From a virus (lineage: Duplodnaviria > Heunggongvirae > Uroviricota > Caudoviricetes), in the IMG/VR virus record IMGVR_UViG_3300012346_000380, positions 1 to 64,000 of that record: 64,000 nucleotides of DNA; one strand, written 5' to 3'. The position numbers and the translations under genes are program-made. This document shows positions 1 through 64,000 of this stretch, piece by piece. How positions within the stretch are numbered: position 1 is the first letter of the stretch; every line of letters starts with the position of its first letter. The notes under the pieces are model-generated. The model searched no databases. It saw only the letters and a list, made by a program, of their open reading frames with translations, and was not told the origin of the DNA.

Positions 1-548
1 TCTCCAACATTCCAAGCATTGACCATTAATCGTCTTGAGTCTGGATTTGTTTTAAGGTCGTTGATTAGGTTTTGAATTTGGTCAGTTCCTCTACCATTCC
101 AATTTCTCCACTGAGCACCATAAATTGGACCTAACTCACCCCACTTTTTAGCGAACTCATCGTCAGTTTTGATTTTGTTGATGAATTCTTCTTGTGTTAA
201 TGTTGATAATTTAATTGATGTAGGTCCAACGCCATCATATTCTGAAGTTTCAATACTATTCGAATATCTCTTATAAGCATCTCCATTCCAAATATGACAA
301 TTATTATCAACCAAATATTTAATGTTGGTATCACCGCGTAAGAACCAAAGTAACTCGATTACGATTGTTTTTAATGGCATCTTTTTAGTTGTCAATAATG
401 GAAACCCATCCTTCATATTATGCCGAATTTGTCTTCCAAAAACTGAAATTGTACCAGTACCTGTTCGGTCCTCTTTCTTTACTCCATTATCTAAAATGTC
501 TTGTAATAAATCAGTGTATTGTTTGTCTAATTTATTTATAGTTCCCAT
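1..548 (-). CDS. thyA: thymidylate synthase (ThyA family), partial: the 3' end lies beyond the window start. A dUMP-hydroxymethylase-type ThyA homolog cannot be excluded.
   Basis: Minus-strand translation from the ATG at 546-548 gives [80 protein letters not shown]. These are the canonical ThyA motifs (DRTGTGT, LLWFLRG, GPxYGxQWR, SRR). It is absent from the ORF track because it is open to the window edge. Confidence 0.85.
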
Positions 549-637
549 ATACTTTTCTTTTTGCGTTTAAATCTTTTCACTGTTAAATCCAATATTAGCC
601 AAATTACTTGTGCTATTTTCTTCATCCTCTAATTTAT

Positions 638-889
638 TTAAGACATTAAATCAGGTTCATTATCCCAATTAGTATCAATACTTGGTTTTGATTCAATTCC
701 AGTATCTTCAATCCATGTATAAATATCTGTTTCTAAAGGATTAGATTTTCCAGGAATGTAGTCTGGATTATTGACTGTTTTCCATTTCATTCCGCATCTC
801 TTGCAGTAACATTTTGTCGGCATCCATCCGAAATTATAAGAGTAATTATGACCCTTAATCTTGCAAATAATTTCCTTTATTTTTGTCAT
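638..889 (-). CDS. hypothetical small Cys-rich protein (CxC..CxxC, possible zinc ribbon)
   Basis: ORF track. It shares strand and packing with its neighbours and contains a CYCKRCG motif. Confidence 0.45.
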   Translation of the reverse strand: MTKIKEIICKIKGHNYSYNFGWMPTKCYCKRCGMKWKTVNNPDYIPGKSNPLETDIYTWIEDTGIESKPSIDTNWDNEPDLMS

Positions 890-1283
890 CTATTTCTTGT
901 ATTTTTCCGGCAATTTCTTGTATTGTATTATTTAACCTTTCTTTTTTCTTACGATATTCTGCACGAATCCATTCTTCTCTACCATCTTCTAATAAAGCTT
1001 TGTTAACTAATTTGTCAATTTTATTGAAGATTTCAGCGTGAATGATTTCAGGTCCTTTATGCGAAGGTGTAAAAAATATCTTTTTGATATTAAGTCCTTC
1101 GAAAGTTAAAAAAAGTTCAATTGATCTTGTGTAGATGTTTAAAATTTCTACTTGGACATCTACATAGACAAAAGGTCCAAGCTTGATGATGTATGGGCGG
1201 CTTCCATCTGGATTCTTTGGTTGATCGACTGTAATGCGATACGTGTCTCTTAATTCTTCTGCTATAAATTCTGCGTATGTCAT
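855..1283 (-). CDS. hypothetical protein
   Basis: ORF track, minus-strand series. No recognisable motif. Confidence 0.45.
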   Translation of the reverse strand: MTYAEFIAEELRDTYRITVDQPKNPDGSRPYIIKLGPFVYVDVQVEILNIYTRSIELFLTFEGLNIKKIFFTPSHKGPEIIHAEIFNKIDKLVNKALLEDGREEWIRAEYRKKKERLNNTIQEIAGKIQEIDDKNKGNYLQD

Positions 1284-1340
1284 GATAGTTGCTATTTAAT
1301 AAGTTATATTAAAGAAAATAAAAAAGTATCATGGCTAGAA

Positions 1341-1370
1341 AATAAAAAAGCCAATCTAATGATTGGCTTG
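1341..1370 (-). terminator. intrinsic terminator hairpin (AAGCCAATC-taat-GATTGGCTT) followed by a T-run on the minus strand
   Basis: A perfect 9-bp inverted repeat at about 1348-1369 with an A-run on the plus side (a T-run in minus sense). It lies just downstream of the tRNA cluster. Confidence 0.5.
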
Positions 1371-1378
1371 TGTTTTAA

Positions 1379-1452
1379 TGGTAGCTCCAGAGAGAATCGA
1401 ACTCCCAAGTCATCTTTAGAAGAGATGCATTATATCCGTTTAATTATGGAGC
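1379..1452 (-). tRNA. tRNA-Arg (anticodon TCT)
   Basis: Minus-strand sequence GCTCCATAATTAAACGGATATAATGCATCTCTTCTAAAGATGACTTGGGAGTTCGATTCTCTCTGGAGCTACCA. It has acceptor, T-arm GGGAG/TTCGATT/CTCTC, anticodon stem CATCT/AGATG with loop CTTCTAA, and an encoded CCA. Coordinates are accurate to about 2 nt. Confidence 0.8.
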
Positions 1453-1462
1453 CATACTGTTT

Positions 1463-1537
1463 TGAGCCTCTTGTCGGGCTCGAACCAACGACCTGATCAT
1501 TACAAATGATCTGCTCTACCAACTGAGCTAAAGAGGC
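1463..1537 (-). tRNA. tRNA-Thr (anticodon TGT)
   Basis: Minus-strand sequence GCCTCTTTAGCTCAGTTGGTAGAGCAGATCATTTGTAATGATCAGGTCGTTGGTTCGAGCCCGACAAGAGGCTCA. It has acceptor GCCTCTT/AAGAGGC, a D-arm, anticodon stem GATCA/TGATC with loop TTTGTAA, and T-arm GGTTCGAGCC. Confidence 0.8.
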
Positions 1538-1548
1538 ATTTAAATAGT

Positions 1549-1632
1549 ACCCAGGGCCGGACTCGAACCGGCACGGGACCTTCGTCCCAAAGGATTTTAA
1601 GTCCTTCGTGGCTACCATTACACCACCTGGGC
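1549..1632 (-). tRNA. tRNA-Leu (anticodon TAA), type II with a long variable arm
   Basis: Minus-strand sequence GCCCAGGTGGTGTAATGGTAGCCACGAAGGACTTAAAATCCTTTGGGACGAAGGTCCCGTGCCGGTTCGAGTCCGGCCCTGGGTA. The anticodon stem is AAGGA/TCCTT with loop CTTAAAA. The variable arm is long and the T-arm is GCCGG/TTCGAGT/CCGGC. Confidence 0.75.
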
Positions 1633-1709
1633 AACATTGTGTTAAAGAACGTTTGTTATGTATATATTACTCTAAATATACTAATTGTTTCAAGATATGC
1701 TGAAATAAT

Positions 1710-1994
1710 TTAATATTTACCAGCATTTTCTTTTACCATGACAAAAAACTTTAAAGCTTTAATACAAGTTGAATCTGCTCTAGAAATAGCTTGATCTAAT
1801 TTGTTATCGATAACTGATTGAACAAAACTACCACCTTGCAAAAGATTATCTCTTGTCATAATAATTGAGGCTGCAATGTCAACGATGTGACGTCTTTCAC
1901 CTTCAGTTACCGGCTGAGCTAAACACCATTCTAAATTTTCACTTGCGTATTTTTCAGCTGCTTGTTTTGCTTTTTGAATTAATTCTACTGACAT
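1710..1994 (-). CDS. hypothetical protein
   Basis: ORF track. Preceded by conserved promoter-like element P1. Confidence 0.5.
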   Translation of the reverse strand: MSVELIQKAKQAAEKYASENLEWCLAQPVTEGERRHIVDIAASIIMTRDNLLQGGSFVQSVIDNKLDQAISRADSTCIKALKFFVMVKENAGKY

Positions 1995-2076
1995 ATTTGT
2001 TTGTTTTTAATTATAAGGCTAATATACTGCTTTTATTTGACATAAAAAAATTATTTAGCATTTATTTTTAAAATAT
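1995..2076 (-). promoter_or_regulatory. conserved intergenic promoter/leader element copy P1 (GGCTAATATAC ... TTTGACATAAAAAAATTATTTAG ... TTATTTTT on the plus strand)
   Basis: It belongs to a family of at least 12 near-identical elements that sit immediately upstream (in minus sense) of gene starts. In gene orientation it reads ..TTTTTTTATGTCAAA..GTATATTAGCC..AATTAAAAACAAAC-ATG, which resembles a Bacteroidetes TAnnTTTG -7 box plus an A-rich leader. Confidence 0.5.
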
Positions 2077-2532
2077 TTACATATAAGAAGTAGAAAGACT
2101 CTTGAGATGATTTAAGAGTGCTTTATCTTCAATCCTATGAATTATTTTCATACCTTCTTGTTGTCTTTTAAGCGCAGTTATAGTATTGCCTGTGTGAAAT
2201 GTAATATTATGTAATTGTGCAACTTTAGGATCCATTTCGAAAATACATCCAGCAAATTGGTCTTCTTTTGTTTGCAAAGGCACTGAAATCCAATAAACTC
2301 TATGTGAATTCATAATCTTATTATATTGACCATTTGGTATTGAAAATGAATCATAATAAATTAGAGGTGCATTTGTTTTTACTTCAACATTATTTCCGTC
2401 AATGATCATGTCCTTTTCAGAATCAAAAATATTTAAGGATTCATCTACAACACATCCTGCATCTCTAAAATGTTTTGCTACAATCTTTTCGCCTAACATT
2501 CCTAATAGAACTTTTTTATAATCTACTTCCAT
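2077..2532 (-). CDS. hypothetical protein with a possible PD-(D/E)xK nuclease-like motif (IIDGNNVEVKT)
   Basis: ORF track. The D..EVK arrangement following a hydrophobic strand is suggestive only. Confidence 0.4.
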   Translation of the reverse strand: MEVDYKKVLLGMLGEKIVAKHFRDAGCVVDESLNIFDSEKDMIIDGNNVEVKTNAPLIYYDSFSIPNGQYNKIMNSHRVYWISVPLQTKEDQFAGCIFEMDPKVAQLHNITFHTGNTITALKRQQEGMKIIHRIEDKALLNHLKSLSTSYM

Positions 2533-2535
2533 TTT

Positions 2536-3948
2536 TTACATTGCATTTACAGCTGCAATAATCTGATCTATTTTGGTTAATAAAGATGCTTTAGAACTTC
2601 CAGCTTTTTCATTGATAAATCCTCTAGCTGTGTTAAGATCTTCTAAAGAAAATGTTTTATCACTACCATAAACTCTGGCTGCTAATGGATTTGTATTAAT
2701 CTTATTATTAACAAAAGTTAACATAAAATCTAAACATTTATCATAATTACCAGTGTTTGGATCAACTAATCTTGCGGCTGTACGAATATCATCATATAAA
2801 GCTTGTACATTGTTTGGTCTGTTAACTAAAGACTTCATAATCACAGCTTGTGTTAAGTATTGAAATCTTTTGCTTAAAAGAGCTTCAGCAATATATTTGG
2901 TTTCAAAGTTAGCAGTTCGGCCATAATTACCAATCCAACCTAAATACAACCACGTTGAGCGTACTTCATCTCTTTCTTCTAATTGTTGACTTACGCTACC
3001 GTTATCTAAACTTCTACGAGCAATATCACCCGCAAACCAAATTGGATCTAAAACCGACTCATAAGTATCGTCTGATAATTTACCATCTACATAGATATTA
3101 AATGGACCAAATTTACCACCTTTATATCTTATAACATGTTGAATATAAGCGCTTGACATCCATTTCATTGTGTTATAAGACTCTTTAAAGTCTGAGTAAC
3201 CATGCTCACCTGGGTGCTTTTGGCCTTCTGTCAAACTATTAAAGACTACTCTTTTAAATCTAACGTAATTTTCATCAGTTGGACTGTCAAGATAATTCAT
3301 ATATGCAGACTTGACTTGTAAATTACCATTTCTCAAAAGTTCCATTGGTTTATCTGGCATAATATCATTAATAGAAGCGGTATCAATCCAAGATGGCAAA
3401 GTAATTGGCACCTTAATTTGTGTAAAGTCCCAGTTATTAACTTGACTTACGCTATATGAAGCATTACTTAAGCCAACTGAGTTTGCAAATTGACCTTCAC
3501 TTACTATTTCACCTCCAGGTTGATACACGTTCTTGATTGAATTTCTAGGTGTAACTTTTCCTTTTGTTAAACTCTTAATGTAATTCATCACATTAATTGC
3601 ATCTTGTGTAGAAACGTGCTTTATTGCTCTGTGAAACGTACGATTCATAAAAGGAATTGAATCTATGTTGTTAAACAATGCAATGTCATAACCATCTTTA
3701 GAAACGTGACAGCTCATGCAAGAATGGCCGTCTTTGTCTAAAGTTGAAGTGTAGACTGTCTGTCCTTTAAGGATCGATTCGCTCATAGAACCAGAATTTA
3801 CAATTCTAGAATCCAACTGTGTTTCTGTGTTTAATTCTCCTGGGGCAACAGCAGTCACTGTAGTTTTTGGTGTAATTTCTTCAAGTTCATCTTTTGTACA
3901 AGATTGAAATAAAACTACAGCGACTAATAATAATGATAACTTTTTCAT
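2536..3948 (-). CDS. exported lipoprotein with a single CxxCH heme-c binding motif (putative c-type cytochrome domain protein)
   Basis: The start is taken at the internal ATG (MKKLSLLLVAVVLFQSC). The track ORF begins at a TTG and reads through the upstream promoter element. Signal peptide with a lipobox (FQSC). GHSCMSCHV supplies the only other cysteines in the protein. Confidence 0.6.
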   Translation of the reverse strand: MKKLSLLLVAVVLFQSCTKDELEEITPKTTVTAVAPGELNTETQLDSRIVNSGSMSESILKGQTVYTSTLDKDGHSCMSCHVSKDGYDIALFNNIDSIPFMNRTFHRAIKHVSTQDAINVMNYIKSLTKGKVTPRNSIKNVYQPGGEIVSEGQFANSVGLSNASYSVSQVNNWDFTQIKVPITLPSWIDTASINDIMPDKPMELLRNGNLQVKSAYMNYLDSPTDENYVRFKRVVFNSLTEGQKHPGEHGYSDFKESYNTMKWMSSAYIQHVIRYKGGKFGPFNIYVDGKLSDDTYESVLDPIWFAGDIARRSLDNGSVSQQLEERDEVRSTWLYLGWIGNYGRTANFETKYIAEALLSKRFQYLTQAVIMKSLVNRPNNVQALYDDIRTAARLVDPNTGNYDKCLDFMLTFVNNKINTNPLAARVYGSDKTFSLEDLNTARGFINEKAGSSKASLLTKIDQIIAAVNAM

Positions 3949-4014
3949 GTTCTTTGCTTTTTTGTTATATGTAAATATACCACAAATCTTTGACATAAAA
4001 AAATATTTAAGCAA
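3949..4014 (-). promoter_or_regulatory. conserved promoter/leader element copy P2 (TGTAAATATAC .. TTTGACATAAAAAAATATTTAAG)
   Basis: Same repeat family as P1. It lies directly upstream of the lipoprotein gene. Confidence 0.5.
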
Positions 4015-5091
4015 TTATTTTTCGTTTAAAAGAAATTTATTTGAAATAGCTTTAAAACTAATCTGTCTGTCCATGGTTCTAAACACTACACCTTCTCTAT
4101 CGAAGTTTGGGTTAAGCACTGACTTTGCTTCTGCAAAGGCTAAACAATCATCGATGGTTTCTGGCAATTTCATCGTTAGATTAGTTAAAATTGGCACAGT
4201 CTCTAACTTAAATTGATGTTTAAATAAAGCCAAGAACATAGGTAAACCATAATAATATTGATTGTCAATATCAAATGCGTTAAAGAATTTAACTGTATGT
4301 CCTTTGATTCCATAAGGATTGCCTTGAATTCCTTCACCGATCAATTCACCTTGTAAAGCCATGTTGTGATTATCATTCTCTCTCAATTTCTCTTCAATCT
4401 TCAATTCACGAGCTACTTTCCAAAATGTATTTTCTTCAGTTTCAAGTAAATCTAAATTTCTAGAGCAAACTCCAAATACGCCGTCATTTAAATAAAAAGT
4501 AGCTGAACTACCATCTAATTTCTCAGTCACGTAAAAGTCTAAATCTTCTTCAAACCATTTTTTATAAAAGCCTGTTAAATTTTGAACTCTCTCTTCATCA
4601 GTTTTTCTTAAGAATGATGGAAAGCTACCTTTAACTTTACCAGCTAATTCGGCTGGAATTGGTGGTTCATATTTAACTACGTTTAAATATTCTGTCACAT
4701 CTGCACCTTCTTCAATTACTAAAGCATTATCATAAGGTCCAACTTGTAATCTGTCTTCGCTCATTCCTATCTTATACTCATCGGGCCCTTCTAAAATACT
4801 CAAAGGCACTACAAGTCCTTGAGAAACTTGGCCTCTAAGTCTAATCGTTTTTAAACGAAAACCTTCTTGATCTGCCATTTTCTTAAAAGAGCTCTTGCGT
4901 AAAAACTCAAACTCTTCTCTAATCGGTAGAAATGAGTCAATTTCAAAATAAACGCAAAGATCTCCTGGCTTATATTCTCCTTTTTTAGAAACTACATCCC
5001 AGTTATTAATTCTTACAACTTCAATTGCATCAGCGCCTTCAATTGGTCTAATGCTTGCTACTCTTTGAATTGAGGCTAATTTTCTTTCCAT
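4015..5091 (-). CDS. ATP-dependent RNA ligase, Rnl5/DraRnl-like (N-terminal extra domain, nucleotidyltransferase KxDG motif at about residue 190)
   Basis: VTEKLDGSS is the lysine-adenylyltransferase motif I. It is preceded by an approximately 180-aa N-terminal domain (IEGADAIEVVRINNWD..GDLCVYFEIDSFLP), as in Rnl5/NgrRnl-type ligases. A DNA-ligase assignment is possible but less likely. Confidence 0.55.
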   Translation of the reverse strand: MERKLASIQRVASIRPIEGADAIEVVRINNWDVVSKKGEYKPGDLCVYFEIDSFLPIREEFEFLRKSSFKKMADQEGFRLKTIRLRGQVSQGLVVPLSILEGPDEYKIGMSEDRLQVGPYDNALVIEEGADVTEYLNVVKYEPPIPAELAGKVKGSFPSFLRKTDEERVQNLTGFYKKWFEEDLDFYVTEKLDGSSATFYLNDGVFGVCSRNLDLLETEENTFWKVARELKIEEKLRENDNHNMALQGELIGEGIQGNPYGIKGHTVKFFNAFDIDNQYYYGLPMFLALFKHQFKLETVPILTNLTMKLPETIDDCLAFAEAKSVLNPNFDREGVVFRTMDRQISFKAISNKFLLNEK

Positions 5092-5378
5092 GGTTTTTTA
5101 TATTTAAGTTCCCAAAATTTTCTATACTCTCGTACGTTAATCATTTTAATAGTGTAGTTCCAATAATCTGTTTCGTTTCTTATTGTTAAATGCAAAACTA
5201 ACATCGAAGGTGGAACATGGTTTGTTGTAGCCCATTTAAAAAGAGCTTTGGTATTTCCTTTTTGTCTAATTTTTTTAGCAAATGTTTTAAAATCACAATC
5301 CCATACTTCAGGATAATAATGTAAAACTCCAGAACTACCGTGTCCAATATAACCAATATTATATGCTACTTGATCCAT
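5076..5378 (-). CDS. hypothetical protein
   Basis: ORF track. It overlaps the downstream ligase gene by 16 nt. Confidence 0.4.
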   Translation of the reverse strand: MDQVAYNIGYIGHGSSGVLHYYPEVWDCDFKTFAKKIRQKGNTKALFKWATTNHVPPSMLVLHLTIRNETDYWNYTIKMINVREYRKFWELKYKKPWKEN

Positions 5379-5389
5379 TTTTTATAGTA

Positions 5390-6499
5390 TTATGAGTTTG
5401 AAAATGGTTTTTCAAACTCTGGTTTAATCATTTTCCAAATTGCATCTCTAATACTTTTATTGTTCTTAATAGAAAATAAAAGACCTGAATTTTTATAAAA
5501 TTTAGCTTCATTGGCAAACATTTTATCAAATTCAGTTTGATAAATTGCAACTCTATCAAAAATCTCATTGAATTTTCGATATGCATCTGCTTCTATTTTC
5601 GAGTAAGCCTCTCTCAAGGTTGTCTCTTGTGCTCTGACCCAATCATAGAACTCATCTGGCACGTCCTTTAGCAATTCTTCTGGTATCTTATTGAATTTCA
5701 TTAAGTTCTCCCAGATGTCATAAGAAGAGCATTGAGTTAGTATTCTGTGTAAAGCACAATAGTCTTCAAACTTAATTTTGACTCTCTTATTAGAAGGAAA
5801 GAATCTTAAAACGAAACCTTCTTTGTTTTGCTCATTCTTTTTCTTTAACGTCTTATATAGATCTTCATTTAAATTAAAGACTTGATTAGTTTCTACAATG
5901 TCATATTTTTCAATACCTGCACATTTAAAGAAAACACACGCCGTAGTCCAATTTAATTCATCAGTGTTTTCACCATCCCAATTCCATGAAGTATTGTAAG
6001 CTGCTCCTAAAAAGACTACCTTTTCAAAATCATACTTAACAACAATTCTATTTTCATTGTAAATGATCTCACACAAATAAGCAATAGCTGGTTCAAATGA
6101 TCTTAAATCATTATATCTAGCTTTGACCATTTCAAGACCTTTGATAGCTTGTACAGATGTAAAAGAGCCTCTAGTGGCCATGATCCATTCACCTTTATAA
6201 TTAAATAAGATACCTAATGAACCATCCATTTTCTCTTGCACATAGACATAATCAGAAGAAGTCCAAGGAATATCCTCAGCTACTTCTTCATAATTAAAAA
6301 ATTTAGGAAATGATTTAATAATAACCTCGCCAGTTGAATCATCGACGATTAAACCTCTACAAGCCAAAGTAATTTCATCCCATTTCTTTTCATATTGGGT
6401 AGCTTGTGAGTAATTGTATATGCTTAATGGTAAAGTTGGGTGACTTTGTTTAATCACCCAACCTTCTTCTACGTACTTGTCTAATATTTTCTTATTCAT
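5390..6499 (-). CDS. RNA ligase 1 family (T4 RnlA-like)
   Basis: At 369 aa with motif I VQEKMDGSLGILF near residue 100, it matches the T4 Rnl1 architecture (K99 in a KEDG-type motif). NYSQ..ITLACRGLIV lies upstream of that motif. Confidence 0.55.
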   Translation of the reverse strand: MNKKILDKYVEEGWVIKQSHPTLPLSIYNYSQATQYEKKWDEITLACRGLIVDDSTGEVIIKSFPKFFNYEEVAEDIPWTSSDYVYVQEKMDGSLGILFNYKGEWIMATRGSFTSVQAIKGLEMVKARYNDLRSFEPAIAYLCEIIYNENRIVVKYDFEKVVFLGAAYNTSWNWDGENTDELNWTTACVFFKCAGIEKYDIVETNQVFNLNEDLYKTLKKKNEQNKEGFVLRFFPSNKRVKIKFEDYCALHRILTQCSSYDIWENLMKFNKIPEELLKDVPDEFYDWVRAQETTLREAYSKIEADAYRKFNEIFDRVAIYQTEFDKMFANEAKFYKNSGLLFSIKNNKSIRDAIWKMIKPEFEKPFSNS

Positions 6500-6569
6500 C
6501 TTCTTTAATTATATGTAAATATACCAAAAATAAATGAGATAAAAAAATATCTAAGCACTTATTTTTAAA
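6500..6569 (-). promoter_or_regulatory. conserved promoter/leader element copy P3
   Basis: The sequence TTAATTATATGTAAATATACC..ATGAGATAAAAAAATATCTAAGCACTTATTTTTAAAT is a repeat-family member upstream of the Rnl1-like gene. Confidence 0.45.
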
Positions 6570-6956
6570 TTATAATTGTATTTCAAATCTGTCTTCCATT
6601 TGTTTTAGCTTTTCAGCTGGAACACCATGTTGATTAACTCCGTTATGTCTGTTTTCAACTATCAAAGAGTACACGATATAACCATATTTTTTAGCTAATG
6701 TGTAATATGTTTCCATTTCCCACTCTTGTGTAAATGTATTTGATATAACAATACGAGCTTCTCCGTTTTCCATATCTTCTTTACAAGATGATTGGCAATA
6801 TTTGTGTGCTTGTAAAAGTTTTACAGCTTCAAACTTATATTCACCTTTTCTATTTGTAAAGAAATGATCTGCTTCGTGATGTGTTCCACCTAAAGATTTA
6901 GCGACGGTTGATTTGCCAGAACCTGGTAAACCTCTTAATAAAAATAATTCTTTCAT
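6570..6956 (-). CDS. polynucleotide 5'-kinase-like P-loop kinase (T4 Pnk kinase-domain-like)
   Basis: Walker A RGLPGSGKSTVAK near the N-terminus. Small size (128 aa). It sits between an RNA ligase and a phosphoesterase. Confidence 0.55.
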   Translation of the reverse strand: MKELFLLRGLPGSGKSTVAKSLGGTHHEADHFFTNRKGEYKFEAVKLLQAHKYCQSSCKEDMENGEARIVISNTFTQEWEMETYYTLAKKYGYIVYSLIVENRHNGVNQHGVPAEKLKQMEDRFEIQL

Positions 6957-6966
6957 ATTTGATTGA

Positions 6967-7632
6967 TTAACAAGTCATTGCATCATTGTGATGATCATGC
7001 TCGTGTTTTAATAAAGATTGTATTGGTCTATCTACAATTAGTTTCAAAACTTGATCAATAGTGTAAGGTTGAAAATCAGGGCTTCCATCAATTCCAACAT
7101 CCATCATTCTACCAGGCCCAACTTTAAATTGATGTGGTGTGTGAATATGACCATGGACGTGCATTACGCCTTGACCCATATCTTGCCAAGAAGCCAAAGG
7201 ATAATGACTCATGACGAATCTGTATTTTTTGGCTGCTTCACCTTTGGTAGTTGGTTGTATTACAATTGTCACCATTCTTTGCTCATTTACTGAGGCAAAA
7301 AGATCTTGAACATTATCTTTATTGTTAAGAATATGATGATCATGGTTTCCTAAGAATAAATGAATGTTCTTACAGTTTAATTTATTTCTGAATTCTACAA
7401 TAGAATCAAAGCCTCCAAAAGACCAGTCACCTAAGTGAATTAAAATATCGTCTTTCATAACTAACATGTTAATGTTGTCTTGTAAGTCAATATTCATTTG
7501 ATTTAATGATTCATAATCTCTAGTGCCTCGGGCTCCATCCCATTTAGAAACTCCTCTACAAATATTTGTATGGTTGTAATGCGTATCTGAAGTAAAAAAG
7601 ACTCTTTGTCCTGGGTTAACTACTATCTTCAT
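6967..7632 (-). CDS. calcineurin-like metallophosphoesterase (candidate 2',3'-cyclic/3'-phosphoesterase of the RNA-repair cassette)
   Basis: All MPP motifs are present: SDTHYNH (DxH), HLGDWSFGG (GD), FLGNHDHH (GNHD/E), and a GHxH region (HVHGHIH). Confidence 0.75.
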   Translation of the reverse strand: MKIVVNPGQRVFFTSDTHYNHTNICRGVSKWDGARGTRDYESLNQMNIDLQDNINMLVMKDDILIHLGDWSFGGFDSIVEFRNKLNCKNIHLFLGNHDHHILNNKDNVQDLFASVNEQRMVTIVIQPTTKGEAAKKYRFVMSHYPLASWQDMGQGVMHVHGHIHTPHQFKVGPGRMMDVGIDGSPDFQPYTIDQVLKLIVDRPIQSLLKHEHDHHNDAMTC

Positions 7633-7720
7633 AGTTTATTTGTTTTTAATTATAAGGCTAATATACAACAAATAATTGACATAAAAAAATATTTAAGTCT
7701 TTATTTTTAAAATATTTTAG
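7633..7720 (-). promoter_or_regulatory. conserved promoter/leader element copy P4
   Basis: The sequence TTTTAATTATAAGGCTAATATACAAC..ATTGACATAAAAAAATATTTAAGTCTTTATTTTTAAAATATT lies directly upstream of the phosphoesterase gene. Confidence 0.5.
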
Positions 7721-7801
7721 CAGTCAAGGCAGGATTCGAACCTGCAACGATACAACCATTAAGGATGACATAACCATTTTGCCATTACGTATTACTTGAC
7801 T
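7721..7801 (-). ncRNA. tRNA-like RNA module 1: perfect T-arm and a 7-bp acceptor-like stem, but no convincing anticodon arm
   Basis: Minus-sense sequence AGTCAAGTAATACGTAATGGCAAAATGGTTATGTCATCCTTAATGGTTGTATCGTTGCAGGTTCGAATCCTGCCTTGACTG. Acceptor AGTCAAG/CTTGACT and T-arm GCAGG-TTCGAAT-CCTGC are clear. The best anticodon candidate (loop GTCATCC, anticodon CAT) has only a 4-bp stem. This may be an odd tRNA, a pseudo-tRNA, or a Y-RNA-type tRNA mimic. Confidence 0.35.
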
Positions 7802-7860
7802 TCCTTTCTAATGAGAGCATCACACACTCAAGACTGTTCATAAACTAGTTTAAGTAGAGT

Positions 7861-8015
7861 AGTCAGGACAGGATTCGAACCTGTATTGTAATTATACTCC
7901 TCTTTGTGTTAGCAGTCAGAGTTTCGCCTACAGTCATTGGGTGCTAACCTTTCGGACCCAACCGCGTCTACCATGAAAGGACCTTTAATATTCCTAACTA
8001 TTCCGCCACCTGACT
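7861..8015 (-). ncRNA. tRNA-like RNA module 2: the T-arm plus acceptor 3' strand are at 7861-7884, and the matching AGTCAGG 5' strand is about 150 nt upstream at 8009-8015
   Basis: The minus-sense 3' end is ACAGGTTCGAATCCTGTCCTGACT-ACTCTAC. The complementary AGTCAGG lies at 8009-8015. The intervening RNA contains GCGGTTGGGTCCGAAAGGTTAGCA, which resembles the Y-RNA 5' GGUCCGA motif. The fold is unresolved by eye. Confidence 0.3.
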
Positions 8016-8672
8016 TCAATTTACTAATCTGGGTCTTTCATGTAGCTTACCGAGTTATCAGTTACGGAGCTTGTACATGAGCAGGGTTTCTGATTGAGTG
8101 CAATAAGTGACGCCTTCCTACTGTAAACCCTTTTTCGGAAATTAATACACTCTACCTCTCAATTAACAGCAAGCATTAGTAAATTGTTTAGCACCCTCTT
8201 TCTTATATGACTATTTCTTACAGTTTACGCCCATATAAGAGTAGGGTCACGTAGTTTTCAATTTGGCAGTTCCTCTCTGCACCCATTTGTTAAGTTTAAT
8301 TATTGCTACTTGCTGAGAACTCATTTGTGTTGATAAGAACGTTGTCTTACTCTTTTATAGCATCACTTTCTCAAGGTGACAACACATCTACCATTACTGA
8401 TAGTATCTTTATGTAAATTATACTTAATATTTATAGACGATAAGTTAAACGTCGGCAATAATTTACAAAGGTATTCAATGTTTAACCTATTAACAATTAT
8501 CGACTACAAGGTTAATTGTTTTGTGTGAGCTTTTAGCACACTACCTGCCAGTTTATACATAGGAACCGAAACCTTAAACCTAGTCTGACCTGCCAGACAG
8601 TACAAGTCGATATTAATTTCACGTGTCGTTTTGTAGTAGGTTCTTTTGTTATATCTTAAACCTTTAAAAAGT

Positions 8673-9254
8673 TTAAAGTATTGTGTCTTTATATCCTTGT
8701 TTCCAATCTAACCACGGTTCATCGATTGCTTTTAATAATGACAGATATTTCCAATGCATAAACAATTTACGCTCGTTCCAATCTTCATATTTTTTAATTA
8801 AAAGATCTTGCTTATCCATTTCAGTTTTATAGAAATCTGCTCTTTTTGAAAGTTTAGTAAAGCGATCATCTAATTTTGCAAGTCTTTTTACAGCATTTTC
8901 AGTTGAGAGTCCTTGCATTGATAATGAAACTATCAATTCTTTTAGATTAACAATCATGTCAATCATAGAATTCAATTTCGGTACTAATGAATTGTAAGAA
9001 GTTTTTGCAGATTCCTTTGATCTTTTAAAACTATTATAATTCTCTTGCAATTCTTTGTCAGCTAGATCTTCATGAATTAATGTAGTAACATCAATGCCAT
9101 ACATTTGATCGAACTGTTCTCCGGCTGGAATCGGTGCTAACATAGCCATTCCTGCAATTTCTTCGTTTTTAGTTTCATTTAAAACTGCAACGTAACAATT
9201 ACCTTTTTGAGTTTCTAAAAGCTCTTTAACTTGTTTTTGTGTGTATAATTTCAT
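8673..9254 (-). CDS. hypothetical protein
   Basis: ORF track. No motif recognised. Confidence 0.5.
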   Translation of the reverse strand: MKLYTQKQVKELLETQKGNCYVAVLNETKNEEIAGMAMLAPIPAGEQFDQMYGIDVTTLIHEDLADKELQENYNSFKRSKESAKTSYNSLVPKLNSMIDMIVNLKELIVSLSMQGLSTENAVKRLAKLDDRFTKLSKRADFYKTEMDKQDLLIKKYEDWNERKLFMHWKYLSLLKAIDEPWLDWKQGYKDTIL

Positions 9255-9258
9255 AATT

Positions 9259-9570
9259 TTATTTATAATGTGTTTCGTACCAAGTTAATGTATCTCCTAC
9301 ATTAAATTCCATGAACTCTTTTAATTCAACTTCTTGTAATTCTCCGGATTCAAATAGTATATAGTAATTAGTTCTAAATTCTCCAAATCTATTAATAGAC
9401 TCCTGTTCAGATTGTTTTGCAACTACTACGCCTTGGACTTCAATTGTTTCAGAATTTTCTATTTTTTTTTCATCAAAATAATTATATGTAAAACAAATTA
9501 AAATAGTACCGATAATTGCAGCAATAAAAATGCTTAGTATTTCCCGTTCGATAGTATTTAATTTTTTCAT
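9259..9570 (-). CDS. hypothetical membrane-anchored protein (N-terminal TM helix)
   Basis: ORF track. The hydrophobic segment LSIFIAAIIGTILICF indicates a TM helix. Confidence 0.5.
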   Translation of the reverse strand: MKKLNTIEREILSIFIAAIIGTILICFTYNYFDEKKIENSETIEVQGVVVAKQSEQESINRFGEFRTNYYILFESGELQEVELKEFMEFNVGDTLTWYETHYK

Positions 9571-9571
9571 T

Positions 9572-9829
9572 TTATTTTGAGTAATTTCTGTCTAATAAAT
9601 CATTCCAGGTTAGAGTTCCTATCAATGATGGAATATGCATCGATTCTGTAAAGAATTCCCAATCTCCATCAAAATTTGTGAATTGTATTTGATAACATTC
9701 CAATGTTTCATTGACTGTAATCATACATTTTTCATTGGCCCATTTATTTTCACTTACGTTTTTAAATCCATTTCTTTCTAATAAAGAACCTACGATTTGT
9801 GAACTTTTTAATCTTTGATTACTATTCAT
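9572..9829 (-). CDS. hypothetical protein (start moved to the internal ATG MNSNQRL)
   Basis: The track ORF 9572..9901 would overlap a small TM ORF in another frame. The internal ATG at 9827-9829 overlaps that ORF's stop (ATGAATAG). Confidence 0.4.
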   Translation of the reverse strand: MNSNQRLKSSQIVGSLLERNGFKNVSENKWANEKCMITVNETLECYQIQFTNFDGDWEFFTESMHIPSLIGTLTWNDLLDRNYSK

Positions 9830-9977
9830 AATATTGAGGTTGATTAATTTCGTATATGTCTGCTCTTGTGATTGGTGTATTATTATAAATTCCTTCAGCA
9901 ACTAAAAAACCAAAAGCAAATGCCGCTAATAACAATATCAATATAACTTGATTTGTTTCTTTATCTTTTGTGATCAT
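9822..9977 (-). CDS. small hydrophobic protein, 51 aa (MITKDKETNQVILILLLAAFAFGFLVAEGIYNN..)
   Basis: It is not in the ORF track because it is under 60 aa. The ATG overlaps the stop of the upstream gene (ATGA) and its stop overlaps the next start. It contains one predicted TM helix. Confidence 0.35.
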   Translation of the reverse strand: MITKDKETNQVILILLLAAFAFGFLVAEGIYNNTPITRADIYEINQPQYYE

Positions 9978-10174
9978 TTTTGTAATTTACCGTCAAGAAA
10001 TAATAATGATTCTCCAGCTTCAAATCCTGCAACTTCAATATTACAGTATTCGTTGTTGTAGTCTAATAGATCACAATCTAAAATGCAATACTCGATCTCG
10101 GCTGCATCTAAAAATTGTACAAATTGTTCAGCATCTAGTGTCGCTGCTTTTTCTAAAATTGATTTCGGTGTCAT
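9974..10174 (-). CDS. hypothetical acidic protein
   Basis: ORF track. Confidence 0.45.
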   Translation of the reverse strand: MTPKSILEKAATLDAEQFVQFLDAAEIEYCILDCDLLDYNNEYCNIEVAGFEAGESLLFLDGKLQK

Positions 10175-10184
10175 AATTTTTTGT

Positions 10185-10799
10185 TTAATAATGATTAAGA
10201 ATATCTAATGAGTCTGGATAATATAACAATGTTGGATTTTTCTTTTGAATATCAATGTCTGGATATTTTTCACTGAATGTTTTAACATCAAATCTTTCAG
10301 TAATTAAATGAAATCCATTTTTAGTTGGTATAGTTGTTATAACTTTGTTACCAACTGGTCTAAGATTATCAATGAAATCGCCAACTTCAACTAAAGTTTT
10401 AAAATCTTTAGTATCAATGTCTACAATCCATCTTTTCTCTTGAGTTTTTATTTGTCCAACAACAGAATCAAATAAACCTTTTTGATTATGATTTCCATCT
10501 TGGATCTTTTGAGCTAGAGCAACCATCATATTTAAACTAACATCAAAATGATTTTGCTTTTGCACATGAATATAAGCTCGAGCCTTAAACATCTCACAAA
10601 GTTGAATGATTTCGTCCCAACGTCTCTCTAAATGATCAACGCTTTCAATACAATATGTTTTAATAGTTCTTACTGATTGGTGATTATCTCTTTCGTTTTC
10701 TGGTTGATCTTTTTTACGTTTAAAAACATAAAGCATATAAAAGTCACCTCTCTTTTCGAAGTTCAAGAGTCCTTTGATTTGTTCTAAATTATTTAGCAT
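10185..10799 (-). CDS. hypothetical protein
   Basis: ORF track. Confidence 0.5.
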   Translation of the reverse strand: MLNNLEQIKGLLNFEKRGDFYMLYVFKRKKDQPENERDNHQSVRTIKTYCIESVDHLERRWDEIIQLCEMFKARAYIHVQKQNHFDVSLNMMVALAQKIQDGNHNQKGLFDSVVGQIKTQEKRWIVDIDTKDFKTLVEVGDFIDNLRPVGNKVITTIPTKNGFHLITERFDVKTFSEKYPDIDIQKKNPTLLYYPDSLDILNHY

Positions 10800-10801
10800 A
10801 C

Positions 10802-11017
10802 TTATAATTCTTTAACTGTTAAACGCTTTGCATCTACAACCGTACTTAATTTTTCAAATGCGATACTTGTTGAAGAGTCAGATGCTCTAAAACATAAATA
10901 ATGTTCTCCATCTAATACAATTCCATATTTACAAGATGCTAATTCTGTGATTGCAACATTTGCTTTTACTAAAATTGAATCTATCATTCCGCTAATTTGT
11001 TTTTCTAACTCAGTCAT
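10802..11017 (-). CDS. hypothetical small protein (start at the internal ATG MTELEKQ)
   Basis: The N-terminal 26 residues of the track ORF (..FFVYIYRVIKTIK) are a translation of the conserved promoter element and the terminator region. 'cat' at 11015-11017. Confidence 0.45.
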   Translation of the reverse strand: MTELEKQISGMIDSILVKANVAITELASCKYGIVLDGEHYLCFRASDSSTSIAFEKLSTVVDAKRLTVKEL

Positions 11018-11110
11018 ATTCTTTATTGTTTTAATTACTCTGTAAATATAAACAAAAAAGCCCAAATAAAAAAATATTTGAGCTTTTATTTTCATAAAGT
11101 TACGAACAAT
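11018..11110 (-). promoter_or_regulatory. terminator-promoter cassette copy P5 (hairpin AAGCCCAAAT/ATTTGAGCTT at about 11054-11085, then TGTAAATATA promoter-like box)
   Basis: Near-identical cassettes occur at 18011-18100 and 21492-21589. The hairpin plus T-run in minus sense lies downstream of gene 11111..11377. Confidence 0.5.
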
Positions 11111-11377
11111 TTATTTGTAGTCCTGTAAAAGTCCTCTAATATCTTGTATTTCTTTATAGGTAACTGTTTCGTCTTTTGCTATATTAAAATCTTGCCATTT
11201 GTATGAGATAATATTGTTTTGCACAATAGGCTTCATGTGATGTTGTCGCTTTTTGCAACATGAACATTCACGCATTGGAATTCTAATAGTTTCTCTATTC
11301 GCTGGATGGCCTGTGATTTTAACTTTTTCTTTACTGTATTTCCAAAAATGAAAATTTAAAACGCAAAAGAGTTTCAT
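11111..11377 (-). CDS. hypothetical Cys-rich small protein
   Basis: ORF track. Contains a CSCCKKRQHH motif. Confidence 0.45.
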   Translation of the reverse strand: MKLFCVLNFHFWKYSKEKVKITGHPANRETIRIPMRECSCCKKRQHHMKPIVQNNIISYKWQDFNIAKDETVTYKEIQDIRGLLQDYK

Positions 11378-11391
11378 GATGTTATATTGTT

Positions 11392-11556
11392 TTATTCGTT
11401 GTTTAGATCTTTTTGCCAGGATTTATCCTTTCTATTGTACTTAGCTAAATCTCCGTGATCCTTTGACATCATTTTACGACGAATTATAGCAGCAACGTGT
11501 CTGTCAGTTAATCCGTTTAAAGTTTCGTTAGGTTTTGCTTTCTTTTTATTAGCCAT
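11392..11556 (-). CDS. small basic protein, 54 aa (MANKKKAKPNETLNGLTDRHVAAIIRRKMMSKDHGDLAKYNRKDKSWQKDLNNE)
   Basis: Not in the track (under 60 aa). It is the only ORF filling the 240-nt gap. Its lysine/arginine-rich composition suggests nucleic-acid binding. Confidence 0.3.
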   Translation of the reverse strand: MANKKKAKPNETLNGLTDRHVAAIIRRKMMSKDHGDLAKYNRKDKSWQKDLNNE

Positions 11557-11617
11557 GATTATATGTATTCTTATTTATTACACAAATATACGAATAATAA
11601 TTGAAAGTAAAAAATAT

Positions 11618-12379
11618 TTATGCGTATTTTTTAATGATATATTTTATTAATTCATTTGCGTATAATTGATGTGCTTCAAACGAAGGATGATCGTCATTTA
11701 TATTTGTAATATCACACAATCTTTGTTTAGTTTCAGTTGCAAAATCAAAAAGACTTTTGTAGCCAAACGGCATAAATTGATTTTTGCATAATTTATTACC
11801 TAATGTTATTTTATCTATGTTTTCACATGTAAAAATAAAATTAAAGTCGTGTAACGTAAGATAACTTATAAATCCTATTAATTGTCTTTTTATATCCTGT
11901 TCATAATACACTGGATTATAAAAACCATCGATCCAACTCTGTTTTTTTAATTCAAGTTTATTTAAATCATTTATAGAATGTAAATTTGGACACAACCATT
12001 CATCTATTAAAAATCCGTCTACTAATTTGTTATTTTCATATACAACATACATATTAAAATTATTTTGTAAATCATTAGACCATTCGTTGATTCTAAAAGG
12101 AGATTCATTAAATTGAAATATAAATAAAGTATCGTCTGTTTTATGTGAATCGATATAAGAATAAAAATCTTTAATGATTTTAATAACTCCTGTGCCCGAC
12201 ATAGAAACGTCTATGCTTGTTAAATTAAAATAATTTGAAACTGATTTTGTATAGGACGCATCTCTAGAATTTTTATAATTAATTCCTTGGTTAGCATACC
12301 ATTTTGCTGCTTCTTCGAGGCCTCCACCCGTAGTATACGAACATCCTGCAAAATAAATTTGTTTAAATGGAATTTTCAT
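11618..12379 (-). CDS. hypothetical protein (possible SGNH/GDSL-like hydrolase; weak)
   Basis: ORF track. The N-terminal FAGCSYTTGGG block loosely resembles the Ser-containing block I of SGNH hydrolases. Confidence 0.4.
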   Translation of the reverse strand: MKIPFKQIYFAGCSYTTGGGLEEAAKWYANQGINYKNSRDASYTKSVSNYFNLTSIDVSMSGTGVIKIIKDFYSYIDSHKTDDTLFIFQFNESPFRINEWSNDLQNNFNMYVVYENNKLVDGFLIDEWLCPNLHSINDLNKLELKKQSWIDGFYNPVYYEQDIKRQLIGFISYLTLHDFNFIFTCENIDKITLGNKLCKNQFMPFGYKSLFDFATETKQRLCDITNINDDHPSFEAHQLYANELIKYIIKKYA

Positions 12380-12393
12380 GAATTATATATTAA

Positions 12394-12422
12394 TAAAAAA
12401 ATCCAGGCTTACGGGCCTGGAT
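12394..12422 (-). terminator. intrinsic terminator hairpin (ATCCAGGC-ttacgg-GCCTGGAT) followed by T7 in minus sense
   Basis: A perfect 8-bp GC-rich stem at about 12401-12422 with AAAAAAA at 12394-12400 on the plus strand. It closes the ORF-free segment downstream of the Ro60-like gene. Confidence 0.55.
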
Positions 12423-12429
12423 TAAATTA

Positions 12430-12757
12430 TAGCGGGATCGTTGTTCGTGATTTTCTTCTCGGCAGAATAACCCTCTTTTACGTCTTCGGCAATTGCTTTC
12501 GCGAGCGTCTACTTTACTTCGACCCATCCTACTTACTTCCTAATGGGGTGGTTTGACGTGTAGCTTATTTTTAGTGTTAGCCTTCACTTTGACCGGAAGC
12601 TTCATTTCGTCCATAAGACAATCCACCTTTTACCCAGTCCTCTGTCATAGTTGTTTGTGTACTTTTTGCTGTACCGATCCACCTGGTTCCAATCGTTTGC
12701 TAGTTAAGTGATTGCTTTTTATAGTTTGCTGTAAGGAACCAATTTTCTTTATATATC
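12430..12757 (-). ncRNA. candidate structured ncRNA (possible Y-RNA-like partner of the adjacent Ro60/TROVE protein)
   Basis: About 330 nt with no ORF in any frame. GC is visibly elevated relative to the flanks. It is transcribed co-directionally immediately 3' of the Ro60-like gene and ends at a strong terminator. It contains internal complementary segments (e.g. TGGTTCC ... GGAACCA). Confidence 0.35.
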
Positions 12758-14185
12758 TTAAACAATTGGAGCGTATCTCTCGCTCAAGATTGTTTTGTCC
12801 ATGATTTGCTGTGGAGATTCAATATCTCCTCCAAGTAAACTTGTCATAATTGCTGGTGAGAAACCTGAAACTAATGCAGTTCCTGCTTTGTCAAAAGCAA
12901 CTGGCACTCCACCGTTTCTAGATTGAATATTCCAGTAAACAATTTGAGGCATTTTGTAACCTGAAGACTCATACATGTCGTTAATTACTTGTTGAGCTGT
13001 TGGATTCCATGATGCTTCATTTCTCCATGAGCTAGATCTAACAGCCTGATTAAATTCCATATCTGACAAGATTAGAATTTTGTTTGGCATCTCATCTTGA
13101 GACAATTTATGTTTAGTGGCCTGATCTAAGATCAGCTTGAAGGTCGCCTCGAGATTTGTTGACATTCCCCAATCGGAACATGACATCTGTGCGTAGCGAT
13201 CTTGCAATGAACCACTTAGTACTTGTAACTGTGGAGAGTTTGAAAATGTTATAAATGCATCTTTGAAAGGACCTTCATTTCTTTCAGAAATATAAAGACC
13301 TAAAGAGATTGCAACATCCATACATGTTACAGTTTTACTACCACCTGCTGAGCAAGACATAGAACCTGAAACATCCACCACTGGTAAAATCATATCGTTT
13401 GCTCCTTCTAAATAATTAGGAAGGGCTTTCCATTGTTCGTTTGCTACTTTTGCATTTCCATGAGTTAATGACTTAGTCACGTCATAAGGATAAACTGCAC
13501 CTGCATTAATTTTAGCTTCACCTTTCACTAAAGATTGGATATATGCTGAATAACTTTCGTATGCATTTTTACCGAAAGCTTTTTGGTAACGTGCTGATGC
13601 TACTGATGGTAATTTACCGAATTCGATAGAATCCCATTCTTTAGCACACATTTTAGTTTCAACTACATTAGTCAAATTAACTAAAGTTTTACGGTATTGT
13701 TTTGGAGATAAATCCATGAATTTACGTAACTTTTCAGCATTTTGACCTTTACGTGGCATCCATTTAGCGCATAAACCATTTTCTGCTTTAATAGCATTTT
13801 CGATTATAATCAACGCATCGTTTTCTAAATAAGTTCCAAAAAGAGATAATAAGTCATCGAAACGACCATACTCTGCAATCAAACCTAAATTTGGTTTTAA
13901 GGCTAAATCATGATTTTCAGCTAAGTAAACTAAAATGTCTTTAAAGACTTGACGTTCACCTGCACCACCTCTAACATCTCTTGCCCAAAACAAAAGTTTC
14001 ATAGCACGCTTAGGATCTTCATTGAAAGCTTTTGAAAAAGTTGCGATCAAACGTTGTTTGTCTTGGCCTCTCATTGCTCCAATATTAAAGAATAAGTCAA
14101 CACATGCATTCAATGAAGTTGAATTTGTTGCCATTCCATTTTCTGTTACGATGTCTTCTTGTCTTAAAGCGTCTACTAAGTTCAT
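12758..14185 (-). CDS. Ro60/TROVE-like protein with C-terminal vWA domain (Rsr ortholog candidate)
   Basis: 475 aa. The N-terminal helical region is followed by a vWA MIDAS motif VVDVSGSMS and downstream LILSDMEFN. This is the architecture of the Ro60 (TROVE + vWA) family, whose bacterial and phage members partner with Y RNAs. Confidence 0.5.
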   Translation of the reverse strand: MNLVDALRQEDIVTENGMATNSTSLNACVDLFFNIGAMRGQDKQRLIATFSKAFNEDPKRAMKLLFWARDVRGGAGERQVFKDILVYLAENHDLALKPNLGLIAEYGRFDDLLSLFGTYLENDALIIIENAIKAENGLCAKWMPRKGQNAEKLRKFMDLSPKQYRKTLVNLTNVVETKMCAKEWDSIEFGKLPSVASARYQKAFGKNAYESYSAYIQSLVKGEAKINAGAVYPYDVTKSLTHGNAKVANEQWKALPNYLEGANDMILPVVDVSGSMSCSAGGSKTVTCMDVAISLGLYISERNEGPFKDAFITFSNSPQLQVLSGSLQDRYAQMSCSDWGMSTNLEATFKLILDQATKHKLSQDEMPNKILILSDMEFNQAVRSSSWRNEASWNPTAQQVINDMYESSGYKMPQIVYWNIQSRNGGVPVAFDKAGTALVSGFSPAIMTSLLGGDIESPQQIMDKTILSERYAPIV

Positions 14186-14232
14186 TGTTTTTTGTTTTAG
14201 ATGTTAGTTATATTAGAATAAATCTTAATGTT

Positions 14233-14448
14233 TCATTTTATTTTGTATTTCTTTTTATAAGAATTGACAGTGGATTCAGAGTAACCTACACAAATCTCAT
14301 CAAGTTCCCATTCATTAGGGATTACTGGTTTCCTTTTGGTCGTTGACAGAATGTCGTCTACATTCATATTCTCCAGAATCATGATTTGGTGTTTCTTGCT
14401 TCTGCTCGATACTCGATAAACTATTATTATTCTTGGTTTCTCTGTCAT
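14233..14448 (-). CDS. hypothetical small protein
   Basis: ORF track. Confidence 0.4.
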   Translation of the reverse strand: MTEKPRIIIVYRVSSRSKKHQIMILENMNVDDILSTTKRKPVIPNEWELDEICVGYSESTVNSYKKKYKIK

Positions 14449-14493
14449 GTCTATAATCTACTGGGTCATCCCAATAACAAAATATGTAACTCA

Positions 14494-15093
14494 TTATTTT
14501 TCTAACTCCTCTGTGATGATGCGTTTACCTCTTAAGATACGATTTTTGATAGTTTGCAAAGGCAAATCATATTTGTCTGCAATATCTTCATACTTCATGT
14601 TGTTAAGTAAGCGATCAATTACAATCTCGCGATAAATTGGTTTCAAAGATTGAATAGCCTTTAAAGCTCCAGTGTATTGACTTTGTAATTCTTCATCTTC
14701 ATCAATAAAGTCTTGTTCAGTTTTAGCTTCAGAATCTTCTATCAATTGAGAAATATCTCCACCGATAAAACCTTCATCACCGACTTCAATACCGAATTCA
14801 GCTAATTTATTTAAAGATGTTTTCTTGTTACGTTCGTTAATGTAACCTAAACATTCATTAAATGCAATGCGATATAACCAAGTTGTGATTTGATATTGTG
14901 GATCATATTGATCAATCTTAGTCCACATTTTAGTTAATGTGTTTCCTACAATGTCCTCAGTCGCTTCGCTATCTTTAACAATTTTATTAATATAAGATTT
15001 TAATCCTGGTTTAACTTTACGATAAAGTGCTGTAAAATCCTTTTCTGATTTTGTCTCTAAAAAATTCTCTGTAAGTTCTCTGTAGTTTAACAT
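14494..15093 (-). CDS. sigma-70 family (ECF-type) RNA polymerase sigma factor
   Basis: Region 2 is TEDIVGNTLTKMWTKIDQYDPQYQITTWLYRIAFNECLGYINERNKK. Region 4 HTH is YEDIADKYDLPLQTIKNRILRGKRII. Confidence 0.7.
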   Translation of the reverse strand: MLNYRELTENFLETKSEKDFTALYRKVKPGLKSYINKIVKDSEATEDIVGNTLTKMWTKIDQYDPQYQITTWLYRIAFNECLGYINERNKKTSLNKLAEFGIEVGDEGFIGGDISQLIEDSEAKTEQDFIDEDEELQSQYTGALKAIQSLKPIYREIVIDRLLNNMKYEDIADKYDLPLQTIKNRILRGKRIITEELEK

Positions 15094-15178
15094 ATTTTGT
15101 TTGTGTTTTAATTATAAGTCAAATATACAACTAATATTTGACATAAAAAAATATTTTATGATAAAAAAGCAAAAAACT
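15094..15178 (-). promoter_or_regulatory. conserved promoter/leader element copy P6
   Basis: TTTTAATTATAAGTCAAATATACAAC..TTTGACATAAAAAAATATTTTATG lies upstream of the sigma-factor gene. Confidence 0.5.
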
Positions 15179-15718
15179 TTACTTTTTTTCTACATCTATG
15201 TCCTGAATGTCATCGAATAAAGACATAATAGAACTTAAGGCTTGAGGTTTATAACCCCAGAAGTCGCACGCAACATTAACCATTTTCTTTTTATGGTCTG
15301 TTTTGTATTTTGGGCTAGGATAGCCAAAAAAAGAATAATGTCCTTTGGATTTATTAGGCCATTCTTGTAAAGGCCAATAGGACACCGTAATTTTGTCTGC
15401 TTCAGCTGTAAATATGCCTTCAATTAGTTTTGCATTTGAAGGCATAATTTTACGAGCTTCTATTTCTTCTATCGGTCCGTCAGTTTCTCCAGGTACTATA
15501 ACAATAAGACCATTTAACTTTTGTAAAGTTTCTTCGGCTGTTGTTGGGTCCCATGCAAAATTACCTAAGACATAAACTACGTCTTCTGTATTTACGACTG
15601 AATTCCAATTTTCAATTAAAGTTTCATTCATTTCTTCAACTGAAGCGAATGGTCTTTTAAATTGTTTGATTGCCGAAGGACGGCCAAACTGTAAGTTTCC
15701 TGTTAGAAATAATTTCAT
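15179..15718 (-). CDS. calcineurin-like phosphoesterase homolog with degenerate metal-binding motifs
   Basis: LFLTGNLQFG, VYVLGNFAW and IVIVPGETD sit at the positions of MPP motifs I to III, but with D/H replaced (GNxQ, GN, GETD). It is possibly inactive or divergent. Confidence 0.3.
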   Translation of the reverse strand: MKLFLTGNLQFGRPSAIKQFKRPFASVEEMNETLIENWNSVVNTEDVVYVLGNFAWDPTTAEETLQKLNGLIVIVPGETDGPIEEIEARKIMPSNAKLIEGIFTAEADKITVSYWPLQEWPNKSKGHYSFFGYPSPKYKTDHKKKMVNVACDFWGYKPQALSSIMSLFDDIQDIDVEKK

Positions 15719-16254
15719 TAAACTATGACGAATTTGATATTAAAATTGTTCCACAGATCTTCTGTGAATTTTTGTTCTATTATTCCATTACTAGCATTTG
15801 CAATTCTAGAGTCTACTGACGTATCAATAAACATATAGAGTACAAAGTCAAATGAAGTGGAATAAATCATGCTTTGTCCGAATCCACTTCTAAGATCTGA
15901 ACCTCTATCACCTTTTTTAAATTCAATAGCGATTCTTAATCCATCAGCTTCAACGACCATATCTGGTCTATTTGCAGTTCCCATGAAAATCATCTGATGC
16001 ACTGTTGTATTAACATTGCCTTCCCATTTCAACATGGTTTTTGCTTTTTCTCTAGCCAGATTTTTAGGCAAGCTTTTCTTTTCTATAACCCATTGTGTTA
16101 GTTCTTCAACTAAATGTGGGAATATGAATTGAATAATCTTGTCTTCTGATTGATTTTTGTAATTAATGGTTTTAAATACTTCTTGAGTAGAAATACCCTC
16201 AGTAATTACATCAAGCAATTCAATTCTGTTTTTAGATTTGCTCGACAGTTTCAT
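15718..16254 (-). CDS. hypothetical protein
   Basis: ORF track. Confidence 0.5.
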   Translation of the reverse strand: MKLSSKSKNRIELLDVITEGISTQEVFKTINYKNQSEDKIIQFIFPHLVEELTQWVIEKKSLPKNLAREKAKTMLKWEGNVNTTVHQMIFMGTANRPDMVVEADGLRIAIEFKKGDRGSDLRSGFGQSMIYSTSFDFVLYMFIDTSVDSRIANASNGIIEQKFTEDLWNNFNIKFVIV

Positions 16255-16804
16255 TTTCTAATACTGGTTGAGGTGTTTCTTGTTCTGCAATCTTTGCATC
16301 AATTTCAGCCAATTCTACGTGAATAGATTGAATTTGTTTGTTAGCTGCAGCCATAGTTTGCATAGCTTCAGTAATTTGACCACCGATGTTTGTCAATAAA
16401 CGTACATAAGTTCTAGCAGACTCAACACCTGTACTTTGAATAGCCAATAAAGATTGGTATAAAGTGTTTAAGTCAATTTGTTTTAATTGAACTGTTGCAA
16501 CTTCTTCAGCTGATAAAGTTCTTTTTTCGTTTTTAGCTAAATTAGACTCAATTGTCAAACGTGTTTTTTCGTTTTTCAAACTGTCATGTAAATTTACTAA
16601 AAGAGCTGCATTTTTAGAAGACCAGCTAACGTCTTTGTTTAAGTGGTTTAAAACTTTGGTAATATTACCAGTTTCTTCGAAGTTTACCGCGTAAGTTTGT
16701 TCTGCTAATTCAACTTGTTTTGCAGCTGCTGCAGTTTCTAACTCAGTACGCAATGCTGTTAAATCTTCTAATGTAACTTGTTTGGATTTTGTTGCTTTTC
16801 CCAT
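16232..16804 (-). CDS. hypothetical coiled-coil protein
   Basis: ORF track. The sequence is heptad-like and rich in Ala, Glu and Leu. Confidence 0.5.
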   Translation of the reverse strand: MGKATKSKQVTLEDLTALRTELETAAAAKQVELAEQTYAVNFEETGNITKVLNHLNKDVSWSSKNAALLVNLHDSLKNEKTRLTIESNLAKNEKRTLSAEEVATVQLKQIDLNTLYQSLLAIQSTGVESARTYVRLLTNIGGQITEAMQTMAAANKQIQSIHVELAEIDAKIAEQETPQPVLENETVEQI

Positions 16805-16867
16805 TTTTGATTGTGTTTAAATGTATTAACTTGAATAATTATATGAGTAAATGTTAAAAGGTTTATT

Positions 16868-17662
16868 TTATATATTAACTTCTTGCCAGATAGGATTAAA
16901 CCAAAAAGTTCTACCATTTCTGTCTGTTATCTTGCTCATTTTTGGATTGCCATAACAAATCATGAAATCTGACCACGAATCTACTTCAACTTTTTTGCCA
17001 AATGGATTCTCCCAGTCTTTTAATTGACCTCCGCCCAATCTGTAGGCTTGTAAAGGTAATAGTTTACAAAGTTGATAGATTTCAGGATAACTCTGTAAGG
17101 CTTCTCGAGCACTTATAAATGGATTGCAATCTGTTCTATATAAAATTTCAGCTCTTAAATAATTGCCTATACCATTAAAGTATTTTTGATTCATTAAAAC
17201 CTCATGAATTGGCTTGTCAAAATCTTTTTTGTTGATATTAGCTTTAATATTTCTGACAAAGTCTTGAAAGTTTGAAATTGGATCTGGACCTCTGTTGTCT
17301 GACCAAGATTCGGCTAGTTTCCATTTGCCAAAGCGTCTAACATCTACAAAATCTAAAGAACCATCATCTGATTGAAAACGCAAGTGTGAGTGTTTTAAAA
17401 GCTCTCCAACACCTATCCATTTAAAATGACCTGACATACCCATAGTCATACGTAATTTAACACTTTGAATTGAATTTAATTTTCGTAAAGTTAGAAGCAA
17501 TTCTTTACCCTGACTTTCTGCGTAAATTGTAAAAGCATGAAATGGCAACTCTATTTCTTGGCCTTTATGCGCTGGATTCTTTTTTATAATGTAAAAAACA
17601 CGATCTTTAGCTTCGTGATTGACGTAATCTGCGGTAAGTTTTAATTCTGCTAATTCTGGCAT
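16868..17662 (-). CDS. Fpg/Nei family DNA glycosylase (endonuclease VIII-like)
   Basis: N-terminal MPELAEL (catalytic P2, E3, E6). The H2TH motif is NGIGNYLRAEILYRTDCNPF. Confidence 0.6.
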   Translation of the reverse strand: MPELAELKLTADYVNHEAKDRVFYIIKKNPAHKGQEIELPFHAFTIYAESQGKELLLTLRKLNSIQSVKLRMTMGMSGHFKWIGVGELLKHSHLRFQSDDGSLDFVDVRRFGKWKLAESWSDNRGPDPISNFQDFVRNIKANINKKDFDKPIHEVLMNQKYFNGIGNYLRAEILYRTDCNPFISAREALQSYPEIYQLCKLLPLQAYRLGGGQLKDWENPFGKKVEVDSWSDFMICYGNPKMSKITDRNGRTFWFNPIWQEVNI

Positions 17663-17791
17663 ATTTATGGTTTAAAGTCCCTATAACCTTATCTCTCGCT
17701 GAAAGACGAAACTTATATTAGTATTGGGCCCGTTTGTTTCAATTTTTTAAAAATACTATTTAGTCCACTGTGATTTTAAAGCTCACTGGCA

Positions 17792-18010
17792 CTATCGATA
17801 TAAAGTCACATATTCACCAAAGTGCTTATCAAATGTTTCGACCAGATGCTCATAATCTGCTGATTTCATATCTTCTAAGATAGCTTCACCAGGTAAACCT
17901 AATTGTCTAGCTAAATCCATGGCAGTGCCTAATAAAAAATAAGCATTTCCCTGTGGGCCTGTTAAATCGATCTCTAACGCTTGATTTTTTTCTTTAATTG
18001 ATTTTATCAT
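17792..18010 (-). CDS. hypothetical small protein (start at the internal ATG MIKSIKEK)
   Basis: The track ORF's N-terminus (..FFLYIYKVIKTNK) translates the terminator/promoter cassette. 'cat' at 18008-18010. Confidence 0.45.
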   Translation of the reverse strand: MIKSIKEKNQALEIDLTGPQGNAYFLLGTAMDLARQLGLPGEAILEDMKSADYEHLVETFDKHFGEYVTLYR

Positions 18011-18100
18011 CTTGTTTGTTTTAATTACTTTGTAAATATACAAAAAAAAGCCCAAACTAAAAAATTTGGGCTTAACTATTTTCAAAAAATTATAGGCTTA
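18011..18100 (-). promoter_or_regulatory. terminator-promoter cassette copy P7 (hairpin AAGCCCAAA/TTTGGGCTT at about 18042-18073 plus TGTAAATATAC box)
   Basis: A perfect 9-bp stem with an 8-nt A-run on the plus side (T-run in minus sense). It is identical in design to the 21492-21589 copy. Confidence 0.55.
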
Positions 18101-18784
18101 TTATTCCCATATCTTATAAAACTTTCTAAATAACAAGACTACGTCCATTGCATCTTCAATTGCATTGTGTGTTACGACACTACTAAGTCCTGCTCTTTCT
18201 TTACACAGACTTAAACCTGGCGCAGCATCATCATTCTTCCAATCAATATAAAGAACTGAAGGATCTAAAGTTCTACCACGAGCTCTTAGGCATTGTTTCC
18301 ATCTCGGTAAGCGTTCTAGAAACTTATTATCAAAGTTGGCAAAGTTTTTACCAGCGGCATTGAAATAATAAGGTTTCATTTTGGAAGTTAAAGCTGGGTA
18401 TGATTTACCATTTACAAATTCCATCATACCAGTTGGATCAAACTTGCCATCTAAGGCTCCATTTTCCCATAAGAAATGAAAAATTCTTCGAGTAACATCT
18501 TCTTCTTTTAAATACTCACGACCTGTTCTAACTTCAATCGCTTTACGTTCTTCATCACTGCGAGCCATCTTATATTCTAAGATGTCAGCAATTAATTGAT
18601 GATTCATATTAATAGCAAAGATTTCACCTTCGATGCGTTCTCTAAGAATTGCTATCTCTAATGTTGGTAATTCTTCAACAGGTTTACAGTTAACTGTATC
18701 TTCAACTACTATACCAATTGATAGTGTTTGAGTGTTTTCATTATCGATTCCAGTGGTTTCGATATCAATTGACGTATATATCAT
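18101..18784 (-). CDS. DEDDh 3'-5' exonuclease (DnaQ/RNase T/oligoribonuclease superfamily)
   Basis: Exo I motif SIDIETTG and Exo III motif THNAIEDAMDVV. Confidence 0.6.
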   Translation of the reverse strand: MIYTSIDIETTGIDNENTQTLSIGIVVEDTVNCKPVEELPTLEIAILRERIEGEIFAINMNHQLIADILEYKMARSDEERKAIEVRTGREYLKEEDVTRRIFHFLWENGALDGKFDPTGMMEFVNGKSYPALTSKMKPYYFNAAGKNFANFDNKFLERLPRWKQCLRARGRTLDPSVLYIDWKNDDAAPGLSLCKERAGLSSVVTHNAIEDAMDVVLLFRKFYKIWE

Positions 18785-18794
18785 ATTTGTAAAT

Positions 18795-19190
18795 TTACAT
18801 TTCTATTATTTTCTTGCCTTCTGAGTGTTCTTCGCATAATGTTGTAATCCAACCATCACCTCTAACTTGACCTAATTCACCGCATTTTTCACAAGTAATA
18901 TAAGAAGCTGATTCAGCTAATTGAATACGATGCCAAATTTCTTCACTACCAGAATTGATATAAAATCTAAGACCACCAAACTTTTCTTTAACTTGACAAA
19001 TTTGCTTGTCCCATCCAAGTTCTATTAGATCTTCTATAAGTCTCTTAATAATACCTAACCAACCTGGACCAACTGAAAAGAAACCTGCGCTTTTAATCGG
19101 TGGTCTATCAGTAAAGTAACCATTATTAAGTCCTCCAATACTTTCTAAGAAAGCATTCATTTCTTCTTTGGTCATTAAATTATTATTCAT
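18795..19190 (-). CDS. hypothetical protein with a C-terminal CxxC..CxxH zinc-binding motif
   Basis: ORF track. Contains CEKCGE..CEEHSEG. Confidence 0.45.
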   Translation of the reverse strand: MNNNLMTKEEMNAFLESIGGLNNGYFTDRPPIKSAGFFSVGPGWLGIIKRLIEDLIELGWDKQICQVKEKFGGLRFYINSGSEEIWHRIQLAESASYITCEKCGELGQVRGDGWITTLCEEHSEGKKIIEM

Positions 19191-19452
19191 CTTTATTAAT
19201 TTTAAGTGAATCTACTACTTTTTGTAATCTATCAGCATCATCTGGATTTAAGATGATCTCGTCAAATGCACCAAAACGACTTTGATAACCAAAAATATAT
19301 CTAAAGGCATATTTAAGTCTTCGTAATATCGGTTGTTTTGTTAAATGTATCGTTAAATACAATTCATTATCATCTTCAAATTTTCTAAAGATAAATTGGT
19401 GATCTGGCGAATGGCAATCGCAGATAAAAATCTCTTGTGTTTCGAATTTCAT
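19183..19452 (-). CDS. hypothetical protein
   Basis: ORF track. Confidence 0.45.
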   Translation of the reverse strand: MKFETQEIFICDCHSPDHQFIFRKFEDDNELYLTIHLTKQPILRRLKYAFRYIFGYQSRFGAFDEIILNPDDADRLQKVVDSLKINKDE

Positions 19453-19862
19453 TATACTGTGTGTTCTATTCTTACTCTAACGCAGTTTTGCGGCAATCTG
19501 TGCAAGTGTCTGTAGTTATTTATATAACCCATCATGTTTGCAGAACCAACTGCATTTGCTGAGTGAATTACAACATCAACTACAGGTTGTCCATCTAACC
19601 ATTGATTGACTAACCATTTTGTGCAGTCCATGCCAGTTTTTTCAACAATATTATCATAGTTAATAGCGTAATTCTTAGTTACGCCATATTGCCATTCCTT
19701 CATTGCTGTTTCGCCTAAATCATGGTCTAGAGAAATTAGTTCAATATTCTCTAGACCAATGTACATAATTTGAGCTACGAACTGATCATAGTTCCTAACA
19801 ACAACCCAATCTTTATCAACTGGCGTTCTTACGTCATCTAAATAAATTCTTACTTTGCTCAT
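19452..19862 (-). CDS. hypothetical protein; possible receiver-like (CPR-type) domain
   Basis: IYLDDVRTP .. VVVRN .. LISLDHDLGE resembles the acidic strand-end pattern of receiver-like domains that are associated with RNA-repair loci. Weak. Confidence 0.35.
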   Translation of the reverse strand: MSKVRIYLDDVRTPVDKDWVVVRNYDQFVAQIMYIGLENIELISLDHDLGETAMKEWQYGVTKNYAINYDNIVEKTGMDCTKWLVNQWLDGQPVVDVVIHSANAVGSANMMGYINNYRHLHRLPQNCVRVRIEHTV

Positions 19863-19874
19863 TTCTATTATGTT

Positions 19875-20180
19875 TTAGTTTAAAATGTCAGCTTCTGGTT
19901 TTATTTCAACCTCAACTTCCCATTTAGGATTTCTTTGTGTCACTAATTTTATAATACCGTATGCTAGGTGATTATAGTTTGCACTTGTTAATGTGAATGT
20001 TGCTTCAGTAACAAGCTTACGATTGTCATACGCAACTTCAACTCCACTTAATTTAGCAATTAAATTACCTTTATGGTAAATATTTCCGCTTTCGTATGTT
20101 AATCCATCAGAAGACACGTGTCTTAATTCTGAACAACTTGCCATTGATACTAACGCAAGCAACATAATTAATTTTTTCAT
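19875..20180 (-). CDS. small secreted lipoprotein
   Basis: Signal peptide MKKLIMLLALVSMASC with a lipobox cysteine. Confidence 0.5.
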   Translation of the reverse strand: MKKLIMLLALVSMASCSELRHVSSDGLTYESGNIYHKGNLIAKLSGVEVAYDNRKLVTEATFTLTSANYNHLAYGIIKLVTQRNPKWEVEVEIKPEADILN

Positions 20181-20211
20181 AATTTTGATTTAATAGGTTT
20201 CTTATTTTATA

Positions 20212-20949
20212 CTACTTTTCGAACGTTGGTTTCAACCACATTCCATCTTGAAATAAAACTTCTTCGATCATTCCAGGATGTATGTCTTCTAATACGAATA
20301 ACATTTGCAAAGAAGTCATTGTATCTGCATGAAAACATTTAGTAAGTTCTTCTCTAATTCTTTGAGCACTTACAACCTCTTTCATTTTTACCCAAAGCAA
20401 TGGTTCTGCAATTGCTCTTTGAATATCTTCACACATTACAAAACCTTTAGTGATTGAAAATCTAAAAGCTCTTAGAATTCTCAAAGGATCATCCATAAAG
20501 GTTAACTTAGGATCTAAAGGTGTTACAAGTATCATTTGTTTTAAATGTTCTTGACCGTCAAACAAATCGATAATAGTTCCATCTTCAGCTTCTGCTAATG
20601 CGTTAACTGTAAAATCTCTACGCACTAAGTCATCTTCAAGAGTTCCAAGTTCTAAGATTGGTCTACGAGTTCCTTCTTCGTACCCAACTTCTTTACGAGC
20701 TAAAACAAAGTCAGCCACCATACCTTCATTCTCATGACCTTGTGGAAACTTAGCACGAATTGTAAAACAATCTGGCGTACTTAAAAAGATTGTAAACATG
20801 TGATGATCTAACCAATCTGTCATGATTTGAAATCCTTCTTCTACGGTTCTGTCTAGATTATCTAAGACAAATGTAAAATCAATATCGTTGGACTCTAGTC
20901 CAAGTAATCTATCTCTTACGCAACCTCCTACTTTAAATATTTTTGGCAT
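20212..20949 (-). CDS. class II tRNA nucleotidyltransferase head-domain protein (CCA-adding enzyme / poly(A) polymerase family, minimal form)
   Basis: N-terminal VGGCVRDRLLGLESNDIDF is the hallmark GGxVRD..DxD motif of Pol-beta-type CCA/A-adding enzymes. Confidence 0.7.
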   Translation of the reverse strand: MPKIFKVGGCVRDRLLGLESNDIDFTFVLDNLDRTVEEGFQIMTDWLDHHMFTIFLSTPDCFTIRAKFPQGHENEGMVADFVLARKEVGYEEGTRRPILELGTLEDDLVRRDFTVNALAEAEDGTIIDLFDGQEHLKQMILVTPLDPKLTFMDDPLRILRAFRFSITKGFVMCEDIQRAIAEPLLWVKMKEVVSAQRIREELTKCFHADTMTSLQMLFVLEDIHPGMIEEVLFQDGMWLKPTFEK

Positions 20950-21277
20950 CTTCTTTTAATTTTTTAATGTGTTTACAATCTCCTCTGTGAAATGAAGCTG
21001 ACGGGCAAGTACAACTCCATTTGTCATTATTATTTTTAACTTCGTAAAATTTACCTGGCTTCGAGGCTTCAACCTTATATGATTTAATTTCTAAAAGTTT
21101 TTTAGCTTCTACTTCTTTCTTTTCAACGTAATCTGTCATATCAAAATCGATTTGATCTCTAGTAGTTCCTTTAGGTACTGGATGCCAACCTGGACATATA
21201 TAAGTACCACTTAAAGTTGTTACAATTGCAAATGCAGTTCCGAATGGGCTACTTGGTTTGATAATAAACTTTTCCAT
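20933..21277 (-). CDS. hypothetical protein with a SWIM-type zinc finger
   Basis: WSCTCPSASFHRGDCKH fits the CxCxnCxH pattern. Confidence 0.45.
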   Translation of the reverse strand: MEKFIIKPSSPFGTAFAIVTTLSGTYICPGWHPVPKGTTRDQIDFDMTDYVEKKEVEAKKLLEIKSYKVEASKPGKFYEVKNNNDKWSCTCPSASFHRGDCKHIKKLKEDAKNI

Positions 21278-21278
21278 C

Positions 21279-21491
21279 TTATTGATTTTCTACTGGAATA
21301 ATAGTTGTGGTAGGTACGCTAATATCAAAGAAACTTTCATATCCTCTTTTTACATCCTCAAAACAAGCTAAAGTAACGTCATCGTTTTCTTTAGAAAATC
21401 CTGAAAAAACAAGACCATCATATCCATCTGGTCTAAATTGTGTTGTAACAATATATTCTTTTCCTTCTACTAATAATTCTAAGTTTTTCAT
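21279..21491 (-). CDS. hypothetical small protein (start at the internal ATG MKNLELL)
   Basis: The track N-terminus (MGFFSYIYIYKLKQ) is a translation of the cassette. 'cat' at 21489-21491. Confidence 0.45.
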   Translation of the reverse strand: MKNLELLVEGKEYIVTTQFRPDGYDGLVFSGFSKENDDVTLACFEDVKRGYESFFDISVPTTTIIPVENQ

Positions 21492-21589
21492 AATGGATGT
21501 TTGTTTTAATTTGTATATGTAAATATACGAAAAAAAGCCCAAACTAAAAAATTTGGGCTTAATTATTTTCGTAAAGTTACGAACAATTT
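21492..21589 (-). promoter_or_regulatory. terminator-promoter cassette copy P8 (hairpin AAGCCCAAA/TTTGGGCTT at about 21529-21560 plus TGTAAATATAC box)
   Basis: It has the same stem and loop as the 18042-18073 copy. The flanking AAAGTTACGAACAATTT is shared with the 11018-11110 copy. Confidence 0.55.
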
Positions 21590-22453
21590 CTATTTTCTAT
21601 TCAAAAGAATTCCTTGTGCTGAACCAAATACGTTGTTAGATCCATAAGGTGATACGCCTTTTTCAGCCCACACTCTTTCAGTTTCTGCTCGATATAATTC
21701 TAGCATTTTAGGTTGAGATAAAATCTCTTTTGTTTTAGCGTCATAGATAGCAGCTTCATAGTTACCTTTAGCCGTTGCTACTTTCTTTAAAGCTGATTGT
21801 TCTGCTTGTTTTGTTTGAGAAATAATAGTTGCTGTTTCTTGTAAGACTGCAATTTTTCTTTCAATAGCTGCTTTATATGATGCAGGTAATTGCATTTTTA
21901 AGATTGCAATGTTATTTAATGTAAAGCCTTCTTTTTCTAAAGCAACATTTAAAGTTTTAGTTACATTAGCTTCATAGATATTTCTGTGTTGTAATAAACT
22001 ATCTGAAGCAAAACTAACAGCATTATCTAATAATTCTTTACGTACTAATGTTCTTACTCGAGTTTCAATCAACTCTTTCATATCAACTCTATATTTAGTA
22101 AATAATTCAGCAGCTCTTGCTCGTTGTAATTGTAAGTTGATAGAAACGTCTAAGCCAAATGTTGCGCCGTCTGCTGATGTTACGTCGATGTGTTCATCTG
22201 TTGGTGAATCTTCATTTGCGTCTGCTGACCATACTTTGTGTTGAACTGACGTTGGATATAAATATACGTCTTGTGTTGGTGGGAAATAGAAAATGAATCC
22301 TGATTTCATTTCGATGTTCGGCACACCTTTGTCATTTCCGATTTGATCTACTACTAATGCTACTTCGCTTGAGTCAGCTGTTGTACATGAATTAGCACCT
22401 ACTAATAAAATTAATACTGCTGCTAAAATTCCTAAAATTGATTTAATTTTCAT
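21590..22453 (-). CDS. SPFH/band-7 (prohibitin/HflKC-like) domain lipoprotein
   Basis: Signal peptide with a lipobox (LVGANSC). A long Ala/Glu/Lys-rich helical region (IAILKMQLPASYKAAIERKIAVLQETATIISQTKQAEQ) is typical of the SPFH C-terminal part. Confidence 0.55.
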   Translation of the reverse strand: MKIKSILGILAAVLILLVGANSCTTADSSEVALVVDQIGNDKGVPNIEMKSGFIFYFPPTQDVYLYPTSVQHKVWSADANEDSPTDEHIDVTSADGATFGLDVSINLQLQRARAAELFTKYRVDMKELIETRVRTLVRKELLDNAVSFASDSLLQHRNIYEANVTKTLNVALEKEGFTLNNIAILKMQLPASYKAAIERKIAVLQETATIISQTKQAEQSALKKVATAKGNYEAAIYDAKTKEILSQPKMLELYRAETERVWAEKGVSPYGSNNVFGSAQGILLNRK

Positions 22454-22471
22454 TTTTGTTTATTTAATTGG

Positions 22472-22705
22472 TTATTTGTTTTCTTTATTTGTTCGGTATT
22501 CTATAATAATTTGTGCTACTATTCGGCCAAAATTCCATGCACATATAAATGCAGTTGAAATTAATGCGATTGAGATTAATACACCTAAAATTAGATATAA
22601 GTTGCTTGGTTGATTCATTAAACGAAGTCCCAGTGGACCAATGTTTATGATCGATAAAATCCATCCTACTAAATATAAGATTGCTTTTAAAATTTTTGTT
22701 TTCAT
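22472..22705 (-). CDS. small integral membrane protein (2-3 TM helices)
   Basis: The hydrophobic segments and its position immediately upstream of the SPFH gene suggest an NfeD-like partner. Confidence 0.45.
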   Translation of the reverse strand: MKTKILKAILYLVGWILSIINIGPLGLRLMNQPSNLYLILGVLISIALISTAFICAWNFGRIVAQIIIEYRTNKENK

Positions 22706-22748
22706 GATTTAATTAATTTAATTGTTTTATAAGAGATTTAAAAGTTGT

Positions 22749-23402
22749 TTAATTTGATAGAGATTTTTTCTTTCTAGCTATATTAAGATTTTCATAATTA
22801 GTTTGCTTATTAAATTGTCTTTCAATTCGATATAGATGATTTGGTGTTAGGCCAAACCATGGGTCCGAATGGTGAAACTTTGCAAATTGTTCAGGTAACA
22901 TATCAGAATCATCGTCTAAAATTACATAATCTTCAACGTCTGGATGAGCATCCAACCAATCTTGAATCTCTTCACCTCGTAAGGTTCTACGACGACCTGT
23001 AATTCCAACATACGTTCCGGGTTTAAACCCTAACTTTACTAAAGCATCCTCCCATCTTTCAGGAGTCGATATACAATCTTCCTTACCAAAATGATGCTTC
23101 CAAACTGAAGATACACAAATCTTTGTACCTGTTTCATTACACCAGTTACTTAGCCACTCCCATTTTTGAGGACATGTTTCCTCTACTAATCTTTCAAATT
23201 GATAATCAAATTCATAAAATCTCTTTGGCGTTTTATAATCTGCCATAGAAACTCCTTTTGATTTGATTCCAAATATTTTTCTAAGTAAACGTTTTGATTC
23301 ATATAACCAAGTAATTGGTTTTCTCCATCTTCTTTTATGTCTTTGTTCATAAAAAACTCTGGAATTCATAACGCCATCAATATCTAGGAATATTACTTTC
23401 AT
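22749..23402 (-). CDS. HAD-superfamily phosphatase (possible polynucleotide 3'-phosphatase type)
   Basis: N-terminal KVIFLDIDGVMN is HAD motif I (DxDG). The downstream acidic VILDDDSD resembles motif IV. Confidence 0.5.
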   Translation of the reverse strand: MKVIFLDIDGVMNSRVFYEQRHKRRWRKPITWLYESKRLLRKIFGIKSKGVSMADYKTPKRFYEFDYQFERLVEETCPQKWEWLSNWCNETGTKICVSSVWKHHFGKEDCISTPERWEDALVKLGFKPGTYVGITGRRRTLRGEEIQDWLDAHPDVEDYVILDDDSDMLPEQFAKFHHSDPWFGLTPNHLYRIERQFNKQTNYENLNIARKKKSLSN

Positions 23403-23412
23403 AGATTGCGTA

Positions 23413-23694
23413 TTAATTTAATTGCTTTATGAGTGATATAAAAATGGTTTCATATTTGCTTGGACCGTCTTCTACGTTTAAATTATATTTTTTTAATAAT
23501 TCATATAACGCTAAAGATTCATTTTCGATCATATAAACTAAAGCCATTGTTTCTGCACTTGACCATTCTTCTTGCGGTGAAGTGTTTAAAAATCCAGTAA
23601 ATCTATTATCGTTTGGATCTAATTGATAGTCTTTTGAAATTCTATCTAATACTGGTTCTAAAATAGAACTTGCAATTATTTGTGTGTTTTCCAT
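23413..23694 (-). CDS. hypothetical protein (start at the internal ATG MENTQII to avoid a 65-nt overlap)
   Basis: The track ORF 23413..23769 overlaps the upstream gene. 'cat' at 23692-23694. Confidence 0.4.
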   Translation of the reverse strand: MENTQIIASSILEPVLDRISKDYQLDPNDNRFTGFLNTSPQEEWSSAETMALVYMIENESLALYELLKKYNLNVEDGPSKYETIFISLIKQLN

Positions 23695-23704
23695 TTTTTT
23701 AAAT

Positions 23705-23986
23705 TTATAAATTATCATAACTTCCATAAACACCAGTTTCCATTTCAAACTGACGTTTTTCGTGTTCATATTCCGAGTAAACGTTGATATTTAACCAACG
23801 ATCTTCTCCATTAAAACCTCCATTTTCCCAAGCTGGTCCAATATTATTCAAATACTGAAACGCTTCTTCAGCATTCCAAGCTTTGCAAAATTCATATTCT
23901 GCTTGCGTTAGAATTTCAACAGTATTAATTAAACGCTGATATTCTTTATATTCTTGTTCTGCTAAATAATTAGATTCTTCTGACAT
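23705..23986 (-). CDS. hypothetical acidic protein
   Basis: ORF track. Preceded by promoter element P9. Confidence 0.45.
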   Translation of the reverse strand: MSEESNYLAEQEYKEYQRLINTVEILTQAEYEFCKAWNAEEAFQYLNNIGPAWENGGFNGEDRWLNINVYSEYEHEKRQFEMETGVYGSYDNL

Positions 23987-24071
23987 AATAGTTGTTGTTT
24001 TAATTATAAGGCTAATATACGAACTTTATTTGAAATAAAAAAATATTTAAGTAATTATTTTTCAAAAGTTA
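23987..24071 (-). promoter_or_regulatory. conserved promoter/leader element copy P9
   Basis: The sequence is TTTTAATTATAAGGCTAATATACGAAC..TTTGAAATAAAAAAATATTTAAGTAATTATTTTT. Confidence 0.5.
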
Positions 24072-24233
24072 TTAACAATCTTCTAGATCATTTTCAACTA
24101 TTTCATATCGTCTACCGCCAATATCGTTCCATGCGTATAATTGAGCAGCATCAAAAGTTGTAAAACTTTTAATATCGTTTTGGAATATTTCAATACCATC
24201 AGAAAAGAAAGGAATAACTGTAAAGACTGTCAT
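24072..24233 (-). CDS. hypothetical small protein (start at the internal ATG MTVFTV)
   Basis: The track N-terminus (MLYIYRVIKNKQI) translates the promoter element. 'cat' at 24231-24233. Confidence 0.4.
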   Translation of the reverse strand: MTVFTVIPFFSDGIEIFQNDIKSFTTFDAAQLYAWNDIGGRRYEIVENDLEDC

Positions 24234-24294
24234 AATTTGTTTGTTTTTAATTACTCTGTAAATATACAACAAACATTTGACATAAAAAAATATT
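24234..24294 (-). promoter_or_regulatory. conserved promoter/leader element copy P10
   Basis: The sequence is TTTTTAATTACTCTGTAAATATACAACAAACATTTGACATAAAAAAATATTTTAG. Confidence 0.5.
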
Positions 24295-24900
24295 TTAGTA
24301 CTTTTTTACTAAATATTTTTCATACGAGCCGCTAACTCGTTGGTTTGGAAAGTAATAAGACTTGAATTTTTTTCCATTTAAAGAGATCGTTTTTGTAAAT
24401 CCAACTGGAATCATAGCTCCGGTGGTGTTTCTAATAGATCCAAAAAAGTCTAATGTAATTAAAACTGAAACTTTATTATTAATGGCCAACTCTTTTTCAT
24501 AGGATTCTAAATCTTTCCATTGGCCTCTATTTAAATCTTTGTGTTGCAACGCGCAATTAACATAAGAAAAGGTTTCTTTTAAAGCAGTTTCATCACAATT
24601 AAAATCAGCGGCTGGAGCCATGTGTCCTTTATCGTAGTCGTTGTGTGCATAATCTAGATCATCTGCAGTGTGAACATCTGATTCTACATAAAAATTTAAA
24701 CCTTGTCTAGAATTATAATTTGCTTTAGATTGTTTGGAGTTACATAACACATCGTAAGTAACCATAAGAGGTTGCTCCAGACTCTGTGAATAAACAGAAG
24801 TATAGTGTTGTTTTTTAATTGTAACATTTTGTAATTCTCCAGTGGGATTGAAGAAAAATAGCAGCCAAGAGGCTGCTATAATTTTAACAAGGGGTGCCAT
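24295..24900 (-). CDS. secreted DNA/RNA non-specific endonuclease (Serratia nuclease / EndoG family, DRGH-type active site)
   Basis: Signal peptide MAPLVKIIAASWLLFFF. The catalytic motif DKGHMAPAADF is of the RGH type (beta-beta-alpha-Me finger). Confidence 0.55.
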   Translation of the reverse strand: MAPLVKIIAASWLLFFFNPTGELQNVTIKKQHYTSVYSQSLEQPLMVTYDVLCNSKQSKANYNSRQGLNFYVESDVHTADDLDYAHNDYDKGHMAPAADFNCDETALKETFSYVNCALQHKDLNRGQWKDLESYEKELAINNKVSVLITLDFFGSIRNTTGAMIPVGFTKTISLNGKKFKSYYFPNQRVSGSYEKYLVKKY

Positions 24901-24910
24901 GCATTATATA

Positions 24911-25738
24911 TTAATCTAGTTTTTCGCCGCAATTAGGGCAAAACTTCCAACTTTGTTTCTTCATGCGAGTTCCACAAGAAGAACAATAGTTTCTTATATC
25001 TTTGATTTCTGTTTGTTTTGCAGATTCTGGTAAGATTTTCCATGTTGAAGTTGCGCATGCAAAAAATTCAAAGTCCTGATTTGTAGTGCTAAAACTTTGT
25101 TTTGATTTTGAGCCACCTTCAATTCTTCCTGTTTCCAAAGTTTCTAAAGAACTAACAACATGCGCATTTAATTGTGCATTATTGGTAATAGTTGAGTTGG
25201 TTGTAAAAGTAGTAGTTGGATTTAGATTTCCAGTGCCTGAGCTGTAGTAAAATACGTCGCCCGCATAAGGTTGGCCTACAAATGGACTTGAATTCCACGG
25301 AGCTTGAATAATTCCAGTCCAAGGTCTTGAAGATATAACTTCAGTTTCTTTGTAAAATTCTACCTTAACAGAACCATTATTTTCAATAGCTTTTAAAACT
25401 TCTGGTGTAGTTCCAGAATCCACTGTGTAAGTATTGAACTTAAACTTTTTGTTTGTATCAATAAAACGATCTAAGAAATACCTTTGACCTGGTCTAATTA
25501 CTAAACCTGAGGTAGAAATTAAGCTGTTATTGATGTAGATTTTTGCAAGTACAGAGACTTGGTAAGGATTAAAGAGTTCAATTTGAAACTCATCGCCATC
25601 TTTAAGATAAATGACGTCGGCATAAGCCTTTAAACGATTGTTGTTAAGCGCAATATAAGCGCTCGGTTGATTTGTTTTCATAGTGCTAATTAGTTTTATT
25701 AAAATCCTTTTATTGCTTTGCAACAATTCTAAAGCCAT
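24911..25738 (-). CDS. hypothetical protein with a C-terminal zinc ribbon (CSSCG..CPNCG)
   Basis: ORF track. The N-terminal part is rich in beta-strand-forming residues. Confidence 0.45.
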   Translation of the reverse strand: MALELLQSNKRILIKLISTMKTNQPSAYIALNNNRLKAYADVIYLKDGDEFQIELFNPYQVSVLAKIYINNSLISTSGLVIRPGQRYFLDRFIDTNKKFKFNTYTVDSGTTPEVLKAIENNGSVKVEFYKETEVISSRPWTGIIQAPWNSSPFVGQPYAGDVFYYSSGTGNLNPTTTFTTNSTITNNAQLNAHVVSSLETLETGRIEGGSKSKQSFSTTNQDFEFFACATSTWKILPESAKQTEIKDIRNYCSSCGTRMKKQSWKFCPNCGEKLD

Positions 25739-25817
25739 TATTGACTCAGGACCTCAAGAGCATGGGCACCACTCTTATTAAAAAGAAAAGGAACCATTGC
25801 TGATTCCTTTTCTGTAG

Positions 25818-25899
25818 CGGAGAGGACAGGATTCGAACCTGCAACCCGTTTCCGAGCGACGGTTTTCAAGACCGCTCGACAACCATTGTCCACCTCTCC
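25818..25899 (-). tRNA. tRNA-Ser (anticodon TGA), type II
   Basis: Minus-strand sequence GGAGAGGTGGACAATGGTTGTCGAGCGGTCTTGAAAACCGTCGCTCGGAAACGGGTTGCAGGTTCGAATCCTGTCCTCTCCG. Acceptor GGAGAGG/CCTCTCC. Anticodon stem GCGGT/ACCGT with loop CTTGAAA. Long variable arm and T-arm GCAGG/TTCGAAT/CCTGT. Confidence 0.75.
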
Positions 25900-25933
25900 A
25901 ATAATGTTTAAGAACTTTTATTATATAACTAAA

Positions 25934-26191
25934 TTAATTTTTGTTTACAAAATTTTGTAAAGTAACTTCTAATTCAGAAATTTTAGTGTGTAATTGTTCT
26001 ATATATCTATCATTAATTTCAACATTTGACTTCATTGATTGAATTTCTGCTTTTAATTTAGAATTAATCAATGTCAATCTTGCGTTTAATTTATTAACAA
26101 TAATATCTGTTGGTTTTATACTTTTTTCTATTTTCTTTGAGATAACAAAATAAAGTATTGCTGCTACTATTATGACGAATACGTATATCAT
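25934..26191 (-). CDS. hypothetical membrane-anchored coiled-coil protein
   Basis: N-terminal TM helix (IYVFVIIVAAILYFVI) followed by heptad repeats. Confidence 0.45.
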   Translation of the reverse strand: MIYVFVIIVAAILYFVISKKIEKSIKPTDIIVNKLNARLTLINSKLKAEIQSMKSNVEINDRYIEQLHTKISELEVTLQNFVNKN

Positions 26192-26913
26192 GGCTTTTCT
26201 ACTTGAATATTAAAATTAACAACACATCTGTGAGATTTACCATAAAAAGGTGTCACTGAGTGTACAATATCATAGGGCCATAAAACTAACATGCCTTTTT
26301 TAGGTCTTATATAGTAATCATAGTCTCTAACATGAAAACAGAACGCACCTGAATATGTATGGTCTGCAAAAGGTTCTCCATCTGACAAGTAATAACCTCC
26401 AGAAAAACCTATGAATGGAGCTTCGTTTGGATCCCATCGACAGTGATTGTGCTTGTTGTGGCCTCGACCATCGTGTGGTTCATACCACTGAGCCCAACTT
26501 TCTGTAATTTTAGGATCTAATATAGCATCTGACGGTACAGCACCAATAGCTTTAATGGTATGTGTAAACGCTTCGATAATACGTTGACGCATTTCTTTAA
26601 CATCGACGTTATCTATTTCTAAAAAGTCATTTGGTGGCACTGAAAATCTTGAGCCTATTGGTGGAAAACCATCTTCAACCCAAGCGTCTTGATTTCCATA
26701 CCAATCTGAATAACCGTCATAGCGATCTTTATCATATTGTCCAGGCAATTCTTGACCCATTCTTCTTTGCAATTCATCTAAGTGTGTGAAACCCATTTGA
26801 AAAAGTCTATCGTGAAATTCATGATCTTCGAACTGATGTTGATAAACTGGAATAGGCGCAAGATATTTAATATCTGGAATATTCGTATCTATTAAAGGTT
26901 TATTAAAGTACAT
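26188..26913 (-). CDS. 2OG-Fe(II) oxygenase superfamily protein (P4H/PhyH-like), putative
   Basis: The C-terminal jelly-roll signature is LVLWPYDIVHSVTPFYGKSHRCVVNFN (distal His plus Arg for 2OG). The upstream His/Asp cluster is HNKHNHCRWD. Confidence 0.4.
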   Translation of the reverse strand: MYFNKPLIDTNIPDIKYLAPIPVYQHQFEDHEFHDRLFQMGFTHLDELQRRMGQELPGQYDKDRYDGYSDWYGNQDAWVEDGFPPIGSRFSVPPNDFLEIDNVDVKEMRQRIIEAFTHTIKAIGAVPSDAILDPKITESWAQWYEPHDGRGHNKHNHCRWDPNEAPFIGFSGGYYLSDGEPFADHTYSGAFCFHVRDYDYYIRPKKGMLVLWPYDIVHSVTPFYGKSHRCVVNFNIQVEKP

Positions 26914-26914
26914 A

Positions 26915-27736
26915 TTATATGTGTTTAAAGTAGATGTTTTTATTAACTTTCGTATTGATATATTTATTAATCTTAATTACTGGATCATTTGATAAATCAT
27001 AACCCTTTCGTTCCATGTGCATTCTCGTATCATTGTGAGTACCATACGTTACAGCTGGTTCGAATTTAGCAATGTATTCATCTACTGTACAATTGGCAAA
27101 CAAATAAAAAGCATGTTCTTCAATACAATTTAGAATATTATTCTCGGTTGCAATTTTTATTAGCTCTTCACCAACATTTGGATTTCTAGTATAAAAGAAA
27201 CTAAAATTTGGAGTTACTAACATGTTTTTAAATTTCCAACTATATTTTCTTAACTGAGCTTCATGAGAAGCTATATAAGCTAATAATTCAGGTGGAGCTT
27301 CATTGTTATAACGCTCTTGCGCTGAATGCGTCATTATATCAACTATGCCAATTCCCTCAGAATCATGATATGCGTACAAAGGTACTTGAATATCGTTACC
27401 CCTTTGTAATTGTTGATAAAAATGATCATCTAGTGGTTTTGCTAAATAGCAATCCCAATCTAAAAATATAAATTCGTTAAATATTTTACCAGCATGTTGC
27501 ACAGCTAATAATTTATGCATGAAATGTGAATGAATAGTAGAATAACTTGCATCAGAAGAAAATTCAGATAAACATACAACTTTATAGCCTAATGATTTTA
27601 AAAAAGTTTCATTCTCAACACCCCATGTAATTACAATTTCATCTGTAAAAATGGGATTTTGAAACACTTCATTTCTTGTGCGTTCTACATCTCCCCAAAG
27701 AGCTCTGACAATTGGTATTTTATTATTAATAGCCAT
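26915..27736 (-). CDS. glycosyltransferase-like protein, family A copy 1 (DxD-type motif FIFLDWDCYLAKPLDD)
   Basis: It is a paralog of 29608..30396. Shared blocks are WGD, LDWD, PLYAY, VPNF.FFY and CIEE..Y.FANC..EYI.K.EP. Confidence 0.4.
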   Translation of the reverse strand: MAINNKIPIVRALWGDVERTRNEVFQNPIFTDEIVITWGVENETFLKSLGYKVVCLSEFSSDASYSTIHSHFMHKLLAVQHAGKIFNEFIFLDWDCYLAKPLDDHFYQQLQRGNDIQVPLYAYHDSEGIGIVDIMTHSAQERYNNEAPPELLAYIASHEAQLRKYSWKFKNMLVTPNFSFFYTRNPNVGEELIKIATENNILNCIEEHAFYLFANCTVDEYIAKFEPAVTYGTHNDTRMHMERKGYDLSNDPVIKINKYINTKVNKNIYFKHI

Positions 27737-28706
27737 GTTTTTCTTTATTCCAATACTTATTTAAGTTAAAGTAGTATAAGTAATTGCTACCACCTAAATC
27801 CCAGATTTCATCATAATACCGTTGGCATTCTCTTTCCATAAATTCTGGATCATTTGCAAATACAACTTTAGCTAACCAAACGTGTTCCCATTCAAATTGA
27901 TCTTTGGTTTTATCATGTTCAACTGGATAATACCATTGTTCAGAATAACCAAAGCGTCTGTCTTCTGGTTTTGCATAATCATTATCAGCTAGAAATATTC
28001 TATCAGTTAAAGTATTTGTATGATACTCATGTTCTCTGATAACATGACCAAGAATTCCTTGATCTGTTGCTAACCAAAACCACTCAGGCACCTCATTCTC
28101 ACCAGAATTGATTAATTTCTTATGTGCTTTAACATATTCATCAACCGCGGAAGCTGTCCCAAAATAAACAAATGATGTATTGGGTGAATACGCATTACAA
28201 TTATAATTATGTGGTATTTCTACGTGTTTAATTTCAGATTCCCACTGTTGTCTTGTAAAATAATAACTGCCTCTTGGTATTTCCCAGTGGCCAATTCCAA
28301 TATCTCCATAATAAAAATCGGCTGGAACTTCGCCTCTAACTATAAAGTCTTGATCTAGAAATACAAAAGGTTCTTTTTCATTTTGCAAAGCTTGTATTTT
28401 ACCAGAAGTCCAATAATATGCAGGATCTACATTCTGTAAATTATCTAAGAATTCTGTGTCGATCTCATCGTATAATTCAGTTATACCTATTTGCTGATAA
28501 TAACTTAAACCTATTGAATCTGTGTATAATTTTATAGGTCCATTGTGTTTTTTCCACCTAATTGCAGATAAAATAGTGTATAGTATCTGATAGTTTGGAA
28601 GCTCATAAGTTTTTGAACTTATATTTTTTGTAATTGAAAAACCGTGACCTCTTAGACGTTCTTTATTAAAAAATGGAGCCGTCCAATTTACATGTATAGC
28701 TTTCAT
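27726..28706 (-). CDS. hypothetical enzyme-like protein, family B copy 1 (contains FVFLDQDF)
   Basis: It is a paralog of 30420..31343. Shared blocks are KLYTDS/KLYCDN and YDEIDTEFL/WDEIDTDLL. Confidence 0.4.
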   Translation of the reverse strand: MKAIHVNWTAPFFNKERLRGHGFSITKNISSKTYELPNYQILYTILSAIRWKKHNGPIKLYTDSIGLSYYQQIGITELYDEIDTEFLDNLQNVDPAYYWTSGKIQALQNEKEPFVFLDQDFIVRGEVPADFYYGDIGIGHWEIPRGSYYFTRQQWESEIKHVEIPHNYNCNAYSPNTSFVYFGTASAVDEYVKAHKKLINSGENEVPEWFWLATDQGILGHVIREHEYHTNTLTDRIFLADNDYAKPEDRRFGYSEQWYYPVEHDKTKDQFEWEHVWLAKVVFANDPEFMERECQRYYDEIWDLGGSNYLYYFNLNKYWNKEKHGY

Positions 28707-29608
28707 TAAAGTGCGTATAGTTGTTTTAATTTTTCATATCTCTCTTCAATCTGATCTAAATAATACTTGTCATATTTAGTAGTTGAAATAAAGTGCATTA
28801 CCTTACTTTGTTTCATAAGCTCTAAGTCTTGACTTAATATGTAGCCGTCTGTATCTACTAATAAGATGTGTTTTTTATCAGAATAAGCTCTATTTAATAT
28901 AGATAGAAATGATTGTTCTTGTAATAAAATTTTGTAATCATCCCAACCAGTACCTTGCATTGTTTTATGATCCCATCTACTATAAATAAAAGCATCTATT
29001 AACCATTGCATGTCGTGTGTTGAGAAAAACTTGCTCATTATAGAATTATTAAAGCCCATAAATCCAGAATTTCCAGCTCTAGCATTACCGAAACATCTAT
29101 AATAATTTTCAAATACTTCATTACCGAAGCGTTCTACTAATTTACCCATCATTGGTTTATCAGCATCGTGATATTGATCTGCTATTGAAAATGGAATCTT
29201 AGAGCAAACAAAGTGTACAATGTCTTTAAATTCTAAACCATTAAATAAAATATCGTCATCATAAGTTAGTAAATAATTTACGTTTCTTGCATGATGTAAA
29301 TAATGATATAATAAGATGTGATAAATCCATTCCCATTCTTTAAATGCCTTTACATCGGGTTCTATACCAAAATTTCTAACATAATCTTCTAGAAATTGAT
29401 TATCGTAAAAGAACAGTTTTATGTTTTCTGGAACTATCTTTCTAGCCATTTCTTGCATTTCAAGATTTGGATTATTCACATTGATGTGAATTTCAGCCTT
29501 GTTCATTTCCTTTCTGTGAAAAGAAATTAATCTACATATTTCAGCTAATGCAACTACTTGTTGTTTATCAAAAGTTCTCCATGAACGTGCAACTATAAAA
29601 TCTCTCAT
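28706..29608 (-). CDS. glycosyltransferase-like protein (GT-A-type DxD motif LLTYDDDILF)
   Basis: ORF track. It is inserted between the two A/B module copies. Confidence 0.35.
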   Translation of the reverse strand: MRDFIVARSWRTFDKQQVVALAEICRLISFHRKEMNKAEIHINVNNPNLEMQEMARKIVPENIKLFFYDNQFLEDYVRNFGIEPDVKAFKEWEWIYHILLYHYLHHARNVNYLLTYDDDILFNGLEFKDIVHFVCSKIPFSIADQYHDADKPMMGKLVERFGNEVFENYYRCFGNARAGNSGFMGFNNSIMSKFFSTHDMQWLIDAFIYSRWDHKTMQGTGWDDYKILLQEQSFLSILNRAYSDKKHILLVDTDGYILSQDLELMKQSKVMHFISTTKYDKYYLDQIEERYEKLKQLYAL

Positions 29609-30396
29609 TATTCGTGTATTAAGTAAATATCTTTGTTAATCTTTGATGCTATATAATTATTTATTCTTTCTATTGCTCTGTCTTCTGTTAAATCAAAATG
29701 ATAGCAATTATCTTCTCGACCTCTGATAACCACAGGCTCATATTTTTCAATATATTCGTTTATAGAACAATTTGCAAACTGATACATGCAAAATTCTTCT
29801 ATACATGTTAAAATACCACGTTCTTTGTATATTTCAAGTAATTTAGATGCTGTTGGTGTATAATTAGAATAAAAGAAACAAAAATTAGGAACTACTCGCA
29901 AATCTTCCCAAGTCCAGCTATTTTCCATTAACATTTTATTCTGCACTGTCAGCCATGGAAATATATTAGGATCTAGATCTTTAACCCATTGTTTTTCTGG
30001 GTTTTGTTCTATTTGAGCTAGTACTTTATTTTCATAATTAGTCGGATATGCGTATAAAGGACATTGCAATCTTCCTTTAGTTCTAATTAAATTCCAAAAG
30101 TTATCATCTAATGGTTTAACTATTTGAACATCCCAATCTAAAAATAAATATTCTAAGTATGCGTGTTCAGCTCTTTTTAAGCACTCTAATTTATGCACAA
30201 AGTGTTTATAAACTGTGCTATATTCTAATTCTGTTGAATCGTAATGGATTAAAACGGTTTCATAACCCATAGATCTAAAACGCTCATAATTTTCTCTACC
30301 ATAAACGTATACAACTTCATTATCAAACAAAGGTTTTGGTGGCACTTCTTCCCAAGTGCTTTCTTGATCTCCCCAAAATGCTCTAATTATCTTCAT
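29608..30396 (-). CDS. glycosyltransferase-like protein, family A copy 2 (YLFLDWDVQIVKPLDD)
   Basis: Paralog of 26915..27736. Confidence 0.4.
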   Translation of the reverse strand: MKIIRAFWGDQESTWEEVPPKPLFDNEVVYVYGRENYERFRSMGYETVLIHYDSTELEYSTVYKHFVHKLECLKRAEHAYLEYLFLDWDVQIVKPLDDNFWNLIRTKGRLQCPLYAYPTNYENKVLAQIEQNPEKQWVKDLDPNIFPWLTVQNKMLMENSWTWEDLRVVPNFCFFYSNYTPTASKLLEIYKERGILTCIEEFCMYQFANCSINEYIEKYEPVVIRGREDNCYHFDLTEDRAIERINNYIASKINKDIYLIHE

Positions 30397-30419
30397 TAGT
30401 CAGTATTATCTAACTTATA

Positions 30420-31343
30420 TTAAGAAACTAAATATTGTTTATTATTCTCTAAGTTGTTATCTGTAAGTTTGCATAAAATAAAATCCTTTATTTCTGGAGC
30501 AATATCTGCCATTTTATTAACAATCATATCAATATACCATTGTTGTTTATTCGGATCGTGTTTAAAGCTGTATTTGTCTAACCACAAATGAATGGCATGA
30601 TCATAACTTTGTTTTAAATTCCAAAAACCAGAATTACTTTTAAGCCATGTACCACCATCTTTGAAATTAGCAGCTAACATACATGTATAATTGTATTTAC
30701 TTTTGGAAATTAAAGCAGCTAAAAGATATTGTTCTGCGAAAACAGTGTAATCGTTATTTCTAAATTTAGGTGATTGTAATTGACTAGCTCTATTGATATA
30801 GTCTAATGAAAGTTCGGTATATTCTTTATTTAAATTCATATCGCCCATGTAAAAAGAACCCATATTAAAAGGATTAGCCCAAAAATTAAGTTTTTGTTTG
30901 GGTTTAAAATCAACTTCTTTTAATTTCTCTCTGGGTTTTGCGTACGCTGAATTCATAAACCAAAGTTCTTTATGATAAACACCTAAATCATAGCCATTAA
31001 AAAGATTAAACTGAAACATATCAGTGAAATTGACAAAATCAAGATCACTCATCATATATGGCTTGGTTTGGCTATTCATAACAAGAAGTTTGCCAGAAGA
31101 CCAAAATCTTGTTTTATTAATAGAAGTTGTTTGATTTAATAGATCTGTATCAATTTCATCCCATATTTCTAAAATATCTAGGGATTTAAATACTTGATAC
31201 GTAGCATTATCACAATAAAGTTTAGTTGGCCATTTATACAATTTCTTCCACAAGAGACATTGAGCTATAGTACAATATAACTCGCTCTTCCAAATCTTAA
31301 ACGGTTTGTCTAATTGTTGGCAAATATGGATGTGTGTAATCAT
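30420..31343 (-). CDS. hypothetical enzyme-like protein, family B copy 2
   Basis: Paralog of 27726..28706. Confidence 0.4.
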   Translation of the reverse strand: MITHIHICQQLDKPFKIWKSELYCTIAQCLLWKKLYKWPTKLYCDNATYQVFKSLDILEIWDEIDTDLLNQTTSINKTRFWSSGKLLVMNSQTKPYMMSDLDFVNFTDMFQFNLFNGYDLGVYHKELWFMNSAYAKPREKLKEVDFKPKQKLNFWANPFNMGSFYMGDMNLNKEYTELSLDYINRASQLQSPKFRNNDYTVFAEQYLLAALISKSKYNYTCMLAANFKDGGTWLKSNSGFWNLKQSYDHAIHLWLDKYSFKHDPNKQQWYIDMIVNKMADIAPEIKDFILCKLTDNNLENNKQYLVS

Positions 31344-33937
31344 TACTGTGCAACTCTTACATAAGGCGCATTTGTTCCAGTGCTGTCGTTGAATTTTTGA
31401 ACCAACATGTTTAAAGCTTGCGTTAATGTTGCAATATCTTTTGATAAAGCTGTATTATCTGCAGCTTTAGCTTGTTCTGCTTTTTGTTGCTCTGGTGTTT
31501 TAGGTATACTTTTATTAACTTTAGTATCTGTACTTGTTACCATACCTGTTACTTTTTCTACAAATCCACCGATAGCTTTACCAGTTTCTTCTATAAGTCC
31601 TGAATTACTATCACCTTGTTTTTCAACAGCTGTTTCTAAATTAACTACAGTTTTACTTAATTCTTCTACAGCTTTTAGTAATTCTTGTGTTAAAGTTTTC
31701 ATAGCATTCTGTGCATCTGGTTTGGATAAATTAGCTATCGAAGTAAACATTGCCGTAGAAGCTTGAACCGCTTTAATATTTAAACCGTTGGCAGCTTTTG
31801 CAAATTTAGTATATGCATTTGCTATTTTTTCAGAAGCATTTGCGCTCTTAGTTAAATTTTCAGCATTAGCTTCTTCTATAAAAATAGACCATGCTCCTAA
31901 TCCTTTAACAACACCTCCAGTATAACCTGCAATTTTACCAAATGAGGTAGCTACAGTTTCCATAGGTTTTGATATAGTTGTAATAGCATTTGCTCTATTT
32001 AAAATCATATCTAATAAATCAATAGGCGATTTGGTTTTTTCACCACCAAAGAAAGAGCTTATGCCATCTATAATAGATTTACCTAAGTTTGCGATAGAAG
32101 CTCCTAAGCCTCCAATTGCTTGTCCAGCTAATGCACCAACTAATGTTAACCATGCACCTGCAAGTAAAACAATTCCACCTGCTAAAGCCGGTAAATTTTC
32201 TATACCTATTTCATTTTTTAATCTCGTGAAAGCATTTATCATGCCATTTACAGGTGCCATCATTCCGGCGGTTAAAGCTTGCATACCACCGACAAATTCA
32301 GTTGGCACTTTACTTAAAATCCAAGCTACGGCCCAAATACCGGCTGCGATAGTTATGACACCGATAACACCAGCTATAAGAGCTGCTTCACCTGTACCGC
32401 CTGATAAGGCTATAACTGCTCCAATTACACCAATTACACCAGCAAATACACCAATAGCTAATGCAGCATCTAATGTCCAACTTAATGGTGGTGTTTTAAA
32501 TGTATCTGGTAAAACTGAAAATATGTATGAAATTGCAAGAATAGCAATAGCTGTTGCAACAGTTCCTAAAACACCTAATAAAGCTTCTTTAGGACCAACT
32601 CCAAATTTTTGGAATACCATGGCTAACAAGGCAAATGGAATTGCAAAGACAAGTATAGCTAAACCTGCTTTTAAAGTTTCAATTGGATCTGGTCCTTTTA
32701 ATCCACTTAATGATTCTGCAGCTTGTGAAAATACCCAAGCAACACCGGCAATTGCAATAGCGATTAATGGAATTGCAATAGCTCCATAAAGTAATTCTTG
32801 TGGACTAGCGCCTTTAACGGCTTTCATTACAAAATAGAATGAAACTGCAAATAAAGCAACTGCTGTACCCGCAACTAAAGACCATGTCATATCTGGAGCT
32901 TTATATTGACCATCTGGTAAATATTGAAATGCGTAAGACAATCCAACAATACCCAATGCTATGGCTCCAATTGCTAATGAGCCAAACATAATTTGTTTAA
33001 GAGAAGCTCCTTTAACAGCTTTCATAATTAAAAAGAATGAAACTGAAAATAAAGCAACTGCAAAACCAACTTGAAGTGACCATAATAAATCTGGAGCTTT
33101 ATATTTGTCAGGCAACATTTGAAATATCAAAGCTGTTCCAACAATACCAGCTGCTACTCCAAGAAATGAAAGTACTACCATGCCCATATCTTTAACGCCT
33201 AATTCGTTGTCTTTAATTGTTTTTGCAAATAAAACAAATGCATAAGCTGAAGGAATCATAATAAGACCTATGGCTAATGCAGTTAAGAATTGTCCAGCTC
33301 CAATAACTGGCATAAGAGATAATATAGCACCTGATAGAACTAAAGCAACTGAGATTCCAACCATAGTTAATAAAGTTGCTCCCATTATAGAAAACATATT
33401 ACCAGTATCTGGTTTTGAACCTGAGAAACCTTTGTAACTTGCGCTTACCAGACCTTGATTTTGTCCAAGAACATCTGCAATTTTAACAAAAACTGGTGCT
33501 ACTAAAGCTAATGTAGCTGCTACTGCAAGCGCAGATAACAGTTGCATTGGATTTAAAACTGGCATAAACATAAATATACCGGCAGCCGAAACTAATGCAG
33601 CTGCAACACCTATAATCATCACGGCAGTCAAACCAGTATCTTTCATAGACATCGGTTTAAATCCTCCAGAGCTTTCTACTCTTTCGTCTCTACCAGAATT
33701 ATCACTACTACGATTTTTAGATTCTTTAATTTGATCTTTGATCAAAGACTTAATGTCCTTTAATATAGAAGTTTGCGTAGATAATTCAGAAGCCATATCG
33801 TTAGCAGCACTTTTTAAATCTACTGTTAGAACTTTATGAATATCTTGCGTTAACATCATTTCCGCTTCTGAAACTGCGGTTAATTTATCTAACGGTGAAA
33901 GTAATGACTGGAGTGCCTGTACGGGATTAAATTTCAT
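31343..33937 (-). CDS. tail tape measure protein (putative)
   Basis: 864 aa. N-terminal coiled-coil, then about ten or more long Ala/Gly/Ile/Leu-rich hydrophobic helices, then a C-terminal helical region. It lies downstream of the sheath, tube and chaperone-like genes. Confidence 0.55.
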   Translation of the reverse strand: MKFNPVQALQSLLSPLDKLTAVSEAEMMLTQDIHKVLTVDLKSAANDMASELSTQTSILKDIKSLIKDQIKESKNRSSDNSGRDERVESSGGFKPMSMKDTGLTAVMIIGVAAALVSAAGIFMFMPVLNPMQLLSALAVAATLALVAPVFVKIADVLGQNQGLVSASYKGFSGSKPDTGNMFSIMGATLLTMVGISVALVLSGAILSLMPVIGAGQFLTALAIGLIMIPSAYAFVLFAKTIKDNELGVKDMGMVVLSFLGVAAGIVGTALIFQMLPDKYKAPDLLWSLQVGFAVALFSVSFFLIMKAVKGASLKQIMFGSLAIGAIALGIVGLSYAFQYLPDGQYKAPDMTWSLVAGTAVALFAVSFYFVMKAVKGASPQELLYGAIAIPLIAIAIAGVAWVFSQAAESLSGLKGPDPIETLKAGLAILVFAIPFALLAMVFQKFGVGPKEALLGVLGTVATAIAILAISYIFSVLPDTFKTPPLSWTLDAALAIGVFAGVIGVIGAVIALSGGTGEAALIAGVIGVITIAAGIWAVAWILSKVPTEFVGGMQALTAGMMAPVNGMINAFTRLKNEIGIENLPALAGGIVLLAGAWLTLVGALAGQAIGGLGASIANLGKSIIDGISSFFGGEKTKSPIDLLDMILNRANAITTISKPMETVATSFGKIAGYTGGVVKGLGAWSIFIEEANAENLTKSANASEKIANAYTKFAKAANGLNIKAVQASTAMFTSIANLSKPDAQNAMKTLTQELLKAVEELSKTVVNLETAVEKQGDSNSGLIEETGKAIGGFVEKVTGMVTSTDTKVNKSIPKTPEQQKAEQAKAADNTALSKDIATLTQALNMLVQKFNDSTGTNAPYVRVAQ

Positions 33938-33987
33938 TTATATCTTTATATCTTTTATATAGCTTTTACTATATATTAAAAACTCCA

Positions 33988-34152
33988 TCACTTAAGTGAC
34001 GGAGTTCTCATTGTTGGCATTTTAATATTTGGTATTTTCATACCACTCATCATTTCTGATGTTGAATCTTGTTGACCTTTGTTTGCCTCTTGTTCTTTCT
34101 TTAAATGATCTGTTAGATCTCTAAGCAAGTAGTGGTATTCATAGAATTCCAT
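33988..34152 (-). CDS. hypothetical small protein (start at the internal ATG MEFYEYHYLL)
   Basis: The track ORF's N-terminus (..FYVYLHLHIQ) translates promoter-like element P11. 'cat' at 34150-34152. Confidence 0.35.
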   Translation of the reverse strand: MEFYEYHYLLRDLTDHLKKEQEANKGQQDSTSEMMSGMKIPNIKMPTMRTPSLK

Positions 34153-34207
34153 TTTCTCAAGCTCAGATGGTTGTATATGTAAATGTAAATATACGTAAAA
34201 CTTTGTC
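34153..34207 (-). promoter_or_regulatory. promoter-like element copy P11 (TTGTATATGTAAATGTAAATATACGTAAAAC)
   Basis: Variant of the TGTAAATATAC box family. Confidence 0.4.
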
Positions 34208-35176
34208 TTAAAGAAGTTCTCCAGCGAAATCTTGAACAATGAAAAGAGATTTGATTCCGTCACGAAAGCTGATTGGGACCACCTCCTCGTCGTCCCCGAT
34301 CTCCACTAACATGTTTGGCTGAATTCCAGTCTTCATTTGTTCTGCTAATTTATAAATCAAACTATATTTTTTGTTTGACCATCCATTCATGTCAACTTCA
34401 AATCTGAAGATGTCATTATCTGTAAATCCTCTCCATTCTCCAACTAAATAAGGCATTATTTGTAGAACTGATTGATCGATTTTACCACCTGTTTTTTGTC
34501 TCTCTCTGATATATGCTGTCATTTTTTGCATAACACCGATAGTTGGTGGTTTCATCTCAATTGTACCAAATGATTTAGTTTCAATTAAAAATGATTTAGA
34601 TTCCATATCATAGTACTTGTCTAATGTTTCTGGAATTTTAAAGTATTGAAAGTATTCCTTTTTAATTTCAATAACATGCTTTTCTCCGTGTTTATCTAAA
34701 TGATCCACTGTTAATTTAGATTCAGGTTCTGGAAATGTTAAATCTCTAATAGAAAGAATTACATAAAATCTGTCTTCTTCGCAAAGATCTTTGTATGACA
34801 TTTTTTTAGTTCCTGATAAAACTCTTGTACAAGACTCTACGATATTATTTAATTTATCGTCAACGTCTAAAACGTTAGTTTCGTCAATAGTTGAAAAGTG
34901 TCTAATTTCTGCAACCTTTGCAGAACGAATTGAAATTTCTGTTCCTTCTGGGTAAAACATACCACCTGAAGGTAAATTAATAACTGGAATCGGGTGATAA
35001 CCTAAGTGGAAATCAGCGTCTTCTGCTTTTTGTGTAGCGAATCTGTCCATTTGAACTTTACCTAGATTTACAGGCTCTTCAATAACAGTTTCACTAAGTG
35101 GTAACTCTTCTCTTTGTTTAACAACATTTTCATATTGTTTATCTAGATCTAAGTTTTCATTCTCGTTGTTTTGCAT
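34208..35176 (-). CDS. hypothetical protein (position suggests a tail assembly chaperone or tail component)
   Basis: ORF track. It lies between the tube and tape-measure genes. Confidence 0.4.
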   Translation of the reverse strand: MQNNENENLDLDKQYENVVKQREELPLSETVIEEPVNLGKVQMDRFATQKAEDADFHLGYHPIPVINLPSGGMFYPEGTEISIRSAKVAEIRHFSTIDETNVLDVDDKLNNIVESCTRVLSGTKKMSYKDLCEEDRFYVILSIRDLTFPEPESKLTVDHLDKHGEKHVIEIKKEYFQYFKIPETLDKYYDMESKSFLIETKSFGTIEMKPPTIGVMQKMTAYIRERQKTGGKIDQSVLQIMPYLVGEWRGFTDNDIFRFEVDMNGWSNKKYSLIYKLAEQMKTGIQPNMLVEIGDDEEVVPISFRDGIKSLFIVQDFAGELL

Positions 35177-35400
35177 TACTTTTTAGATTTAAGTTTATTA
35201 ATTTTATTTTTGTCCCATATTTTGCTTTCATCTGAGCGACTATCTATTTCAAGGCGAATTAGCTCTCTAATAAAAGCTGAAATAGAAATGGGTCTTTCTT
35301 CTCGTTCAATTGCATCATTTAAGATAATACGATTAAGTATGAAAACTTCGTCCTCGCTTAAAAGTACTTGCAATTTTTTAGTTAGTTTATCTTTAGACAT
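35176..35400 (-). CDS. hypothetical small charged protein
   Basis: ORF track. Confidence 0.4.
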   Translation of the reverse strand: MSKDKLTKKLQVLLSEDEVFILNRIILNDAIEREERPISISAFIRELIRLEIDSRSDESKIWDKNKINKLKSKK

Positions 35401-35435
35401 GTAGATTATGTTGATATTATATTATATATTTAAAT

Positions 35436-35470
35436 CAAAAAATAAGGATGGGATTTTAAGCGTCCCATCC
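35436..35470 (-). terminator. intrinsic terminator hairpin (GGATGGGA-loop-TCCCATCC) flanked by A/T runs
   Basis: An 8-bp stem at about 35446-35470 with CAAAAAATAA upstream on the plus strand (T-run in minus sense). It lies downstream of the tail tube gene. Confidence 0.5.
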
Positions 35471-35482
35471 TTTTTAATGTTG

Positions 35483-36037
35483 TTATGCTAATACTTCTTT
35501 CCAAGTATCACATCTCCAAGCAACTTCTAAAGATTCTGGTTCTGCTTCAGCGTATGACAATTCAGCAGTAAATCCTAAAGCACTTGTGATAAAACAATCT
35601 TCTAAAGTTACTGTTCTATAAATATCTCCAGCTCTATTGAACTGAACGATAACAATAGTACCTACGTAATCTTTTTTAAGACCCATAACACCAGTTTGAG
35701 GATCAAACTGTTTGTTATACCATTGTCTCATTGTTTTATACAAATATGCTTGATTAGCATTGTTTAAGTTTAATGAAAAATTAATAGTTACATCTACAGA
35801 AGTTTCACTAGGCATACCAGCGAAAGATCTTGTAGAGAACTTAAATTTTTGTGCAACCGCTTCAATTCCTTTGTATAATTCCAATCCTGAGATTGTGTTT
35901 ACGTGTTGAATTAATAAAGGAGCATCTGCTACTCCAGTCGGAGGCAATACAGTAACTTCGAATAAATTCTTTTGTACTGGTTCATATTGTTGACCTTTCT
36001 TTGCAGTCTGGTCTTGCGAATAGTGTGGTAAAGCCAT
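35483..36037 (-). CDS. tail tube protein (putative)
   Basis: 184 aa, immediately downstream of the sheath gene. Assignment is by position and size only. Confidence 0.45.
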   Translation of the reverse strand: MALPHYSQDQTAKKGQQYEPVQKNLFEVTVLPPTGVADAPLLIQHVNTISGLELYKGIEAVAQKFKFSTRSFAGMPSETSVDVTINFSLNLNNANQAYLYKTMRQWYNKQFDPQTGVMGLKKDYVGTIVIVQFNRAGDIYRTVTLEDCFITSALGFTAELSYAEAEPESLEVAWRCDTWKEVLA

Positions 36038-36077
36038 TTTACTTTATATTATTTTTATCTTATGTTTTATATATCAA

Positions 36078-38621
36078 TTAAGAAAAGTTTCCAGTTTTGA
36101 TTTCTCCTGTGTTTAAAATAGTAGTTCTGTGAACAACAACTTCTAAACCTTTAACTGGTTCAACAAAAGTATCAATAATACCCATATTGTGGTCGATAAC
36201 ATCATCAGTGTTATTTGTTTGATCCATAATATTTTGGAAATCGTAAATACCTGTGTCAGCTTTTACAGATTGCATAAATGCATCCGCTAAAGTTTTGATT
36301 TCTAATCTTGTTTGTGCTGTATTAAATTCAAATACGTAGTTTTTAAGAATGTTAGCCATACCGTCTTGGATATAGATTAATACCTCTCTTACGTGAGCTG
36401 AAGATAATGCAGATTTAACCGATTGTTGAGCTGTTTTATTACCTAAGATAGTTAATCCTGCGCCTCTTTGGAAGACGATTGGGTTAATACCGAATGGTTC
36501 TAAAATATCTCTATCAGCTTTGTCAAACGCGTATTCTACACCTACTACATTAGCTCCTGATACAACACCTCTTCTAGGTCCTGCAACGATTGACCAAGGT
36601 AAAGCATTGAAATATTTGTCAATAAAGTTATTAGATACGTAAGCTGCTGGTGGAACAATAGTGTCTTTACCATTTTCTCTTACTAATAAACCTGGTCCAT
36701 AATAGAATGCGTAATTAGCTCCATCATTGATAGAAGGTAAAGCATATAATGAACTTGGGTTTTTATCTAAGTTACCACCGTCTTTGATGTAAGCAACGTT
36801 AAATTCGTTGTTATCATTTTTGAATGATGGATCAGTTGATTTTTTGAAATCTGAAACTGTAGGCGCATTTAAGATAGCTGCTACGTTTTGTCTTTCGTGT
36901 GCTAAGAATGCTAATTCTTTCTTGTTTAAGATAGAACCATCTTCGTAAGATGCGAAAGTATCTACAATATATCTAAAATCGATAACGTCTTTGTCAACTA
37001 AAGCTGCGAATAAACCAGTTCCTGTTAATTGAGATAAAACTCCAGAAATTGTTTTATTAGAAACTGTTGCTTTTTCTAAAACCAATGGTTTGTAAGAAAC
37101 GGTAGCTTCTTCAAATGAAATGTTATAGAATCCTGACCATGTAGTTGCAACTGGTTGGCTACAAGTTACTGTCCATACATTTCCTGATCTTTGTACTCTT
37201 TGTACTTTAGCTAATCTGTTAGCTGCTAATGCATCAACATAATGTCCTTTTTTGATAGGGAATGCATCTGCTGCACCTGAAGTTGAATATGTCATAGTGA
37301 ATGTAGATGCGTTATTTGCATAAGTTCCACCTGCTAATTCTTTAACTTTATCGTGTGCGTATTCTGCTGTAACAATTTGATCATATACATTAACACTTCC
37401 AAGACCTACTAAAGTATATGCTGAATTTAAAGTAGCTGAATCAAATGTGATTTCAGTATCTAAACCATTCATAGCAACGTTAGTAATTTCAGTGTAAGTA
37501 TTAGCTGTAGAAGTTAATAAATATTGACCGATTTGGAAATCAGCTGTTAAATCTTCACCATCAATTGTTAAAACTGTAGATGTTGCTGAAGCTCCATTAG
37601 CTACTTCAACGATGTTTGCTTCATAAGTAGTTACGTTAGTTTGTACATATTCTGCAATATATGAAAGTAATTCATAATTTTCAGCTTCGTCATAGATATG
37701 ACCAACTAAATCAACTTTAGTTCCATTCTCATCAGTTACTAAATCTTCGTTAACTGCACAGAATAAACCTGTTCTTCTAGCTTCTTGGTTAATACCAGCT
37801 TCAATGTATAAGTTTCTTCCTTCTAAATCTTTAAAGTTTGGAATTAATGAACCAGTGTATTGTGCTAATAATGTAACTTGTCTTAAAGCAGAAAATTCAT
37901 TTAATTTTCCTTTGATTAAACCGTTTGCATCAAAAAATGCACCGTAGATTGGATCTGTGTCCATATCTGCTGGGTTAAATTTACCTTTGAAAACGAATAC
38001 ATCTACCATGAAATCTGAAACTAAATCAAAATCATTTAAGAATGATGGAACATTACCTTCACCATACCATTCTCTTGCAGAAATTTCAAAAGATGCAACA
38101 TCTTGTGCTTTTCTTACAATAACCGTGATAGGTTCTTGTTTAATGTTAATAAAGTTTAAAACTCTATCTTCGTCTAAGTTTCCAATAGTATCTAAAACTG
38201 CTTTATCTTCTGGGAACCAGAATTTATCAATGTTAAAATAACTAGCTAATTCGTTAGCTCCGTCTAATGCTGAAATAGAATCAACAGAACCATTAGTTAC
38301 TGGAGATTGGAAAGCAATAGTATCGTTTTCATCAATGTTTGCGATATTTAAAGCCAAAATTGGACCTCTACCTAAAGCAGCTAATGCTGATCTGTGGAAG
38401 AACATACCTAATTTTTCTAAATTCGTGTCAATTGAACCGAAAATAGCATTAAATTCTTCAGCTGTTTGTACAAAAACTGGAGTGTTGTAAGGACCTTTTT
38501 TAGAATGTCCAACTACTAATCTGATTGTTTGAACGTTGTTAGTTGTTGTTTGAGACTTGTCAAATTCAAGTCTGTAAACACCAGAACTTTTAAAGTTCAA
38601 TAATTGAGGACTAAGTGCCAT
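36078..38621 (-). CDS. contractile tail sheath protein
   Basis: N-terminal SSGVYRLEFDKSQ matches the sheath pGVY..E.D.S motif. Large (847 aa). Followed by the tube gene. Confidence 0.6.
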   Translation of the reverse strand: MALSPQLLNFKSSGVYRLEFDKSQTTTNNVQTIRLVVGHSKKGPYNTPVFVQTAEEFNAIFGSIDTNLEKLGMFFHRSALAALGRGPILALNIANIDENDTIAFQSPVTNGSVDSISALDGANELASYFNIDKFWFPEDKAVLDTIGNLDEDRVLNFINIKQEPITVIVRKAQDVASFEISAREWYGEGNVPSFLNDFDLVSDFMVDVFVFKGKFNPADMDTDPIYGAFFDANGLIKGKLNEFSALRQVTLLAQYTGSLIPNFKDLEGRNLYIEAGINQEARRTGLFCAVNEDLVTDENGTKVDLVGHIYDEAENYELLSYIAEYVQTNVTTYEANIVEVANGASATSTVLTIDGEDLTADFQIGQYLLTSTANTYTEITNVAMNGLDTEITFDSATLNSAYTLVGLGSVNVYDQIVTAEYAHDKVKELAGGTYANNASTFTMTYSTSGAADAFPIKKGHYVDALAANRLAKVQRVQRSGNVWTVTCSQPVATTWSGFYNISFEEATVSYKPLVLEKATVSNKTISGVLSQLTGTGLFAALVDKDVIDFRYIVDTFASYEDGSILNKKELAFLAHERQNVAAILNAPTVSDFKKSTDPSFKNDNNEFNVAYIKDGGNLDKNPSSLYALPSINDGANYAFYYGPGLLVRENGKDTIVPPAAYVSNNFIDKYFNALPWSIVAGPRRGVVSGANVVGVEYAFDKADRDILEPFGINPIVFQRGAGLTILGNKTAQQSVKSALSSAHVREVLIYIQDGMANILKNYVFEFNTAQTRLEIKTLADAFMQSVKADTGIYDFQNIMDQTNNTDDVIDHNMGIIDTFVEPVKGLEVVVHRTTILNTGEIKTGNFS

Positions 38622-38679
38622 AATTTTATAAGTATTTTTTTATCTTTAGACTATATATCAATGTAATATTTGCAATTTA

Positions 38680-40509
38680 TTATTTTAATAAGTCGTAAAT
38701 ATCATATTGTAAATCACCCTGTGAATCTGTATCTTTAAACAGCGTTTGTTCCATGTAATCGTGTAAATTTTCGTCAATTGTGTCTAATAATTCTTCGACA
38801 AAATCTGCATAATCTGTAGTTCCATAGAATTCTGTGGCATTAATAGCTGTCATAATAGCATCATCGTGACCCATTTGAGCTCCATAACTACCATTTTTTA
38901 AAGTTCCAAAAAGAGAAGCTTCATTAACAGTATCTATATCATTAATAAAAATTCTATTAGCTTCTATTAATTTTTTAAAGTTTTGACAAAAAACAGCTTT
39001 ATTATCTGCTTTTAATCTTAAACCTGCCTTTAATGTTTTAGAATCGTGACGGTGTTTAAATCTTAAAACCATCTCATCTTCAAATTCATTTCTTTGAGGA
39101 AACACTGTTTGTAAATATTGTAACAAGATACTTCCGTATGTGTTAAATTCAATAACCATCTTCACGTTTTCTGGATTAAAGACTTCACATGCTAATGTAT
39201 ATAAAATCTTAGCAAAATCTTCAATAACGTGTTCATTTGATTTAAATATTGCAACTTGATTGATTCTAAAGAAGTCATACATTGCTCCAGGGTTTGCAAT
39301 TTTATCTATGTGCTTTTTGCTCATAGGTTCTACTTCAAAAACATTAATAATAGAATAGTCACCTCCATTACCTTCTGCAATATCTACAGAAAACAACCAA
39401 CGTTTATCTTCTAAAACAGTCGTATCTAAATCAAAATCTGGATTCCACATCAAATAACCATTTGTATCGATGTGTATATTTTCAAAGTCTTCTAATTCGT
39501 GATGAATAAATTTCTTTGCCTTTTTTCTCATAGTTGCCATTGAACCTGGAGATAATAACAGCGTGGATGATGAAACGAATTCATTTCCGTACTGTCTATT
39601 AAATGCATGATCAGAACCTAAGTTTTTAAGTTCTCTCTGATACCACGCATCATCTCTATCAGGGTGTTGCCACCAGTCAATTCTTAATGGTGTATATGCA
39701 TTGTCGCCTTTTTCTGCAGCTGACCAAATTTCATAGAACTTATTAAATCCATTTGGTGTAGAAGTAATATTGATCCTTGAAATTTTAGAAGCTGATAAAG
39801 TAGGGTAAACGTTTTCATAGAATGAATCTACAATATTAGATTGAACGTGGGCAAACTCATCCAAATATAAGTTATGAATGGTAAAACCAATACCCGCTTT
39901 AGCTGTGGTAGCTTGACCAACTAAACGACAACCATTATCAGCTCTAACGTTCATTACGTCATATTTGATAATTCCAGGTTTCATATAAAATGGAACGTGT
40001 TCAATTACGACTTTAGCTTTATCGATAATCTCTTTAGTTGAGTCTGCCTTATTGGCTAAAAGTAATGTGTTTTTATCGTAGTTGAAAATAATATACCACG
40101 CATTGAAAATAGAAGCGGTAACTGTTTTACCCATTTGACGAGATGCCAATACGATATTAAATCTATTATCCTGTAAGTTACGTAACATAACCTTTTGATA
40201 TTCTCTAAGTTTTACTTTTTGAATACCATCATCGGTCATTACCACTGCGTATTTCTCAGCAAAATAAACAATGTCTTTGGCACACTTAGCTATTTCTTGG
40301 ATTTCAGCGTCTGTATACTCAAAAACAATATTACCTTTTTTAAGGTGTTGTTTACCTTCATAAAAAGGTGAACTAACATTTGGTTTATAACCTTTATCTA
40401 ATGCTAAAATATAGTCATTAACATTTTTCGTGGACCATACTAGTTTTGCAGTTTGAACATCAGCTGATTCGCTAGGGATCCATTTATTATCGCTTACATT
40501 TTCTGCCAT
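38680..40509 (-). CDS. terminase large subunit (T4 gp17-like)
   Basis: Walker A ASRQMGKTV (T4 gp17 has SRQLGKT). 609 aa. The C-terminal nuclease region has conserved acidic residues. Confidence 0.75.
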   Translation of the reverse strand: MAENVSDNKWIPSESADVQTAKLVWSTKNVNDYILALDKGYKPNVSSPFYEGKQHLKKGNIVFEYTDAEIQEIAKCAKDIVYFAEKYAVVMTDDGIQKVKLREYQKVMLRNLQDNRFNIVLASRQMGKTVTASIFNAWYIIFNYDKNTLLLANKADSTKEIIDKAKVVIEHVPFYMKPGIIKYDVMNVRADNGCRLVGQATTAKAGIGFTIHNLYLDEFAHVQSNIVDSFYENVYPTLSASKISRINITSTPNGFNKFYEIWSAAEKGDNAYTPLRIDWWQHPDRDDAWYQRELKNLGSDHAFNRQYGNEFVSSSTLLLSPGSMATMRKKAKKFIHHELEDFENIHIDTNGYLMWNPDFDLDTTVLEDKRWLFSVDIAEGNGGDYSIINVFEVEPMSKKHIDKIANPGAMYDFFRINQVAIFKSNEHVIEDFAKILYTLACEVFNPENVKMVIEFNTYGSILLQYLQTVFPQRNEFEDEMVLRFKHRHDSKTLKAGLRLKADNKAVFCQNFKKLIEANRIFINDIDTVNEASLFGTLKNGSYGAQMGHDDAIMTAINATEFYGTTDYADFVEELLDTIDENLHDYMEQTLFKDTDSQGDLQYDIYDLLK

Positions 40510-40510
40510 A

Positions 40511-40978
40511 TTAATCTTGTGTTATTATACCGAAAACCGTACCGCCTTGTTGTATAAATTTGATTGATTTTCCAAGTCTTTTAACAGATTTTTCTAGAAA
40601 AATTCTATATAATCTATCTCGTCCTGTACCTTTATCTACTCCATTTTCTTTGGGTTCGTATCTTATACCGCGAATGCTTTCGTTATTATTTAAAATATTT
40701 TCTACAACGTCAATGATAGTCGCCATTACACTAAACATTTCTCCTCTATTGGTTTCGTCATATTCTCCGTTTGCTGTAAAATCAACATCTAAGAATGAAT
40801 TTATATTTATAACAGTTAGCGTATATTCTAATTTTGACTCTGTTTTAAATTTAGCATAAAGTCTTTTATTAAACTCAGACATATCATTAAATTTACCAGT
40901 AATCTTATATTTATATTTTTTAGAAGATGAATCTCCTATTTCAAATAAAAATTGTTCGAATAATTTTACATGCTTCAT
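40511..40978 (-). CDS. hypothetical protein (candidate terminase small subunit, by position)
   Basis: It lies immediately upstream of TerL and is ATGA-coupled. Confidence 0.3.
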   Translation of the reverse strand: MKHVKLFEQFLFEIGDSSSKKYKYKITGKFNDMSEFNKRLYAKFKTESKLEYTLTVININSFLDVDFTANGEYDETNRGEMFSVMATIIDVVENILNNNESIRGIRYEPKENGVDKGTGRDRLYRIFLEKSVKRLGKSIKFIQQGGTVFGIITQD

Positions 40979-40979
40979 A

Positions 40980-41642
40980 TTAATCTTCTGTTATTTCAGT
41001 ATCTTCAATGTCTATTGTCTCTGCGTCTTCCGTCATACCTTCACTTTGTCTAATAAGACGCATAAGATCTTTTGTACCTCTTTGTACGTTTCCGTTTTCT
41101 ATAGAACCACCTGAAGCTTGAATTTCTGTTTTATCTACATTTTTTCTATACATTTCGATATCTCTAGCAATACGCTTAGTAGATTCTTCGGTTGCCATCA
41201 AATACATTGTCTGTGATTTAATAACGTCTAACATAGATTTTTGTAATGTTGCTAAAACTTCAAACATTCTAGGTGCCATTTCACCGTCTTCTATAGTTTC
41301 TAATAAAATAGTAAGTGCTCTTTCACCTGCTTGTAGTTGATAAACTAATGAGCTCATTGTCATTTCGTCCATTTTCTTTTTAGCCATGACATATTCATCT
41401 TTGGTGATGATGTCTTCTTCTAAATAGAATTTCATTAAAGCTGTTATAGTTTTTTCTGCTTGTTTATTAGCAGCACCTTTCATTTCAGTAAAACTAACAT
41501 TAGATCTAATTCTAGCAGGGGGTAAAATAGGGTCTTGATCTACAACATCTGTTATAGAATCATCGGTACCTATCAATTCGTCTAATTCTCTACGTATATC
41601 ATCAGCCTGTTCGCTGATGCTTCTTTTCTTTTCTTCTGACAT
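40980..41642 (-). CDS. hypothetical acidic protein
   Basis: ORF track. Confidence 0.45.
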   Translation of the reverse strand: MSEEKKRSISEQADDIRRELDELIGTDDSITDVVDQDPILPPARIRSNVSFTEMKGAANKQAEKTITALMKFYLEEDIITKDEYVMAKKKMDEMTMSSLVYQLQAGERALTILLETIEDGEMAPRMFEVLATLQKSMLDVIKSQTMYLMATEESTKRIARDIEMYRKNVDKTEIQASGGSIENGNVQRGTKDLMRLIRQSEGMTEDAETIDIEDTEITED

Positions 41643-41675
41643 AATATTATATTATTTACTAGATATGTATCTAAT

Positions 41676-43625
41676 TTATCTAGCGTTCTTGAATTTCTGG
41701 AAGCCAATTGAAGGAATAGCGTTATCAATAATAAGAGCCAATTGATTATCTCTAACGACATACTGATTTAATACATTATGATGTTGTTCTAATTCTATTG
41801 GTTTTTCGAACATTCTAATATTAGTTATGTGTAATTTTGCACCATTTAAATGATAATAGGTGTCAGAATTCCACATCATGGCATTATTTAATTCTTTAGT
41901 TTCATGGAAAGCTGGAATTAAATCATTATTTTGTAATTGTGGAAGTCCTTCATTATTATTTGCATCTAATGCATAAACATGAAGTGATAATTGTCTGTAA
42001 GTATTACTTGCATTTAAAATAAATGCATACCATTTATCTTTTGCAAAAATCATATTATGCGCATAAGTATACGCAATGCCATTGATGATAACAGTAAATG
42101 CAAACGGGCTTAGCATCAATCTAAAACCATTAGATAAAACATAATCACCAAAAACAAAATAGTCTTCGGTATTATTTGCAGTTTCAAACTGTGGTGAAAT
42201 CCATGCTGTTAAAGCAAAATCATCAGTTGCTTTTAAATTACTTTTCTTAACGTATTCTAAAGCAACGTTTGTTTTATCAACTTGAGTTAGATCATAATAG
42301 TTTTTAGAAACTACAGTCCATCTATTTTTTAGATCATAGTCAACAATCTTAATGTCTTTAGATTGGAATTGTCTAATACCATCTCTGTATGAAGTAGAAA
42401 CTGTTTGATATTGTTCTGGTTTTGTAACTTGTTCTTGTACATCTTTAATTTCTGCACCAAAAACTTCATCTATTCCGGTAACTATCATATCTGTTAATTC
42501 TGTAAATCCGTCTGTTTCAACAGCGCTAGAAGTACTGTATTTTGTTAATTTAAGTTTCCAATAAGATATAGCTGCATTAAAACGATCACCTAAAGAAACC
42601 GAGCTTACTGTGTACATCTTATTGATAATAGGAATAAACATATAGTCTTTATTTCTAGGCTGCTTACCGTATCCGAATGCTTCTTCAAACTCTTTCTTAA
42701 CTATATGAATTTCAAATTCTTCAAAATCCATTCCAAACATATCGTATGAAATTGAAGATTCTTGTGGAAATTCATTATCTGGTACTAAAATTTTAATAGT
42801 TTGCTCATCTGCAACATGGAATAAAGAATATTCCATCAAAATAACGTCTTTAGTTCTTTGATCTGGTTCAGTTCTAAAATATTTAACTTGATGGCCAAAT
42901 ATGTCTGACACCATATTAGATAATTGTAAATAAACTTGCTGAGATTTACCTAAATTATATGGTTGAAATTGATTAGTATCATCACAATTAACTCTAATAT
43001 TAGCGCATCCGTTATATAAATAAGGATCTAAACAGTCTGTACAAAATTGAGGGCATGATTCTATGATACCGTTATCTCTTTGTAAAGTATATGTAATTGA
43101 TAATATAGTTAATGAGTTTGCTGGCAAAAGTGCAGCAACTTCACATTTTACATCTAAATATAATGGCTTTCTTGGATCAAATTGCAAATGTAATAGATCT
43201 CCAAAGTTTAAATCTTTTGTTAGAGGTCTAAATTCTGAATAAACTCCACCGCCTTGATTTTGAGAAAATCTGTATTCGTAATCAAAATAAGAATATTGAT
43301 TAGGTTCTTTATAGAAAACAACATTGGCTGCTGTGACAGGTGAAGGATCAACTAAAATCATGTGATTAGCATCAACGACTGAATCTATAGTTAGAATATT
43401 ATTACCAACTATTATTTTGTCACCCGTTTGATAGCCTAAAAAATTAGTTTGTACGCCATATACATCGATAGAATCTATATCTAAAGATATTCTACCAACC
43501 GTATTTAAATCAGAAAGTCCTACTAGAATATTCCAATCTAATACTTTTTCTACGTCGGTATATGGATCTTTAATAGAAGCTATTAAAAAATCACCGTATT
43601 CATTTGCTGTATATCCTTTAACCAT
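41676..43625 (-). CDS. hypothetical large protein (possibly structural)
   Basis: ORF track, 649 aa. Confidence 0.5.
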   Translation of the reverse strand: MVKGYTANEYGDFLIASIKDPYTDVEKVLDWNILVGLSDLNTVGRISLDIDSIDVYGVQTNFLGYQTGDKIIVGNNILTIDSVVDANHMILVDPSPVTAANVVFYKEPNQYSYFDYEYRFSQNQGGGVYSEFRPLTKDLNFGDLLHLQFDPRKPLYLDVKCEVAALLPANSLTILSITYTLQRDNGIIESCPQFCTDCLDPYLYNGCANIRVNCDDTNQFQPYNLGKSQQVYLQLSNMVSDIFGHQVKYFRTEPDQRTKDVILMEYSLFHVADEQTIKILVPDNEFPQESSISYDMFGMDFEEFEIHIVKKEFEEAFGYGKQPRNKDYMFIPIINKMYTVSSVSLGDRFNAAISYWKLKLTKYSTSSAVETDGFTELTDMIVTGIDEVFGAEIKDVQEQVTKPEQYQTVSTSYRDGIRQFQSKDIKIVDYDLKNRWTVVSKNYYDLTQVDKTNVALEYVKKSNLKATDDFALTAWISPQFETANNTEDYFVFGDYVLSNGFRLMLSPFAFTVIINGIAYTYAHNMIFAKDKWYAFILNASNTYRQLSLHVYALDANNNEGLPQLQNNDLIPAFHETKELNNAMMWNSDTYYHLNGAKLHITNIRMFEKPIELEQHHNVLNQYVVRDNQLALIIDNAIPSIGFQKFKNAR

Positions 43626-44064
43626 TTGTATTATCTATTTTAATTTCATCTTGCGGCTTGTAAACTTCGCCCGCAATCCAAGAGGCAACAAATCCAGTTA
43701 ATGATATGAAATAAACTGATAAATCAGAAAGATTTACTCCATTTAAAATACCTAAAATACCTGCAATTGCCCATAAGACAACTACAAAATAAATCATGAT
43801 TTCTCTTCTAGAACTTGGGCCTGGTAGAACTAAACCGGTTTTTAAACTTGGTCTTTTAGTTTCTGCCCAAATATAAGTTGCAACATAAGCTGTTAGAGAA
43901 CCAAAATAAACTGCCATTTGTGCAAAATCAGCTTTTTTAAAGGCTCCTAAGATACCGAATGCTATCCAAAATATTATGACTGTGTACACTAAACCTTCTC
44001 TTTTACCAAAGTTTCGTAAAAAAGCAGGTCTATTAAATGCTGGTAATTTAAATTTTAAACTCAT
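43618..44064 (-). CDS. integral membrane protein with an internal duplication (2 x 2 TM)
   Basis: The two halves align: YTVIIFWIAFGILGAFKKADFAQMAVYFGSLTAYVATYIWAE versus MIYFVVVLWAIAGILGILNGVNLSDLSVYFISLTGFVASWIAGE. Confidence 0.5.
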   Translation of the reverse strand: MSLKFKLPAFNRPAFLRNFGKREGLVYTVIIFWIAFGILGAFKKADFAQMAVYFGSLTAYVATYIWAETKRPSLKTGLVLPGPSSRREIMIYFVVVLWAIAGILGILNGVNLSDLSVYFISLTGFVASWIAGEVYKPQDEIKIDNTNG

Positions 44065-44109
44065 TAAACAATAGACTTTTTTCCTGAACTATATATTCAA
44101 GAAATAAAT

Positions 44110-44760
44110 CTAATAGTCTGTAACTAACAAAACTTCTGGATTATCTCCTTCTAGCTTTTCTTCAACTGAATCTAAAAATATAATTACTGGTTCTACTTCA
44201 GCGGTGTGGTTAAGAGCTTGTTGTTCGATAAAGTTATCTAATTTTGTTAAAATGTAGTTTAACTTGTGTCTTTTGTATGGTTTATTAGGCTCTAATATTT
44301 GTAAATCTGTCAAAATGCTATTGAAAACTTTAAGTTCATCTTCATCAAACATTTCGAATAATTTGTAAGTAACGTGTAGAACTTTAAAAGAAAATGTAAT
44401 TCTTGGACCGTTTACTTTATCGTCGATCATTCTAGAATAATTTTTACTTTTATCTAGAGTCAATTTGATCCACTTTAAACGTGACATTTCTTTAAGCATC
44501 GTATTAAAGAAATAGATCGAGTTAGCATCCTTGTGTAAGAATTCTGATCCAATTGATTTAAATTTATTCAATTCATTTGGATATGTGCTTTCAATGTACT
44601 TCTTTAAATCTTTAGGCGAAACTAAAATAGATTGATCGTTTACTTCAATGTAATTCAATTTATTCTTAGCTCCTGTCCAGATTTTAAAATCATAGTAGTT
44701 ATATTTAAATAACATTACATCTATGATATCGGTTGCGTCTAAAACAGAGAAATTTGTCAT
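44110..44760 (-). CDS. hypothetical protein
   Basis: ORF track. Confidence 0.5.
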   Translation of the reverse strand: MTNFSVLDATDIIDVMLFKYNYYDFKIWTGAKNKLNYIEVNDQSILVSPKDLKKYIESTYPNELNKFKSIGSEFLHKDANSIYFFNTMLKEMSRLKWIKLTLDKSKNYSRMIDDKVNGPRITFSFKVLHVTYKLFEMFDEDELKVFNSILTDLQILEPNKPYKRHKLNYILTKLDNFIEQQALNHTAEVEPVIIFLDSVEEKLEGDNPEVLLVTDY

Positions 44761-45182
44761 TAATAAACTTTAATTGTTGTTTCTAATTTACGCAATTCTT
44801 TTTCTAATTCATCTGGCGAGAATCTCTTTAATTCATTGTATTCTCTCTTACCAATTTCATGAATCTTCATAAACAATTCTAAAGCGTCGTCGTTAGGTAT
44901 GTATTCATCCTTTTTAGGTGCTGCTTTTTTGGTTTTTGTGTAAATCCACATTGGCACAGAAGTAAATCTCTGAGCAACTAAGCTCCAACTATCAATTACA
45001 GAAGCTCCATTGATACCATTCTTATTGAACATTTGTGCATTTGCTGGAAACTTAATAGCAAAAAAACGATTAATCATAAAGTGATGTCTTCGTTTTGTTT
45101 GCTCTTTTATGTTTGCGTAATCAGCTTTCTTTGTAAACATAATTTTTACAAAGTCAAATAATTTAGTATCGTCTAATTGCAT
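44760..45182 (-). CDS. hypothetical basic protein
   Basis: ORF track. Confidence 0.45.
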   Translation of the reverse strand: MQLDDTKLFDFVKIMFTKKADYANIKEQTKRRHHFMINRFFAIKFPANAQMFNKNGINGASVIDSWSLVAQRFTSVPMWIYTKTKKAAPKKDEYIPNDDALELFMKIHEIGKREYNELKRFSPDELEKELRKLETTIKVY

Positions 45183-45357
45183 ATTGTTTTATTTAATCCA
45201 TTCATTAAAAGCTAATTGGTGTGCTTCGACTGGATCTACACCATTAGCCATTTCTTTTTCTGCGAAGTCTATAACTTCCCACTTTAAGTTATATGCATTA
45301 GCTTCTAAAAGTATCAAGTCTATTTGTTCTTGATCTTCTTGTGAAATATGTGCCATA

Positions 45358-46605
45358 TTAAAACAATTCGTTTAGATTTTTAGTCAAGGGTTTTTCATTA
45401 GATGTATCTAAATCTGAAAAAGCATCATAACTTTTAGGTGCATTTTCAGCTTTAGTTGCCATCCATTTGTTACCTTCTAGAATTCTTTCCATCTGTGTCA
45501 ATTTATTAAGAGTAGGTTCTATAATAACATCTTTTTCTATAGCAGATTGCATTTGTTCTTGAATAGGTTCTGGAATAGTATTATGGTGCAATAACATAAT
45601 ATCTAAGTTTTGATTAAATCTTAATTTGATTTGAGACTTAGAAGAGTTATTAACCACTCTATACGTAATATCTACGATTTTATCAACTTGAGCATCACTA
45701 AACATGTGATCAATTACAAATGATTCTTCTTCTTTAAGATATTGATCTAAGATTTTATCAGCTTGTTTTTGTGTAATGCTATAAGTTCTACCGCCTTTAA
45801 CCCAAGAAACCACAGATTTAATGTTATCTGATTTATCACCCATTAAAATCTTTTGAAAGATAAAATGATCACAGTTAATTTCTTCTATTTCAATACCATT
45901 CTTTTTGATCCAATCCATGACGTCCATTCTCATTTTTTCTAAGAATGAAGTTTTACTAGCCAAATTAAAAAGTAAATCATCATCGTCTTCAGTTCTATCG
46001 TCGATATCTGTGGCAATCATTTTATTAAAGCCTTCAAATACAATTAATTTCTTTTTGGTATTGTAGTACCATAATGTATAACCGTCAGTTGCTTTAGAGT
46101 AATCTACTAATTGAATTAAATCTCTATCACCGGTCCAAACAATACAGTTTTTACCATTAGCATTTAAGTAAGTTGACCATGCAAATAAGATGTCATCGGC
46201 TTCTGCGCCTGGAATCTGCTCCACGATCACACCCTGTTTAGCCAAAACAGTTTTAAACTCTTCATATATTTGATATACGCTGTCCCAACAAACTGTCTCA
46301 TTCTGCACTCTGGTGCCTTTGTACTCAGCTTCTGGAAAAAGGTCTTTACGCCATGACTTAGAATCAATTGCCAAGACAATACGATCCACAAATGGTTGCA
46401 TTTTTCTAATTTCAGATGCGAAATCTATTGCCAATTTTCTCATAAATTGACCTTTGCTTTTATCGTCTTCTAGTAACTTTCCACTAGAAGGCTTAGGCAT
46501 AACGAAAAGCCTACTGTATATGAAGTAGTTTCCGTCAATTAATAATGTGTGTTTGCCTAGTCTCATTTCTTCTTCGTTGTTATTGTAAATATAACTATTT
46601 TCCAC
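45358..46605 (-). CDS. 5'-3' exonuclease / FLAP endonuclease (T4 RNase H / Pol I 5' nuclease family)
   Basis: N-terminal LLIDGNYFIYSRLF (the hallmark LLxDGn motif). The C-terminal helix-rich domain has acidic clusters. Confidence 0.65.
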   Translation of the reverse strand: MENSYIYNNNEEEMRLGKHTLLIDGNYFIYSRLFVMPKPSSGKLLEDDKSKGQFMRKLAIDFASEIRKMQPFVDRIVLAIDSKSWRKDLFPEAEYKGTRVQNETVCWDSVYQIYEEFKTVLAKQGVIVEQIPGAEADDILFAWSTYLNANGKNCIVWTGDRDLIQLVDYSKATDGYTLWYYNTKKKLIVFEGFNKMIATDIDDRTEDDDDLLFNLASKTSFLEKMRMDVMDWIKKNGIEIEEINCDHFIFQKILMGDKSDNIKSVVSWVKGGRTYSITQKQADKILDQYLKEEESFVIDHMFSDAQVDKIVDITYRVVNNSSKSQIKLRFNQNLDIMLLHHNTIPEPIQEQMQSAIEKDVIIEPTLNKLTQMERILEGNKWMATKAENAPKSYDAFSDLDTSNEKPLTKNLNELF

Positions 46606-46636
46606 GATATGGTAAAATATTTTTAGATGTTTTTTC

Positions 46637-47605
46637 TTATGATCTTACAATTTCTTGTAATTTATAAACACAAGATAACATGGTAATGATTGGGTCAATA
46701 ACATGCACTCTTTGTGCTTGATGTTCTGCTACAGAAATTATAATTTGTGGAATAGATTTTACATTGTTTGGTTTTTCTGTTTGGATGTATTCTACAAAAT
46801 CAGATCCGAGTGATTGTAAAACATCATCTACTCTATTTGAGTATTCACTAACCAACAACTTATAATTCTTAACCGGGTCAGTTTCATTAAAGATTAGTTC
46901 AAATAGATCTTTGTAGACTGAATTAAATTTCTTAACGTCTTCTACTGTAATATTAGTAGTGCCGCTTGTTTTGTAACCTTGTAATTTATTTAAAGTGCTT
47001 CTTAAATCTGGAAAGTTTCTTTTAACAAATTCTACCAAAGCTGGTTTATCTATTGTCATTTCTTCTTTGCCGCAAATTTCATAAACACGTTTAATGTATT
47101 TTTTAGTCAATTCAGTCTCTTCTGATTTGTCAAAGTCAAAATTAATAACTTCAAAACGAGAAAGAATTGGATCTGGAATTTTATTTACGTAATTACAAGT
47201 TGCAATAAATCTACAATTAGCTGCAAATTGTTCCATCGTTGCTCTAAGAGCTTTAAAGAATTGGTCTGATACACCATCAACCTCATCTAATAAAACTACT
47301 TTGAATTTACCTTGATCATCTAAAACTGACATAGTTGAACAAAAATCAGTGATTCGAGTTCTAATAACTTCTACTGACGTATCTGTTGATGCGTTGATGT
47401 AAAGATATGGTAAATTAAACTGATTAACAATAGCCTTAGCTGTTGAAGTTTTGCCTGTACCTGGACTTCCAGCTAAAAGCATGTTTTGGGTTAAACCATC
47501 TTTGAACTTATTCATTACTCTGTCTGGTAAAATTAAGTCCTCTAGATTTTTAGGTCTGTACTTTTCTGTAAATAGTGCTCGAATCATATTTTTATGTTTA
47601 TACAT
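46637..47605 (-). CDS. AAA+ clamp loader subunit (RFC small subunit / T4 gp44-like)
   Basis: Walker A LLAGSPGTGKTSTAKAI, Walker B VVLLDEVDG, sensor region SRFEVINF. Confidence 0.7.
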   Translation of the reverse strand: MYKHKNMIRALFTEKYRPKNLEDLILPDRVMNKFKDGLTQNMLLAGSPGTGKTSTAKAIVNQFNLPYLYINASTDTSVEVIRTRITDFCSTMSVLDDQGKFKVVLLDEVDGVSDQFFKALRATMEQFAANCRFIATCNYVNKIPDPILSRFEVINFDFDKSEETELTKKYIKRVYEICGKEEMTIDKPALVEFVKRNFPDLRSTLNKLQGYKTSGTTNITVEDVKKFNSVYKDLFELIFNETDPVKNYKLLVSEYSNRVDDVLQSLGSDFVEYIQTEKPNNVKSIPQIIISVAEHQAQRVHVIDPIITMLSCVYKLQEIVRS

Positions 47606-47636
47606 GTTATATTAAATATGATAAATAAGTTTCAGT

Positions 47637-48143
47637 ATGTCAGCAAAAAAGAAACATCCAAAGATAGAAAGAACTAATGGACCTTACCCAACTAATAGGT
47701 TTGGCATAAGGTTTGCCAACTTGTCAAAATCTCAAAAAAGATTATTGATAGAAAATCCATTGCTTAAAGAAAGATGCCAGTCTGATGCATTTGCTTTGAT
47801 ATTATTTGAACAAAACTCATATTCTGTCAGTAGATTAAGCTCTACTAATAAATTATTCTATGATTGGTCTACTGGTGAAATTATACAGAAAGAAGATCTT
47901 ATAGAAAATTACAACACGATTGATTGGTATTGTGCATTGTCTGGCAATCCAATCAAAGCTAAAATGAGTGATTTTTCATTGGAAAACTTTGTTCATCCAG
48001 ATTATCATGATGCTTTAAAGGCTCCGATGGTAGATTCAAGAATTTTAAAATCTTCAGTTGAGTTTCGCAAGAAATGCAAAGAACTCTTGCTGAATCAACA
48101 ACAAGAGTTCTTTAGACTAGTTAAAAAGGGTAAAAAATCTTAA
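47637..48143 (+). CDS. hypothetical protein, the only plus-strand gene in the window
   Basis: ORF track. No competing minus-strand ORF across 47606-48139. A divergent AT-rich region lies at 47606-47636. Confidence 0.5.
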   Translation: MSAKKKHPKIERTNGPYPTNRFGIRFANLSKSQKRLLIENPLLKERCQSDAFALILFEQNSYSVSRLSSTNKLFYDWSTGEIIQKEDLIENYNTIDWYCALSGNPIKAKMSDFSLENFVHPDYHDALKAPMVDSRILKSSVEFRKKCKELLLNQQQEFFRLVKKGKKS

Positions 48144-49825
48144 CCCATTAATAATTTAAATTTATCAGATATACTTAAAGAGCTTGATTCATTAATCATG
48201 TATTCTTTTTCAAGCTTTGAAATTTCCATTTCAAATAATCTACCTAATTCAGTTCCTTCTAATTGCCAGTTTTCTTTAGCGGCAATTTGATCTTTTAAAT
48301 CTTTTAGTTTTTCTAATTTATCAGATGAAGATACTTTGTCTAATTGTTTCTTTTGTGCCTCAACACCTTTTTGTATCATAGCAATTTTATCATCGTCTTC
48401 TTTAGATCTCTTTTCTTTGTTTTTAAGCTCTTCGATAGCGCCTTCTAATTCTGAAATTTTATCTTTGATTTTTTTAGCTTCTGGATTATTTTGAACCCTT
48501 TCAGTTTCTTTTTTAATCATATCTTCCACTCTGTCTAGTTTACCGTCTTTGGTATTCTTAGTGGTTTCTTTTTCAGCATTTTTATCATCTTCTGCTTTAT
48601 TAGCTGATCTTTCCTGTCTTTTCTTTTCGTCATCAGCTTTTTCTTCCTCTGATTTTTTAAGAGCTTTCATTTGATCAGATTCACCATCGCTATCATCAGA
48701 TTTAGGTTCTTCTTCAGTTTCTGTCTCTTCTTCAGCGTCTGCATTTGGATTTTTAATTTTATCTAAAGCTGCTTTAACTTCTTCATCTTCAACTGCAACT
48801 TCTTTTGCCTTTGCAGCATTTTCTTCTGCTTCTTTATTAATCTCTTCAGTTCTTTTAGCCTGTCTTCTGTTAATAGCATCAAGACTTTCTTTAAGTTCTT
48901 TCAAAGCTTCATCTGATAAATTTTCACTAAAGAATTTCAATCTTGCTTCTGCAACTTCTTGCGCTACACCATCTTTTGCAGATGCAATTAAAGTATGTAC
49001 TTTTTTAGAACCAAATCCTGTAATTTTTTCTTCAGCGTATTTAGCGTCTAATGTACTTTCGTATGTGGTTATAGATGTATCTAAAACATCTCTTTTCTTT
49101 ATAACTGCTTGTATTTGTGCTTCTATTTTTTCAGACATTTTATCTCTGGCGTCATTTTCATCACTAGAAGTTGTTTTATTGGCTGCAGCTGCATTTTTCT
49201 TAGCTTCAGCTTCTTTGGCTTTTAAAGCTTTTTCTTTATCTGCTATAGCTTTTTGTCTAGCTTGAGCATTTGAACCCGCTTGTGGTTTTTGAGCAGCTGG
49301 ATTAGCTTCATCAATAACCGATTCGTTAGCCGCTTCAATATCATCTTTCTTTTCTTCTAATTGATGTTGAATAGCTTCTAATTTAACTTCTTGTAATTTA
49401 AGTTGCTTAAGTTTAGCATAATCTCCCATGACCATTTTACCAATAGCACTATTTCTTTTAGTATCTTTTACAGCTTTAACGCTTAATCCTAAAGCTCCTA
49501 TAATACCTGCTATTCCCAAACCAACTAATTGAAATACTGGATCGCCAAATAAAGAACCGAAATTATCTTTTGTATCATCCCATGCACCTTCTAATACAAG
49601 AGATTCATCTAAAATTTCAATATTGAAATCTTCTTTAACTTGAGCTGATAATTGATCCAATTGTGTCATGATAGAATCAACATCACTTATTATGTCTTCT
49701 CTGCTAGGAACATTTGCAATAGCATCTGTTTTTGGTTTAACATCGACCGTGACCGTCGGTGAAACTGTAGTTGTTGCAGTTTCGCTTAACATTTTACTAT
49801 ACCAATTCTCGAAATTCATATTCAT
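48140..49825 (-). CDS. highly charged Lys/Glu/Ala-rich coiled-coil protein (head-associated? scaffold- or SMC-like)
   Basis: 561 aa with long KAEEK/AKEAEAKK repeats. It lies immediately downstream of the major capsid gene. Confidence 0.45.
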   Translation of the reverse strand: MNMNFENWYSKMLSETATTTVSPTVTVDVKPKTDAIANVPSREDIISDVDSIMTQLDQLSAQVKEDFNIEILDESLVLEGAWDDTKDNFGSLFGDPVFQLVGLGIAGIIGALGLSVKAVKDTKRNSAIGKMVMGDYAKLKQLKLQEVKLEAIQHQLEEKKDDIEAANESVIDEANPAAQKPQAGSNAQARQKAIADKEKALKAKEAEAKKNAAAANKTTSSDENDARDKMSEKIEAQIQAVIKKRDVLDTSITTYESTLDAKYAEEKITGFGSKKVHTLIASAKDGVAQEVAEARLKFFSENLSDEALKELKESLDAINRRQAKRTEEINKEAEENAAKAKEVAVEDEEVKAALDKIKNPNADAEEETETEEEPKSDDSDGESDQMKALKKSEEEKADDEKKRQERSANKAEDDKNAEKETTKNTKDGKLDRVEDMIKKETERVQNNPEAKKIKDKISELEGAIEELKNKEKRSKEDDDKIAMIQKGVEAQKKQLDKVSSSDKLEKLKDLKDQIAAKENWQLEGTELGRLFEMEISKLEKEYMINESSSLSISDKFKLLMG

Positions 49826-49868
49826 AGTATTATTTTTATATACATTATATATCTTTTAAAATTTGAGC

Positions 49869-49899
49869 AAAAAAAAGGCTTCCAATTTGGAAGCCTTTT
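49869..49899 (-). terminator. strong intrinsic terminator (GGCTTCCAA-t-TTGGAAGCC) with an 8-nt T-run in minus sense
   Basis: A near-perfect palindrome at about 49877-49895, flanked by an A-run (plus strand) and a T-run. It lies downstream of the major capsid gene. Confidence 0.6.
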
Positions 49900-49933
49900 A
49901 ATTATGTACTAAAATCTTTTAGTTAATCAGAGA

Positions 49934-51406
49934 TTATGCTAAAGAGATTAAGTTAGACCAAGTGTGAGCAGCGCCAGCAACTTGACCGATTGTGAATTTC
50001 ACGTATTGTGTTTCTGGGTGGAAACCTGCTTCAACTAATGCGAATCTAGATTTAACAGCAATTTTTGGTGCCATTGTAGCTTCTGCGATAGTTTGAACTG
50101 ATTCAGCCATTAAGTAAGGCATGAATACTAAACCAGGACCGTTACCGTCACCTTTTCTACCAACTAATACGTCAAAGTTATTCCACTTCCATTTAGGGTT
50201 AGTGTAAACTTGAACACCTGCTACAGAACCTACTGGGTAGATTGCACCTGCAGCTTGAGATACTGTATTAGCGAATGGGTTTGGAACGTAACCAGCAACT
50301 GATTGTAATGCTGTAGCAACTTGTGGTCCTACAACCGCGAAGTTACCTGCACCTCTTCTACCTCTGTTAGCGATTAAGTTAGCAGCAGCTAAGATACCTG
50401 TTAAGATTTTTCTGTGCTCAGAACCTTCAGTTTTACCACCTTGGAAATCAGAAGCAGCATATAAGTTTACGTTCAATGAAGTTGCAGAAATTTCACCAGC
50501 AGCAGTAGCTTTAGAGATGTTAGACACACCTAAAGTAGCGATGTTATTGATGATTAAATCATTAATAGTTTGAGTTAATTCATTAACTAAAACAGCTTCA
50601 ACTTGAGCAACAGCATCAACACCGAATTGTTTTAAATCTTGAACTTGCTCTCTAGTTACAGCAGCAGCTACTTGAATAGTTTTAGCTTCAACAGCTTTAC
50701 TGAATAAAGAAAGACCCATTAATTTCTCATTAGTTCTTTCACCTTCTTCTCTTGTGTAAGCGTTTTCAGAATCTTTAGCAGTGAAACCTGGTAAGTGATC
50801 TTCTAATGCTTTAACTAATTCTACTGAACCAACAGTTGCACCAGCAGCTTCTAAATCTTCAGCTACAGTATCGTTAGCAGCATCAATAGTACCTACTTTA
50901 TAGATAGATTTACCATCAATTCTTGATTTACCAGCATACTCGTATGCACCGTTATCACCTGCAGATGCAGCGATATCACCAGTAACACCAGCAGCTTTAA
51001 CGTAAGTTGGAGCTACACCGTTGTCTAATCTACCACCTTCGTAAACGAAGTCTAAGTAAGATAATAATCCCATTGGACCTGCCATTGGAATAACTGGTAC
51101 TAAATCTAAAGCGATTGTTTGTGCAGCAACTTGCATTGCTAAAGGTAATAAAGTTGGAGCTTTGTCACCTGATCCTAATGATGTAGGGTTTGAACCAAAT
51201 CCTGAAGGAAATGATACTACGCCCATACCTCTTAAGTTCATAGTTGGGTCTAAGCTCATGTGAGCAGTTGCATCTTCATACAACTTGTGGTTGTGGCAGT
51301 ACTCTGACATCCACGCTAATTTGCTAGCGTCATTGATACCTGTAGCAGCCTCGATAATTGGAGACCATGTTTCTCTGATCTCTGCTTCGTTAATTAATTG
51401 TGCCAT
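49934..51406 (-). CDS. major capsid protein (T4 gp23-like fold family)
   Basis: 490 aa. It sits downstream of the portal and prohead protease genes and is followed by a strong terminator. It is rich in Ala/Gly and has HK97/gp23-like length and composition. Confidence 0.6.
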   Translation of the reverse strand: MAQLINEAEIRETWSPIIEAATGINDASKLAWMSEYCHNHKLYEDATAHMSLDPTMNLRGMGVVSFPSGFGSNPTSLGSGDKAPTLLPLAMQVAAQTIALDLVPVIPMAGPMGLLSYLDFVYEGGRLDNGVAPTYVKAAGVTGDIAASAGDNGAYEYAGKSRIDGKSIYKVGTIDAANDTVAEDLEAAGATVGSVELVKALEDHLPGFTAKDSENAYTREEGERTNEKLMGLSLFSKAVEAKTIQVAAAVTREQVQDLKQFGVDAVAQVEAVLVNELTQTINDLIINNIATLGVSNISKATAAGEISATSLNVNLYAASDFQGGKTEGSEHRKILTGILAAANLIANRGRRGAGNFAVVGPQVATALQSVAGYVPNPFANTVSQAAGAIYPVGSVAGVQVYTNPKWKWNNFDVLVGRKGDGNGPGLVFMPYLMAESVQTIAEATMAPKIAVKSRFALVEAGFHPETQYVKFTIGQVAGAAHTWSNLISLA

Positions 51407-51568
51407 TTTGTTTAAATGTTCTTTTTATGTTTAGTTTGTGTAGATTGCATCTACGGCTCGACATAATTCAGTTTTTTGCTTCTTAACTGAGCGTCGAATA
51501 TTTTATTCTTGTGTTATTAGATTATATATCTACTTAAAAAAGTGAATTTTTTAATTTTTTAAAAATTC

Positions 51569-53383
51569 TTATTTTTTAAATCTTTTATTTAAAGATTCAG
51601 CAACACCAGTCATATCGTATGGTAATTGTTTTGCTTCTTCTGTAGATTCTTTAACCATTTCTACTTTTTCAATAACTTGAGCAACTTCTCTTAAGTCTCT
51701 TGTTTGCCAGAAATTTCTTACTTGATATTCTGTTTCTAATCTGTGGTATTTAGATTGAGCTAACAATTGATTTTTCTTACCTTCTGATAAAGAATTCCAT
51801 GTTTCTTTATATTCAGATGGCATTGCAGAGATTACTAAAGGTTCTGCTTGTTGAACTGGTGCTAATGCGTTGTTCCATAAAGCGTAGATTTGTGATTCAG
51901 TTAAGAAACCTTTACCTTCGATTGCTTTTGCAACTACAGTTTTTTCTTCAAGTGATAAAGTATTGAATTCTTCTTTCTTAGATTCAGCGATGAATTTAAA
52001 GAAATGTGGTTCTGCTACTGATTTTGCTTTAGCACTTTCAACTAATGAAGCTAATTTTTCAGTAACTTCTTTCTTGTAAGCATCCATTTTGTCTTCAGTT
52101 TCAGCAACTTCTTCAGCTTCTTCTTCATCAGCTTCTACTTCTTCAGTAACTTCTTTACCTGTATCTTCACCGTCAGCTTTTGAAGCTTCGATATCTTTTT
52201 CTAATTCGTCTTCGATATCTTCTGCTGCATCTTCTGCTTTTGGATATTTTTCACCTTCTGCATCGATAACCTCTGGAGTTTTATCATTTGGCTCTTCAGT
52301 TAATTCTTTACCTGCATCAGTATCATCTTCCATTAATAAGTTAGAGTTTACAGTTTCTGCAACGTATTCTGCGTATTCAGTAACTTTCTCTAAGTTTTCT
52401 TTTAAATAGTTTACATATTTAACTACGTTTTCGTGTGTCATAACACCTTCGTTATACGACTCGGCTAAATAGTTAGTGTAACCTTTGATAGCTTCAACAC
52501 CTTCTGCGATGTGCTCAGAATATTGAATTGATTGGTCTAATTTTTCTGCTAATGAATCAGCGAACTGAATTCCTTGATCAGCTTTTTCTGCAACGTGCTC
52601 AGAATAAGCAATTGCTTGGTTTAATTTTTCAGCTATATAAGAAGAATACTCTTTTAGATTTTTAATCTCCTCGTTAGTAGACTCAGAGCTAGTTAATGCT
52701 GTAAGAGATTCTTTTAAAGCTTTGATTTCTTCAGCTAAGTATTTTGAATAACTATTGAAGTCATCAGTACTAACGAATCTTGCGTTTTCCATGTTTTGTT
52801 CTTCTTTTATTTGTGTTTGTTTATTATCAGTTGGGTTGATTTCGTAAATTAAAAGATCTTCATTATCTTCAAAACCAAATGCTTCATTAACTCTTTTTAA
52901 TTCAGCATTAGCAAATCCAGGATCTGCAACTAAATCGTAAGTAAATAATTGTTTGATTTTAACTTTTCCGTTAGATTCTACTGTACCAGCCGCTCTAGAA
53001 GAAATGTGTAAAGGTACACCAGCGTCAACTAATGCTTTAGCTTGTTTACCAGCATCAGTGTCTAATAATCTAATTTTTCCAAGGATTTGTTTCTTGTCTT
53101 TGTCATATCTTAATTCTTCAATAATGTGAGAAACATTTTTTAAAGAAATGTCAAAGTTTTGTGGGTGGTCTAATTCACCTAATAACTTAGATGATTTAAT
53201 TTTAGCCTGAAGGCTTTCTACTTGCGGTAAATATTCGTCTTCGGTATAGATACGATTGTTTCTGTTTAACTTATCGATTTCACCAAACACGCCTTCAAGA
53301 ACATAAGCACCTGAATTATCTTGAGCGAATGCTAATGTAGAACCACTTCTTTCAAGAATCAAAAGTTTTGAATTTGTATTCAT
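51569..53383 (-). CDS. prohead core protease / scaffold fusion protein (T4 gp21-like N-terminal domain plus acidic coiled-coil C-terminus)
   Basis: The N-terminal 180 aa contain GELDHP and LHISSRAAGT (candidate His/Ser protease motifs). The remainder is Glu/Ala/Lys-rich repeats typical of scaffolding proteins. Confidence 0.5.
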   Translation of the reverse strand: MNTNSKLLILERSGSTLAFAQDNSGAYVLEGVFGEIDKLNRNNRIYTEDEYLPQVESLQAKIKSSKLLGELDHPQNFDISLKNVSHIIEELRYDKDKKQILGKIRLLDTDAGKQAKALVDAGVPLHISSRAAGTVESNGKVKIKQLFTYDLVADPGFANAELKRVNEAFGFEDNEDLLIYEINPTDNKQTQIKEEQNMENARFVSTDDFNSYSKYLAEEIKALKESLTALTSSESTNEEIKNLKEYSSYIAEKLNQAIAYSEHVAEKADQGIQFADSLAEKLDQSIQYSEHIAEGVEAIKGYTNYLAESYNEGVMTHENVVKYVNYLKENLEKVTEYAEYVAETVNSNLLMEDDTDAGKELTEEPNDKTPEVIDAEGEKYPKAEDAAEDIEDELEKDIEASKADGEDTGKEVTEEVEADEEEAEEVAETEDKMDAYKKEVTEKLASLVESAKAKSVAEPHFFKFIAESKKEEFNTLSLEEKTVVAKAIEGKGFLTESQIYALWNNALAPVQQAEPLVISAMPSEYKETWNSLSEGKKNQLLAQSKYHRLETEYQVRNFWQTRDLREVAQVIEKVEMVKESTEEAKQLPYDMTGVAESLNKRFKK

Positions 53384-53444
53384 ATATTTTTATAGTATAT
53401 TTTGGATTATATATCCTTGTTTAAAATGTAAAAAATTAATATTA

Positions 53445-53837
53445 TTATTTTCCGTCTTCACCTGTTGGTAAATCTGTGTCTAAACCTGCTAGTGGATCTT
53501 CTTCGGTAGAAGTTTTATCTTCACCTTCTTTTTCAGAATCAGCCTTTTCTTTGTTTTCTTCTTCTTTATATTCATTGTAATATTTACAAAGTTTAGCCAT
53601 ATCTTCTGGCATTAAAGTAGTTTGGCCATATTGCTGAAAGAAATAGTCTTTAAATTCTTTTTCTGTTGCAGATGCCTTAATAGCTCCTAAGATTTCAACA
53701 GCTTTAATTACTGTGTCTGAACCATCAGCTGATACATCATCGATATAAACATCTGAGTCTTCTGCTTTAACTGCTTCAGCTTCAAATATAAATTGTTCGA
53801 ATGTTTTAATTAATTTTTTCATATTATATGTATTCAT
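53445..53837 (-). CDS. hypothetical acidic small protein (prohead core-like)
   Basis: ORF track. It lies between the portal and the protease. Confidence 0.4.
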   Translation of the reverse strand: MNTYNMKKLIKTFEQFIFEAEAVKAEDSDVYIDDVSADGSDTVIKAVEILGAIKASATEKEFKDYFFQQYGQTTLMPEDMAKLCKYYNEYKEEENKEKADSEKEGEDKTSTEEDPLAGLDTDLPTGEDGK

Positions 53838-53846
53838 TTTATTTTA

Positions 53847-55469
53847 TTAGAATCCACCAGCACCTGGTATTCCGCCCATCATAGCCATTGCGTTTGGATC
53901 TTCTGGCTCTGCAGCTTTTGCAGCGGCTGCTCTTGATTTAGCAGCGTCGTTGGCTGTTTTATCATCATTGTTTAACTTCAAGTATTTATCTACTAAGAAA
54001 TCTAAATCGAAGTAATGTTCTTCTTCCATCGTCATTGGATTCGTTGTCATCAAGTTATTACGCATATTAGAAATAAAGTCTAAACGTTTTTCCATGATTT
54101 CCATGTTTTTCATTTCAGCAAACATGTTTTCTTCGTTATATCTTAATGCGATTTGTGTTCTAAACATTGGATCCTCTTTAAATTCAGGGAATTTAATACA
54201 CATTTGTAACCATAAAGGCTTAACTAAAATTTCTTGGAATGAAGATCTTAAACGGTTAACGAATTTAGCAAACTTAATCTCATCTCTGATCATACCGTCA
54301 GCTGCCATGTTGTTTTCTCCACCACCATCTTCGTACATAAATCTACTATATGGAATCTTAGAAACGTGCTTTAATTTATCTGAGAAGTATTTTAAAGACT
54401 CAACGTCATTAATTTCAGGACCTTCACCACCTAAAGTTTCAATTTCTGGTTGTTCACCGTCTTTTGAAGGTAACCAATATTCTTTATTGAATTGTAACAT
54501 TGGTTTACCATTGGTATTAAGAACACCTGAGTCCCAATCAAAATCAACTACTTCTTTATAGTTATTCATCAATTGAGCTAACGATTGTTTTGCTCTTGTT
54601 TTAGATTTACCACCAACTGGGATAATAAATTTCATTCTATATGAAGCATTTGTAACAGCCCAAATAACTCTAGTATGTTCCATAACTCTTAATAAGTTAA
54701 ATGCTCTGATTAATCTTTCTACGTAAGAAATACGTGAAGCTGTAGTAATAGAAGAGTATGAGATGTAAATAATTTGCGCATCATATAATTTACGCTCTTT
54801 GATTGGATCGTCTTTAAACTGAACCCAAACTTTTTTACCATCTTCTTTGTTGTAACCTGGAACTAATGTTGTTGGATCAATTTCTTTGAAACCAATAATT
54901 TCTGTCATTTCTGGATTATAAACGATCTCAAATGACAAATAACCATCAATTAACCATTTTCTAAAGTAAAACCAAGCTGATTGATCTCCAGCAAATCCAA
55001 AATATTGGTAGATATTTCTAAATGATTTATGCATGTATGACGTAACTTCTTCAGAAACTTCCATACCAATTAGGGTTGGTGTTGCTATGAAATTTTTCTC
55101 ATCAAATACAATTGATTCATCACAAAGAATATCTAAAATGTCTTCGATTTCATCATAAAGAGAAAATTGTCTTAATTCATCTCTTTTAGATTTATAATTC
55201 ATGTCAAAGAACGGAAGGTTCTTTCTCATGTTAGTATCTGCCATAGATAGTGCAGCAAATGCACCATAAATGTCATCTGAATCTACGCCCATTAAGTTCA
55301 TTTGGCCATAACCAAATTGATCTTCCATTGGACCGATCGCCTGTGATTGTCTTAATACTAAGTCGTCATAATACATACCGAACGACGATAACTTCTTAAG
55401 AGTATCGCTCAACCTAAAAGGTCTTTTACCTGTACTAAACGGTCCGTTTCTGTCTACGAATCCTGCCAT
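53847..55469 (-). CDS. portal protein (T4 gp20-like)
   Basis: 540 aa. It sits upstream of the protease/scaffold and MCP genes. Its size and predicted secondary-structure pattern are consistent with a portal. Confidence 0.5.
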   Translation of the reverse strand: MAGFVDRNGPFSTGKRPFRLSDTLKKLSSFGMYYDDLVLRQSQAIGPMEDQFGYGQMNLMGVDSDDIYGAFAALSMADTNMRKNLPFFDMNYKSKRDELRQFSLYDEIEDILDILCDESIVFDEKNFIATPTLIGMEVSEEVTSYMHKSFRNIYQYFGFAGDQSAWFYFRKWLIDGYLSFEIVYNPEMTEIIGFKEIDPTTLVPGYNKEDGKKVWVQFKDDPIKERKLYDAQIIYISYSSITTASRISYVERLIRAFNLLRVMEHTRVIWAVTNASYRMKFIIPVGGKSKTRAKQSLAQLMNNYKEVVDFDWDSGVLNTNGKPMLQFNKEYWLPSKDGEQPEIETLGGEGPEINDVESLKYFSDKLKHVSKIPYSRFMYEDGGGENNMAADGMIRDEIKFAKFVNRLRSSFQEILVKPLWLQMCIKFPEFKEDPMFRTQIALRYNEENMFAEMKNMEIMEKRLDFISNMRNNLMTTNPMTMEEEHYFDLDFLVDKYLKLNNDDKTANDAAKSRAAAAKAAEPEDPNAMAMMGGIPGAGGF

Positions 55470-55499
55470 TATATTTGTATTTAGTTTTTACTTATTTAA

Positions 55500-56117
55500 T
55501 TATATATTCATATTTCTATAGTACTCTGTGAAAAGTCTCTTGATTTTCCACGGACTAGCACCATTTAACTTTATAAAATCGCATAAAGCTATTTTAGCCC
55601 AGCTCTCATAAGATACCACAGCTTGATTCTTTTTAAGATGTGTTTTATATCTTCTTATGGCAAATCCAAAGCCATATTTGTCTAAATATCTCTTAACAAC
55701 TTCATAGTTTAAAGATCTTAATGGACTTTGTAAACTAGCATTGTCTTTTTTAATACCTGTTTTTTGAGCAGCTATTTGAGAGTGGTACATCTTATAGAAA
55801 TTATCTAAGAATTCTTCTTTGAATTTAACTGGTAATAAATTTAGGTTAATACCGCACTCTGTTGTTTTGTCAATTGGCAAAAGAGCTAGAACGACCGGAT
55901 TCATATCCCACCATTCTAAAGTTTCTTTTGTTAATGGATTGACATAATCGAATACATAAATTTTACCTGGTTCAAATGGTTTAACAATACGCTCAACCGA
56001 TTTATCTTTTCTACTCTTAAGAGCATCTGAAAACCATTTCTCAGAAACATTTCGAGCTTCTTTTTTGCTCTTGTTTTCTTTGATCATTTTCAATATTTCT
56101 TTCTTAACGTAATCCAT
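55500..56117 (-). CDS. hypothetical protein
   Basis: ORF track. Confidence 0.5.
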   Translation of the reverse strand: MDYVKKEILKMIKENKSKKEARNVSEKWFSDALKSRKDKSVERIVKPFEPGKIYVFDYVNPLTKETLEWWDMNPVVLALLPIDKTTECGINLNLLPVKFKEEFLDNFYKMYHSQIAAQKTGIKKDNASLQSPLRSLNYEVVKRYLDKYGFGFAIRRYKTHLKKNQAVVSYESWAKIALCDFIKLNGASPWKIKRLFTEYYRNMNI

Positions 56118-56589
56118 TAATTGAGTCTTCTGTTAAAACTATAAAATTCCAGTTTCTATTTTTACAATATTCTTTTGCAAACGTATATTTGTCTAAATTC
56201 TTAATATACTGTTCTGCTAAAAATTGATATGAACTTAAAGCTTTTTTAGAAGCTTTTTTCGGGGGCTCTGGTTTTATCAATTGTTGTTTTGGTTTGATTT
56301 CTACTAGAAATTCTTTAAGATTATTATCTTCTTGAAGAACTTTCATATAGAAGTCTGGATAATATATATGCTTTTTATTATCCACTCTAGATATGTATTC
56401 TATTTGGACCGGCTCGCTGGACCACATCATAACTTTGTCATTGTTATCACACCACATCATAAACTTTCTTTCCCATGAAGATCTGTATATGATTGGAGTA
56501 GGACCAACGTACTTAGTTGGATCATTAGGTATATAGTAACCTTGATTGAATCCTGACTTTTTTGTAGGTCTTACGTTTTTTATTGACAT
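56104..56589 (-). CDS. hypothetical protein
   Basis: ORF track. Confidence 0.5.
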   Translation of the reverse strand: MSIKNVRPTKKSGFNQGYYIPNDPTKYVGPTPIIYRSSWERKFMMWCDNNDKVMMWSSEPVQIEYISRVDNKKHIYYPDFYMKVLQEDNNLKEFLVEIKPKQQLIKPEPPKKASKKALSSYQFLAEQYIKNLDKYTFAKEYCKNRNWNFIVLTEDSINGLR

Positions 56590-56591
56590 TG

Positions 56592-57044
56592 TTATATTGT
56601 GTAAATTCCACCCATATCGCTGTCTTCTCCGTTGTGAGAATTAGCTTTATTTAATGAGATAGTACCTTTGTATTTTTCTGGGTGAATTGCATTCCAACCT
56701 TTAGCATAACCTCTTTTAGCGATTTCTGTAAAGTATGCAAATGCATTAGTGTATTTAGGATTAAAGCCTTTCCAATACTTTAACAAATCCAAAATAGCGA
56801 ATGATAGACAATCTTCTCTGTCTTTTTCATCAACATATTTCATTCTGTTAATTGCTTTTTCCGCCAAAAGAATAAGCATTTTTTCTGCTTCTTTAGTTAG
56901 CTTTTCCTGCTCTTTTGAAATTACGATTTGATCGTATAAATCCCTATTATTTAAATAGTTTTTCTTTCTGGCCGTTTTCTTAACCGGCGTTGTGGTTTCA
57001 ACAACTGCGGGTTTTTGTTCTGTAATGTTTGTGTTTGTTGCCAA
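56592..57044 (-). CDS. hypothetical protein; possible gp55-like late-transcription sigma factor
   Basis: 150 aa. KNYLNNRDLYDQIVISKEQEKLTKEAEKMLILLAEKAINRMKY loosely resembles the N-terminal region of T4 gp55-type late sigma factors. Weak. Confidence 0.35.
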   Translation of the reverse strand: MATNTNITEQKPAVVETTTPVKKTARKKNYLNNRDLYDQIVISKEQEKLTKEAEKMLILLAEKAINRMKYVDEKDREDCLSFAILDLLKYWKGFNPKYTNAFAYFTEIAKRGYAKGWNAIHPEKYKGTISLNKANSHNGEDSDMGGIYTI

Positions 57045-57145
57045 TGTATGTCTGTTTTTAGTTTATTATACGTAAATATTCAATTTTGTTTATAAACTAA
57101 AAAGGGGACGCAATAGCGACCCCTTTTAAATATTTGTATGAAATG
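57045..57145 (-). promoter_or_regulatory. terminator (GGGGACGC-aata-GCGACCCC at about 57099-57123) plus a TACGTAAATATTC promoter-like box
   Basis: A hairpin with one mismatch and AAAAA on the plus side (T-run in minus sense) lies downstream of gene 57146..57907. A variant of the conserved box lies upstream of 56592..57044. Confidence 0.45.
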
Positions 57146-57907
57146 TTATGCTTGTAATTCAGCGATCTTAGCTTCGAATGATTTAATTTCAGATAAAAGA
57201 AAGTTATTAGCTTCTTTAATTTCTGGTAAATTTCTATCAGCTTCAGCTAATACGTTTCTTTGATCTTTTAAGAAAGCAATAGTTTCTTGAAATTCATTAA
57301 TTTGTGCTTGTACGTTAGCTAAACTAGATGCTTCACCTTCTAAAGATTCAATTAAGAATTCAGATGCATCTTGTCCTGTTTGTTCTTTAACATATTCTAA
57401 AGCTTCATTTGCATTTTTAGCTTCGAAGAATTTGTAGATGTGATTTCCTTTGTTGTTTCTAGAAACATAAAGTTTTTCATCAGCTTTGATTAAATCAACT
57501 GTAATGTTATTTCCTTCAAAACATGCAACCATATCTAAAACGATAAATGATTCTAACATTGCTGGAATAGCTTCGAACAATTCAGCTGTTTTTAAGTTTT
57601 CATATCTAATTGCACCACCTGCAAAAATATGCTTAGAGAAACTTTCAGATACAATTTCTGAATTACCCCACGTAAATTTGTTTTCTGCAATGTTATAGTT
57701 AAATCTAGAAGTACCTAAATACCACCTAACATTGTTTTCGCTAAATTCAAAAGTTTCAAAAGCTGCGATTGCTGCGTTTAAATTAGCATTGTTTGAAGTT
57801 TCTACTAAAGAAACTGAGTCACCTGACATTTCAAAAATTCTACCATTTAAATAAAATGTAGCAGAAGTCTCTGATTGTACTAAAGGAGCAAGAATATTTG
57901 TTCTCAT
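57146..57907 (-). CDS. hypothetical protein
   Basis: ORF track. Confidence 0.5.
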   Translation of the reverse strand: MRTNILAPLVQSETSATFYLNGRIFEMSGDSVSLVETSNNANLNAAIAAFETFEFSENNVRWYLGTSRFNYNIAENKFTWGNSEIVSESFSKHIFAGGAIRYENLKTAELFEAIPAMLESFIVLDMVACFEGNNITVDLIKADEKLYVSRNNKGNHIYKFFEAKNANEALEYVKEQTGQDASEFLIESLEGEASSLANVQAQINEFQETIAFLKDQRNVLAEADRNLPEIKEANNFLLSEIKSFEAKIAELQA

Positions 57908-57947
57908 TTTTTGTTAATTTTTTTATCTTTTATTATATATCCTAATA

Positions 57948-58748
57948 TTATATGTCATTTTTATCTATAATATTCACGTCGTCTGTATTAGACCCTCGCG
58001 TAAAACTTTCAATTTTTTGATCTGTTACAGTCGATAGTATTTCAAACATTCTATTACCTGAATGTATCTCTGTATCAAATTCAAATGCTGGTATAAATGA
58101 ATTTACTTCAACCGAGAATGTAATTTTGTATTTATCTTTATCTTCAAATGTAAATTCTAATGGTCTTTCGTTTTCATAATCATCTGGCATGGCATAATAT
58201 GAAGCTATTCTATAAGTACCTTCATTTAAGTGGCCAACGTCAACGTTAAAATAATTAGATTTATAAAGTCTCTTAATAATCATTTCGGTGATTTTTAAGG
58301 AATCTAATTGTGAACCTACTAAAATCTCAATTGAAAAGCCAAGAGTTACTGGAATCATTGTAAATTCAGCATTGTAACCTTCCATGGCGCCTTCGCTATT
58401 TAATTTAGTATAAGATCCTCTAACGCCTTTATTAACTAATTTACTTGAATCTATAGCTAAAGATGTTAAATTAGCAACACCTCTTGGTATAGAATCATAA
58501 TTACCATCTGCAAACATTTTATCTGGTACACAATCTAAACCATCTGGCGTAGTAAACAAGAAATTATCTCTTAAGAATTGATCATCTCCTGTAATTGAAT
58601 AATAAAATGGAACATCTACGACTACTCTAGTATCATTGTCCTTTTGTCTGTAAAAGTAAATTTTATTATTAAGGTCTGAAATTAGGCCTATAATAATATG
58701 TCTTACTACAGAATCGTCTGCATTATATTTTGAATTGTACGTTGACAT
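57948..58748 (-). CDS. hypothetical protein
   Basis: ORF track. Confidence 0.5.
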   Translation of the reverse strand: MSTYNSKYNADDSVVRHIIIGLISDLNNKIYFYRQKDNDTRVVVDVPFYYSITGDDQFLRDNFLFTTPDGLDCVPDKMFADGNYDSIPRGVANLTSLAIDSSKLVNKGVRGSYTKLNSEGAMEGYNAEFTMIPVTLGFSIEILVGSQLDSLKITEMIIKRLYKSNYFNVDVGHLNEGTYRIASYYAMPDDYENERPLEFTFEDKDKYKITFSVEVNSFIPAFEFDTEIHSGNRMFEILSTVTDQKIESFTRGSNTDDVNIIDKNDI

Positions 58749-58762
58749 TAATTTATATATTT

Positions 58763-60436
58763 TTATTCAATTGCCTCTATTTCAAACTTAGAGAAGCCGT
58801 TTTCTTTAAATATGTGTAATTTTTTATCAAAGATCTCGTGCGGTAGCGGAGTATGATTGATTACAAATGTATTTATCTTGCTTTCTTTTATAACCTGGCT
58901 CAATATCTTTAAGATGTTGTAAATACCATCTTGGTCAACTGAACTTAATAATTCGTCTAAGAATAATAGGTTTAACTGTGGAAATCTTAATTTAAGAATT
59001 TTGATGATTGAAATAATGATAACAAAATCTGCCTTCTTACGTTCTCCCGTTGATAAAGTCATTGCATTAATCTCTTGACCTAAATGCGTTATAACGCAAT
59101 CAAACTTCTCGTTGAATTTTAGTTGAAAGCTTAAGTGCATCGTTTGACTTAAAGCTGCAATATTTGCATTTAATCCTGGTAAAATAGTTTTAATAGCTAA
59201 ATTTTTAACTCCACCTTCACCTAAGATTTCTTCAACAGCTTCTAAGAATATGTAATCAACATTGGTCTTGTCTTTATTAATTGCTTTCTCAGCTTCTTTT
59301 TTCTCAAAGTCTTCAATGATTTGTTTTAAATGATCAAATTGGCCATTATTGTCAATAGATTCTTTAATACTTAACAATTCATTTTTAAAGTTTCTGATAT
59401 TAGTGTTTAACATAGAAACCTTTTCTAAGACTTGAGTTTCTTTGGTTTTTAATGCAGTAATTTCAGACGCAAGATCTCTAATTTCAGTTTCACAAGAAGA
59501 TAAAACAGTTGGCATACCTTCGCATTTATGCTCCATTTCATTTTTTCTATCTGTGTGAAAATCGCCAGTTAAAGGTGCTTCACAAGTTGGACATGCATTC
59601 TTTTCATAAAGAGCTAATTTCTTTTTAAGCTCATCATGCTCATGCTTTAACTTACTGTATTCTGATTTTTTAGTATCTAAATCTTTTGCTTGTTTGCCTA
59701 GTGTTTCTTTTATTTTATCTCTAGCTTCTTCTAACTTCTTTTTATTATCGTCAAATTGAATTAGTTTTTCTTTTAATTCTTTGATTTTTTCTTTGTTCTT
59801 AGTTTTAGATTCCGCCAATAATTGGTTTAATTTCATTTGAACAGATGTCATGTTTTCATTAATCTGTTTTAATTCTCTATCAAATGAATCTAAATCAATC
59901 TTAAGATTTCTACGCTCTTCTTTAATAGACTTAGCCATGTCATTTAAAATAGAGAAACCAAACAATCTATCGATGATTTGCTTCTTGTCATTATTAGACA
60001 TGGTTAAAAATGACTTAAAGTCATTAACTGATAGAATAATAATGTTTTTAAACACATGATAAGGAATGCCGTATACTTCTTCTTCTAAATATTCTTGAAC
60101 TGATTTTTTACCGGCTTTATCGAATTCAATGCCATTAAGCATTACTTTAAAATGATTAGGCGCAAGTCCTCGCTCGATATCAACTTCAATATTTTTACAT
60201 TGAACCTTTAACTTTACCATTAAGCTTTTATTAATTCTATTAGGTAAGTCTTGTAATTTTACACCTTCTAATTTTCCATATAGTCCAAACACAATGGCAT
60301 TAGCGATAGTAGTTTTACCATCGCCATTTTTACCAGTTGTTAAAAACAATTCTGCTTTATCATCTTCAAAGCTTAAAGTTTGAGCTTTATTACCGTAAGA
60401 TGCAAAGTTTTTAAATTCAATAGATTTTATTCTCAT
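58763..60436 (-). CDS. SbcC/Rad50-like recombination ATPase (T4 gp46-like)
   Basis: Walker A GKNGDGKTTIANAI. Long central coiled-coil with a CPTCEAP zinc hook. C-terminal signature/Walker B region LLFLDELLSSVD. Confidence 0.7.
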   Translation of the reverse strand: MRIKSIEFKNFASYGNKAQTLSFEDDKAELFLTTGKNGDGKTTIANAIVFGLYGKLEGVKLQDLPNRINKSLMVKLKVQCKNIEVDIERGLAPNHFKVMLNGIEFDKAGKKSVQEYLEEEVYGIPYHVFKNIIILSVNDFKSFLTMSNNDKKQIIDRLFGFSILNDMAKSIKEERRNLKIDLDSFDRELKQINENMTSVQMKLNQLLAESKTKNKEKIKELKEKLIQFDDNKKKLEEARDKIKETLGKQAKDLDTKKSEYSKLKHEHDELKKKLALYEKNACPTCEAPLTGDFHTDRKNEMEHKCEGMPTVLSSCETEIRDLASEITALKTKETQVLEKVSMLNTNIRNFKNELLSIKESIDNNGQFDHLKQIIEDFEKKEAEKAINKDKTNVDYIFLEAVEEILGEGGVKNLAIKTILPGLNANIAALSQTMHLSFQLKFNEKFDCVITHLGQEINAMTLSTGERKKADFVIIISIIKILKLRFPQLNLLFLDELLSSVDQDGIYNILKILSQVIKESKINTFVINHTPLPHEIFDKKLHIFKENGFSKFEIEAIE

Positions 60437-61548
60437 ATATCAAGATCGTAGTTGTATGCGCTTCTATCGTGTAGTTGTTTTAATGTTTGTTTAAGCTTTT
60501 GTTTCACATCATCGCCGTGGTGTGTGCCATCAACATACATATTACATAAGTGCAAAATGTTGTAATTTTTGTAAAGATCTTCTATTTGATCCATGTCGTA
60601 CAAATCTTTGTCTAATAAATCATCATCTTCATAGATGTTTGGTTCTATTTTTCTAGATATTTTTTGTACTCTATTGATTAATTTAGAAAGAGCGCTTGAT
60701 GTTGCAATTTTAGATGGAACATAAAGGTCTACAAAGTTATTTTCAATTTGTTTTTTAAATTCACCTAATTGAACCATATAAAGACTCTTTAGATTGAATT
60801 TTAAAAACTTAGGTGATCTATCATTTTGAAAGAAAGTTTCTTCCATAGTTTCTAAATCTACTAAGTCAAATCCTTTAGCGTTACCAGAGTCTGATCTAGT
60901 TAGCTCATAAGGAGTTCCTACTAATCTAAGTTTACCTTTAGTTTGTCTATAATGAATGTGACCCGAGTAAACTGCATCAAATCCTTTATATGATTCGCTA
61001 TCTGTTCCGTGTAAGTTTCTAACTTTATTATTTAAAGCTACACCTGCAACTTCAGAGTGACAGAAAACTATATTTGTTTTTGGAAACTTAAGTAGAGTTT
61101 CAATCTCATGATCTTCATCTCTTCTCCATGGCATCATTAAAATTTCTTTACCATTCCAATTTAATGCCTTTGGTTTTTTATAGATGTTAACATTAGGGAT
61201 CCATTTTAAAGTATCAATTGAAGTAACTTCGTTTGATTTTTTAGCCCAAATATCATGATTTCCACAAATAACGTGTGTTGGTAGTATCTTGCCAAGTCTC
61301 TCGAACAGCTCTATCGCATAATGTAATACTTTAAGATTTATGCTTTGTCTGTTATCAAAGACATCACCAACCTGTACTAAAACATCACCGGGTTTAACAT
61401 GCTCTTTTAATGTAGGAATAAATACGTTTTCGAAAAAATCTTGTTGAATTTCAAGCCATTCGATCGAATTAGACCTAACGCCAAAGTGCAGATCCCCAAG
61501 GACCCACACTCTTTTGACTGGTTGATTTGTTTTTTTATCTTCTATCAT
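60433..61548 (-). CDS. SbcD/Mre11-like nuclease (T4 gp47-like)
   Basis: Calcineurin-like motifs VLGDLHFG, QVGDVFDN, CGNHD and GHIH. Confidence 0.7.
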   Translation of the reverse strand: MIEDKKTNQPVKRVWVLGDLHFGVRSNSIEWLEIQQDFFENVFIPTLKEHVKPGDVLVQVGDVFDNRQSINLKVLHYAIELFERLGKILPTHVICGNHDIWAKKSNEVTSIDTLKWIPNVNIYKKPKALNWNGKEILMMPWRRDEDHEIETLLKFPKTNIVFCHSEVAGVALNNKVRNLHGTDSESYKGFDAVYSGHIHYRQTKGKLRLVGTPYELTRSDSGNAKGFDLVDLETMEETFFQNDRSPKFLKFNLKSLYMVQLGEFKKQIENNFVDLYVPSKIATSSALSKLINRVQKISRKIEPNIYEDDDLLDKDLYDMDQIEDLYKNYNILHLCNMYVDGTHHGDDVKQKLKQTLKQLHDRSAYNYDLDI

Positions 61549-62013
61549 CTAAAATAAACGATTTATCTTTTTCTTCTTTAAAATTTTAGTTCTAATGTCT
61601 AACTCTTGGATTAGCTCTTCTTTGAATTTATTGCTTAAAGAAGCATAAAATTTGGTTGGATTGATATTGAAATAATCTGAAGTTTCAGAAAATAATTCTA
61701 TCTGTGAGTATTTTAAATTTAATTCAGAGACAATAAATTCATAGATCTCATTGATGTCCATCTTTTTAAGCTTTTTAGCTTGAGACAAATCATCTAAGTC
61801 ATTAAATGATCTAAATCTAGATTTATCTATTAGACCATGAATATCACGTCTAATCATCTCTAATTGAATTTTATCTTCTTCATCTCGATCATCGCTATAT
61901 TGTGGTGAGATTTGAAATGAAATACTTGAGTCTAATTGAAAATCTTGTTCTTCAAACGTATTATCAAATATTTTATCTCTTTTAATCGGATTGGGTGTTG
62001 GAGTTTGTTCCAT
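61549..62013 (-). CDS. hypothetical acidic protein
   Basis: ORF track. Confidence 0.45.
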   Translation of the reverse strand: MEQTPTPNPIKRDKIFDNTFEEQDFQLDSSISFQISPQYSDDRDEEDKIQLEMIRRDIHGLIDKSRFRSFNDLDDLSQAKKLKKMDINEIYEFIVSELNLKYSQIELFSETSDYFNINPTKFYASLSNKFKEELIQELDIRTKILKKKKINRLF

Positions 62014-62017
62014 TGTT

Positions 62018-63325
62018 TTATATTGAATGTATGTTTGAATTTGAAATATCGTCGGTCTCTGTTAATCTCATGTATTGATAATTAATAGCTAATTTACATT
62101 TGACTCCTCGGCCTTCACCATCTCTGATCTTTAAAATCTTTAACCAGTATTCATAACTGGCTCTCATTATATCGTCTTGAATAATACCTAACATGACGTC
62201 TGCCGTGTGTGAAAGACCTGCAGATTCTGCAACGTCTGTCATAGATATATCACTTGAATTGTAACCTGAACGTGTAATCTGTGTGGCTGTTACAATTAAC
62301 CATTTGTTTCTAACTCCCATGGCTCTTAAATCTTCAGCAATTTGCTTGATCTTTAAATATGTGTTTTCAGAGTTTGGATTTCTATAGTTTGACAAGATGT
62401 TAATATAGTCGATAACTACTACACCTAATTTAATTTTACGTTCTTCTTCGATTTGTTTTAAATAAGCTTCGATATCTGGTACTGTAGCTTGAGAAGTTGG
62501 AAATTGCTTAACAAATAATTGACCAGGTGGAGTCAAACCATCGCCTACCGTTTCTAACTTTCTTCTAAGATAATCTACGTTTTTAGCTTTGTCGTCATAT
62601 TCAGTCATTGGTATAGAAAGAACATTAGATCCAATACGCTTCATAAATTTATGAGCTGACATCTCTGCTGTAATTACTGCAGTGTTAACACCCATTTTTA
62701 CAAAGTTAGAAGCGTCATTAGCTAAATAGATTGACTTACCAATATTTTGTTCACCTACGTAAACAACTAAAGTACCATCTTTGTCATAACCACCGCCTAA
62801 AGCTCTATCTAAGAAATTATAACCTGTTGAGAATTTTGTAACACCTTCTTGAAAGTGATCTGTTGGATTAAAGAAATCTAAACCTAAATCTGAATTAAAG
62901 GTAAGTGAATTTCTATCATTGATTAAACCTTTAACCTTTGAGATAATATCATCAACGTTATCAGGATTAATCTGTGTTGTTTTGACGTACTCAATGGTGT
63001 CAATCAATGTCGTATCAAAGTTTCTCCACTTGATCCATGATTCAGCAGTAGAATTCATCCACTCTTCATCATATTGTGTAAGATCTGAAGAGTAAATAAT
63101 GTCTATTAAATCTTCATCAACTTCTTTTTTACCTCGTTGAATTAACAATTTCATTTGCTCTTTTGATGGAGACTCATGAAACTTCTCATAAAACTTAGTA
63201 GCTAAATAGTGCATTGCATCTATTTCTTCACTTGTATAAAAGCCTTTTTTAATGGCTTCTAAATATTTAGGTTTTTGTAATGAAAGCTTAAAAAATACTT
63301 TCTCGAAATCTTGTCCGAACTTCAT
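62018..63325 (-). CDS. DnaB-family replicative DNA helicase (T4 gp41-like)
   Basis: Walker A VGEQNIGKSIYLAN. Walker B VVVIDYINIL is of the DnaB hallmark IDYLQL type. The C-terminal part is RecA-fold. Confidence 0.6.
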   Translation of the reverse strand: MKFGQDFEKVFFKLSLQKPKYLEAIKKGFYTSEEIDAMHYLATKFYEKFHESPSKEQMKLLIQRGKKEVDEDLIDIIYSSDLTQYDEEWMNSTAESWIKWRNFDTTLIDTIEYVKTTQINPDNVDDIISKVKGLINDRNSLTFNSDLGLDFFNPTDHFQEGVTKFSTGYNFLDRALGGGYDKDGTLVVYVGEQNIGKSIYLANDASNFVKMGVNTAVITAEMSAHKFMKRIGSNVLSIPMTEYDDKAKNVDYLRRKLETVGDGLTPPGQLFVKQFPTSQATVPDIEAYLKQIEEERKIKLGVVVIDYINILSNYRNPNSENTYLKIKQIAEDLRAMGVRNKWLIVTATQITRSGYNSSDISMTDVAESAGLSHTADVMLGIIQDDIMRASYEYWLKILKIRDGEGRGVKCKLAINYQYMRLTETDDISNSNIHSI

Positions 63326-63639
63326 TATGAAAATGGGTTTAAAATTATTCTATAAGCTTCTTTGTCTTCTGTTTCATTGGTGCATTCTAATAGACCAAGT
63401 TCTAATCCTCTTTTCAAAGCATTGTCTATATTTTCTACAGGCGCAGTTGGGAATTCATAAGTCACAAGAGCATATTTGGTAAATGTACCTTTGTATCTTT
63501 CAGGATTCTTTTTAACCTTTAAAAGATATTGATAAACTATATCAAATGCATCTGGGTATGTTTCGAATTCATTCTCAATACCCAAGATGTATTTAATTGG
63601 TAATTTATCTTCAACTAGTTCTTGTAATTCTGTACTCAT
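63325..63639 (-). CDS. hypothetical protein
   Basis: ORF track. Confidence 0.45.
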   Translation of the reverse strand: MSTELQELVEDKLPIKYILGIENEFETYPDAFDIVYQYLLKVKKNPERYKGTFTKYALVTYEFPTAPVENIDNALKRGLELGLLECTNETEDKEAYRIILNPFS

Positions 63640-63640
63640 A

Positions 63641-64000
63641 TTAATCTTCGTCTATAATATCATCAATTGTAAATCCAGTAGTATCTGAATTGTAATTAAA
63701 AATAGGTTGGATGTGTGCATCGATTTGCTTTAAAACATCTTCAGTAAACATTTTTTCACTAAAGAATTCTGCATTAGAAACTGTAGTATCTAAGTGTTTT
63801 GCAATCCATGTTCTAGCACTGTCTTTTGGAATCTTTTCTTTGGTTTTAGGATCGATTGTTCCTCTTGTAATTCCACAAATATCCCAAGTTGCATATTGCT
63901 CTAAACCAACATATCTGTTCATACCTTTACTGAAATCCAAATGGAATTTAACAGGATGTGGTTTTGCAAATCTATTTTTAGCTGGTTTTGCAGTTACAAT
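63641..64000 (-). CDS. hypothetical protein, partial (5' end beyond the window end)
   Basis: The frame of track ORF 63641..63940 (TTG start) stays open upstream to position 64000 (..IVTAKPAKNRFAKPHPVKFHLDFSKGMNRY..). Confidence 0.45.
   Translation of the reverse strand: MVTAKPAKNRFAKPHPVKFHLDFSKGMNRYVGLEQYATWDICGITRGTIDPKTKEKIPKDSARTWIAKHLDTTVSNAEFFSEKMFTEDVLKQIDAHIQPIFNYNSDTTGFTIDDIIDED

Follow-up and report, generated by a model that had tools for sequence, protein, structure and literature searches.

The window (the whole 64,000-nt stretch of DNA analysed) encodes the T4-superfamily proteins DnaB, gp46/47-like SbcCD, portal, prohead protease, major capsid protein, and TerL, the relatives of which include those of Tenacibaculum PTm1, Flavobacterium MaF61, and Lak and huge phages. 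It belongs to an uncultured T4-superfamily phage with a host in the Bacteroidota, probably among Flavobacteriaceae. A search with a 68-column profile (-42..+26 around the G of GTATATT), derived from the copies themselves, identifies exactly 11 full copies of a repeated element in the window, all on the minus strand, with extents within 1995-24309 and anchor positions from 2027 to 24267. The genes behind them are RNA-repair genes, small ORFans, and a phage ECF sigma gene. Full and partial copies, and the sigma gene, are located as follows:

24234..24309, minus strand: full copy c24267, T7-ATGTCAA type, box TATATTTA; precedes a 53-aa ORF (ATG 24233); profile score 73.8 bits, leave-one-out 62.7.
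23987..24062, minus strand: full copy c24020, box TATATTAG; precedes a 93-aa ORF (ATG 23986).
21492..21570, minus strand: full copy c21528, hairpin type, GCCCAAATTTTTTAGTTTGGGC (21537-21558) plus U-tract, box TATATTTA; fold -19.1 kcal/mol, z -6.2.
18011..18083, minus strand: full copy c18041, hairpin 18050-18071 plus T8; precedes a 72-aa ORF; fold -14.2 kcal/mol, z -3.1.
15094..15170, minus strand: full copy c15128, canonical box TATATTTG; heads the phage ECF-type sigma gene.
14494..15093, minus strand: ECF-type sigma factor gene, 199 aa, first gene behind c15128.
11557..11633, minus strand: full copy c11591, box TATATTTG; precedes a 54-aa ORF; profile score 55.4 bits, leave-one-out 33.0.
11018..11093, minus strand: full copy c11051, hairpin type GCTCAAATATTTTTTTATTTGGGC (11060-11083); fold -16.5 kcal/mol, z -4.9.
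7633..7708, minus strand: full copy c7666; precedes phosphoesterase gene 6967..7632 (PHROG 547); profile score 77.3 bits.
6500..6566, minus strand: full copy c6524; precedes T4 Rnl1-like RNA ligase gene 5390..6499.
3949..4022, minus strand: full copy c3980; precedes a 470-aa ORF (ATG 3948).
1995..2069, minus strand: full copy c2027; precedes a 94-aa ORF.
1633..1700, minus strand: half copy, box GTATATTTAG at 1671-1681, upstream part displaced; ~40 nt before tRNA-Leu/Thr/Arg (1632..1379).
34153..34207, minus strand: box-only partial copy, GTATATTTACA at 34184-34194, before a 55-aa ORF; box profile score 16.5 bits.

A palindrome, TTCGTAA-CT-TTACGAA, lies at 21568-21583, at copy c21528, and c7666 begins directly after a 950-nt stretch free of ORFs.

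The repeat exists, far beyond chance. The 11 copies score 33-70 bits when each is left out in turn, whereas 20 dinucleotide shuffles reach at most -0.2, and no gaps are needed to align the copies from the T-run through the box. Allowing at most one mismatch, GTATATTTACA occurs 17 times in the window versus 3.7 expected. Copies are in direct orientation, spaced 0.25-4 kb apart, with 70-90 nt of near-identical sequence each, and 11 of the 15 intergenic gaps of at least 60 nt in 1.3-24.3 kb contain a full copy. A preliminary description had listed 12 intervals, of which the profile recovers ten as full members (1995-2076, 3949-4014, 6500-6569, 7633-7720, 11018-11110, 15094-15178, 18011-18100, 21492-21589, 23987-24071, and 24234-24294); it overlooked the full copy at 11557-11633. 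Of its two remaining intervals, 34153-34207 has the box only, with the T7/TGTCAA half absent and a full-profile score below threshold. The other, 57045-57145 (minus strand), is rejected as a copy, being a GC terminator hairpin (57104-57123) and T-run followed by unrelated TTGAATATTTACGTATAATAAAC, with no profile match. The span is thus shorter than the 2-57 kb first proposed and, including the half copy, covers ~1.6-24.3 kb.

Each full copy ends at the ATG that opens a minus-strand ORF, as had been noted. The earlier explanation of spurious N-termini also holds: five longest-ORF calls (24072..24272, 21279..21542, 17792..18085, 10802..11095, and 2536..4014) begin inside the element, four at TTG and one at ATG, and gain 13-26 extra residues, e.g., LLYIYRVIKNKQI and ..VYIYRVIKTIKN. 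In relatives, 1-nt indels between orthologous leaders disrupt the reading frames of these extensions.

Within a copy, the order in the direction of the gene is GAAAATAA, a T7 run and ATGTCAA (or a GC hairpin and U-tract), G-TATATT(TA/AG/TG), an A-rich leader, and ATG. Taking +1 as 5 nt past the box, the A-tract GAAAATAA is at about -55..-47, the position of an UP element, and the T7 run is at -36..-30, the place of the weak -33 element in Bacteroidota. The T7 run is followed by ATGTCAA(A/T)T in eight copies and by the 3' arm of a GC hairpin with its U-tract in three. A G at -13 precedes the -7 box TATATT(TA/AG/TG) in all copies except c11051, in which the anchor base is T.

The downstream half resembles promoters read by the primary sigma factor of Bacteroidota (-33 TTTG / -7 TAnnTTTG; PMC6847099, PMC9723704). 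Six to eight of the eight box positions agree with TAHHTTTG, the consensus of F. johnsoniae, including T-12, A-11, H-10, H-9, T-8, and T-7; G is absent from -10/-9, and the surroundings of -18 and -28 are AT-rich. In F. johnsoniae, transcription starts 4-5 nt downstream of the box, the -33 element is barely evident, and AT-rich motifs occur at -18 and -28 (PMC6847099). With the box 16-28 nt from the ATG in full copies, a start 4-5 nt past the box would give a 5'UTR of 11-23 nt; the predicted leader of about 20 nt compares with a median of 24 nt in F. psychrophilum (PMC9723704). The A-rich leader has no Shine-Dalgarno sequence. All 11 copies have A at -3, and many have A-runs at -11..-14; both features are positive determinants of translation in F. 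johnsoniae and fit SD-independent initiation. Among relatives in IMG/VR, in which many phage contigs have homologous elements, the element occurs on the gene strand only (86 matches versus none on the other strand), as it does in the window, and an ORF start follows 101 of 111 unique copies at a median distance of 24 nt. The half copy ahead of the tRNA cluster is weak evidence, but it fits transcription better than a translation signal. Box match, distance to ATG, A at -3, and strand specificity thus agree with the promoter and SD-less leader of Bacteroidota type that the preliminary description had proposed. Our preferred reading, held with moderate confidence, is that the repeat is a composite cassette of an early hyperplastic region, acting as an early promoter and leader for host sigma-A and also as a crossover point. 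The preliminary account captured the element but not the terminator hairpin in three copies, the noncanonical upstream half, or the role of copies as breakpoints of gene shuffling.

Two features are puzzling: the scarcity of boxes with the canonical ending TTTG and the presence of TGTCAA at -29 to -24. The TTTG ending is found in only two of 11 window copies and seven of 111 IMG/VR copies, with TTTA or TTAG in the remainder. The last two positions are TA or AG rather than TG in nine of the 11, whereas host promoters have a "nearly invariant" T-6 and G-5. Also unlike host promoters, window copies have the T-run and no TTG at 19-21 nt upstream of the box, and their conservation at the G at -13, the T7 run, and TGTCAA far exceeds that of host promoters. 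TGTCAA is the best-conserved upstream block and is retained where the T-run is broken. A box like it was not found among 22 host promoter candidates, and we know of no described Bacteroidota sigma-A signal that includes it. These features could indicate a middle-type (delayed) promoter, at which sigma-A reads the -7 box but requires a phage activator or sigma-remodelling factor at TGTCAA (-29..-24), analogous to the T4 MotA box and the PmSL cassettes of vibriophage nt-1. TGTCAA is at a fixed 14 nt from the box, too near for a -33 contact. T4 middle promoters pair a -10 box with a MotA box at -30, and TGTCAA would resemble the latter in being a conserved block of 6-9 nt that stands in for the canonical upstream element, a set and short distance from a good downstream box; PmSL cassettes with Mot boxes have been described. 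In this lineage, the box is systematically sub-consensus at -6/-5, whereas distant relatives without TGTCAA have, in the same kind of position, A-tract-CTTGACA-N18-(TAG)TAnnTTTG(C/T)A promoters that combine a perfect TAnnTTTG with a canonical TTGACA and in most cases share the G at -13. This is the pattern expected if an activator compensates for a weaker core. Nevertheless, the three hairpin-type copies have the same box and leader without TGTCAA, the sequence differs from that of the MotA box and is centered at about -25 rather than -30, and the 64 kb have no separate canonical early class. No MotA/AsiA family match was detected among the 20 window proteins (of roughly 90 ORFs) scanned against Pfam. 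We regard a middle promoter as possible but rather unlikely.

Hairpins with U-tracts occupy the upstream half of three copies, with folds of -14 to -19 kcal/mol, and are predicted to be intrinsic terminators for the upstream unit. RNA folding finds no stable hairpin in the other eight copies. Because a convincing stem-loop occurs in only three of 11, the terminator is an optional component. The stems that relatives have at this position are different, with changes on both sides in six of ten pairs, a count that is partly circular because the stems were picked for their ability to fold. We suggest that the unit is a control cassette of ~75 bases that combines an optional terminator hairpin, a Bacteroidota-style promoter box, and an A-rich ribosome-loading leader, and that heads 11 gene groups.

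The element is not the only candidate promoter in the window, in disagreement with the single dominant class proposed initially. At least two further classes are present:

49844..49852, minus strand: late-like ATATATAAT; others at 57932, 55499, 53406, 51521, 35421, 24903, and 12382.
14208..14235, minus strand: ECF-like TGAAAC-N14-TAATATAA, ahead of RtcB-like gene 12758..14185; others at 47607-47634, 20207-20234, and 1304-1331.

The eight exact matches to ATATATAAT are all intergenic, on the minus strand, and mostly ahead of structural genes; looser ATATATA(A/G) copies lie ahead of 44064, 38621, 36037, and 33937. TGAAAC-N14-TA(A/G)TATAA has four matches in the window versus 0.3 expected, is kept ahead of the RtcB-like gene in about 20 relatives, and fits ECF geometry. 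The repeat could instead mark the regulon of the phage's own ECF-type sigma (14494-15093), which would then be autoregulating. The protein has Sigma70_r2 (3.6e-11) and Sigma70_r4_2 (3e-9) domains in Pfam, its best solved relatives are RpoE, SigW, and SigH, and homologues occur in huge, Lak, and crAss-like phages. Many motif-bearing relatives share the gene at about 60-96% identity, and in the window it has a copy directly upstream, the ortholog of which is nearly identical in relatives L095 and L191. Many IMG/VR copies read CGTATATT, recalling the CGT -10 box of ECF promoters (PMC9723704). In the window, however, the C of CGT is not conserved, since any of the four bases T, C, G, and A may precede the G. 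An AAC-type -35 is lacking, the conserved blocks are 8-14 nt apart rather than the 16-17 nt needed by sigma4/sigma2, and it is the other class, TGAAAC-N16-ATATAA, that has exact ECF geometry in the window and relatives. A sigma gene solely behind its own promoter could not switch on; because this gene is behind a copy, transcription from the element must precede the appearance of that sigma. We regard an ECF-read element as very improbable.

Comparisons to relatives suggest that copies are also sites of gene exchange, since insertions, deletions, and replacements often end inside them. One chimeric copy in L191 stands in place of c6524, 2.5 kb, and c3980 of the window. In L021 (98% identical), two extra ORFs lie between the box/leader of c2027 and the ATG, bordered by a second half copy. 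In L005 and L191, the ortholog of c24020 is fused directly to a homologue of gene 21277..20933, so that in L005 the leader is joined to a different gene and 2.7 kb are missing. Between the window and L191, six to seven of about 13 breakpoints are within 50 nt of a copy versus ~2.9 expected at random gene borders, a small test with a binomial P of 0.05-0.01; about half of the breakpoints with relatives fall away from copies.

That copies are recombination junctions and three are terminators could also mean that the element is mainly nontranscriptional and merely resembles a promoter, being a recombination or mobility sequence (MITE-like or a homing target), a replication or packaging signal, or a pure terminator array. 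But it always points the same way as the gene downstream, at a fixed distance to the ATG. Conservation peaks in the -7-like box and leader rather than in terminal repeats, target-site duplications and an associated transposase or homing endonuclease are absent, and a terminator array is at odds with the eight copies that lack a stable hairpin. A related option is an antisense promoter on the plus strand, where ATGTCAA reads TTGACAT and is followed 23 nt on by TATTTTT(C/A); some IMG/VR copies have TATTTTGC, near the TAnnTTGY motif of F. psychrophilum. In the window, the plus-strand -7 candidates are without G and 23 nt from TTG, with no plus-strand genes to serve. Together, these options are very improbable.

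An early promoter and crossover cassette for host sigma-A has precedents. T4 early promoters (PMC2988021) likewise form a numerous class before short early operons, are conserved past sigma contacts, including upstream A/T tracts, and are presumably tuned to outcompete host promoters, but have a different consensus and a different host polymerase. By analogy, the element is a Bacteroidota counterpart of the promoter-early stem-loop (PeSL) cassettes known from the T4-type phages RB49/phi1, PST/T4, and nt-1/KVP40 (Arbiol et al. 2010, PMC2839356; Comeau et al. 2014, PMC4122927) rather than a new kind. Shared features, as judged from sequence, are a T4-superfamily genome and ~70-100 bp of AT-rich stretch, stem-loop terminator, host-type early promoter, ribosome-loading leader, and ATG. 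In both, many direct copies are found among small ORFans and accessory genes, are rare among structural genes, and include degraded half copies; copies mark insertion, deletion, and replacement borders of close relatives, with crossovers falling either in AT-rich sequence or in the interval from the -10 box to the ATG. Deletion, insertion, and exchange of gene cassettes through PeSLs are known from T4-type coliphages and vibriophages. The element differs in having a Bacteroidota -7 type promoter instead of TTGACA-N17-TATAAT, an A-rich Kozak-like leader instead of a Shine-Dalgarno sequence, and an extra TGTCAA box. In addition, its stem-loop, present in three of 11 copies, overlaps the promoter (the loop is the T-run at -33 and the U-tract abuts the box) rather than lying upstream.

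We infer initiation, the form of the polymerase, timing, and the mechanism of recombination. Unmodified host sigma-A RNA polymerase would initiate at the copies early in infection, yielding short operons of RNA-repair genes, small ORFans, probably tRNAs, and the phage ECF sigma. This sigma would then serve the second class, TGAAAC-N16-ATATAA, and the third, -35-less class, ATATATAAT, would serve structural genes. Because near-identical stretches of 70-90 nt recur in direct orientation, copies may also act as crossover points, between which gene cassettes would be deleted, inserted, and exchanged.

When aligned in gene orientation, all copies of the element, a minus-strand cassette of about 75 nt, are gapless from the T-run to the GTATATT box; the repeat is real. 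A 68-column profile recovers exactly 11 sites in the window, all of them minus-strand and within 2027–24267, with leave-one-out scores of 33–70 bits versus a best score of −0.2 in 20 dinucleotide shuffles. The preliminary description placed at least 12 copies between 1995 and 57145. Ten of its 12 intervals hold full members, but 34153–34207 has only the box and 57045–57145 is a GC terminator followed by unrelated sequence; it also missed a full copy at 11557–11633 and a half copy before the tRNA cluster (box at 1671–1681). From 1.3 to 24.3 kb there are 15 intergenic gaps of 60 nt or longer, and full copies occupy 11 of them. All 11 are located at 2.0–24.3 kb, among small ORFs of no known function and RNA-repair genes, and none is in the structural and replication part at 26–64 kb.

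The same description attributed artefactual N-termini to the element, and this is borne out. Five window ORFs are over-extended by longest-ORF calling that begins inside the element (four at TTG and one at ATG), which adds 13–26 residues, for example LLYIYRVIKNKQI. Orthologous leaders in relatives vary by single-base indels, so the extensions are not conserved as coding sequence. In the exonuclease ORF (45358..46605), which is called from GTG, a half copy of the box (TTATATTTACA, 46584–46594) lies within the first 40 nt (46566–46605), and an in-frame ATG ∼17–18 nt after this box is probably the true start.

The window has 32% G+C and nearly all of its ORFs are on the minus strand. Its PHROG profile matches include a DnaB-like helicase, gp46/gp47-like SbcCD, portal, prohead protease, major head protein, and TerL. 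The TerL shares 30–41% identity with its counterparts in Tenacibaculum phage PTm1, Flavobacterium phage MaF61, Lak phages, and huge uncultured phages, and the window has no near DNA match among 50,697 phage records (megablast of 12 kb; blastn of one copy). Judged by this gene set, the TerL relatives, and the lack of a close cultured phage at the DNA level, the phage belongs to the T4 superfamily and is uncultured. In transcription order, replication and virion genes (64–26 kb) are followed by ∼45 mostly small ORFs (24.3–1.3 kb). The latter include the first five genes listed here, an Fpg/Nei glycosylase, an ECF-type sigma factor, and three tRNAs; Rfam finds four tRNAs and nothing else over the whole window. 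A dense set of RNA-repair genes and the four tRNAs are within 1379–25738.

RNA-repair gene set of the window
5390–6499, T4 Rnl1-like RNA ligase
6967–7632, phosphoesterase
12758–14185, RtcB-like protein
20212–20949, CCA-adding enzyme
22749–23402, HAD "Swiss-army-knife RNA repair" domain protein
24295–24900, nuclease

The set suggests a role in counter-defense against host anticodon nucleases. The same region has ∼950 nt (7720–8670, minus strand) with no ORF longer than 50 aa, a G+C content above its surroundings, and two tRNA-like 3′ modules at its end (CAGGTTCGAATCCTG..TGACT, at ∼7860–7886 and 7722–7745). ARAGORN predicts no tRNA in this stretch, and Rfam matches only tRNA, at 19 bits and an E-value of 0.58. 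It is mostly absent or rearranged in the relative L191 (IMGVR_UViG_3300047483_000490) and may encode a large structured RNA, or two, whose ends resemble tRNA.

Positions within the element are predicted from a +1 set 5 nt after the box, by analogy with F. johnsoniae, in which transcription starts 4–5 nt after the −7 element (PMC6847099). From upstream to downstream, GAAAATAA at about −55 to −47 is followed by a variable stretch of 9–10 nt, a T7 run at −36 to −30, ATGTCAA(A/T)T at −29 to −21 in 8 of 11 copies, a G at −13, and a box at −12 to −5 that reads TATATTTA in six copies, TATATTAG in three, and TATATTTG in two. An A-rich leader of 11–23 nt, often TAATTAAAA(A)CAAAC, then leads to the ATG. 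The combination of A-tract, promoter-like box, leader, and ATG is present in all 11 copies. Copies c21528, c18041, and c11051 (named by window position) have the 3′ arm of a GC hairpin and a U-tract where the other copies have ATGTCAA(A/T)T. Folding energies of these hairpins are −14 to −19 kcal/mol (z of −3 to −6), whereas the other eight copies are without stable structure and have at best a decayed A-U stem. Sub-types of the downstream half (..TACAGAGTAATT.., ..TAGCCTTATAATT.., and ..TACATATAA..) pair freely with either upstream type, suggesting exchange within the element. Just upstream of two hairpin-type copies is a perfect or near-perfect palindrome, TTCGTAA-CT-TTA(C/T)GAA (21568–21583 and 11091–11106), and the related sequence TTGTTAATAACTTTTGAA is before c24020; the palindrome may serve as an operator or form a further small hairpin.

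The best reading of these features is that the element is probably an early promoter for host sigma-A polymerase. In window copies, T−12, A−11, T−8, and T−7 are invariant, positions −10 and −9 are never G, and six to eight of eight positions match TAHHTTTG, the −7 consensus of F. johnsoniae, in which T−12, A−11, T−8, T−7, T−6, and G−5 are nearly invariant (PMC6847099). The −33 element of F. johnsoniae is reportedly barely visible, and AT-rich motifs at −18 and −28 stand out more (PMC6847099); the repeat element is T-rich at −20 to −14 and AT-rich at −30 to −21. Predicted 5′ UTRs of 11–23 nt are comparable with those of F. psychrophilum (median of 24 nt; PMC9723704). As had been proposed, the leader is A-rich and lacks a Shine-Dalgarno sequence: an A is at −3 relative to the ATG in all 11 copies and A-runs at −11 to −14 are frequent, and adenines at these positions are known positive determinants of Shine-Dalgarno-independent initiation.

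Its context is also that of a promoter. In 80 loci around RtcB homologs, 86 matches are on the gene strand versus none on the opposite strand, and among the matches listed, 101 of the 111 unique IMG/VR copies have an ORF start downstream, with a median distance of 24 nt. The half copy before the tRNA genes has the box and lacks the upstream half, which weakly favors a transcription signal over a translation signal. Because the phage sigma gene is itself behind a copy, the element would be read before phage sigma exists, which implicates the host holoenzyme. Relatives at a greater distance (RtcB ∼60% identical) have A-tract-CTTGACA-N18-(TAG)TAnnTTTG(C/T)A in equivalent positions, most also with a G at −13. 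Seven loci of more distant relatives (L244, L246, L248, L250, L255, L261, and L266) have their own repeated promoter, (A)n-CTTGACA-N18-TAG-TA(T/C)(A/C)TTTG(C/T)A, a textbook Bacteroidota −33/−7 pair in which the −33 part equals the E. coli −35 hexamer.

Comparison to the host consensus supports the proposed −7 likeness in T−12, A−11, T−8, and T−7, but T−6/G−5 deviate in 9 of 11 copies and there is no TTG at −33. A TTTG ending of the box is found in 2 of 11 window copies and, among the matches listed, 7 of 111 IMG/VR copies; the others end in TTTA or TTAG. No TTG or TTTG is present 19–21 nt upstream of the −7 box, where the TTT of the T7 run is located, and the nearest TG is 14 nt away. Instead, the upstream half carries TGTCAA, the reverse complement of TTGACA, at −29 to −24 and 14 nt from the box. 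It is kept in relatives with a broken T-run (TTTTGGGTTGTCAA, TTTTCTAGTGTCAA) and absent from hairpin-type copies, and in a small sample of 22 candidate host promoters from Bacteroidota loci, nothing like T7/TGTCAA is upstream. Three other readings were rejected. The TG in ATGTCAA is not a canonical −33, as its spacing of 14 nt rather than 19–21 nt is too close for contact by sigma region 4. Taking TATATT as a sigma-70 −10 places only the T-run at the −35 position 17 nt away, and TGn is not conserved. An antisense promoter on the plus strand (TTGACAT-N23-TATTTTT) is disfavored as the main function because window copies lack the G, the two boxes are far apart, and there are no plus-strand genes.

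A sub-consensus core with a fixed upstream box, TGTCAA, is reminiscent of T4 middle promoters, and because of this likeness we keep the model of an activator-dependent promoter, although we consider it unlikely. T4 middle promoters combine an activator box centered at −30 with a −10 box and rely on phage-encoded MotA/AsiA, whereas TGTCAA is centered near −25 and no MotA or AsiA Pfam match was found among the 20 window proteins scanned (of ∼90 ORFs). In a further reading, which we view as doubtful, TGTCAA and TATATT(AG/TA) would define a promoter class unusable by unaided host sigma-A, and a phage-encoded or injected factor would re-target the Bacteroidota polymerase; the class would occur across a large clade of uncultured T4-like phages from aquatic settings, represented by at least 119 IMG/VR loci, and would be carried on mobile cassettes. 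If true, this would represent a sigma-appropriation-like system in Bacteroidota, a phylum in which we know of none. An early promoter for host sigma-A is the reading we prefer. Literature searches on the motif strings and on early promoters of T4-like flavobacterial phages returned nothing relevant.

The element had been interpreted as the single dominant promoter class, a view that is not supported: at least two further promoter-like classes are present in the window.

Sites of the two further promoter-like classes
12382, 24903, 35421, 49844, 51521, 53406, 55499, and 57932, exact copies of the late-like motif (G/A)ATATATAAT
33976, 36074, 38658, and 44096, looser copies of the late-like motif, ATATATA(A/G)
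14208–14235 (minus strand), 47607–47634, 20207–20234, and 1304–1331, TGAAAC-N14-TA(A/G)TATAA

The late-like motif is always on the minus strand; its eight exact copies are all intergenic and have no −35 partner. Late-like sites are mostly 10–40 nt before structural genes (portal, protease, capsid, terminase, and tail). The T4 late box is TATAAATA, which ATATATAAT resembles; no gp55-like sigma was seen in the window. The second class has four matches versus 0.3 expected in the window, and its instance TGAAAC-N14-TAGTATAA is the promoter candidate of the RtcB-like gene, where the class is conserved in ∼20 relatives with otherwise diverged flanks. The phage sigma (14494–15093) is of the ECF type, with Sigma70_r2 and r4_2 domains and RpoE, SigW, and SigH as its best solved relatives. 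Promoters of ECF sigmas have an AAC-containing −35 and a −10 that is often CGT, 16–17 nt apart. Since the TGAAAC class has this geometry (TGAAAC, 16 nt, ATATAA), we infer that it, rather than the repeat, is the best candidate for the target of the phage sigma. The repeat lacks an AAC block, a distance of 8–14 nt separates its conserved blocks, and conservation does not extend to the C before GTATATT. Upstream of the sigma gene, four genes (15179–17662; one Fpg/Nei-like glycosylase and three without a family match) co-travel with it in many relatives and may form a functional module with it.

The pattern TTTTTTATKTCAA-N9-GTATATT is present in at least 119 IMG/VR loci, and among the matches listed, copies are conserved beyond the search pattern, with AAAATAA upstream and AG.A..T.TAAT.AAAA downstream. 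Fifty of the IMG/VR loci listed have proteins in common with the window. A PHROG scan of 10 proteins from motif-bearing loci otherwise unrelated to the window yielded matches to T4-like baseplate wedge and TerL, and no assignment for the rest. Across 185,579 reference genomes (GTDB scan), the pattern is in 68 loci, of which Bacteroidota assemblies contribute 37. Chromosomal Bacteroidota matches read GTATATTTGCA, an ordinary −7 box, and because they were chosen by the pattern itself they cannot show enrichment. Full phage-type copies are on contigs binned with Flavobacteriaceae MAGs, weakly suggesting a Flavobacteriaceae host. In a search of the 72-nt consensus of IMG/VR copies against 50,697 phage records, the only cultured phages with a diverged version are the T4-like Chryseobacterium jumbo phages MA9V-1 and MA9V-2.

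A GC hairpin directly precedes T7 in many relatives, in which one set of bases thus serves as both the −33 T-run and the U-tract of the terminator; in other relatives, the T-run forms the hairpin loop. Stems vary among relatives (GCCCAAA/TTTGGGC, GGCCTGACA/TGTCAGGC, GCCATAC/GTATGGC, and ACCCAGA/TCTGGGT), and both sides changed in 6 of 10 pairs, a count that is supportive at most because the pairs were picked for folding. Copies in loci L007, L011, L020, and L074 precede a conserved non-coding sequence (..AACGACGCGTACTCAGGCTCTATGCCATAGCTTGG..), not an ORF, and no tRNA or Rfam match is downstream of them; this sequence may be a phage small RNA driven by the element.

Close relatives (80–98% DNA identity) differ from the window mainly through cassette changes that end in copies. 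In L021 (IMG/VR 3300046323_000337; 98% identical), two extra ORFs of 69 and 81 aa are between the box and leader of c2027 and the ATG of gene 1994, and the right border of the insertion is a half copy, GTATATT..ATTAAAAACAAACAAATATG. In L005 and L191, the leader of the c24020 ortholog is joined straight to the ATG of a gene that is 2.7 kb further on in the window. Downstream of a shared terminator (12403–12420), the window has a late-type promoter, L095 and L191 have a full copy and a different gene, and L189 has a copy in which the U-tract of the terminator itself doubles as T7. L191 also has a single chimeric copy with the left flank of c6524 and the right part and downstream gene of c3980, two copies that in the window are separated by 2.5 kb (RNA ligase and two ORFs). 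Such a copy is the expected product of recombination between two direct copies. Over 21 kb of L191, 6–7 of ∼13 breakpoints relative to the window are within 50 nt of a copy versus ∼2.9 expected, given that ∼22% of gene borders carry a copy (binomial P of 0.05–0.01; small sample). Loci L189, L190, and L193–L199, which otherwise have no genes related to those of the window, carry an RtcB module that is 85–94% identical in protein, and there the sole copy of the element comes after the module. From this pattern, the unit of ECF-type promoter, RtcB, small ORF, and terminator looks horizontally mobile.

These features recall PeSLs, the promoter-early stem-loop cassettes described in RB49/phi1, PST/T4, and nt-1/KVP40 (PMC2839356, PMC4122927). 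A PeSL is ∼100 bp of conserved sequence with an AT-rich stretch, a stem-loop terminator, a host-type early promoter, a ribosome-binding site, and an ATG; PeSLs cluster in hyperplastic regions beside differential ORFans, degraded half copies exist, and mapped crossovers fall either in the AT-rich part or after the −10 box and before the ATG (PMC2839356, PMC4122927). Likewise, the element is in a T4-superfamily genome, clusters among ORFans and accessory genes, is absent from the structural module, and is at the borders of indels and replacements between close relatives, where it has left a chimeric copy. It differs in having a promoter of the Bacteroidota −7 type, an A-rich leader in place of a Shine-Dalgarno sequence, a hairpin that is optional (3 of 11 copies) and overlaps the promoter, and the TGTCAA box. 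PeSLs are also defined by measured promoter and terminator activity and by mini-circles in infection; on genomic criteria, the element appears to work like a PeSL. We found no description of PeSL-like cassettes or of this motif for Bacteroidota phages in the literature.

The three motif classes split the genes into a likely early, ECF-sigma, and late program. For T4-like phages of Flavobacteriia, a large and almost unstudied group, the element provides an annotation rule in which true starts are 16–28 nt after GTATATTWR, and, being strongly conserved, it is a candidate for a strong portable promoter and leader for Flavobacteriia genetics. Our findings carry the PeSL idea over to Bacteroidota, in which promoters follow a different grammar and Shine-Dalgarno sequences are not used. 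That conserved promoter–terminator cassettes seem to act as gene-shuffling linkers here too suggests that they are a general design of T4-like genomes and not a proteobacterial peculiarity.

Follow-up and report, generated by a model that had tools for sequence, protein, structure and literature searches.

A phage-encoded lipoprotein with a predicted mono-haem cytochrome c domain and a Bacteroidota-type export signal

Introduction

Why should a bacteriophage encode a lipoprotein with a motif for the covalent binding of haem, and does that motif hold haem at all? The question is raised by a gene on the minus strand of a 64-kb stretch of viral DNA, which was analysed at its full length and is called the window here. 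The original prediction described the product as an exported lipoprotein with a lone CxxCH. It offered an auxiliary redox gene, a haem sensor or scavenger, and a peroxidase-like enzyme as possible functions.

The answer favoured here, somewhat more probable than all other readings together, is that the protein is an envelope lipoprotein and mono-haem c-type cytochrome. It would serve as an auxiliary electron-transfer module that alters envelope redox in the infected cell. The physiological role is in every case inferred only. The features on which the argument draws are collected in Table 1.

Table 1. Features of the lipoprotein gene and its upstream region, with window positions.
Feature	Position	Strand	Basis
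Complete CDS, predicted lipoprotein mono-haem cytochrome c of an uncharacterised family	2536..3948	-	ORF and translation, homologues, dN/dS
Signal peptide and lipobox, residues 1-17 (MKKLSLLLVAVVLFQS, then C); Cys17 is the predicted lipidated residue	3898..3948	-	Sequence reading
TKDEL, residues 18-22; with Cys17, predicted Bacteroidota lipoprotein export signal C-X-K-(D/E)2-X	3883..3897	-	Motif match to PMC5080379
Variable low-confidence linker, residues 23-52	3793..3882	-	pLDDT, conservation
Class I cytochrome c-like domain, residues 53-146	3511..3792	-	Deep-alignment model, weak PF13442 matches, CcoP/QcrC profile matches
CMSCH, residues 77-81, predicted covalent haem attachment site; His81 is the predicted proximal ligand	3706..3720	-	Conservation
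His111, candidate distal (sixth) haem ligand	3616..3618	-	98% conserved; position in domain
All-alpha domain, residues 147-470	2539..3510	-	
TATATTTAC box of promoter-like cassette; ends 22 nt upstream of ATG	3971..3979	-	Recurrence in window
AT-rich upstream block (GAAAAATAATTGCTTAAATATTTTTTTAT), same cassette as the TATATTTAC box	3995..4023	-	Conservation, recurrence

The gene and its CxxCH motif

The coding sequence begins with an ATG at position 3948 and ends with a stop codon at 2536-2538, specifying 470 amino acids. The protein contains four cysteines, at residues 17, 77, 80 and 405. The original prediction had recognised only those of the lipobox and of CMSCH; the fourth, Cys405, is not conserved, and many homologues have serine in its place.

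The CMSCH motif, encoded on the minus strand by TGC ATG AGC TGT CAC, is the sole CxxCH among the open frames of at least 80 residues in the window. When the 470-residue protein is shuffled 200,000 times, a CxxCH appears in a fraction of 3.2e-4. The motif is invariant in all 18 close homologues that span it. In the wider family it is present in 176 of the 178 proteins of at least 400 residues, and 173 have exactly one copy. Retention in homologues, by which the original prediction could be judged, is therefore close to complete. In a 65-member alignment, Cys77, Cys80 and His81 are 100% conserved, as are Gly62, Asp88 and Phe92, while His111 and Arg107 are conserved in 98%.

The CxxCH of the phage protein is not there by chance. 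Although members have diverged to about 20% identity, the family keeps the motif invariant, and the comparison supports the view that it behaves as a true site of haem-c attachment.

A class I cytochrome c-like domain

Residues 53-146 carry the N- and C-terminal helix signatures of class I cytochrome c. A first structural model, built with close homologues only, left the N-terminal domain unfolded, and a confident model was obtained only with a deep alignment (pLDDT 88.3, pTM 0.85, helices where expected). In the deep-alignment model the domain mostly scores a pLDDT of 83-93 per 10-residue block, with three blocks at 64-78. The two modelled helices, at 55-68 and 114-128, mostly score 78-93 per block.

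The resemblance appears at the level of the family. For the window protein itself, Pfam gives no match at an E of 10 or better, and NCBIfam gives nothing significant and no cytochrome model at its curated threshold. Among family members, PF13442 matches weakly in 10 of 32 (best E 1.5e-4), staying below its 27-bit cut-off in the longer homologues for which bit scores are shown. NCBIfam matches across the family are weak and are to cytochrome c551, c6, PsbV and QcrC only; one member matches the PsbV model at 3.5e-5. The family profile aligns with the N-terminal helix and CxxCH of CcoP/QcrC at E values of 5e-8 to 1e-5, summed over repeated domains. Its alignment with their C-terminal helix ("DIvAYIksL") is co-linear and below threshold. 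The fold assignment thus rests on family-level weak matches and short motifs. Matches of the window protein to an arginyltransferase (E 0.005), SoxA (E 0.13) and a PHROG RNA polymerase (E 0.41) are noise.

Class I c-type cytochromes (PF13442/PF00034) include the CcoP domains of cbb3 oxidase, actinobacterial QcrC, cytochrome c6 and PsbV/c-550. Like them, the phage domain has a single CxxCH after an N-terminal helix with a conserved glycine and an aromatic residue, and it has a C-terminal amphipathic helix of the form "DIxAYIxxL". It is likewise predicted to be all-alpha and extracytoplasmic, and is about 95 residues long. Unlike them, it falls below the curated cut-offs, has a conserved histidine for the methionine ligand, and has a conserved D-G-x-D-x-A-x-F after the CxxCH. 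It is also fused to a helical domain of 320 residues and predicted to be lipid-anchored.

The usual methionine ligand is absent, and the cytochrome domain has no conserved methionine at all. His111 lies in the loop just before the C-terminal helix 114-128, at the position of the methionine ligand in class I cytochromes. Because this conserved residue occupies that place, His/His ligation is predicted, and we infer that His111 is the sixth haem ligand. Class I cytochromes with His/His ligation exist, an example being PsbV, which the phage protein would resemble in this respect. The missing methionine therefore does not exclude a class I fold.

One alternative holds that Cys77 and Cys80 form a disulfide or a metal site and that the histidine after them is incidental. 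The failure of every cytochrome model to pass its curated threshold on the window protein counts in favour of this reading. Against it, the histidine after the second cysteine is 100% conserved along with both cysteines, even in relatives with identities as low as about 20%. The N-helix motif beside it (G-x-x-x-F/Y) is, moreover, of class I cytochrome type, as is that of the C-terminal helix, and the extracytoplasmic location is where haem attachment occurs. A non-haem site is therefore very improbable, and searches of Pfam, PHROGs and NCBIfam matched no non-haem or structural family. The haem-binding reading of CMSCH, with the motif invariant and set within a domain with cytochrome helix signatures, finds support in both the sequence and the model.

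The peroxidase suggested in the original prediction, here extended to any detoxifier of reactive oxygen, fares worse. An extracytoplasmic location would suit such an enzyme, and the PDB gives weak matches to di-haem peroxidases (E 0.004-0.26), confined to the motif. The stretch "G-x-x-V-Y...L-D...S-C-x-S-C-H", judged by eye, we take to resemble the first haem motif of these enzymes. The di-haem cytochrome c peroxidases and MauG (PF03150) are also periplasmic, all-alpha and haem c-binding, so that a superficial likeness around the first CxxCH is shared. They have two haems and a defined fold, however, whereas the window protein has one haem site and lacks a Pfam or fold match. PF03150 does not match even at an E of 10 or better, the fold searches returned no peroxidase, and the conserved distal histidine would block the sixth coordination position. 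A haem sensor or scavenger, also suggested earlier, found no support; scavenging is unlikely because covalently bound haem cannot be handed on. Taken together, these peroxidase, sensor and scavenger roles have the slimmest chance of all the readings considered.

A helical domain specific to the family

The cytochrome-like domain is followed by about 320 residues that form a novel, family-specific helical domain. Residues 147-470 have no relative in Pfam, NCBIfam or the PDB, and whole-chain fold searches return helical-repeat noise only. The domain nevertheless has its own pattern of conservation: Trp187, Tyr219, Trp263, His271, Trp304, Gly307 and Trp333 are invariant or nearly so, and the branch that unites Bacteroidota and phages conserves PGEHG (246-250).

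This domain, the surface-export signal described below, the fourth cysteine and the cellular family in Bacteroidota and Gemmatimonadota were all absent from the original prediction.

Lipid anchor and surface-export signal

The N-terminus, MKKLSLLLVAVVLFQSC, is a lipoprotein-type signal with Cys17, in agreement with the original prediction. Judged by eye and by pattern, its n-region is positively charged and precedes a hydrophobic core and a lipobox cysteine; in the phage protein L-F-Q-S stands before the cysteine. The cysteine is conserved in 98% of the 65 aligned family members. Lipobox-like contexts are found family-wide, with serine, alanine or glycine at position -1 throughout. Glutamine at position -2 is unusual, yet it recurs in the phage clade.

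The mature N-terminus, C17-T-K-D-E-L, matches C-X-K-(D/E)2-X exactly. This signal was defined experimentally in Capnocytophaga, where it is sufficient for surface export (Lauber et al. 2016, PMC5080379). Because of the exact fit, surface display is predicted, and the phage lipoprotein is probably displayed in this way; the signal would apply only with a Bacteroidota host. Phage clades A and B both keep it as C-[TSE]-K-[DE]-[DE]. Some cellular homologues from Bacteroidota lack the acidic residues (C-Q-K-T-P).

Surface lipoproteins of Bacteroidota, such as SusD-like proteins, MucG and BtuG (PMC5080379), likewise have a lipobox cysteine followed by the optimal signal, and they too are large and mostly helical. 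The phage protein differs from them in its covalent-haem motif. To our knowledge, such a motif has not been described for surface lipoproteins with the Bacteroidota export signal, and we know of no earlier case in which this pathway takes a folded holo-cytochrome to the surface.

Between the export signal and the cytochrome domain lies a flexible linker. The deep-alignment model gives a pLDDT below 50 at residues 18-52, and residues 23-52 are poorly conserved and vary in length among homologues. In longer homologues the place of the linker is taken by fn3, Big_2 or InlB-repeat spacer domains, as in cell-surface proteins.

Distribution and selection

The gene belongs to a family found in two phage lineages and in cellular Bacteroidota and Gemmatimonadota, and in all of them it stands alone. 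Close homologues number 19, at 32-100% identity, and an exhaustive search yielded 127 cluster representatives. One of the phage lineages with the gene is abundant in a public metagenome collection (122 index blocks). A tblastn search of 50,697 GenBank phage records found no homologue. A word-indexed profile search yielded little beyond the phage clade, without informative names, and a genome scan with a narrower alignment recovered Gemmatimonadota only.

Among the phage copies dN/dS is 0.03-0.19, and they are thus under purifying selection. In a neighbour-joining tree, phage clade B is nested among the cellular Bacteroidota homologues. These cellular homologues adjoin genes with a T9SS sorting domain, which is a marker of Bacteroidota. 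Both observations favour an origin of the phage gene in Bacteroidota hosts.

Neighbouring genes name no partner. In 23 Gemmatimonadota loci, compared by crude ORF calls and clustering, no neighbour is common to more than three. Eight Bacteroidota loci, several of them near-duplicates, represent four distinct neighbourhoods, among which no operon or partner gene is conserved and no TonB-dependent transporter lies beside the gene. The exception is a pair of unannotated flanking genes (410 and 242 amino acids) that match in size and position in two closely related Bacteroidota loci. A GMC oxidoreductase lies near one homologue and a GH16 gene adjoins another; each is confined to a single neighbourhood and was not used as evidence.

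The phage and its promoter-like cassette

The phage origin assumed in the original prediction is confirmed by the genes for tail sheath, large terminase, T4-type major head protein, prohead protease and portal, together with four tRNAs, in the 64-kb window. The window has a GC content of 31.8%, and its sole DNA match is to Flavobacterium phages. The nearest relatives of the head protein are from an uncultured huge phage and the Prevotella Lak phages. The source is a large T4-like phage that probably infects Bacteroidota.

RNA-repair genes and tRNAs surround the lipoprotein gene, and about 30 kb separate it from the genes for sheath, terminase, head and portal. No significant PHROG match points to a virion or receptor-binding protein, and the gene is outside the structural module. 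A lipoprotein signal would be unexpected on a virion protein. The product is not regarded as a virion part.

Upstream of the gene is a promoter-like cassette. The window has eight exact copies of the TATATTTAC box. Each is on the coding strand, and most of them, including that of the lipoprotein gene, lie 15-35 nt upstream of an ATG. A 13-mer of the cassette has 6 matches against 0.98 expected. Other phage contigs also keep the box upstream of their homologue. The GAAAAATAATTGCTTAAATATTTTTTTAT block overlaps the 3' end of an RNA ligase gene and is found together with the TATATTTAC box at other places in the window. It is conserved in six loci (L001, L003, L010, L011, L013 and L014) despite a differing upstream gene. 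The Bacteroidota promoter consensus TAnnTTTG has no exact match upstream of the clade-A genes. The low dN/dS and the conservation of this cassette along with the gene support the conclusion that the gene is functional.

Possible roles in the infected cell

A phage lipoprotein need not act through redox chemistry. T5 Llp, Cor of phi80/N15 and lambda Bor are phage outer-membrane lipoproteins made during infection or lysogeny, and Llp and Cor act in superinfection exclusion. The window protein might similarly sit on the surface and block a host receptor or alter the envelope against further phages. Its haem domain would in that case not carry electrons and would be either a structural remnant or a cofactor for stability. 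This role suits a lipoprotein that a phage encodes and that has an exact signal for surface export, and it suits a gene with its own putative promoter among non-structural genes. The gene also moves as a cassette between genomic positions of related phages, and it occurs in two separate phage lineages. However, phages keep the whole cytochrome signature, CxxCH and His111 included, as strictly as cells do, which argues for a working haem. The cellular homologues are widespread stand-alone genes, unlinked to phages or outer-membrane transporters, and PADLOC gave no match for the window protein and four relatives. The known proteins differ too in being small (about 60-100 amino acids) and cofactor-free; they show no homology to the window protein, which has no PHROG match. 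Exclusion or receptor masking is an unlikely role.

Another proposal places the protein in the periplasm as an electron shuttle between alternative complex III and cbb3/caa3 oxidases. It would sustain energy supply in infection, much as the plastocyanin and ferredoxin genes of cyanophages do for photosynthesis. The domain is class I cytochrome c-like, its best profile matches are to respiratory cytochromes of the CcoP/QcrC type, a membrane tether is present, and the acidic part of the export signal is missing in some cellular homologues. The CcoP/QcrC matches span generic class I motifs only, however, and the conserved extra domain of 320 residues would be needless for a shuttle. Phage copies with the full surface-export signal also sit poorly with a periplasmic role, and in the loci examined the gene never adjoins respiratory genes. 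His/His ligation, moreover, usually gives a potential too low for donation to oxidases. This role is decidedly unlikely.

A phage-encoded c-type cytochrome does have a precedent as an auxiliary gene, which also favours the respiratory proposal: soxD in phages of sulfur oxidisers (Kieft et al. 2021, PMC8190135). Like the lipoprotein, phage SoxD has conserved cytochrome c motifs and needs the maturation machinery of the host. There is no sequence relationship between the two, and SoxD pairs with the adjacent SoxC in a known pathway, whereas the lipoprotein gene stands alone and outside any known pathway.

A model for the auxiliary cytochrome

In the favoured model, that of an auxiliary electron-transfer module in the envelope, the phage would have acquired the gene from the gene pool of its Bacteroidota hosts. 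Its own promoter would drive expression, among non-structural genes. The precursor would be exported unfolded and lipidated at Cys17, and haem would then be covalently joined to Cys77 and Cys80 by the system II synthase of the host, which in Bacteroidota is CcsBA. A crude regular-expression search found no WWD haem-handling motif in the window, so the phage seems to lack a cytochrome synthase of its own. Bacteroides has system II CcsBA (PMC13645880), which applies here only if the host belongs to the Bacteroidota.

His81 and the conserved His111 would ligate the iron, giving a His/His haem that is probably of low potential. The protein would travel to the outer membrane, and the exact C-X-K-(D/E)2-X signal at its mature N-terminus may cause it to be flipped to the cell surface. 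The cytochrome domain would exchange electrons with whatever site or partner the helical domain binds. Expression would alter redox reactions in the envelope of the infected cell, making the gene an auxiliary one.

The proposed topology has a precedent in Shewanella, where the lipid-anchored c-type cytochromes MtrC and OmcA lie on the outer face of the outer membrane. They differ in being decahaem proteins of another fold that depend on type II secretion and form part of a porin-cytochrome conduit. Profile and fold searches detected no homology to them.

A bolder version of the model is unlikely. It holds that phages of Bacteroidota deliberately expose a redox-active cytochrome, covalently loaded with haem, on the outside of infected cells and that the novel helical domain is catalytic or substrate-binding. 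The protein would then carry out extracellular redox chemistry during infection, for instance by reducing iron or another external acceptor, oxidising a surface polymer or quenching oxidants.

Significance

The analysis defines an uncharacterised family of lipoproteins that combine a class I cytochrome c domain with a novel helical domain of 320 residues. Members occur in Gemmatimonadota, Bacteroidota and at least two phage lineages, and the family is without a relative in Pfam, NCBIfam or the PDB. Phage genes that depend on both the haem-attachment and the lipoprotein-sorting machinery of the host are rare. The finding is at present a good experimental lead. The phage protein would, if confirmed, be a natural substrate with which to ask whether Bacteroidota surface export can move a folded, cofactor-loaded protein.

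If the model is confirmed, it would mean that phages remodel envelope redox chemistry in Bacteroidota. Should the protein indeed work in redox chemistry at the outer surface, the Bacteroidota lipoprotein export pathway would have its first surface-exposed c-type cytochrome, and viruses a new class of auxiliary function.

The gene and its haem motif

The predicted cytochrome lipoprotein is read from the ATG used by most homologues, which gives the N-terminus MKKLSLLLVAVVLFQSC...; a mechanical ORF list holds a longer frame of 492 residues, from a TTG at 4014. According to the original prediction, the only cysteines of the mature protein are the lipobox cysteine and those of CMSCH, a covalent haem-c motif. 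Both elements are present, but the protein has four cysteines (17, 77, 80 and 405), and the last of these is a serine in many relatives. Random shuffles of the protein yield a CxxCH at a frequency of 3.2e-4, and CMSCH is the sole CxxCH among open frames of at least 80 residues in the window. The motif thus exceeds chance expectation.

Positions of the cytochrome gene and other features in the window
Feature	Position	Strand	Remarks
Cytochrome lipoprotein gene	2536-3948	-	ATG at 3948, stop 2536-2538, 470 aa
CMSCH, residues 77-81	3706-3720	-	codons TGC ATG AGC TGT CAC
151-aa ORF	2077-2532	-	starts 3 nt after cytochrome stop; no Pfam match
tRNA cluster: Arg-TCT, Thr-TGT, Leu-TAA	1379-1632	-	tight cluster; 3 of 4 window tRNAs
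tRNA Ser-TGA	25817-25899	-	fourth window tRNA
RNA-repair module	4015-7632	-	two RNA ligases, kinase, weak phosphoesterase match
PHA02142-type RNA ligase	4015-5091	-	RNA-repair module
T4 Rnl1-like RNA ligase	5390-6499	-	RNA-repair module
AAA_33 kinase	6570-6956	-	RNA-repair module
Metallophosphoesterase, weak match	6967-7632	-	below Pfam's cut-off
TATATTTAC copies	3971-3979, 6515-6523, 11042-11050, 18032-18040	-	exact match
TATATTTAC copies	21519-21527, 24258-24266, 34185-34193, 46585-46593	-	exact match
Small lipoprotein-like ORF, 101 aa	19875-20180	-	MKKLIMLLALVSMASC|SELRH; second in window
T4-type major head protein	49934-51406	-	nearest: uncultured 462-kb phage (LR756500), 51%

The phage and its host

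The window is phage DNA, with genes for a tail sheath, large terminase, T4-type major head protein, prohead protease, portal, SbcC-like nuclease and DnaB-like helicase, together with tRNAs. Nearly every gene lies on one strand, and the GC content is 31.8%. DNA similarity to cultured phages is confined to one 443-bp stretch, 77% identical to Flavobacterium phages. That stretch (97-539), the sole such match within the first 25 kb, corresponds to the thymidylate synthase region of the phages vB_FspM_immuto. The head protein matches those of Prevotella Lak megaphages at 38%, and its relationships place the phage among large Bacteroidota-associated myoviruses. Because of the Flavobacterium match and the proximity to Prevotella Lak phages, the host is likely a member of the Bacteroidota.

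A family in phages and cells

Pfam, PHROGs, NCBIfam and PADLOC do not recognize the protein, and no GenBank phage has a gene for it. A metagenome protein collection contains 19 relatives that are 32-100% identical to it, and an exhaustive profile search extends the family to 127 cluster representatives. Typical members have 420-480 residues. Their N-terminus is a signal peptide with a lipobox cysteine, and a single CxxCH follows 25-60 residues further on. The predicted haem motif holds when homologues are checked for its loss: CxxCH is present in 176 of the 178 collected proteins of at least 400 residues. One exception, the 426-residue metagenome lipoprotein P0024, consists of the C-terminal helical domain only; the other, P0108, is apparently a spurious match. 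A 65-member alignment has G62, C77, C80, H81, D88, F92, W187, G307 and W333 invariant, C17, R107, H111, W263 and W304 conserved at 98%, and H271 at 91%. That the CxxC instead forms a non-haem disulfide or metal site is improbable.

Two phage lineages carry the gene. Clade A, which includes the window protein, occurs on phage-like contigs of 100-250 kb with genes for DnaJ, HSP20, ribosomal protein S21, PhoH, RNase HII, UvdE and dCMP deaminase. Five IMG/VR viral contigs have clade A members; a sixth has a relative, 42% identical, outside the clade assignment. Clade B comprises 465-residue proteins that share about 32% identity with the window protein. Very common in the metagenome collection (122 index blocks), it sits on other phage-like contigs and one IMG/VR contig.

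Cellular relatives are found in Bacteroidota (458-477 residues, in ordinary chromosomal neighbourhoods) and in a high-GC Gemmatimonadota branch of 34 genome loci. Several of the former adjoin genes with the sorting domain of type IX secretion, which is a marker of Bacteroidota. In a neighbour-joining tree, which is rough and carries no support values, low-GC sequences stand apart from the Gemmatimonadota branch, clade B is nested among cellular Bacteroidota and clade A forms a deeper sister branch. This pattern fits at least one capture from hosts.

The two domains

The N-terminal domain (residues 53-146) appears from sequence comparison to be class I cytochrome c-like. PF13442 weakly matches 10 of 32 members (best E 1.5e-4), as well as several long homologues, and single members match PF00034 and a c-550 model. 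NCBIfam gives weak matches to cytochrome c551, c6, PsbV (3.5e-5) and QcrC. When family profiles are compared with PDB sequences, all matches are c-type cytochromes, among them a CcoP-cy fusion at 5e-8 (a sum over three domains) and actinobacterial QcrC at 1e-5, with weaker matches to mitochondrial cytochrome c, c6, c4 and PsbV. The significant portion of these alignments is the N-terminal helix with CxxCH ('aaGkaaFeaeCasCHa'). HMMER also pairs the family helix 'sataldIvaYIksL' with the C-terminal helix of these cytochrome domains ('EAQIRAVASYVHSL', 'DEKRDIVAYVRES'), co-linear and below threshold. It is these N- and C-terminal helices that characterise the class I fold.

A structure model built from close homologues leaves this domain unfolded. 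One based on 32 aligned sequences, distant members among them, has high confidence over the whole chain (pLDDT 88.3, pTM 0.85) and gives it helices at 55-68, 77-80, 87-91, 98-109 and 114-128. Because the domain has no conserved methionine and His111 lies in the loop right before its last helix, the place of the class I Met ligand, His81 and His111 are the candidate pair of haem ligands. Such His/His ligation occurs in PsbV.

In the model, residues 147-470 fold into about twelve helices and a single hairpin (pLDDT mostly >90), and their invariant residues are chiefly Trp, Tyr and His. Foldseek finds no match at E <=1e-3, and neither Pfam nor NCBIfam matches this domain in any of the 32 members scanned. 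The C-terminal domain is new. As P0024 shows, it can occur apart from the cytochrome, the two being separable modules. It carries a lineage-specific change: P-G-E-(H)-G in the Bacteroidota and phage branch versus two invariant cysteines in Gemmatimonadota. The latter, in alignment A3 in columns around residues 232-243 of the homologue P0032, probably form a disulfide.

The original prediction also offered a peroxidase, haem sensor or scavenger. With no family or fold match, one haem only and a conserved distal His, such an activity is the least probable of the alternatives.

Surface signal and predicted haem attachment

The mature protein begins C-T-K-D-E-L. In Capnocytophaga, C-X-K-(D/E)2-X is the optimal surface signal of outer-membrane lipoproteins and suffices to direct one to the cell surface, and related signals function across Bacteroidetes (Lauber et al., PMC5080379). 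C-[TSE]-K-[DE]-[DE] is kept in both phage clades; cellular Bacteroidota relatives keep the Lys, often with weaker acidic content (C-S-K-S-D, C-Q-K-T-P). Longer relatives have fn3, Big_2 or InlB-type repeats between lipid anchor and cytochrome, like extended surface proteins. Given the signal match, its conservation in the clades and these spacers, surface display has about an even chance.

A surface lipoprotein could serve superinfection exclusion, an unlikely role given how strictly the haem signature is kept. A periplasmic respiratory shuttle is slightly less likely again: the large extra domain, predicted His/His ligation and surface-export signal all speak against it. For the cytochrome reading, haem attachment would rely on host machinery. 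The system II synthase CcsBA is present in Bacteroides (PMC13645880), and a crude search of the window for the WWD-type synthase motif is negative.

Expression and gene neighbourhood

Compared in pairs, the phage copies have a dN/dS of 0.03-0.19, with distant pairs rough because dS is saturated, and the gene appears to be in use. The 66 bp upstream belong to a recurrent cassette. Its box, TATATTTAC, has eight exact copies in the window, every one on the coding strand; in most, an ATG lies 15-35 nt downstream. The box follows TTG/TTTG and, in most copies, an AT-rich block 'GAAAATAA...AAATATTTTTTTAT'; three of the eight come directly after a terminator made of a hairpin and a T-run (AAGCCCAAA...TTTGGGCTTTTTT). 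A cassette 13-mer has 6 matches against 0.98 expected. The cassette is similar to the Bacteroidota -7 box TAnnTTTG, and it probably marks out a single temporal class of phage transcripts. It also precedes the homologue in six other clade A contigs, where the upstream gene is UvdE, not RNA ligase; gene and promoter-like cassette thus move as one.

In the window the gene lies between the RNA-repair module and the 151-aa ORF, far from structural genes, a position that suggests expression with non-structural genes. The 151-aa ORF is probably co-transcribed with it and is not linked to it in other phages. By eye, its 'D...EVK' pattern resembles a PD-(D/E)xK nuclease. The RNA-repair module, beside the tRNA cluster, suggests counter-defence against host tRNA nucleases. 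The 101-aa lipoprotein-like ORF is without the K-(D/E)2 signal and could be an o-spanin or other envelope protein.

The family gene is a self-contained unit without a conserved operon. Among 23 Gemmatimonadota loci no gene family is common to more than three (crude ORF calling), and four distinct Bacteroidota neighbourhoods have no common neighbours except in one closely related pair, in which two unannotated flanking genes match in size and position.

Individual loci have their own arrangements. The related phage contigs L001 and L003 (247 kb and 148 kb; 1-11413 in both) have DnaJ, HSP20, ribosomal protein S21, PhoH, RNase HII and UvdE upstream of the homologue, and a conserved 77-78-aa ORF and a GATase/BPL_N-like gene after it; these last two are missing at the matching window position. 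In one cellular Bacteroidota lineage (L055-L058) the homologue lies 74 bp downstream, on the same strand, of a GH16 glycoside hydrolase that bears a T9SS sorting domain, a single-lineage hint of a link to polysaccharide processing. In a high-GC cellular locus (L007 6408-9481) a Big_2 protein comes before the homologue P0032, with a 75-aa ORF and then a GMC-type oxidoreductase after it; this layout, seen once, is reminiscent of flavoprotein-cytochrome dehydrogenases.

Significance

The window protein is very probably a mono-haem cytochrome c, exported and tethered by a lipid, whose partner domain is novel. The fuller explanation, in which the phage would use this protein as an auxiliary electron carrier in the host envelope, is favoured with less confidence, the role being predicted. 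Its kind is already known, because phage c-type cytochrome auxiliary genes such as soxD have been reported (PMC8190135). MtrC and OmcA are precedents for lipoprotein cytochromes at the cell surface. New are the family with its large-domain fold, the occurrence of that family in two phage lineages, and the combination of a covalent-haem motif with a Bacteroidota surface-export signal.

What the first reader, a model, noticed from the sequence alone, without database searches (positions are those of the whole stretch)
7633..8672. 1-kb ORF-free, GC-elevated region with two tRNA-like modules that lack a canonical anticodon arm (Y-RNA-like tRNA mimics, or an interrupted tRNA)
In a genome where genes are packed end to end, 7633-8672 has no ORF of 60 codons or more in any frame, and its GC content is visibly higher than the flanks. 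Two minus-strand elements carry perfect tRNA T-arms. One is GCAGG-TTCGAAT-CCTGC at 7729-7745. The other is ACAGG-TTCGAAT-CCTGT at 7868-7884. Both have related 7-bp acceptor-like stems (AGTCAAG/CTTGACT for the first, AGTCAGG/CCTGACT for the second). For the second element the complementary 5' strand lies about 150 nt away, at 8009-8015. Neither element folds into a standard cloverleaf by eye: the best anticodon stem is only 4 bp, with a CAT loop. The intervening RNA contains GCGGUUGGGUCCGAAAGGUUAGCA, and the 3' end reads CCUGACUACUC. These resemble the conserved 5' GGUCCGA and 3' UUGACUAGUC strands of the Ro60-binding stem of Y RNAs. Bacterial Y RNAs (YrlA) are known to contain tRNA-like T-arm and acceptor modules. 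Alternatives are tRNA pseudogenes, or a tRNA split by a large group I intron that runs to about 8650.
Basis: partly seen in the sequence, partly recalled or inferred. Interest (0 to 1): 0.8.

Follow-up and report, generated by a model that had tools for sequence, protein, structure and literature searches.

The report
Phage non-coding RNA operon, tRNA-like tail
The gene-free kilobase is a phage non-coding RNA operon: a previously undescribed, widely conserved 300-nt structured RNA followed by two leucine-tRNA-derived look-alikes that have lost the anticodon, next to a set of RNA-repair genes.

Summary
7633-8672 has no ORF, even with one stop codon recoded, and it carries two minus-strand tRNA-like modules that ARAGORN and Rfam do not call as tRNAs.

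Positions 8490-8186 (-) encode a ~305-nt structured RNA. It belongs to a phage-specific family found in more than 150 IMG/VR contigs. 43 of 44 modelled base pairs show compensatory changes. It has no Rfam 15 match and no literature match. A 170-nt 3' domain (8185-8016) abuts module 2.

Module 2 (8015-7860) and module 1 (7801-7721) belong to a large family of tRNA-Leu-derived scaffolds. These keep the acceptor stem, the Leu-type D-arm and the T-arm, and usually A73. The anticodon and variable region is replaced by hypervariable inserts.

In other phages the family lies on the same strand as tRNAs and tmRNAs, and sometimes directly abuts them. I infer one precursor cut by tRNA-processing enzymes.

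The Y-RNA reading is not supported by sequence or topology. However, a Ro60/TROVE-like gene with its own adjacent conserved RNA lies 4 kb upstream. The group I intron and split-tRNA reading is rejected. Function is unknown. The closest analogues are ROOL/GOLLD and T4 species 1 RNA.

The parts
8491..8672 (-). 5' leader between the upstream ORF (stop at 8673) and the structured RNA. No promoter was identified.
   Evidence: It has no ORF. It is conserved with the close relatives L130 and L091, and in halves with L114/L120 and L039/L043. The sigma-70 scan is uninformative for a Bacteroidota-type phage.
8186..8490 (-). Core of a new phage-specific structured RNA family (model R1). It comprises hairpin H1 (8488-8469) with the invariant loop UAAACAUUGAA; a long stem H2 with a variable tip; hairpin H3 (8403-8388); a three-way junction closed by H4 (GUGUUG/CAACAC) that contains H5 (8379-8363, loop CUUGAGAAA); a candidate pseudoknot UGAGAA x UUCUCA (8319-8314); H7 (GUAG/CUAC); H8 (8246-8231 with 8209-8190); and the invariant 3' tail GGGUGCUAAA.
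   Evidence: cmsearch gives 124.2 bits, E=2e-23, as the single hit in the window. On 100 distinct sequences, 43 of 44 pairs show compensatory changes. 88.9% of cells are paired against 38-52% when partners are slid, and 0 of 500 shuffles reach the observed value (hand alignment). Exact conserved blocks occur in 69 and in at least 120 IMG/VR contigs.
8016..8185 (-). Optional 3' extension domain of the large RNA. It contains a hairpin (8079-8039) built like H8 and ends exactly at the 5' end of module 2.
   Evidence: It is about 92% identical to L114/L120, with a compensatory U-A to C-G change in the hairpin. nhmmer finds all or part of it in about 17 other loci. The hairpin tip CCGUAACUGAUAACUCGG recurs as the H8 tip of other family members.
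7860..8015 (-). Module 2, a 156-nt tRNA-Leu-derived tRNA-like RNA. Its parts are: 7-bp acceptor (8015-8009 / 7867-7861); D-arm GCG...CGC with a 27-nt hairpin inserted in the D-loop (7999-7973); a 7-bp stem with a 13-nt loop in place of the anticodon arm (7962-7936); a long variable-arm analogue (7932-7887); T-arm (7884-7868); and discriminator A (7860).
   Evidence: The unconstrained MFE fold of the exact element is this five-armed cloverleaf. The D-arm string AGGTGGCGGAATTGGTAGACGC of the family is 100% identical to annotated tRNA-Leu in 5426 of 5426 E. coli genomes. Family membership is shown. Comparison with L130 shows it is a fusion of two neighbouring family members, made by a deletion between their T-arms.
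7802..7859 (-). Conserved 3' trailer and spacer between the two modules.
   Evidence: It is conserved with L130, L039/L043 and L091. In L039 it follows the homologous module but lies upstream of the core.
7721..7801 (-). Module 1, an 81-nt degenerate member of the same family. It has a 7-bp acceptor AGUCAAG/CUUGACU, T-arm 7745-7729, a weak stem with a CUUAAUG loop (UAA, Leu-like), a degenerate D-arm and discriminator G (7721).
   Evidence: The Rfam tRNA score is 19.2 bits against a cut-off of 29. ARAGORN makes no call. It is identical in L130.
7683..7718 (-). AU-rich hairpin followed by a U7 run; the probable intrinsic terminator of the RNA operon.
   Evidence: This is read from the sequence. 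The consensus scan missed it because that scan requires at least 3 G-C pairs.

Best explanation
**What it is.** 7683-8490 (-) is a polycistronic non-coding RNA operon inside a phage tRNA and RNA-repair island. It has three parts:
1. a ~305-nt, intricately folded RNA of a new phage-specific family, here extended by a 170-nt 3' domain;
2. a 156-nt tRNA-Leu-derived tRNA-like RNA;
3. an 81-nt degenerate copy, followed by a terminator.

**What is shown.**
- The family exists and its fold is supported by covariation.
- The tRNA-like modules belong to a large family. Members keep the acceptor stem, the Leu-type D-arm, the T-arm and A73, and replace the anticodon and variable region with hypervariable inserts.
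- In other phages the core lies on the same strand as tRNAs and tmRNAs, and sometimes directly abuts them.

**What is inferred.**
- The operon is transcribed as one precursor.
- Host RNase P cuts at the 5' end of each tRNA-like module. This releases the large RNA with a defined 3' end.
- tRNA 3'-end enzymes and the CCA-adding enzyme then mature the modules.
- Module 2 keeps the elements E. coli LeuRS needs (A73 and the D/T-loop elbow), so it could be leucylated. It cannot decode.

**Most likely roles.**
- The modules are stable, tRNA-shaped carriers or decoys in the phage-host conflict over tRNAs.
- The large RNA is an abundant structural or catalytic RNA of the ROOL/GOLLD kind that acts on the translation or tRNA machinery.

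**How sure.** The stated confidence applies to the anatomy (non-coding operon, new structured RNA family, tRNA-Leu-derived modules). I put the processing scheme at about 0.6 and the proposed roles at about 0.3.
For: **Non-coding.**

**Core family and fold.**

**Not a known family.**
- No Rfam match in the window or in 15 homologous loci.
- No paper in the library contains the conserved blocks.
- The core is essentially absent from 185,579 species genomes. There are 2 hits, both on MAG contigs.

**Context.**
- All 96 ARAGORN tRNA/tmRNA genes within about 2.2 kb of 124 distinct cores are on the core's strand.
- 20 of 124 cores have a phage tmRNA nearby, and in 16-17 of these it starts right after the core.
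- In L049 the tmRNA starts 2 nt after the core.
- In L034 a tRNA-Met ends where the core begins.

**tRNA-like family.**
- 218 unique elements were found.
- 171 have a 7/7-paired acceptor, against 0 when the 3' strand is shifted.
- There are 27 compensatory acceptor types.
- A73 is present in 84-87%.
- Median length is about 110 nt.
- Only 18% are called as tRNA, and those calls carry 16 different 'anticodons'.
- All 44 copies near cores are on the same strand as the core.

**Leu identity.**
- The D-arm is identical to E. coli tRNA-Leu.
- Among canonical tRNAs in the loci, only tRNA-Leu shares this D-arm.
- For E. coli LeuRS, A73 and the D/T-loop pairs are needed, while the anticodon and variable arms are dispensable (PMC9976931).

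**Cloverleaf fold of module 2.**

**Adjacent RNA repair genes.**
Against: - There is no expression or end-mapping data, and no promoter was identified.
- The function of both RNA families is unknown. ROOL and GOLLD, the analogues, are themselves of unknown function.
- The link between the core and the tRNA-like family is loose. Only 28 of 149 core loci have an AGUCAGG-type module, and only 1 of 100 loci chosen by the module motif has a core. They may be independent residents of the same RNA island.
- The proposed pseudoknot shows only wobble-compatible one-sided changes.
- The repair-gene adjacency is limited to close relatives.
- Leucylation is inferred from E. coli rules, not from the Flavobacteriia host.
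- Module 1 has G73, an antideterminant for LeuRS.
- Folded with its flanks, module 2 is no more stable than shuffled sequence.
Confidence: 0.75

Rival explanations
1. The tRNA-like modules are Y-RNA analogues (YrlA-like tRNA mimics). They would bind the phage's Ro60/TROVE-like protein and work with the neighbouring RNA ligases in RNA quality control or repair.
For: - The 475-aa protein at 12758-14185 matches phrog_850 'RNA-binding protein' at 7e-158.
- Its only two Foldseek PDB hits with E<=0.001 are a TROVE domain (9kop, 4.7e-7) and Ro60 (9nep_A, 1.5e-4).
- Two RNA ligases, a P-loop kinase and a phosphoesterase lie at 4015-7632.
- Phage TROVE proteins are said to act with a tRNA-like partner (PMC7824862).
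- Module 2 contains UGGGUCCGAAAGG, which resembles the 5' strand of the Ro-binding helix of metazoan Y RNAs (my recollection of the hY1 sequence).
Against: - There is no Rfam Y_RNA or other match.
- The termini form an acceptor stem, so the topology is that of a tRNA, not of YrlA.
- GGUCCGA is absent from 110 of 110 other family members.
- The TROVE-like gene has its own conserved, covarying RNA immediately downstream in 48 of 80 loci.
- Modules occur near only 7 of 80 TROVE loci.
- The protein model is of low confidence (pLDDT 59), and a sequence profile does not reach Ro60.
Confidence: 0.12
2. The modules are decaying tRNA-Leu pseudogenes with no function of their own. They would be carried along in a recombination-prone tRNA island.
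For: - Module 1 has a degenerate D-arm, a weak anticodon-like stem and G73.
- Module 2 is a deletion fusion of two neighbouring elements.
- ARAGORN 'anticodons' across the family are inconsistent.
Against: - The scaffold is under strong purifying selection in more than 200 unique copies: perfect 7-bp acceptors with 27 compensatory types, conserved D- and T-arms, and A73 in about 85%.
- Inserts are structured and conserved within sub-families, with covariation between L041 and L003.
- Tandem arrays of up to 4-5 copies occur.
- The fused module 2 still folds as a complete cloverleaf.
Confidence: 0.1
3. The region is a tRNA gene interrupted by a large self-splicing (group I) intron that runs to about 8650, or tRNAs with small introns.
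For: - The acceptor strands of module 2 are 150 nt apart.
- tRNA-Leu(UAA) is the classical host of bacterial group I introns (general knowledge).
- HNH and GIY-YIG homing-endonuclease ORFs lie near some family members.
Against: - No group I or group II intron family matches at E<=10.
- Inserts range continuously from about 0 to 110 nt, too short for group I introns, and no exon-like anticodon loop is restored.
- The 305-nt core lies outside the modules.
- In more than 100 phages the core is flanked by unrelated sequence, complete tRNAs or tmRNAs.
Confidence: 0.02
4. The region encodes a protein missed because of an unusual start or a recoded stop codon.
For: Some Bacteroidota and crAss-like phages recode stop codons (general knowledge). 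In phi14:2 the homologous region is annotated with three 34-39-aa ORFs.
Against: - The longest frame is 102 codons even with one stop recoded.
- Conservation comes in invariant nucleotide blocks separated by indels of arbitrary length, with compensatory base-pair changes.
- The phi14:2 mini-ORFs are on the opposite strand.
Confidence: 0.01

Closest known systems
ROOL and GOLLD RNAs (large ornate phage/prophage RNAs)
   Same: - Both are encoded by phages, often next to tRNA islands.
- They are several hundred nucleotides long, with many helices, pseudoknots and invariant junctions.
- No partner protein is known and the function is unknown (PMC12286853).
- GOLLD can carry tRNAs in a linker region. 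Here tRNA-like modules and tmRNAs are fused 3' of the core.
   Different: - There is no sequence or structure match to either Rfam model.
- The core is smaller, about 260-500 nt.
- The conserved part is at the 5' end, whereas in GOLLD it is at the 3' end.
- Multimer or cage formation is untested.
- A direct tandem with phage tmRNA (16-17 of 124) was not mentioned for ROOL or GOLLD in the passages I read.
Phage T4 species 1 and 2 stable RNAs (rnaC, rnaD)
   Same: They are stable RNAs of unknown function at the end of the phage tRNA gene cluster. rnaC (139 nt) has a canonical T-arm, CCGGG-UUCGAAU-CCCGG, and a long body in place of the rest of a tRNA. That they are matured by tRNA-processing enzymes is my recollection.
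   Different: - There is no sequence similarity beyond the T-loop.
- The family here keeps a full 7-bp acceptor, a Leu-type D-arm and A73.
- It is hypervariable in the insert and often occurs in tandem arrays.
Bacterial Y RNAs (YrlA) with Ro60/Rsr
   Same: They are tRNA-shaped non-coding RNAs with D- and T-arm mimicry, found in RNA-repair gene neighbourhoods. A TROVE-like gene and RNA ligases are present in this window.
   Different: - The topology is that of a tRNA, with the ends in the acceptor stem.
- There is no conserved Ro-binding helix.
- The modules are not adjacent to the TROVE-like gene, which has another RNA beside it.
Minimalist tRNA-Leu substrates and tmRNA tRNA-like domains
   Same: E. 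coli tRNA-Leu lacking the anticodon and variable arms is still leucylated if A73 and the D/T-loop pairs are kept (PMC9976931). tmRNA, and the CDS-less tmRNA of phage DS6A, show that anticodon-less but chargeable tRNA mimics exist in nature (PMC11915505).
   Different: - Here the scaffold is natural and phage-encoded.
- It carries large variable inserts.
- It lacks the G3:U70 alanine determinant, the tag ORF and the pseudoknots of tmRNA.

Membership tests
Canonical tRNA (Rfam RF00005 / ARAGORN) | A score above the curated threshold; a cloverleaf with a 5-bp anticodon stem and a 7-nt loop | tested here: not met
   Module 1 scores 19.2 bits against a cut-off of 29. Module 2 has no match. ARAGORN is silent on both. 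Module 2 has a 7-bp stem with a 13-nt loop at that position.
Canonical tRNA (Rfam RF00005 / ARAGORN) | A 7-bp acceptor stem, a T-arm with a UUCRANY loop, and a D-loop GG for the elbow | tested here: met
   The motif occurs 6 times against 0.11 expected by chance.
tRNA-Leu-derived anticodon-less scaffold family (defined here) | Acceptor stem (usually AGUCAGG/CCUGACU), D-arm UGGCGGAAUUGGUAGACGC, T-arm ACAGG-UUCGAAU-CCUGU, A73, and a variable insert in between | tested here: met
   Module 2 has all of these features, plus a D-loop insert. Module 1 meets the acceptor and T-arm criteria only; its D-arm is degenerate and it has G73.
New phage structured RNA family (model R1, defined here) | A match to the covariance model built from 41 members, with helices H1-H8 and the invariant blocks | tested here: met
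   8186-8490(-) scores 124.2 bits, E=2e-23. The window sequence was itself in the seed alignment. The independent support is the exact conserved blocks and the covariation across 100 sequences.
Y RNA / YrlA | A match to the Rfam Y RNA models | tested here: not met
   No such match at E<=10 in 7500-8800.
Y RNA / YrlA | The 5' and 3' ends pair into a conserved Ro-binding helix, with the tRNA-like domain internal | tested here: not met
   The ends form a tRNA acceptor stem. The GGUCCGA string is absent from 110 of 110 other family members.
Y RNA / YrlA | Encoded next to a Ro60/Rsr (TROVE) gene | tested here: inconclusive
   A TROVE-like gene lies 4.3 kb upstream on the same strand. A different conserved RNA is directly adjacent to it. 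Modules lie within 10 kb of only 7 of 80 such genes.
Y RNA / YrlA | Physical binding to Ro60/Rsr | not testable with these tools
   This needs a pull-down or a gel-shift assay.
Group I intron in a tRNA gene | An intron core (P3-P9) match, with flanking exons that restore a tRNA | tested here: not met
   There is no Intron_gpI match. The core occurs without tRNA halves in more than 100 loci.
tmRNA | A tRNA-like domain with G3:U70, a tag reading frame and pseudoknots | tested here: not met
   ARAGORN and Rfam find no tmRNA in the window. The acceptor position-3 pair is U-A. Genuine phage tmRNAs do follow the core in other loci.
GOLLD / ROOL | A match to the Rfam covariance models | tested here: not met
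   No match in the window or in 15 homologous loci at E<=1-10.
GOLLD / ROOL | Phage-encoded, near tRNA islands, with no partner protein | tested here: met
GOLLD / ROOL | Self-assembly into homo-oligomeric cages | not testable with these tools
   This needs cryo-EM or SEC-MALS of the transcript.

The most novel reading that the evidence does not exclude
8490-8016 encodes a previously undescribed class of large, phage-only structured RNA with about 110 near-invariant nucleotides and four hypervariable, recombining hairpin tips. It is made as the 5' part of tRNA-type precursors that end in a phage tmRNA or in tRNA-Leu-shaped, anticodon-less RNAs that may be leucylated. Together these would form an RNA toolkit with which Bacteroidota-type phages manipulate or protect the host translation and tRNA machinery. 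The large RNA could be a new ribozyme or a self-assembling RNA in the manner of ROOL/GOLLD.
Probability: 0.35. Interest if true: 0.9.

Novelty: new variant of a known kind. Interest (0 to 1): 0.78.

Why it matters
**A new large RNA class.** Only a handful of large, ornate bacterial and phage RNA classes are known (GOLLD, ROOL, OLE, raiA, HEARO). Each has opened new biology or new RNA architecture.
- This locus adds a well-supported, widespread and apparently uncatalogued class.
- It has an unusually strict conserved core.
- It is found in at least one cultured phage, Cellulophaga phage phi14:2, so it can be studied at the bench.

**A large family of natural tRNA-Leu scaffolds.**
- They keep everything needed for processing, and probably for charging, but cannot decode.
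- This bears directly on current work on tRNA-targeting phage defence and phage counter-measures.
- It gives a natural counterpart to the engineered 'tRNA scaffold'.

**Annotation.** Both families are currently either unannotated or mis-annotated, as tiny ORFs or as tRNAs with impossible anticodons.

Tried and rejected
- **Rfam scans.** I ran gathering and permissive scans of the window, of phi14:2 and of 15 homologous loci. Only tRNA and tmRNA matches appeared.
- **Group I intron or split tRNA.** Rejected; see the rival explanations.
- **Hidden protein gene.** Rejected.
- **rRNA mimicry.** The core has no blastn match in any E. coli genome.
- **Second core copy in the window.** None found with filters off.
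- **Antisense 'guide' role for the inserts.** Nothing in the 64-kb window is complementary beyond the shared T-arm of tRNA-Ser.
- **Partner protein.** Clustering 1418 neighbouring ORFs gave no family that is consistently adjacent. The best was 31 of 149 at scattered positions.
- **RNA-repair cassette as a general neighbour of the core.** It is found only in close relatives.
- **TROVE-like gene as a general neighbour of the core.** True for only 2 of 80 loci.
- **9-nt complementarity between module 2 (UUAGCACCC, 7947-7939) and the invariant core tail GGGUGCUAA.** It is seen only in this phage and in L130, so it is treated as chance.
- **UGAGAA enrichment in inserts.** Marginal: 4 of 33 near cores and 1 of 110 elsewhere.
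- **Sequence-profile link of the DUF2828 protein to Ro60.** Not found.
- **Literature.** No paper holds the conserved blocks. Supplements of the 10,006-csRNA survey were not available.
- **First MAFFT run.** It timed out.
Full report
**1.

The longest ORF overlapping 7633-8672 is 50 aa. Reading through any one stop codon still leaves at most 102 open codons.

GC is 0.351 in the region against 0.318 for the window. The excess sits in the two tRNA-like modules (0.41-0.45) and in 8016-8185 (0.38).

Both T-arms and both pairs of acceptor strands are at the stated coordinates on the minus strand. The T-arm motif GGTTCRANYCC occurs 6 times in the window against 0.11 expected.

ARAGORN finds four ordinary tRNAs elsewhere in the window and none here. 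Rfam finds nothing at gathering threshold. At E<=10 it finds only a sub-threshold tRNA match, 19.2 bits against 29, for the 3' module.

**2. The larger part of the region is a separate conserved RNA**

A sensitive blastn against GenBank phages hit one stretch (8306-8398) at 79% identity in Cellulophaga phage phi14:2, a crAss-like phage. That region of phi14:2 also has no real gene and is annotated with three 34-39-aa ORFs on the other strand.

Reading both minus strands showed five shared blocks separated by unrelated hairpins.
- One 25-mer block occurs exactly in 69 IMG/VR viral contigs.
- A 21-mer occurs in only 2 of 185,579 species genomes, both on MAG contigs.

The family is therefore essentially phage-only.

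From 41 members with the variable tips excised I derived helices H1-H8. On that alignment:
- 89% of cells pair, against 41-49% when partners are slid;
- 0 of 500 shuffles reach the observed covariation.

I built a covariance model (R1) and searched 100 sources with it, which gave 104 hits. The window has one hit, at 8186-8490(-), with 124.2 bits and E=2e-23. No second copy appears with filters off.

On the 100 distinct real sequences aligned to the model:
- 43 of 44 pairs show compensatory changes;
- 88.9% of cells pair, against 38-52% when slid.

This alignment is fitted to the model, so it leans towards the structure. The hand alignment agrees with it.

G-U pairs and the orientation of all neighbouring RNA genes fix the strand as minus.

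A pseudoknot, UGAGAA (H5 loop) with UUCUCA, is compatible with six wobble-preserving one-sided changes but is not proven.

Nothing in Rfam 15 matches the core, either in the window or in 15 other loci. No paper in the library contains its conserved blocks.

**3. A 3' domain**

8185-8016 is not a spacer.
- It is about 92% identical to the corresponding region of the more distant L114/L120, with a compensatory change in a hairpin built like H8.
- Parts of it recur in about 17 other loci.
- It ends at the first base of module 2.

**4. The tRNA-like modules**

A finder for 'T-arm + 3' acceptor + complementary 5' strand' showed that module 2's ends recur near many cores, with bodies of 65-182 nt. 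The recurring ends are AGUCAGG...ACAGG-UUCGAAU-CCUGU-CCUGACU-A.

The 5' part continues into UGGCGGAAUUGGUAGACGC.
- This is 100% identical to annotated tRNA-Leu in all 5426 E. coli genomes.
- Among canonical tRNAs in the fetched loci, only tRNA-Leu shares it.
- One family member (L003, offset +2223) still has a CUCCA-CUUAAAU-UGGAG anticodon arm, which reads Leu UAA.

It gave 111 unique elements:
- length 70-182 nt, median 107.5;
- only 20 called as tRNA, with 16 different and partly impossible 'anticodons';
- A73 in 87%.

Over all loci there are 218 unique elements:
- 171 have a perfect 7-bp acceptor, against 0 when the 3' strand is shifted;
- there are 27 compensatory acceptor types.

The exact 156-nt module 2 folds without constraints into a five-armed cloverleaf:
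- acceptor stem;
- D-stem with a hairpin inserted in the D-loop;
- a 7-bp stem with a 13-nt loop where the anticodon arm should be;
- a long variable-arm analogue;
- T-arm.

Module 1 is a degenerate member. It has G73, a poor D-arm and a weak stem with a CUUAAUG loop.

Comparison with L130, a near-identical strain, shows two things:
- Module 2 arose by deletion between the T-arms of two adjacent family members.
- Two-thirds of the core has been swapped for another allele in otherwise 99-100% identical DNA.

Both RNA families therefore behave as recombining cassettes.

**5. Context**
- Within about 2.2 kb of 124 distinct cores, all 96 ARAGORN tRNA/tmRNA genes are on the core's strand.
- 20 cores have a genuine phage tmRNA nearby (G3:U70, long tags such as ANAQIEANMNKVFSLLGEEVAVAA). 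In 16-17 of these it starts right after the core.
- In L049 the tmRNA starts 2 nt after the core. In L034 a tRNA-Met ends where the core begins.

From this I infer that the core's ends are made by tRNA-processing enzymes. This step is an inference.

No protein family is consistently adjacent. The two RNA families are only loosely linked: 28 of 149 in one direction and 1 of 100 in the other.

In this window the operon is followed on the same strand by four RNA-repair genes:
- a metallophosphoesterase (6967-7632);
- a P-loop kinase (6570-6956);
- a T4 Rnl1-type RNA ligase (5390-6499);
- a second RNA ligase (4015-5091).

This is a healing-and-sealing set like the T4 set that repairs cleaved tRNA (general knowledge). 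The adjacency is confined to close relatives.

**6. The Y-RNA idea**

The 475-aa protein at 12758-14185 (DUF2828 + DUF7788) matches phrog_850 'RNA-binding protein'. Its AlphaFold model is poor (pLDDT 59). Even so, its only two significant PDB fold matches are a TROVE domain and Ro60. A sequence profile does not reach them.

Phage TROVE proteins are thought to work with a tRNA-like partner and RNA ligases (PMC7824862).

The modules themselves do not fit it:
- there is no Rfam match;
- the topology is that of a tRNA;
- the GGUCCGA string is found in no other family member.

Moreover, the TROVE-like gene is followed directly (12757-12390) by its own ORF-free, terminator-ended RNA.
- This RNA is conserved in 48 of 80 such loci.
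- 11 of its 34 predicted pairs show compensatory changes.

That RNA is the better Y-RNA candidate.

**7. Mechanism and comparison**

E. coli LeuRS needs A73 and the D/T-loop elbow, but not the anticodon or variable arm. Truncated tRNA-Leu lacking those arms is still charged (PMC9976931). Module 2 keeps exactly those elements, so it is plausibly processed, CCA-tailed and perhaps leucylated, but it cannot decode.

The closest known relatives in kind are:
- T4 species 1 RNA (rnaC, 139 nt, with a T-arm and a long body, at the end of the tRNA cluster), for the modules;
- ROOL and GOLLD (PMC12286853), for the core.

Neither is homologous by any test run here. Function remains unknown. I commit to a 'tRNA-operon-embedded structural or catalytic RNA plus tRNA-shaped carriers or decoys' as the most likely reading. 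Confidence is high for the anatomy and low for the roles.

Noticed in passing
window 12758-14185 (-) and 12390-12757 (-): A Ro60/TROVE-like protein (DUF2828+DUF7788, phrog_850) that is 85-95% identical across more than 120 protein clusters. It is followed directly by a ~340-nt ORF-free, GC-richer stretch ending in a strong terminator. That stretch is conserved in 48 of 80 loci encoding the protein, shows compensatory base-pair changes and has no Rfam match. It is a candidate phage Y-RNA analogue.
   Followed up: partly
window 4015-7632 (-): An RNA healing-and-sealing cassette directly downstream of the RNA operon: a metallophosphoesterase, an AAA_33 P-loop (polynucleotide-kinase-like) protein, a T4 Rnl1-type RNA ligase and a second RNA ligase with a PHA02142 OB domain. 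tRNA-Leu, tRNA-Thr and tRNA-Arg follow at 1379-1632.
   Followed up: partly
L130 versus window 7860-8470: A near-identical strain (flanks 99-100% identical) carries a different allele of the core (other H2 tip, H5 and H6, with H7 deleted). It also has about 290 extra bases holding one more tRNA-like module. Both RNA families therefore recombine as cassettes at their invariant blocks.
   Followed up: yes
L002 (Cellulophaga phage phi14:2, KC821624 about 2900-3300, and tmRNA at L002 1712-2181): In the only cultured phage with the core, the RNA is annotated as three tiny hypothetical ORFs (gp007-009) on the wrong strand. An unannotated phage tmRNA lies downstream.
   Followed up: partly
L004, L010, L041, L049, L058, L061 and others: Phage-encoded tmRNAs with unusually long, related tags (for example ANAQIEANMNKVFSLLGEEVAVAA) sit directly 3' of the core.
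   Followed up: partly
L074, L084, L098, L100 (for example L100 3243-3410): A truncated form of the core ends after AAAUGAGCUCA with its own terminator and is followed by an HNH homing-endonuclease ORF. GIY-YIG endonuclease ORFs lie about 1 kb upstream of other copies.
   Followed up: partly
window 51186-51196 (-): A sixth T-arm-like motif (GGTTCAAACCC) lies outside any called tRNA. It was not examined.
   Followed up: no
window 25823-25845 (-): The T-arm of tRNA-Ser(TGA) shares a 19-nt exact match with the T-arms of both tRNA-like modules.
   Followed up: no
L248, L278, L003, L047, L238: Tandem arrays of 3-5 tRNA-Leu-like scaffolds with different inserts occur within 1-3 kb. The layout recalls repeat-spacer arrays. 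No targets for the inserts were found in this window.
   Followed up: partly
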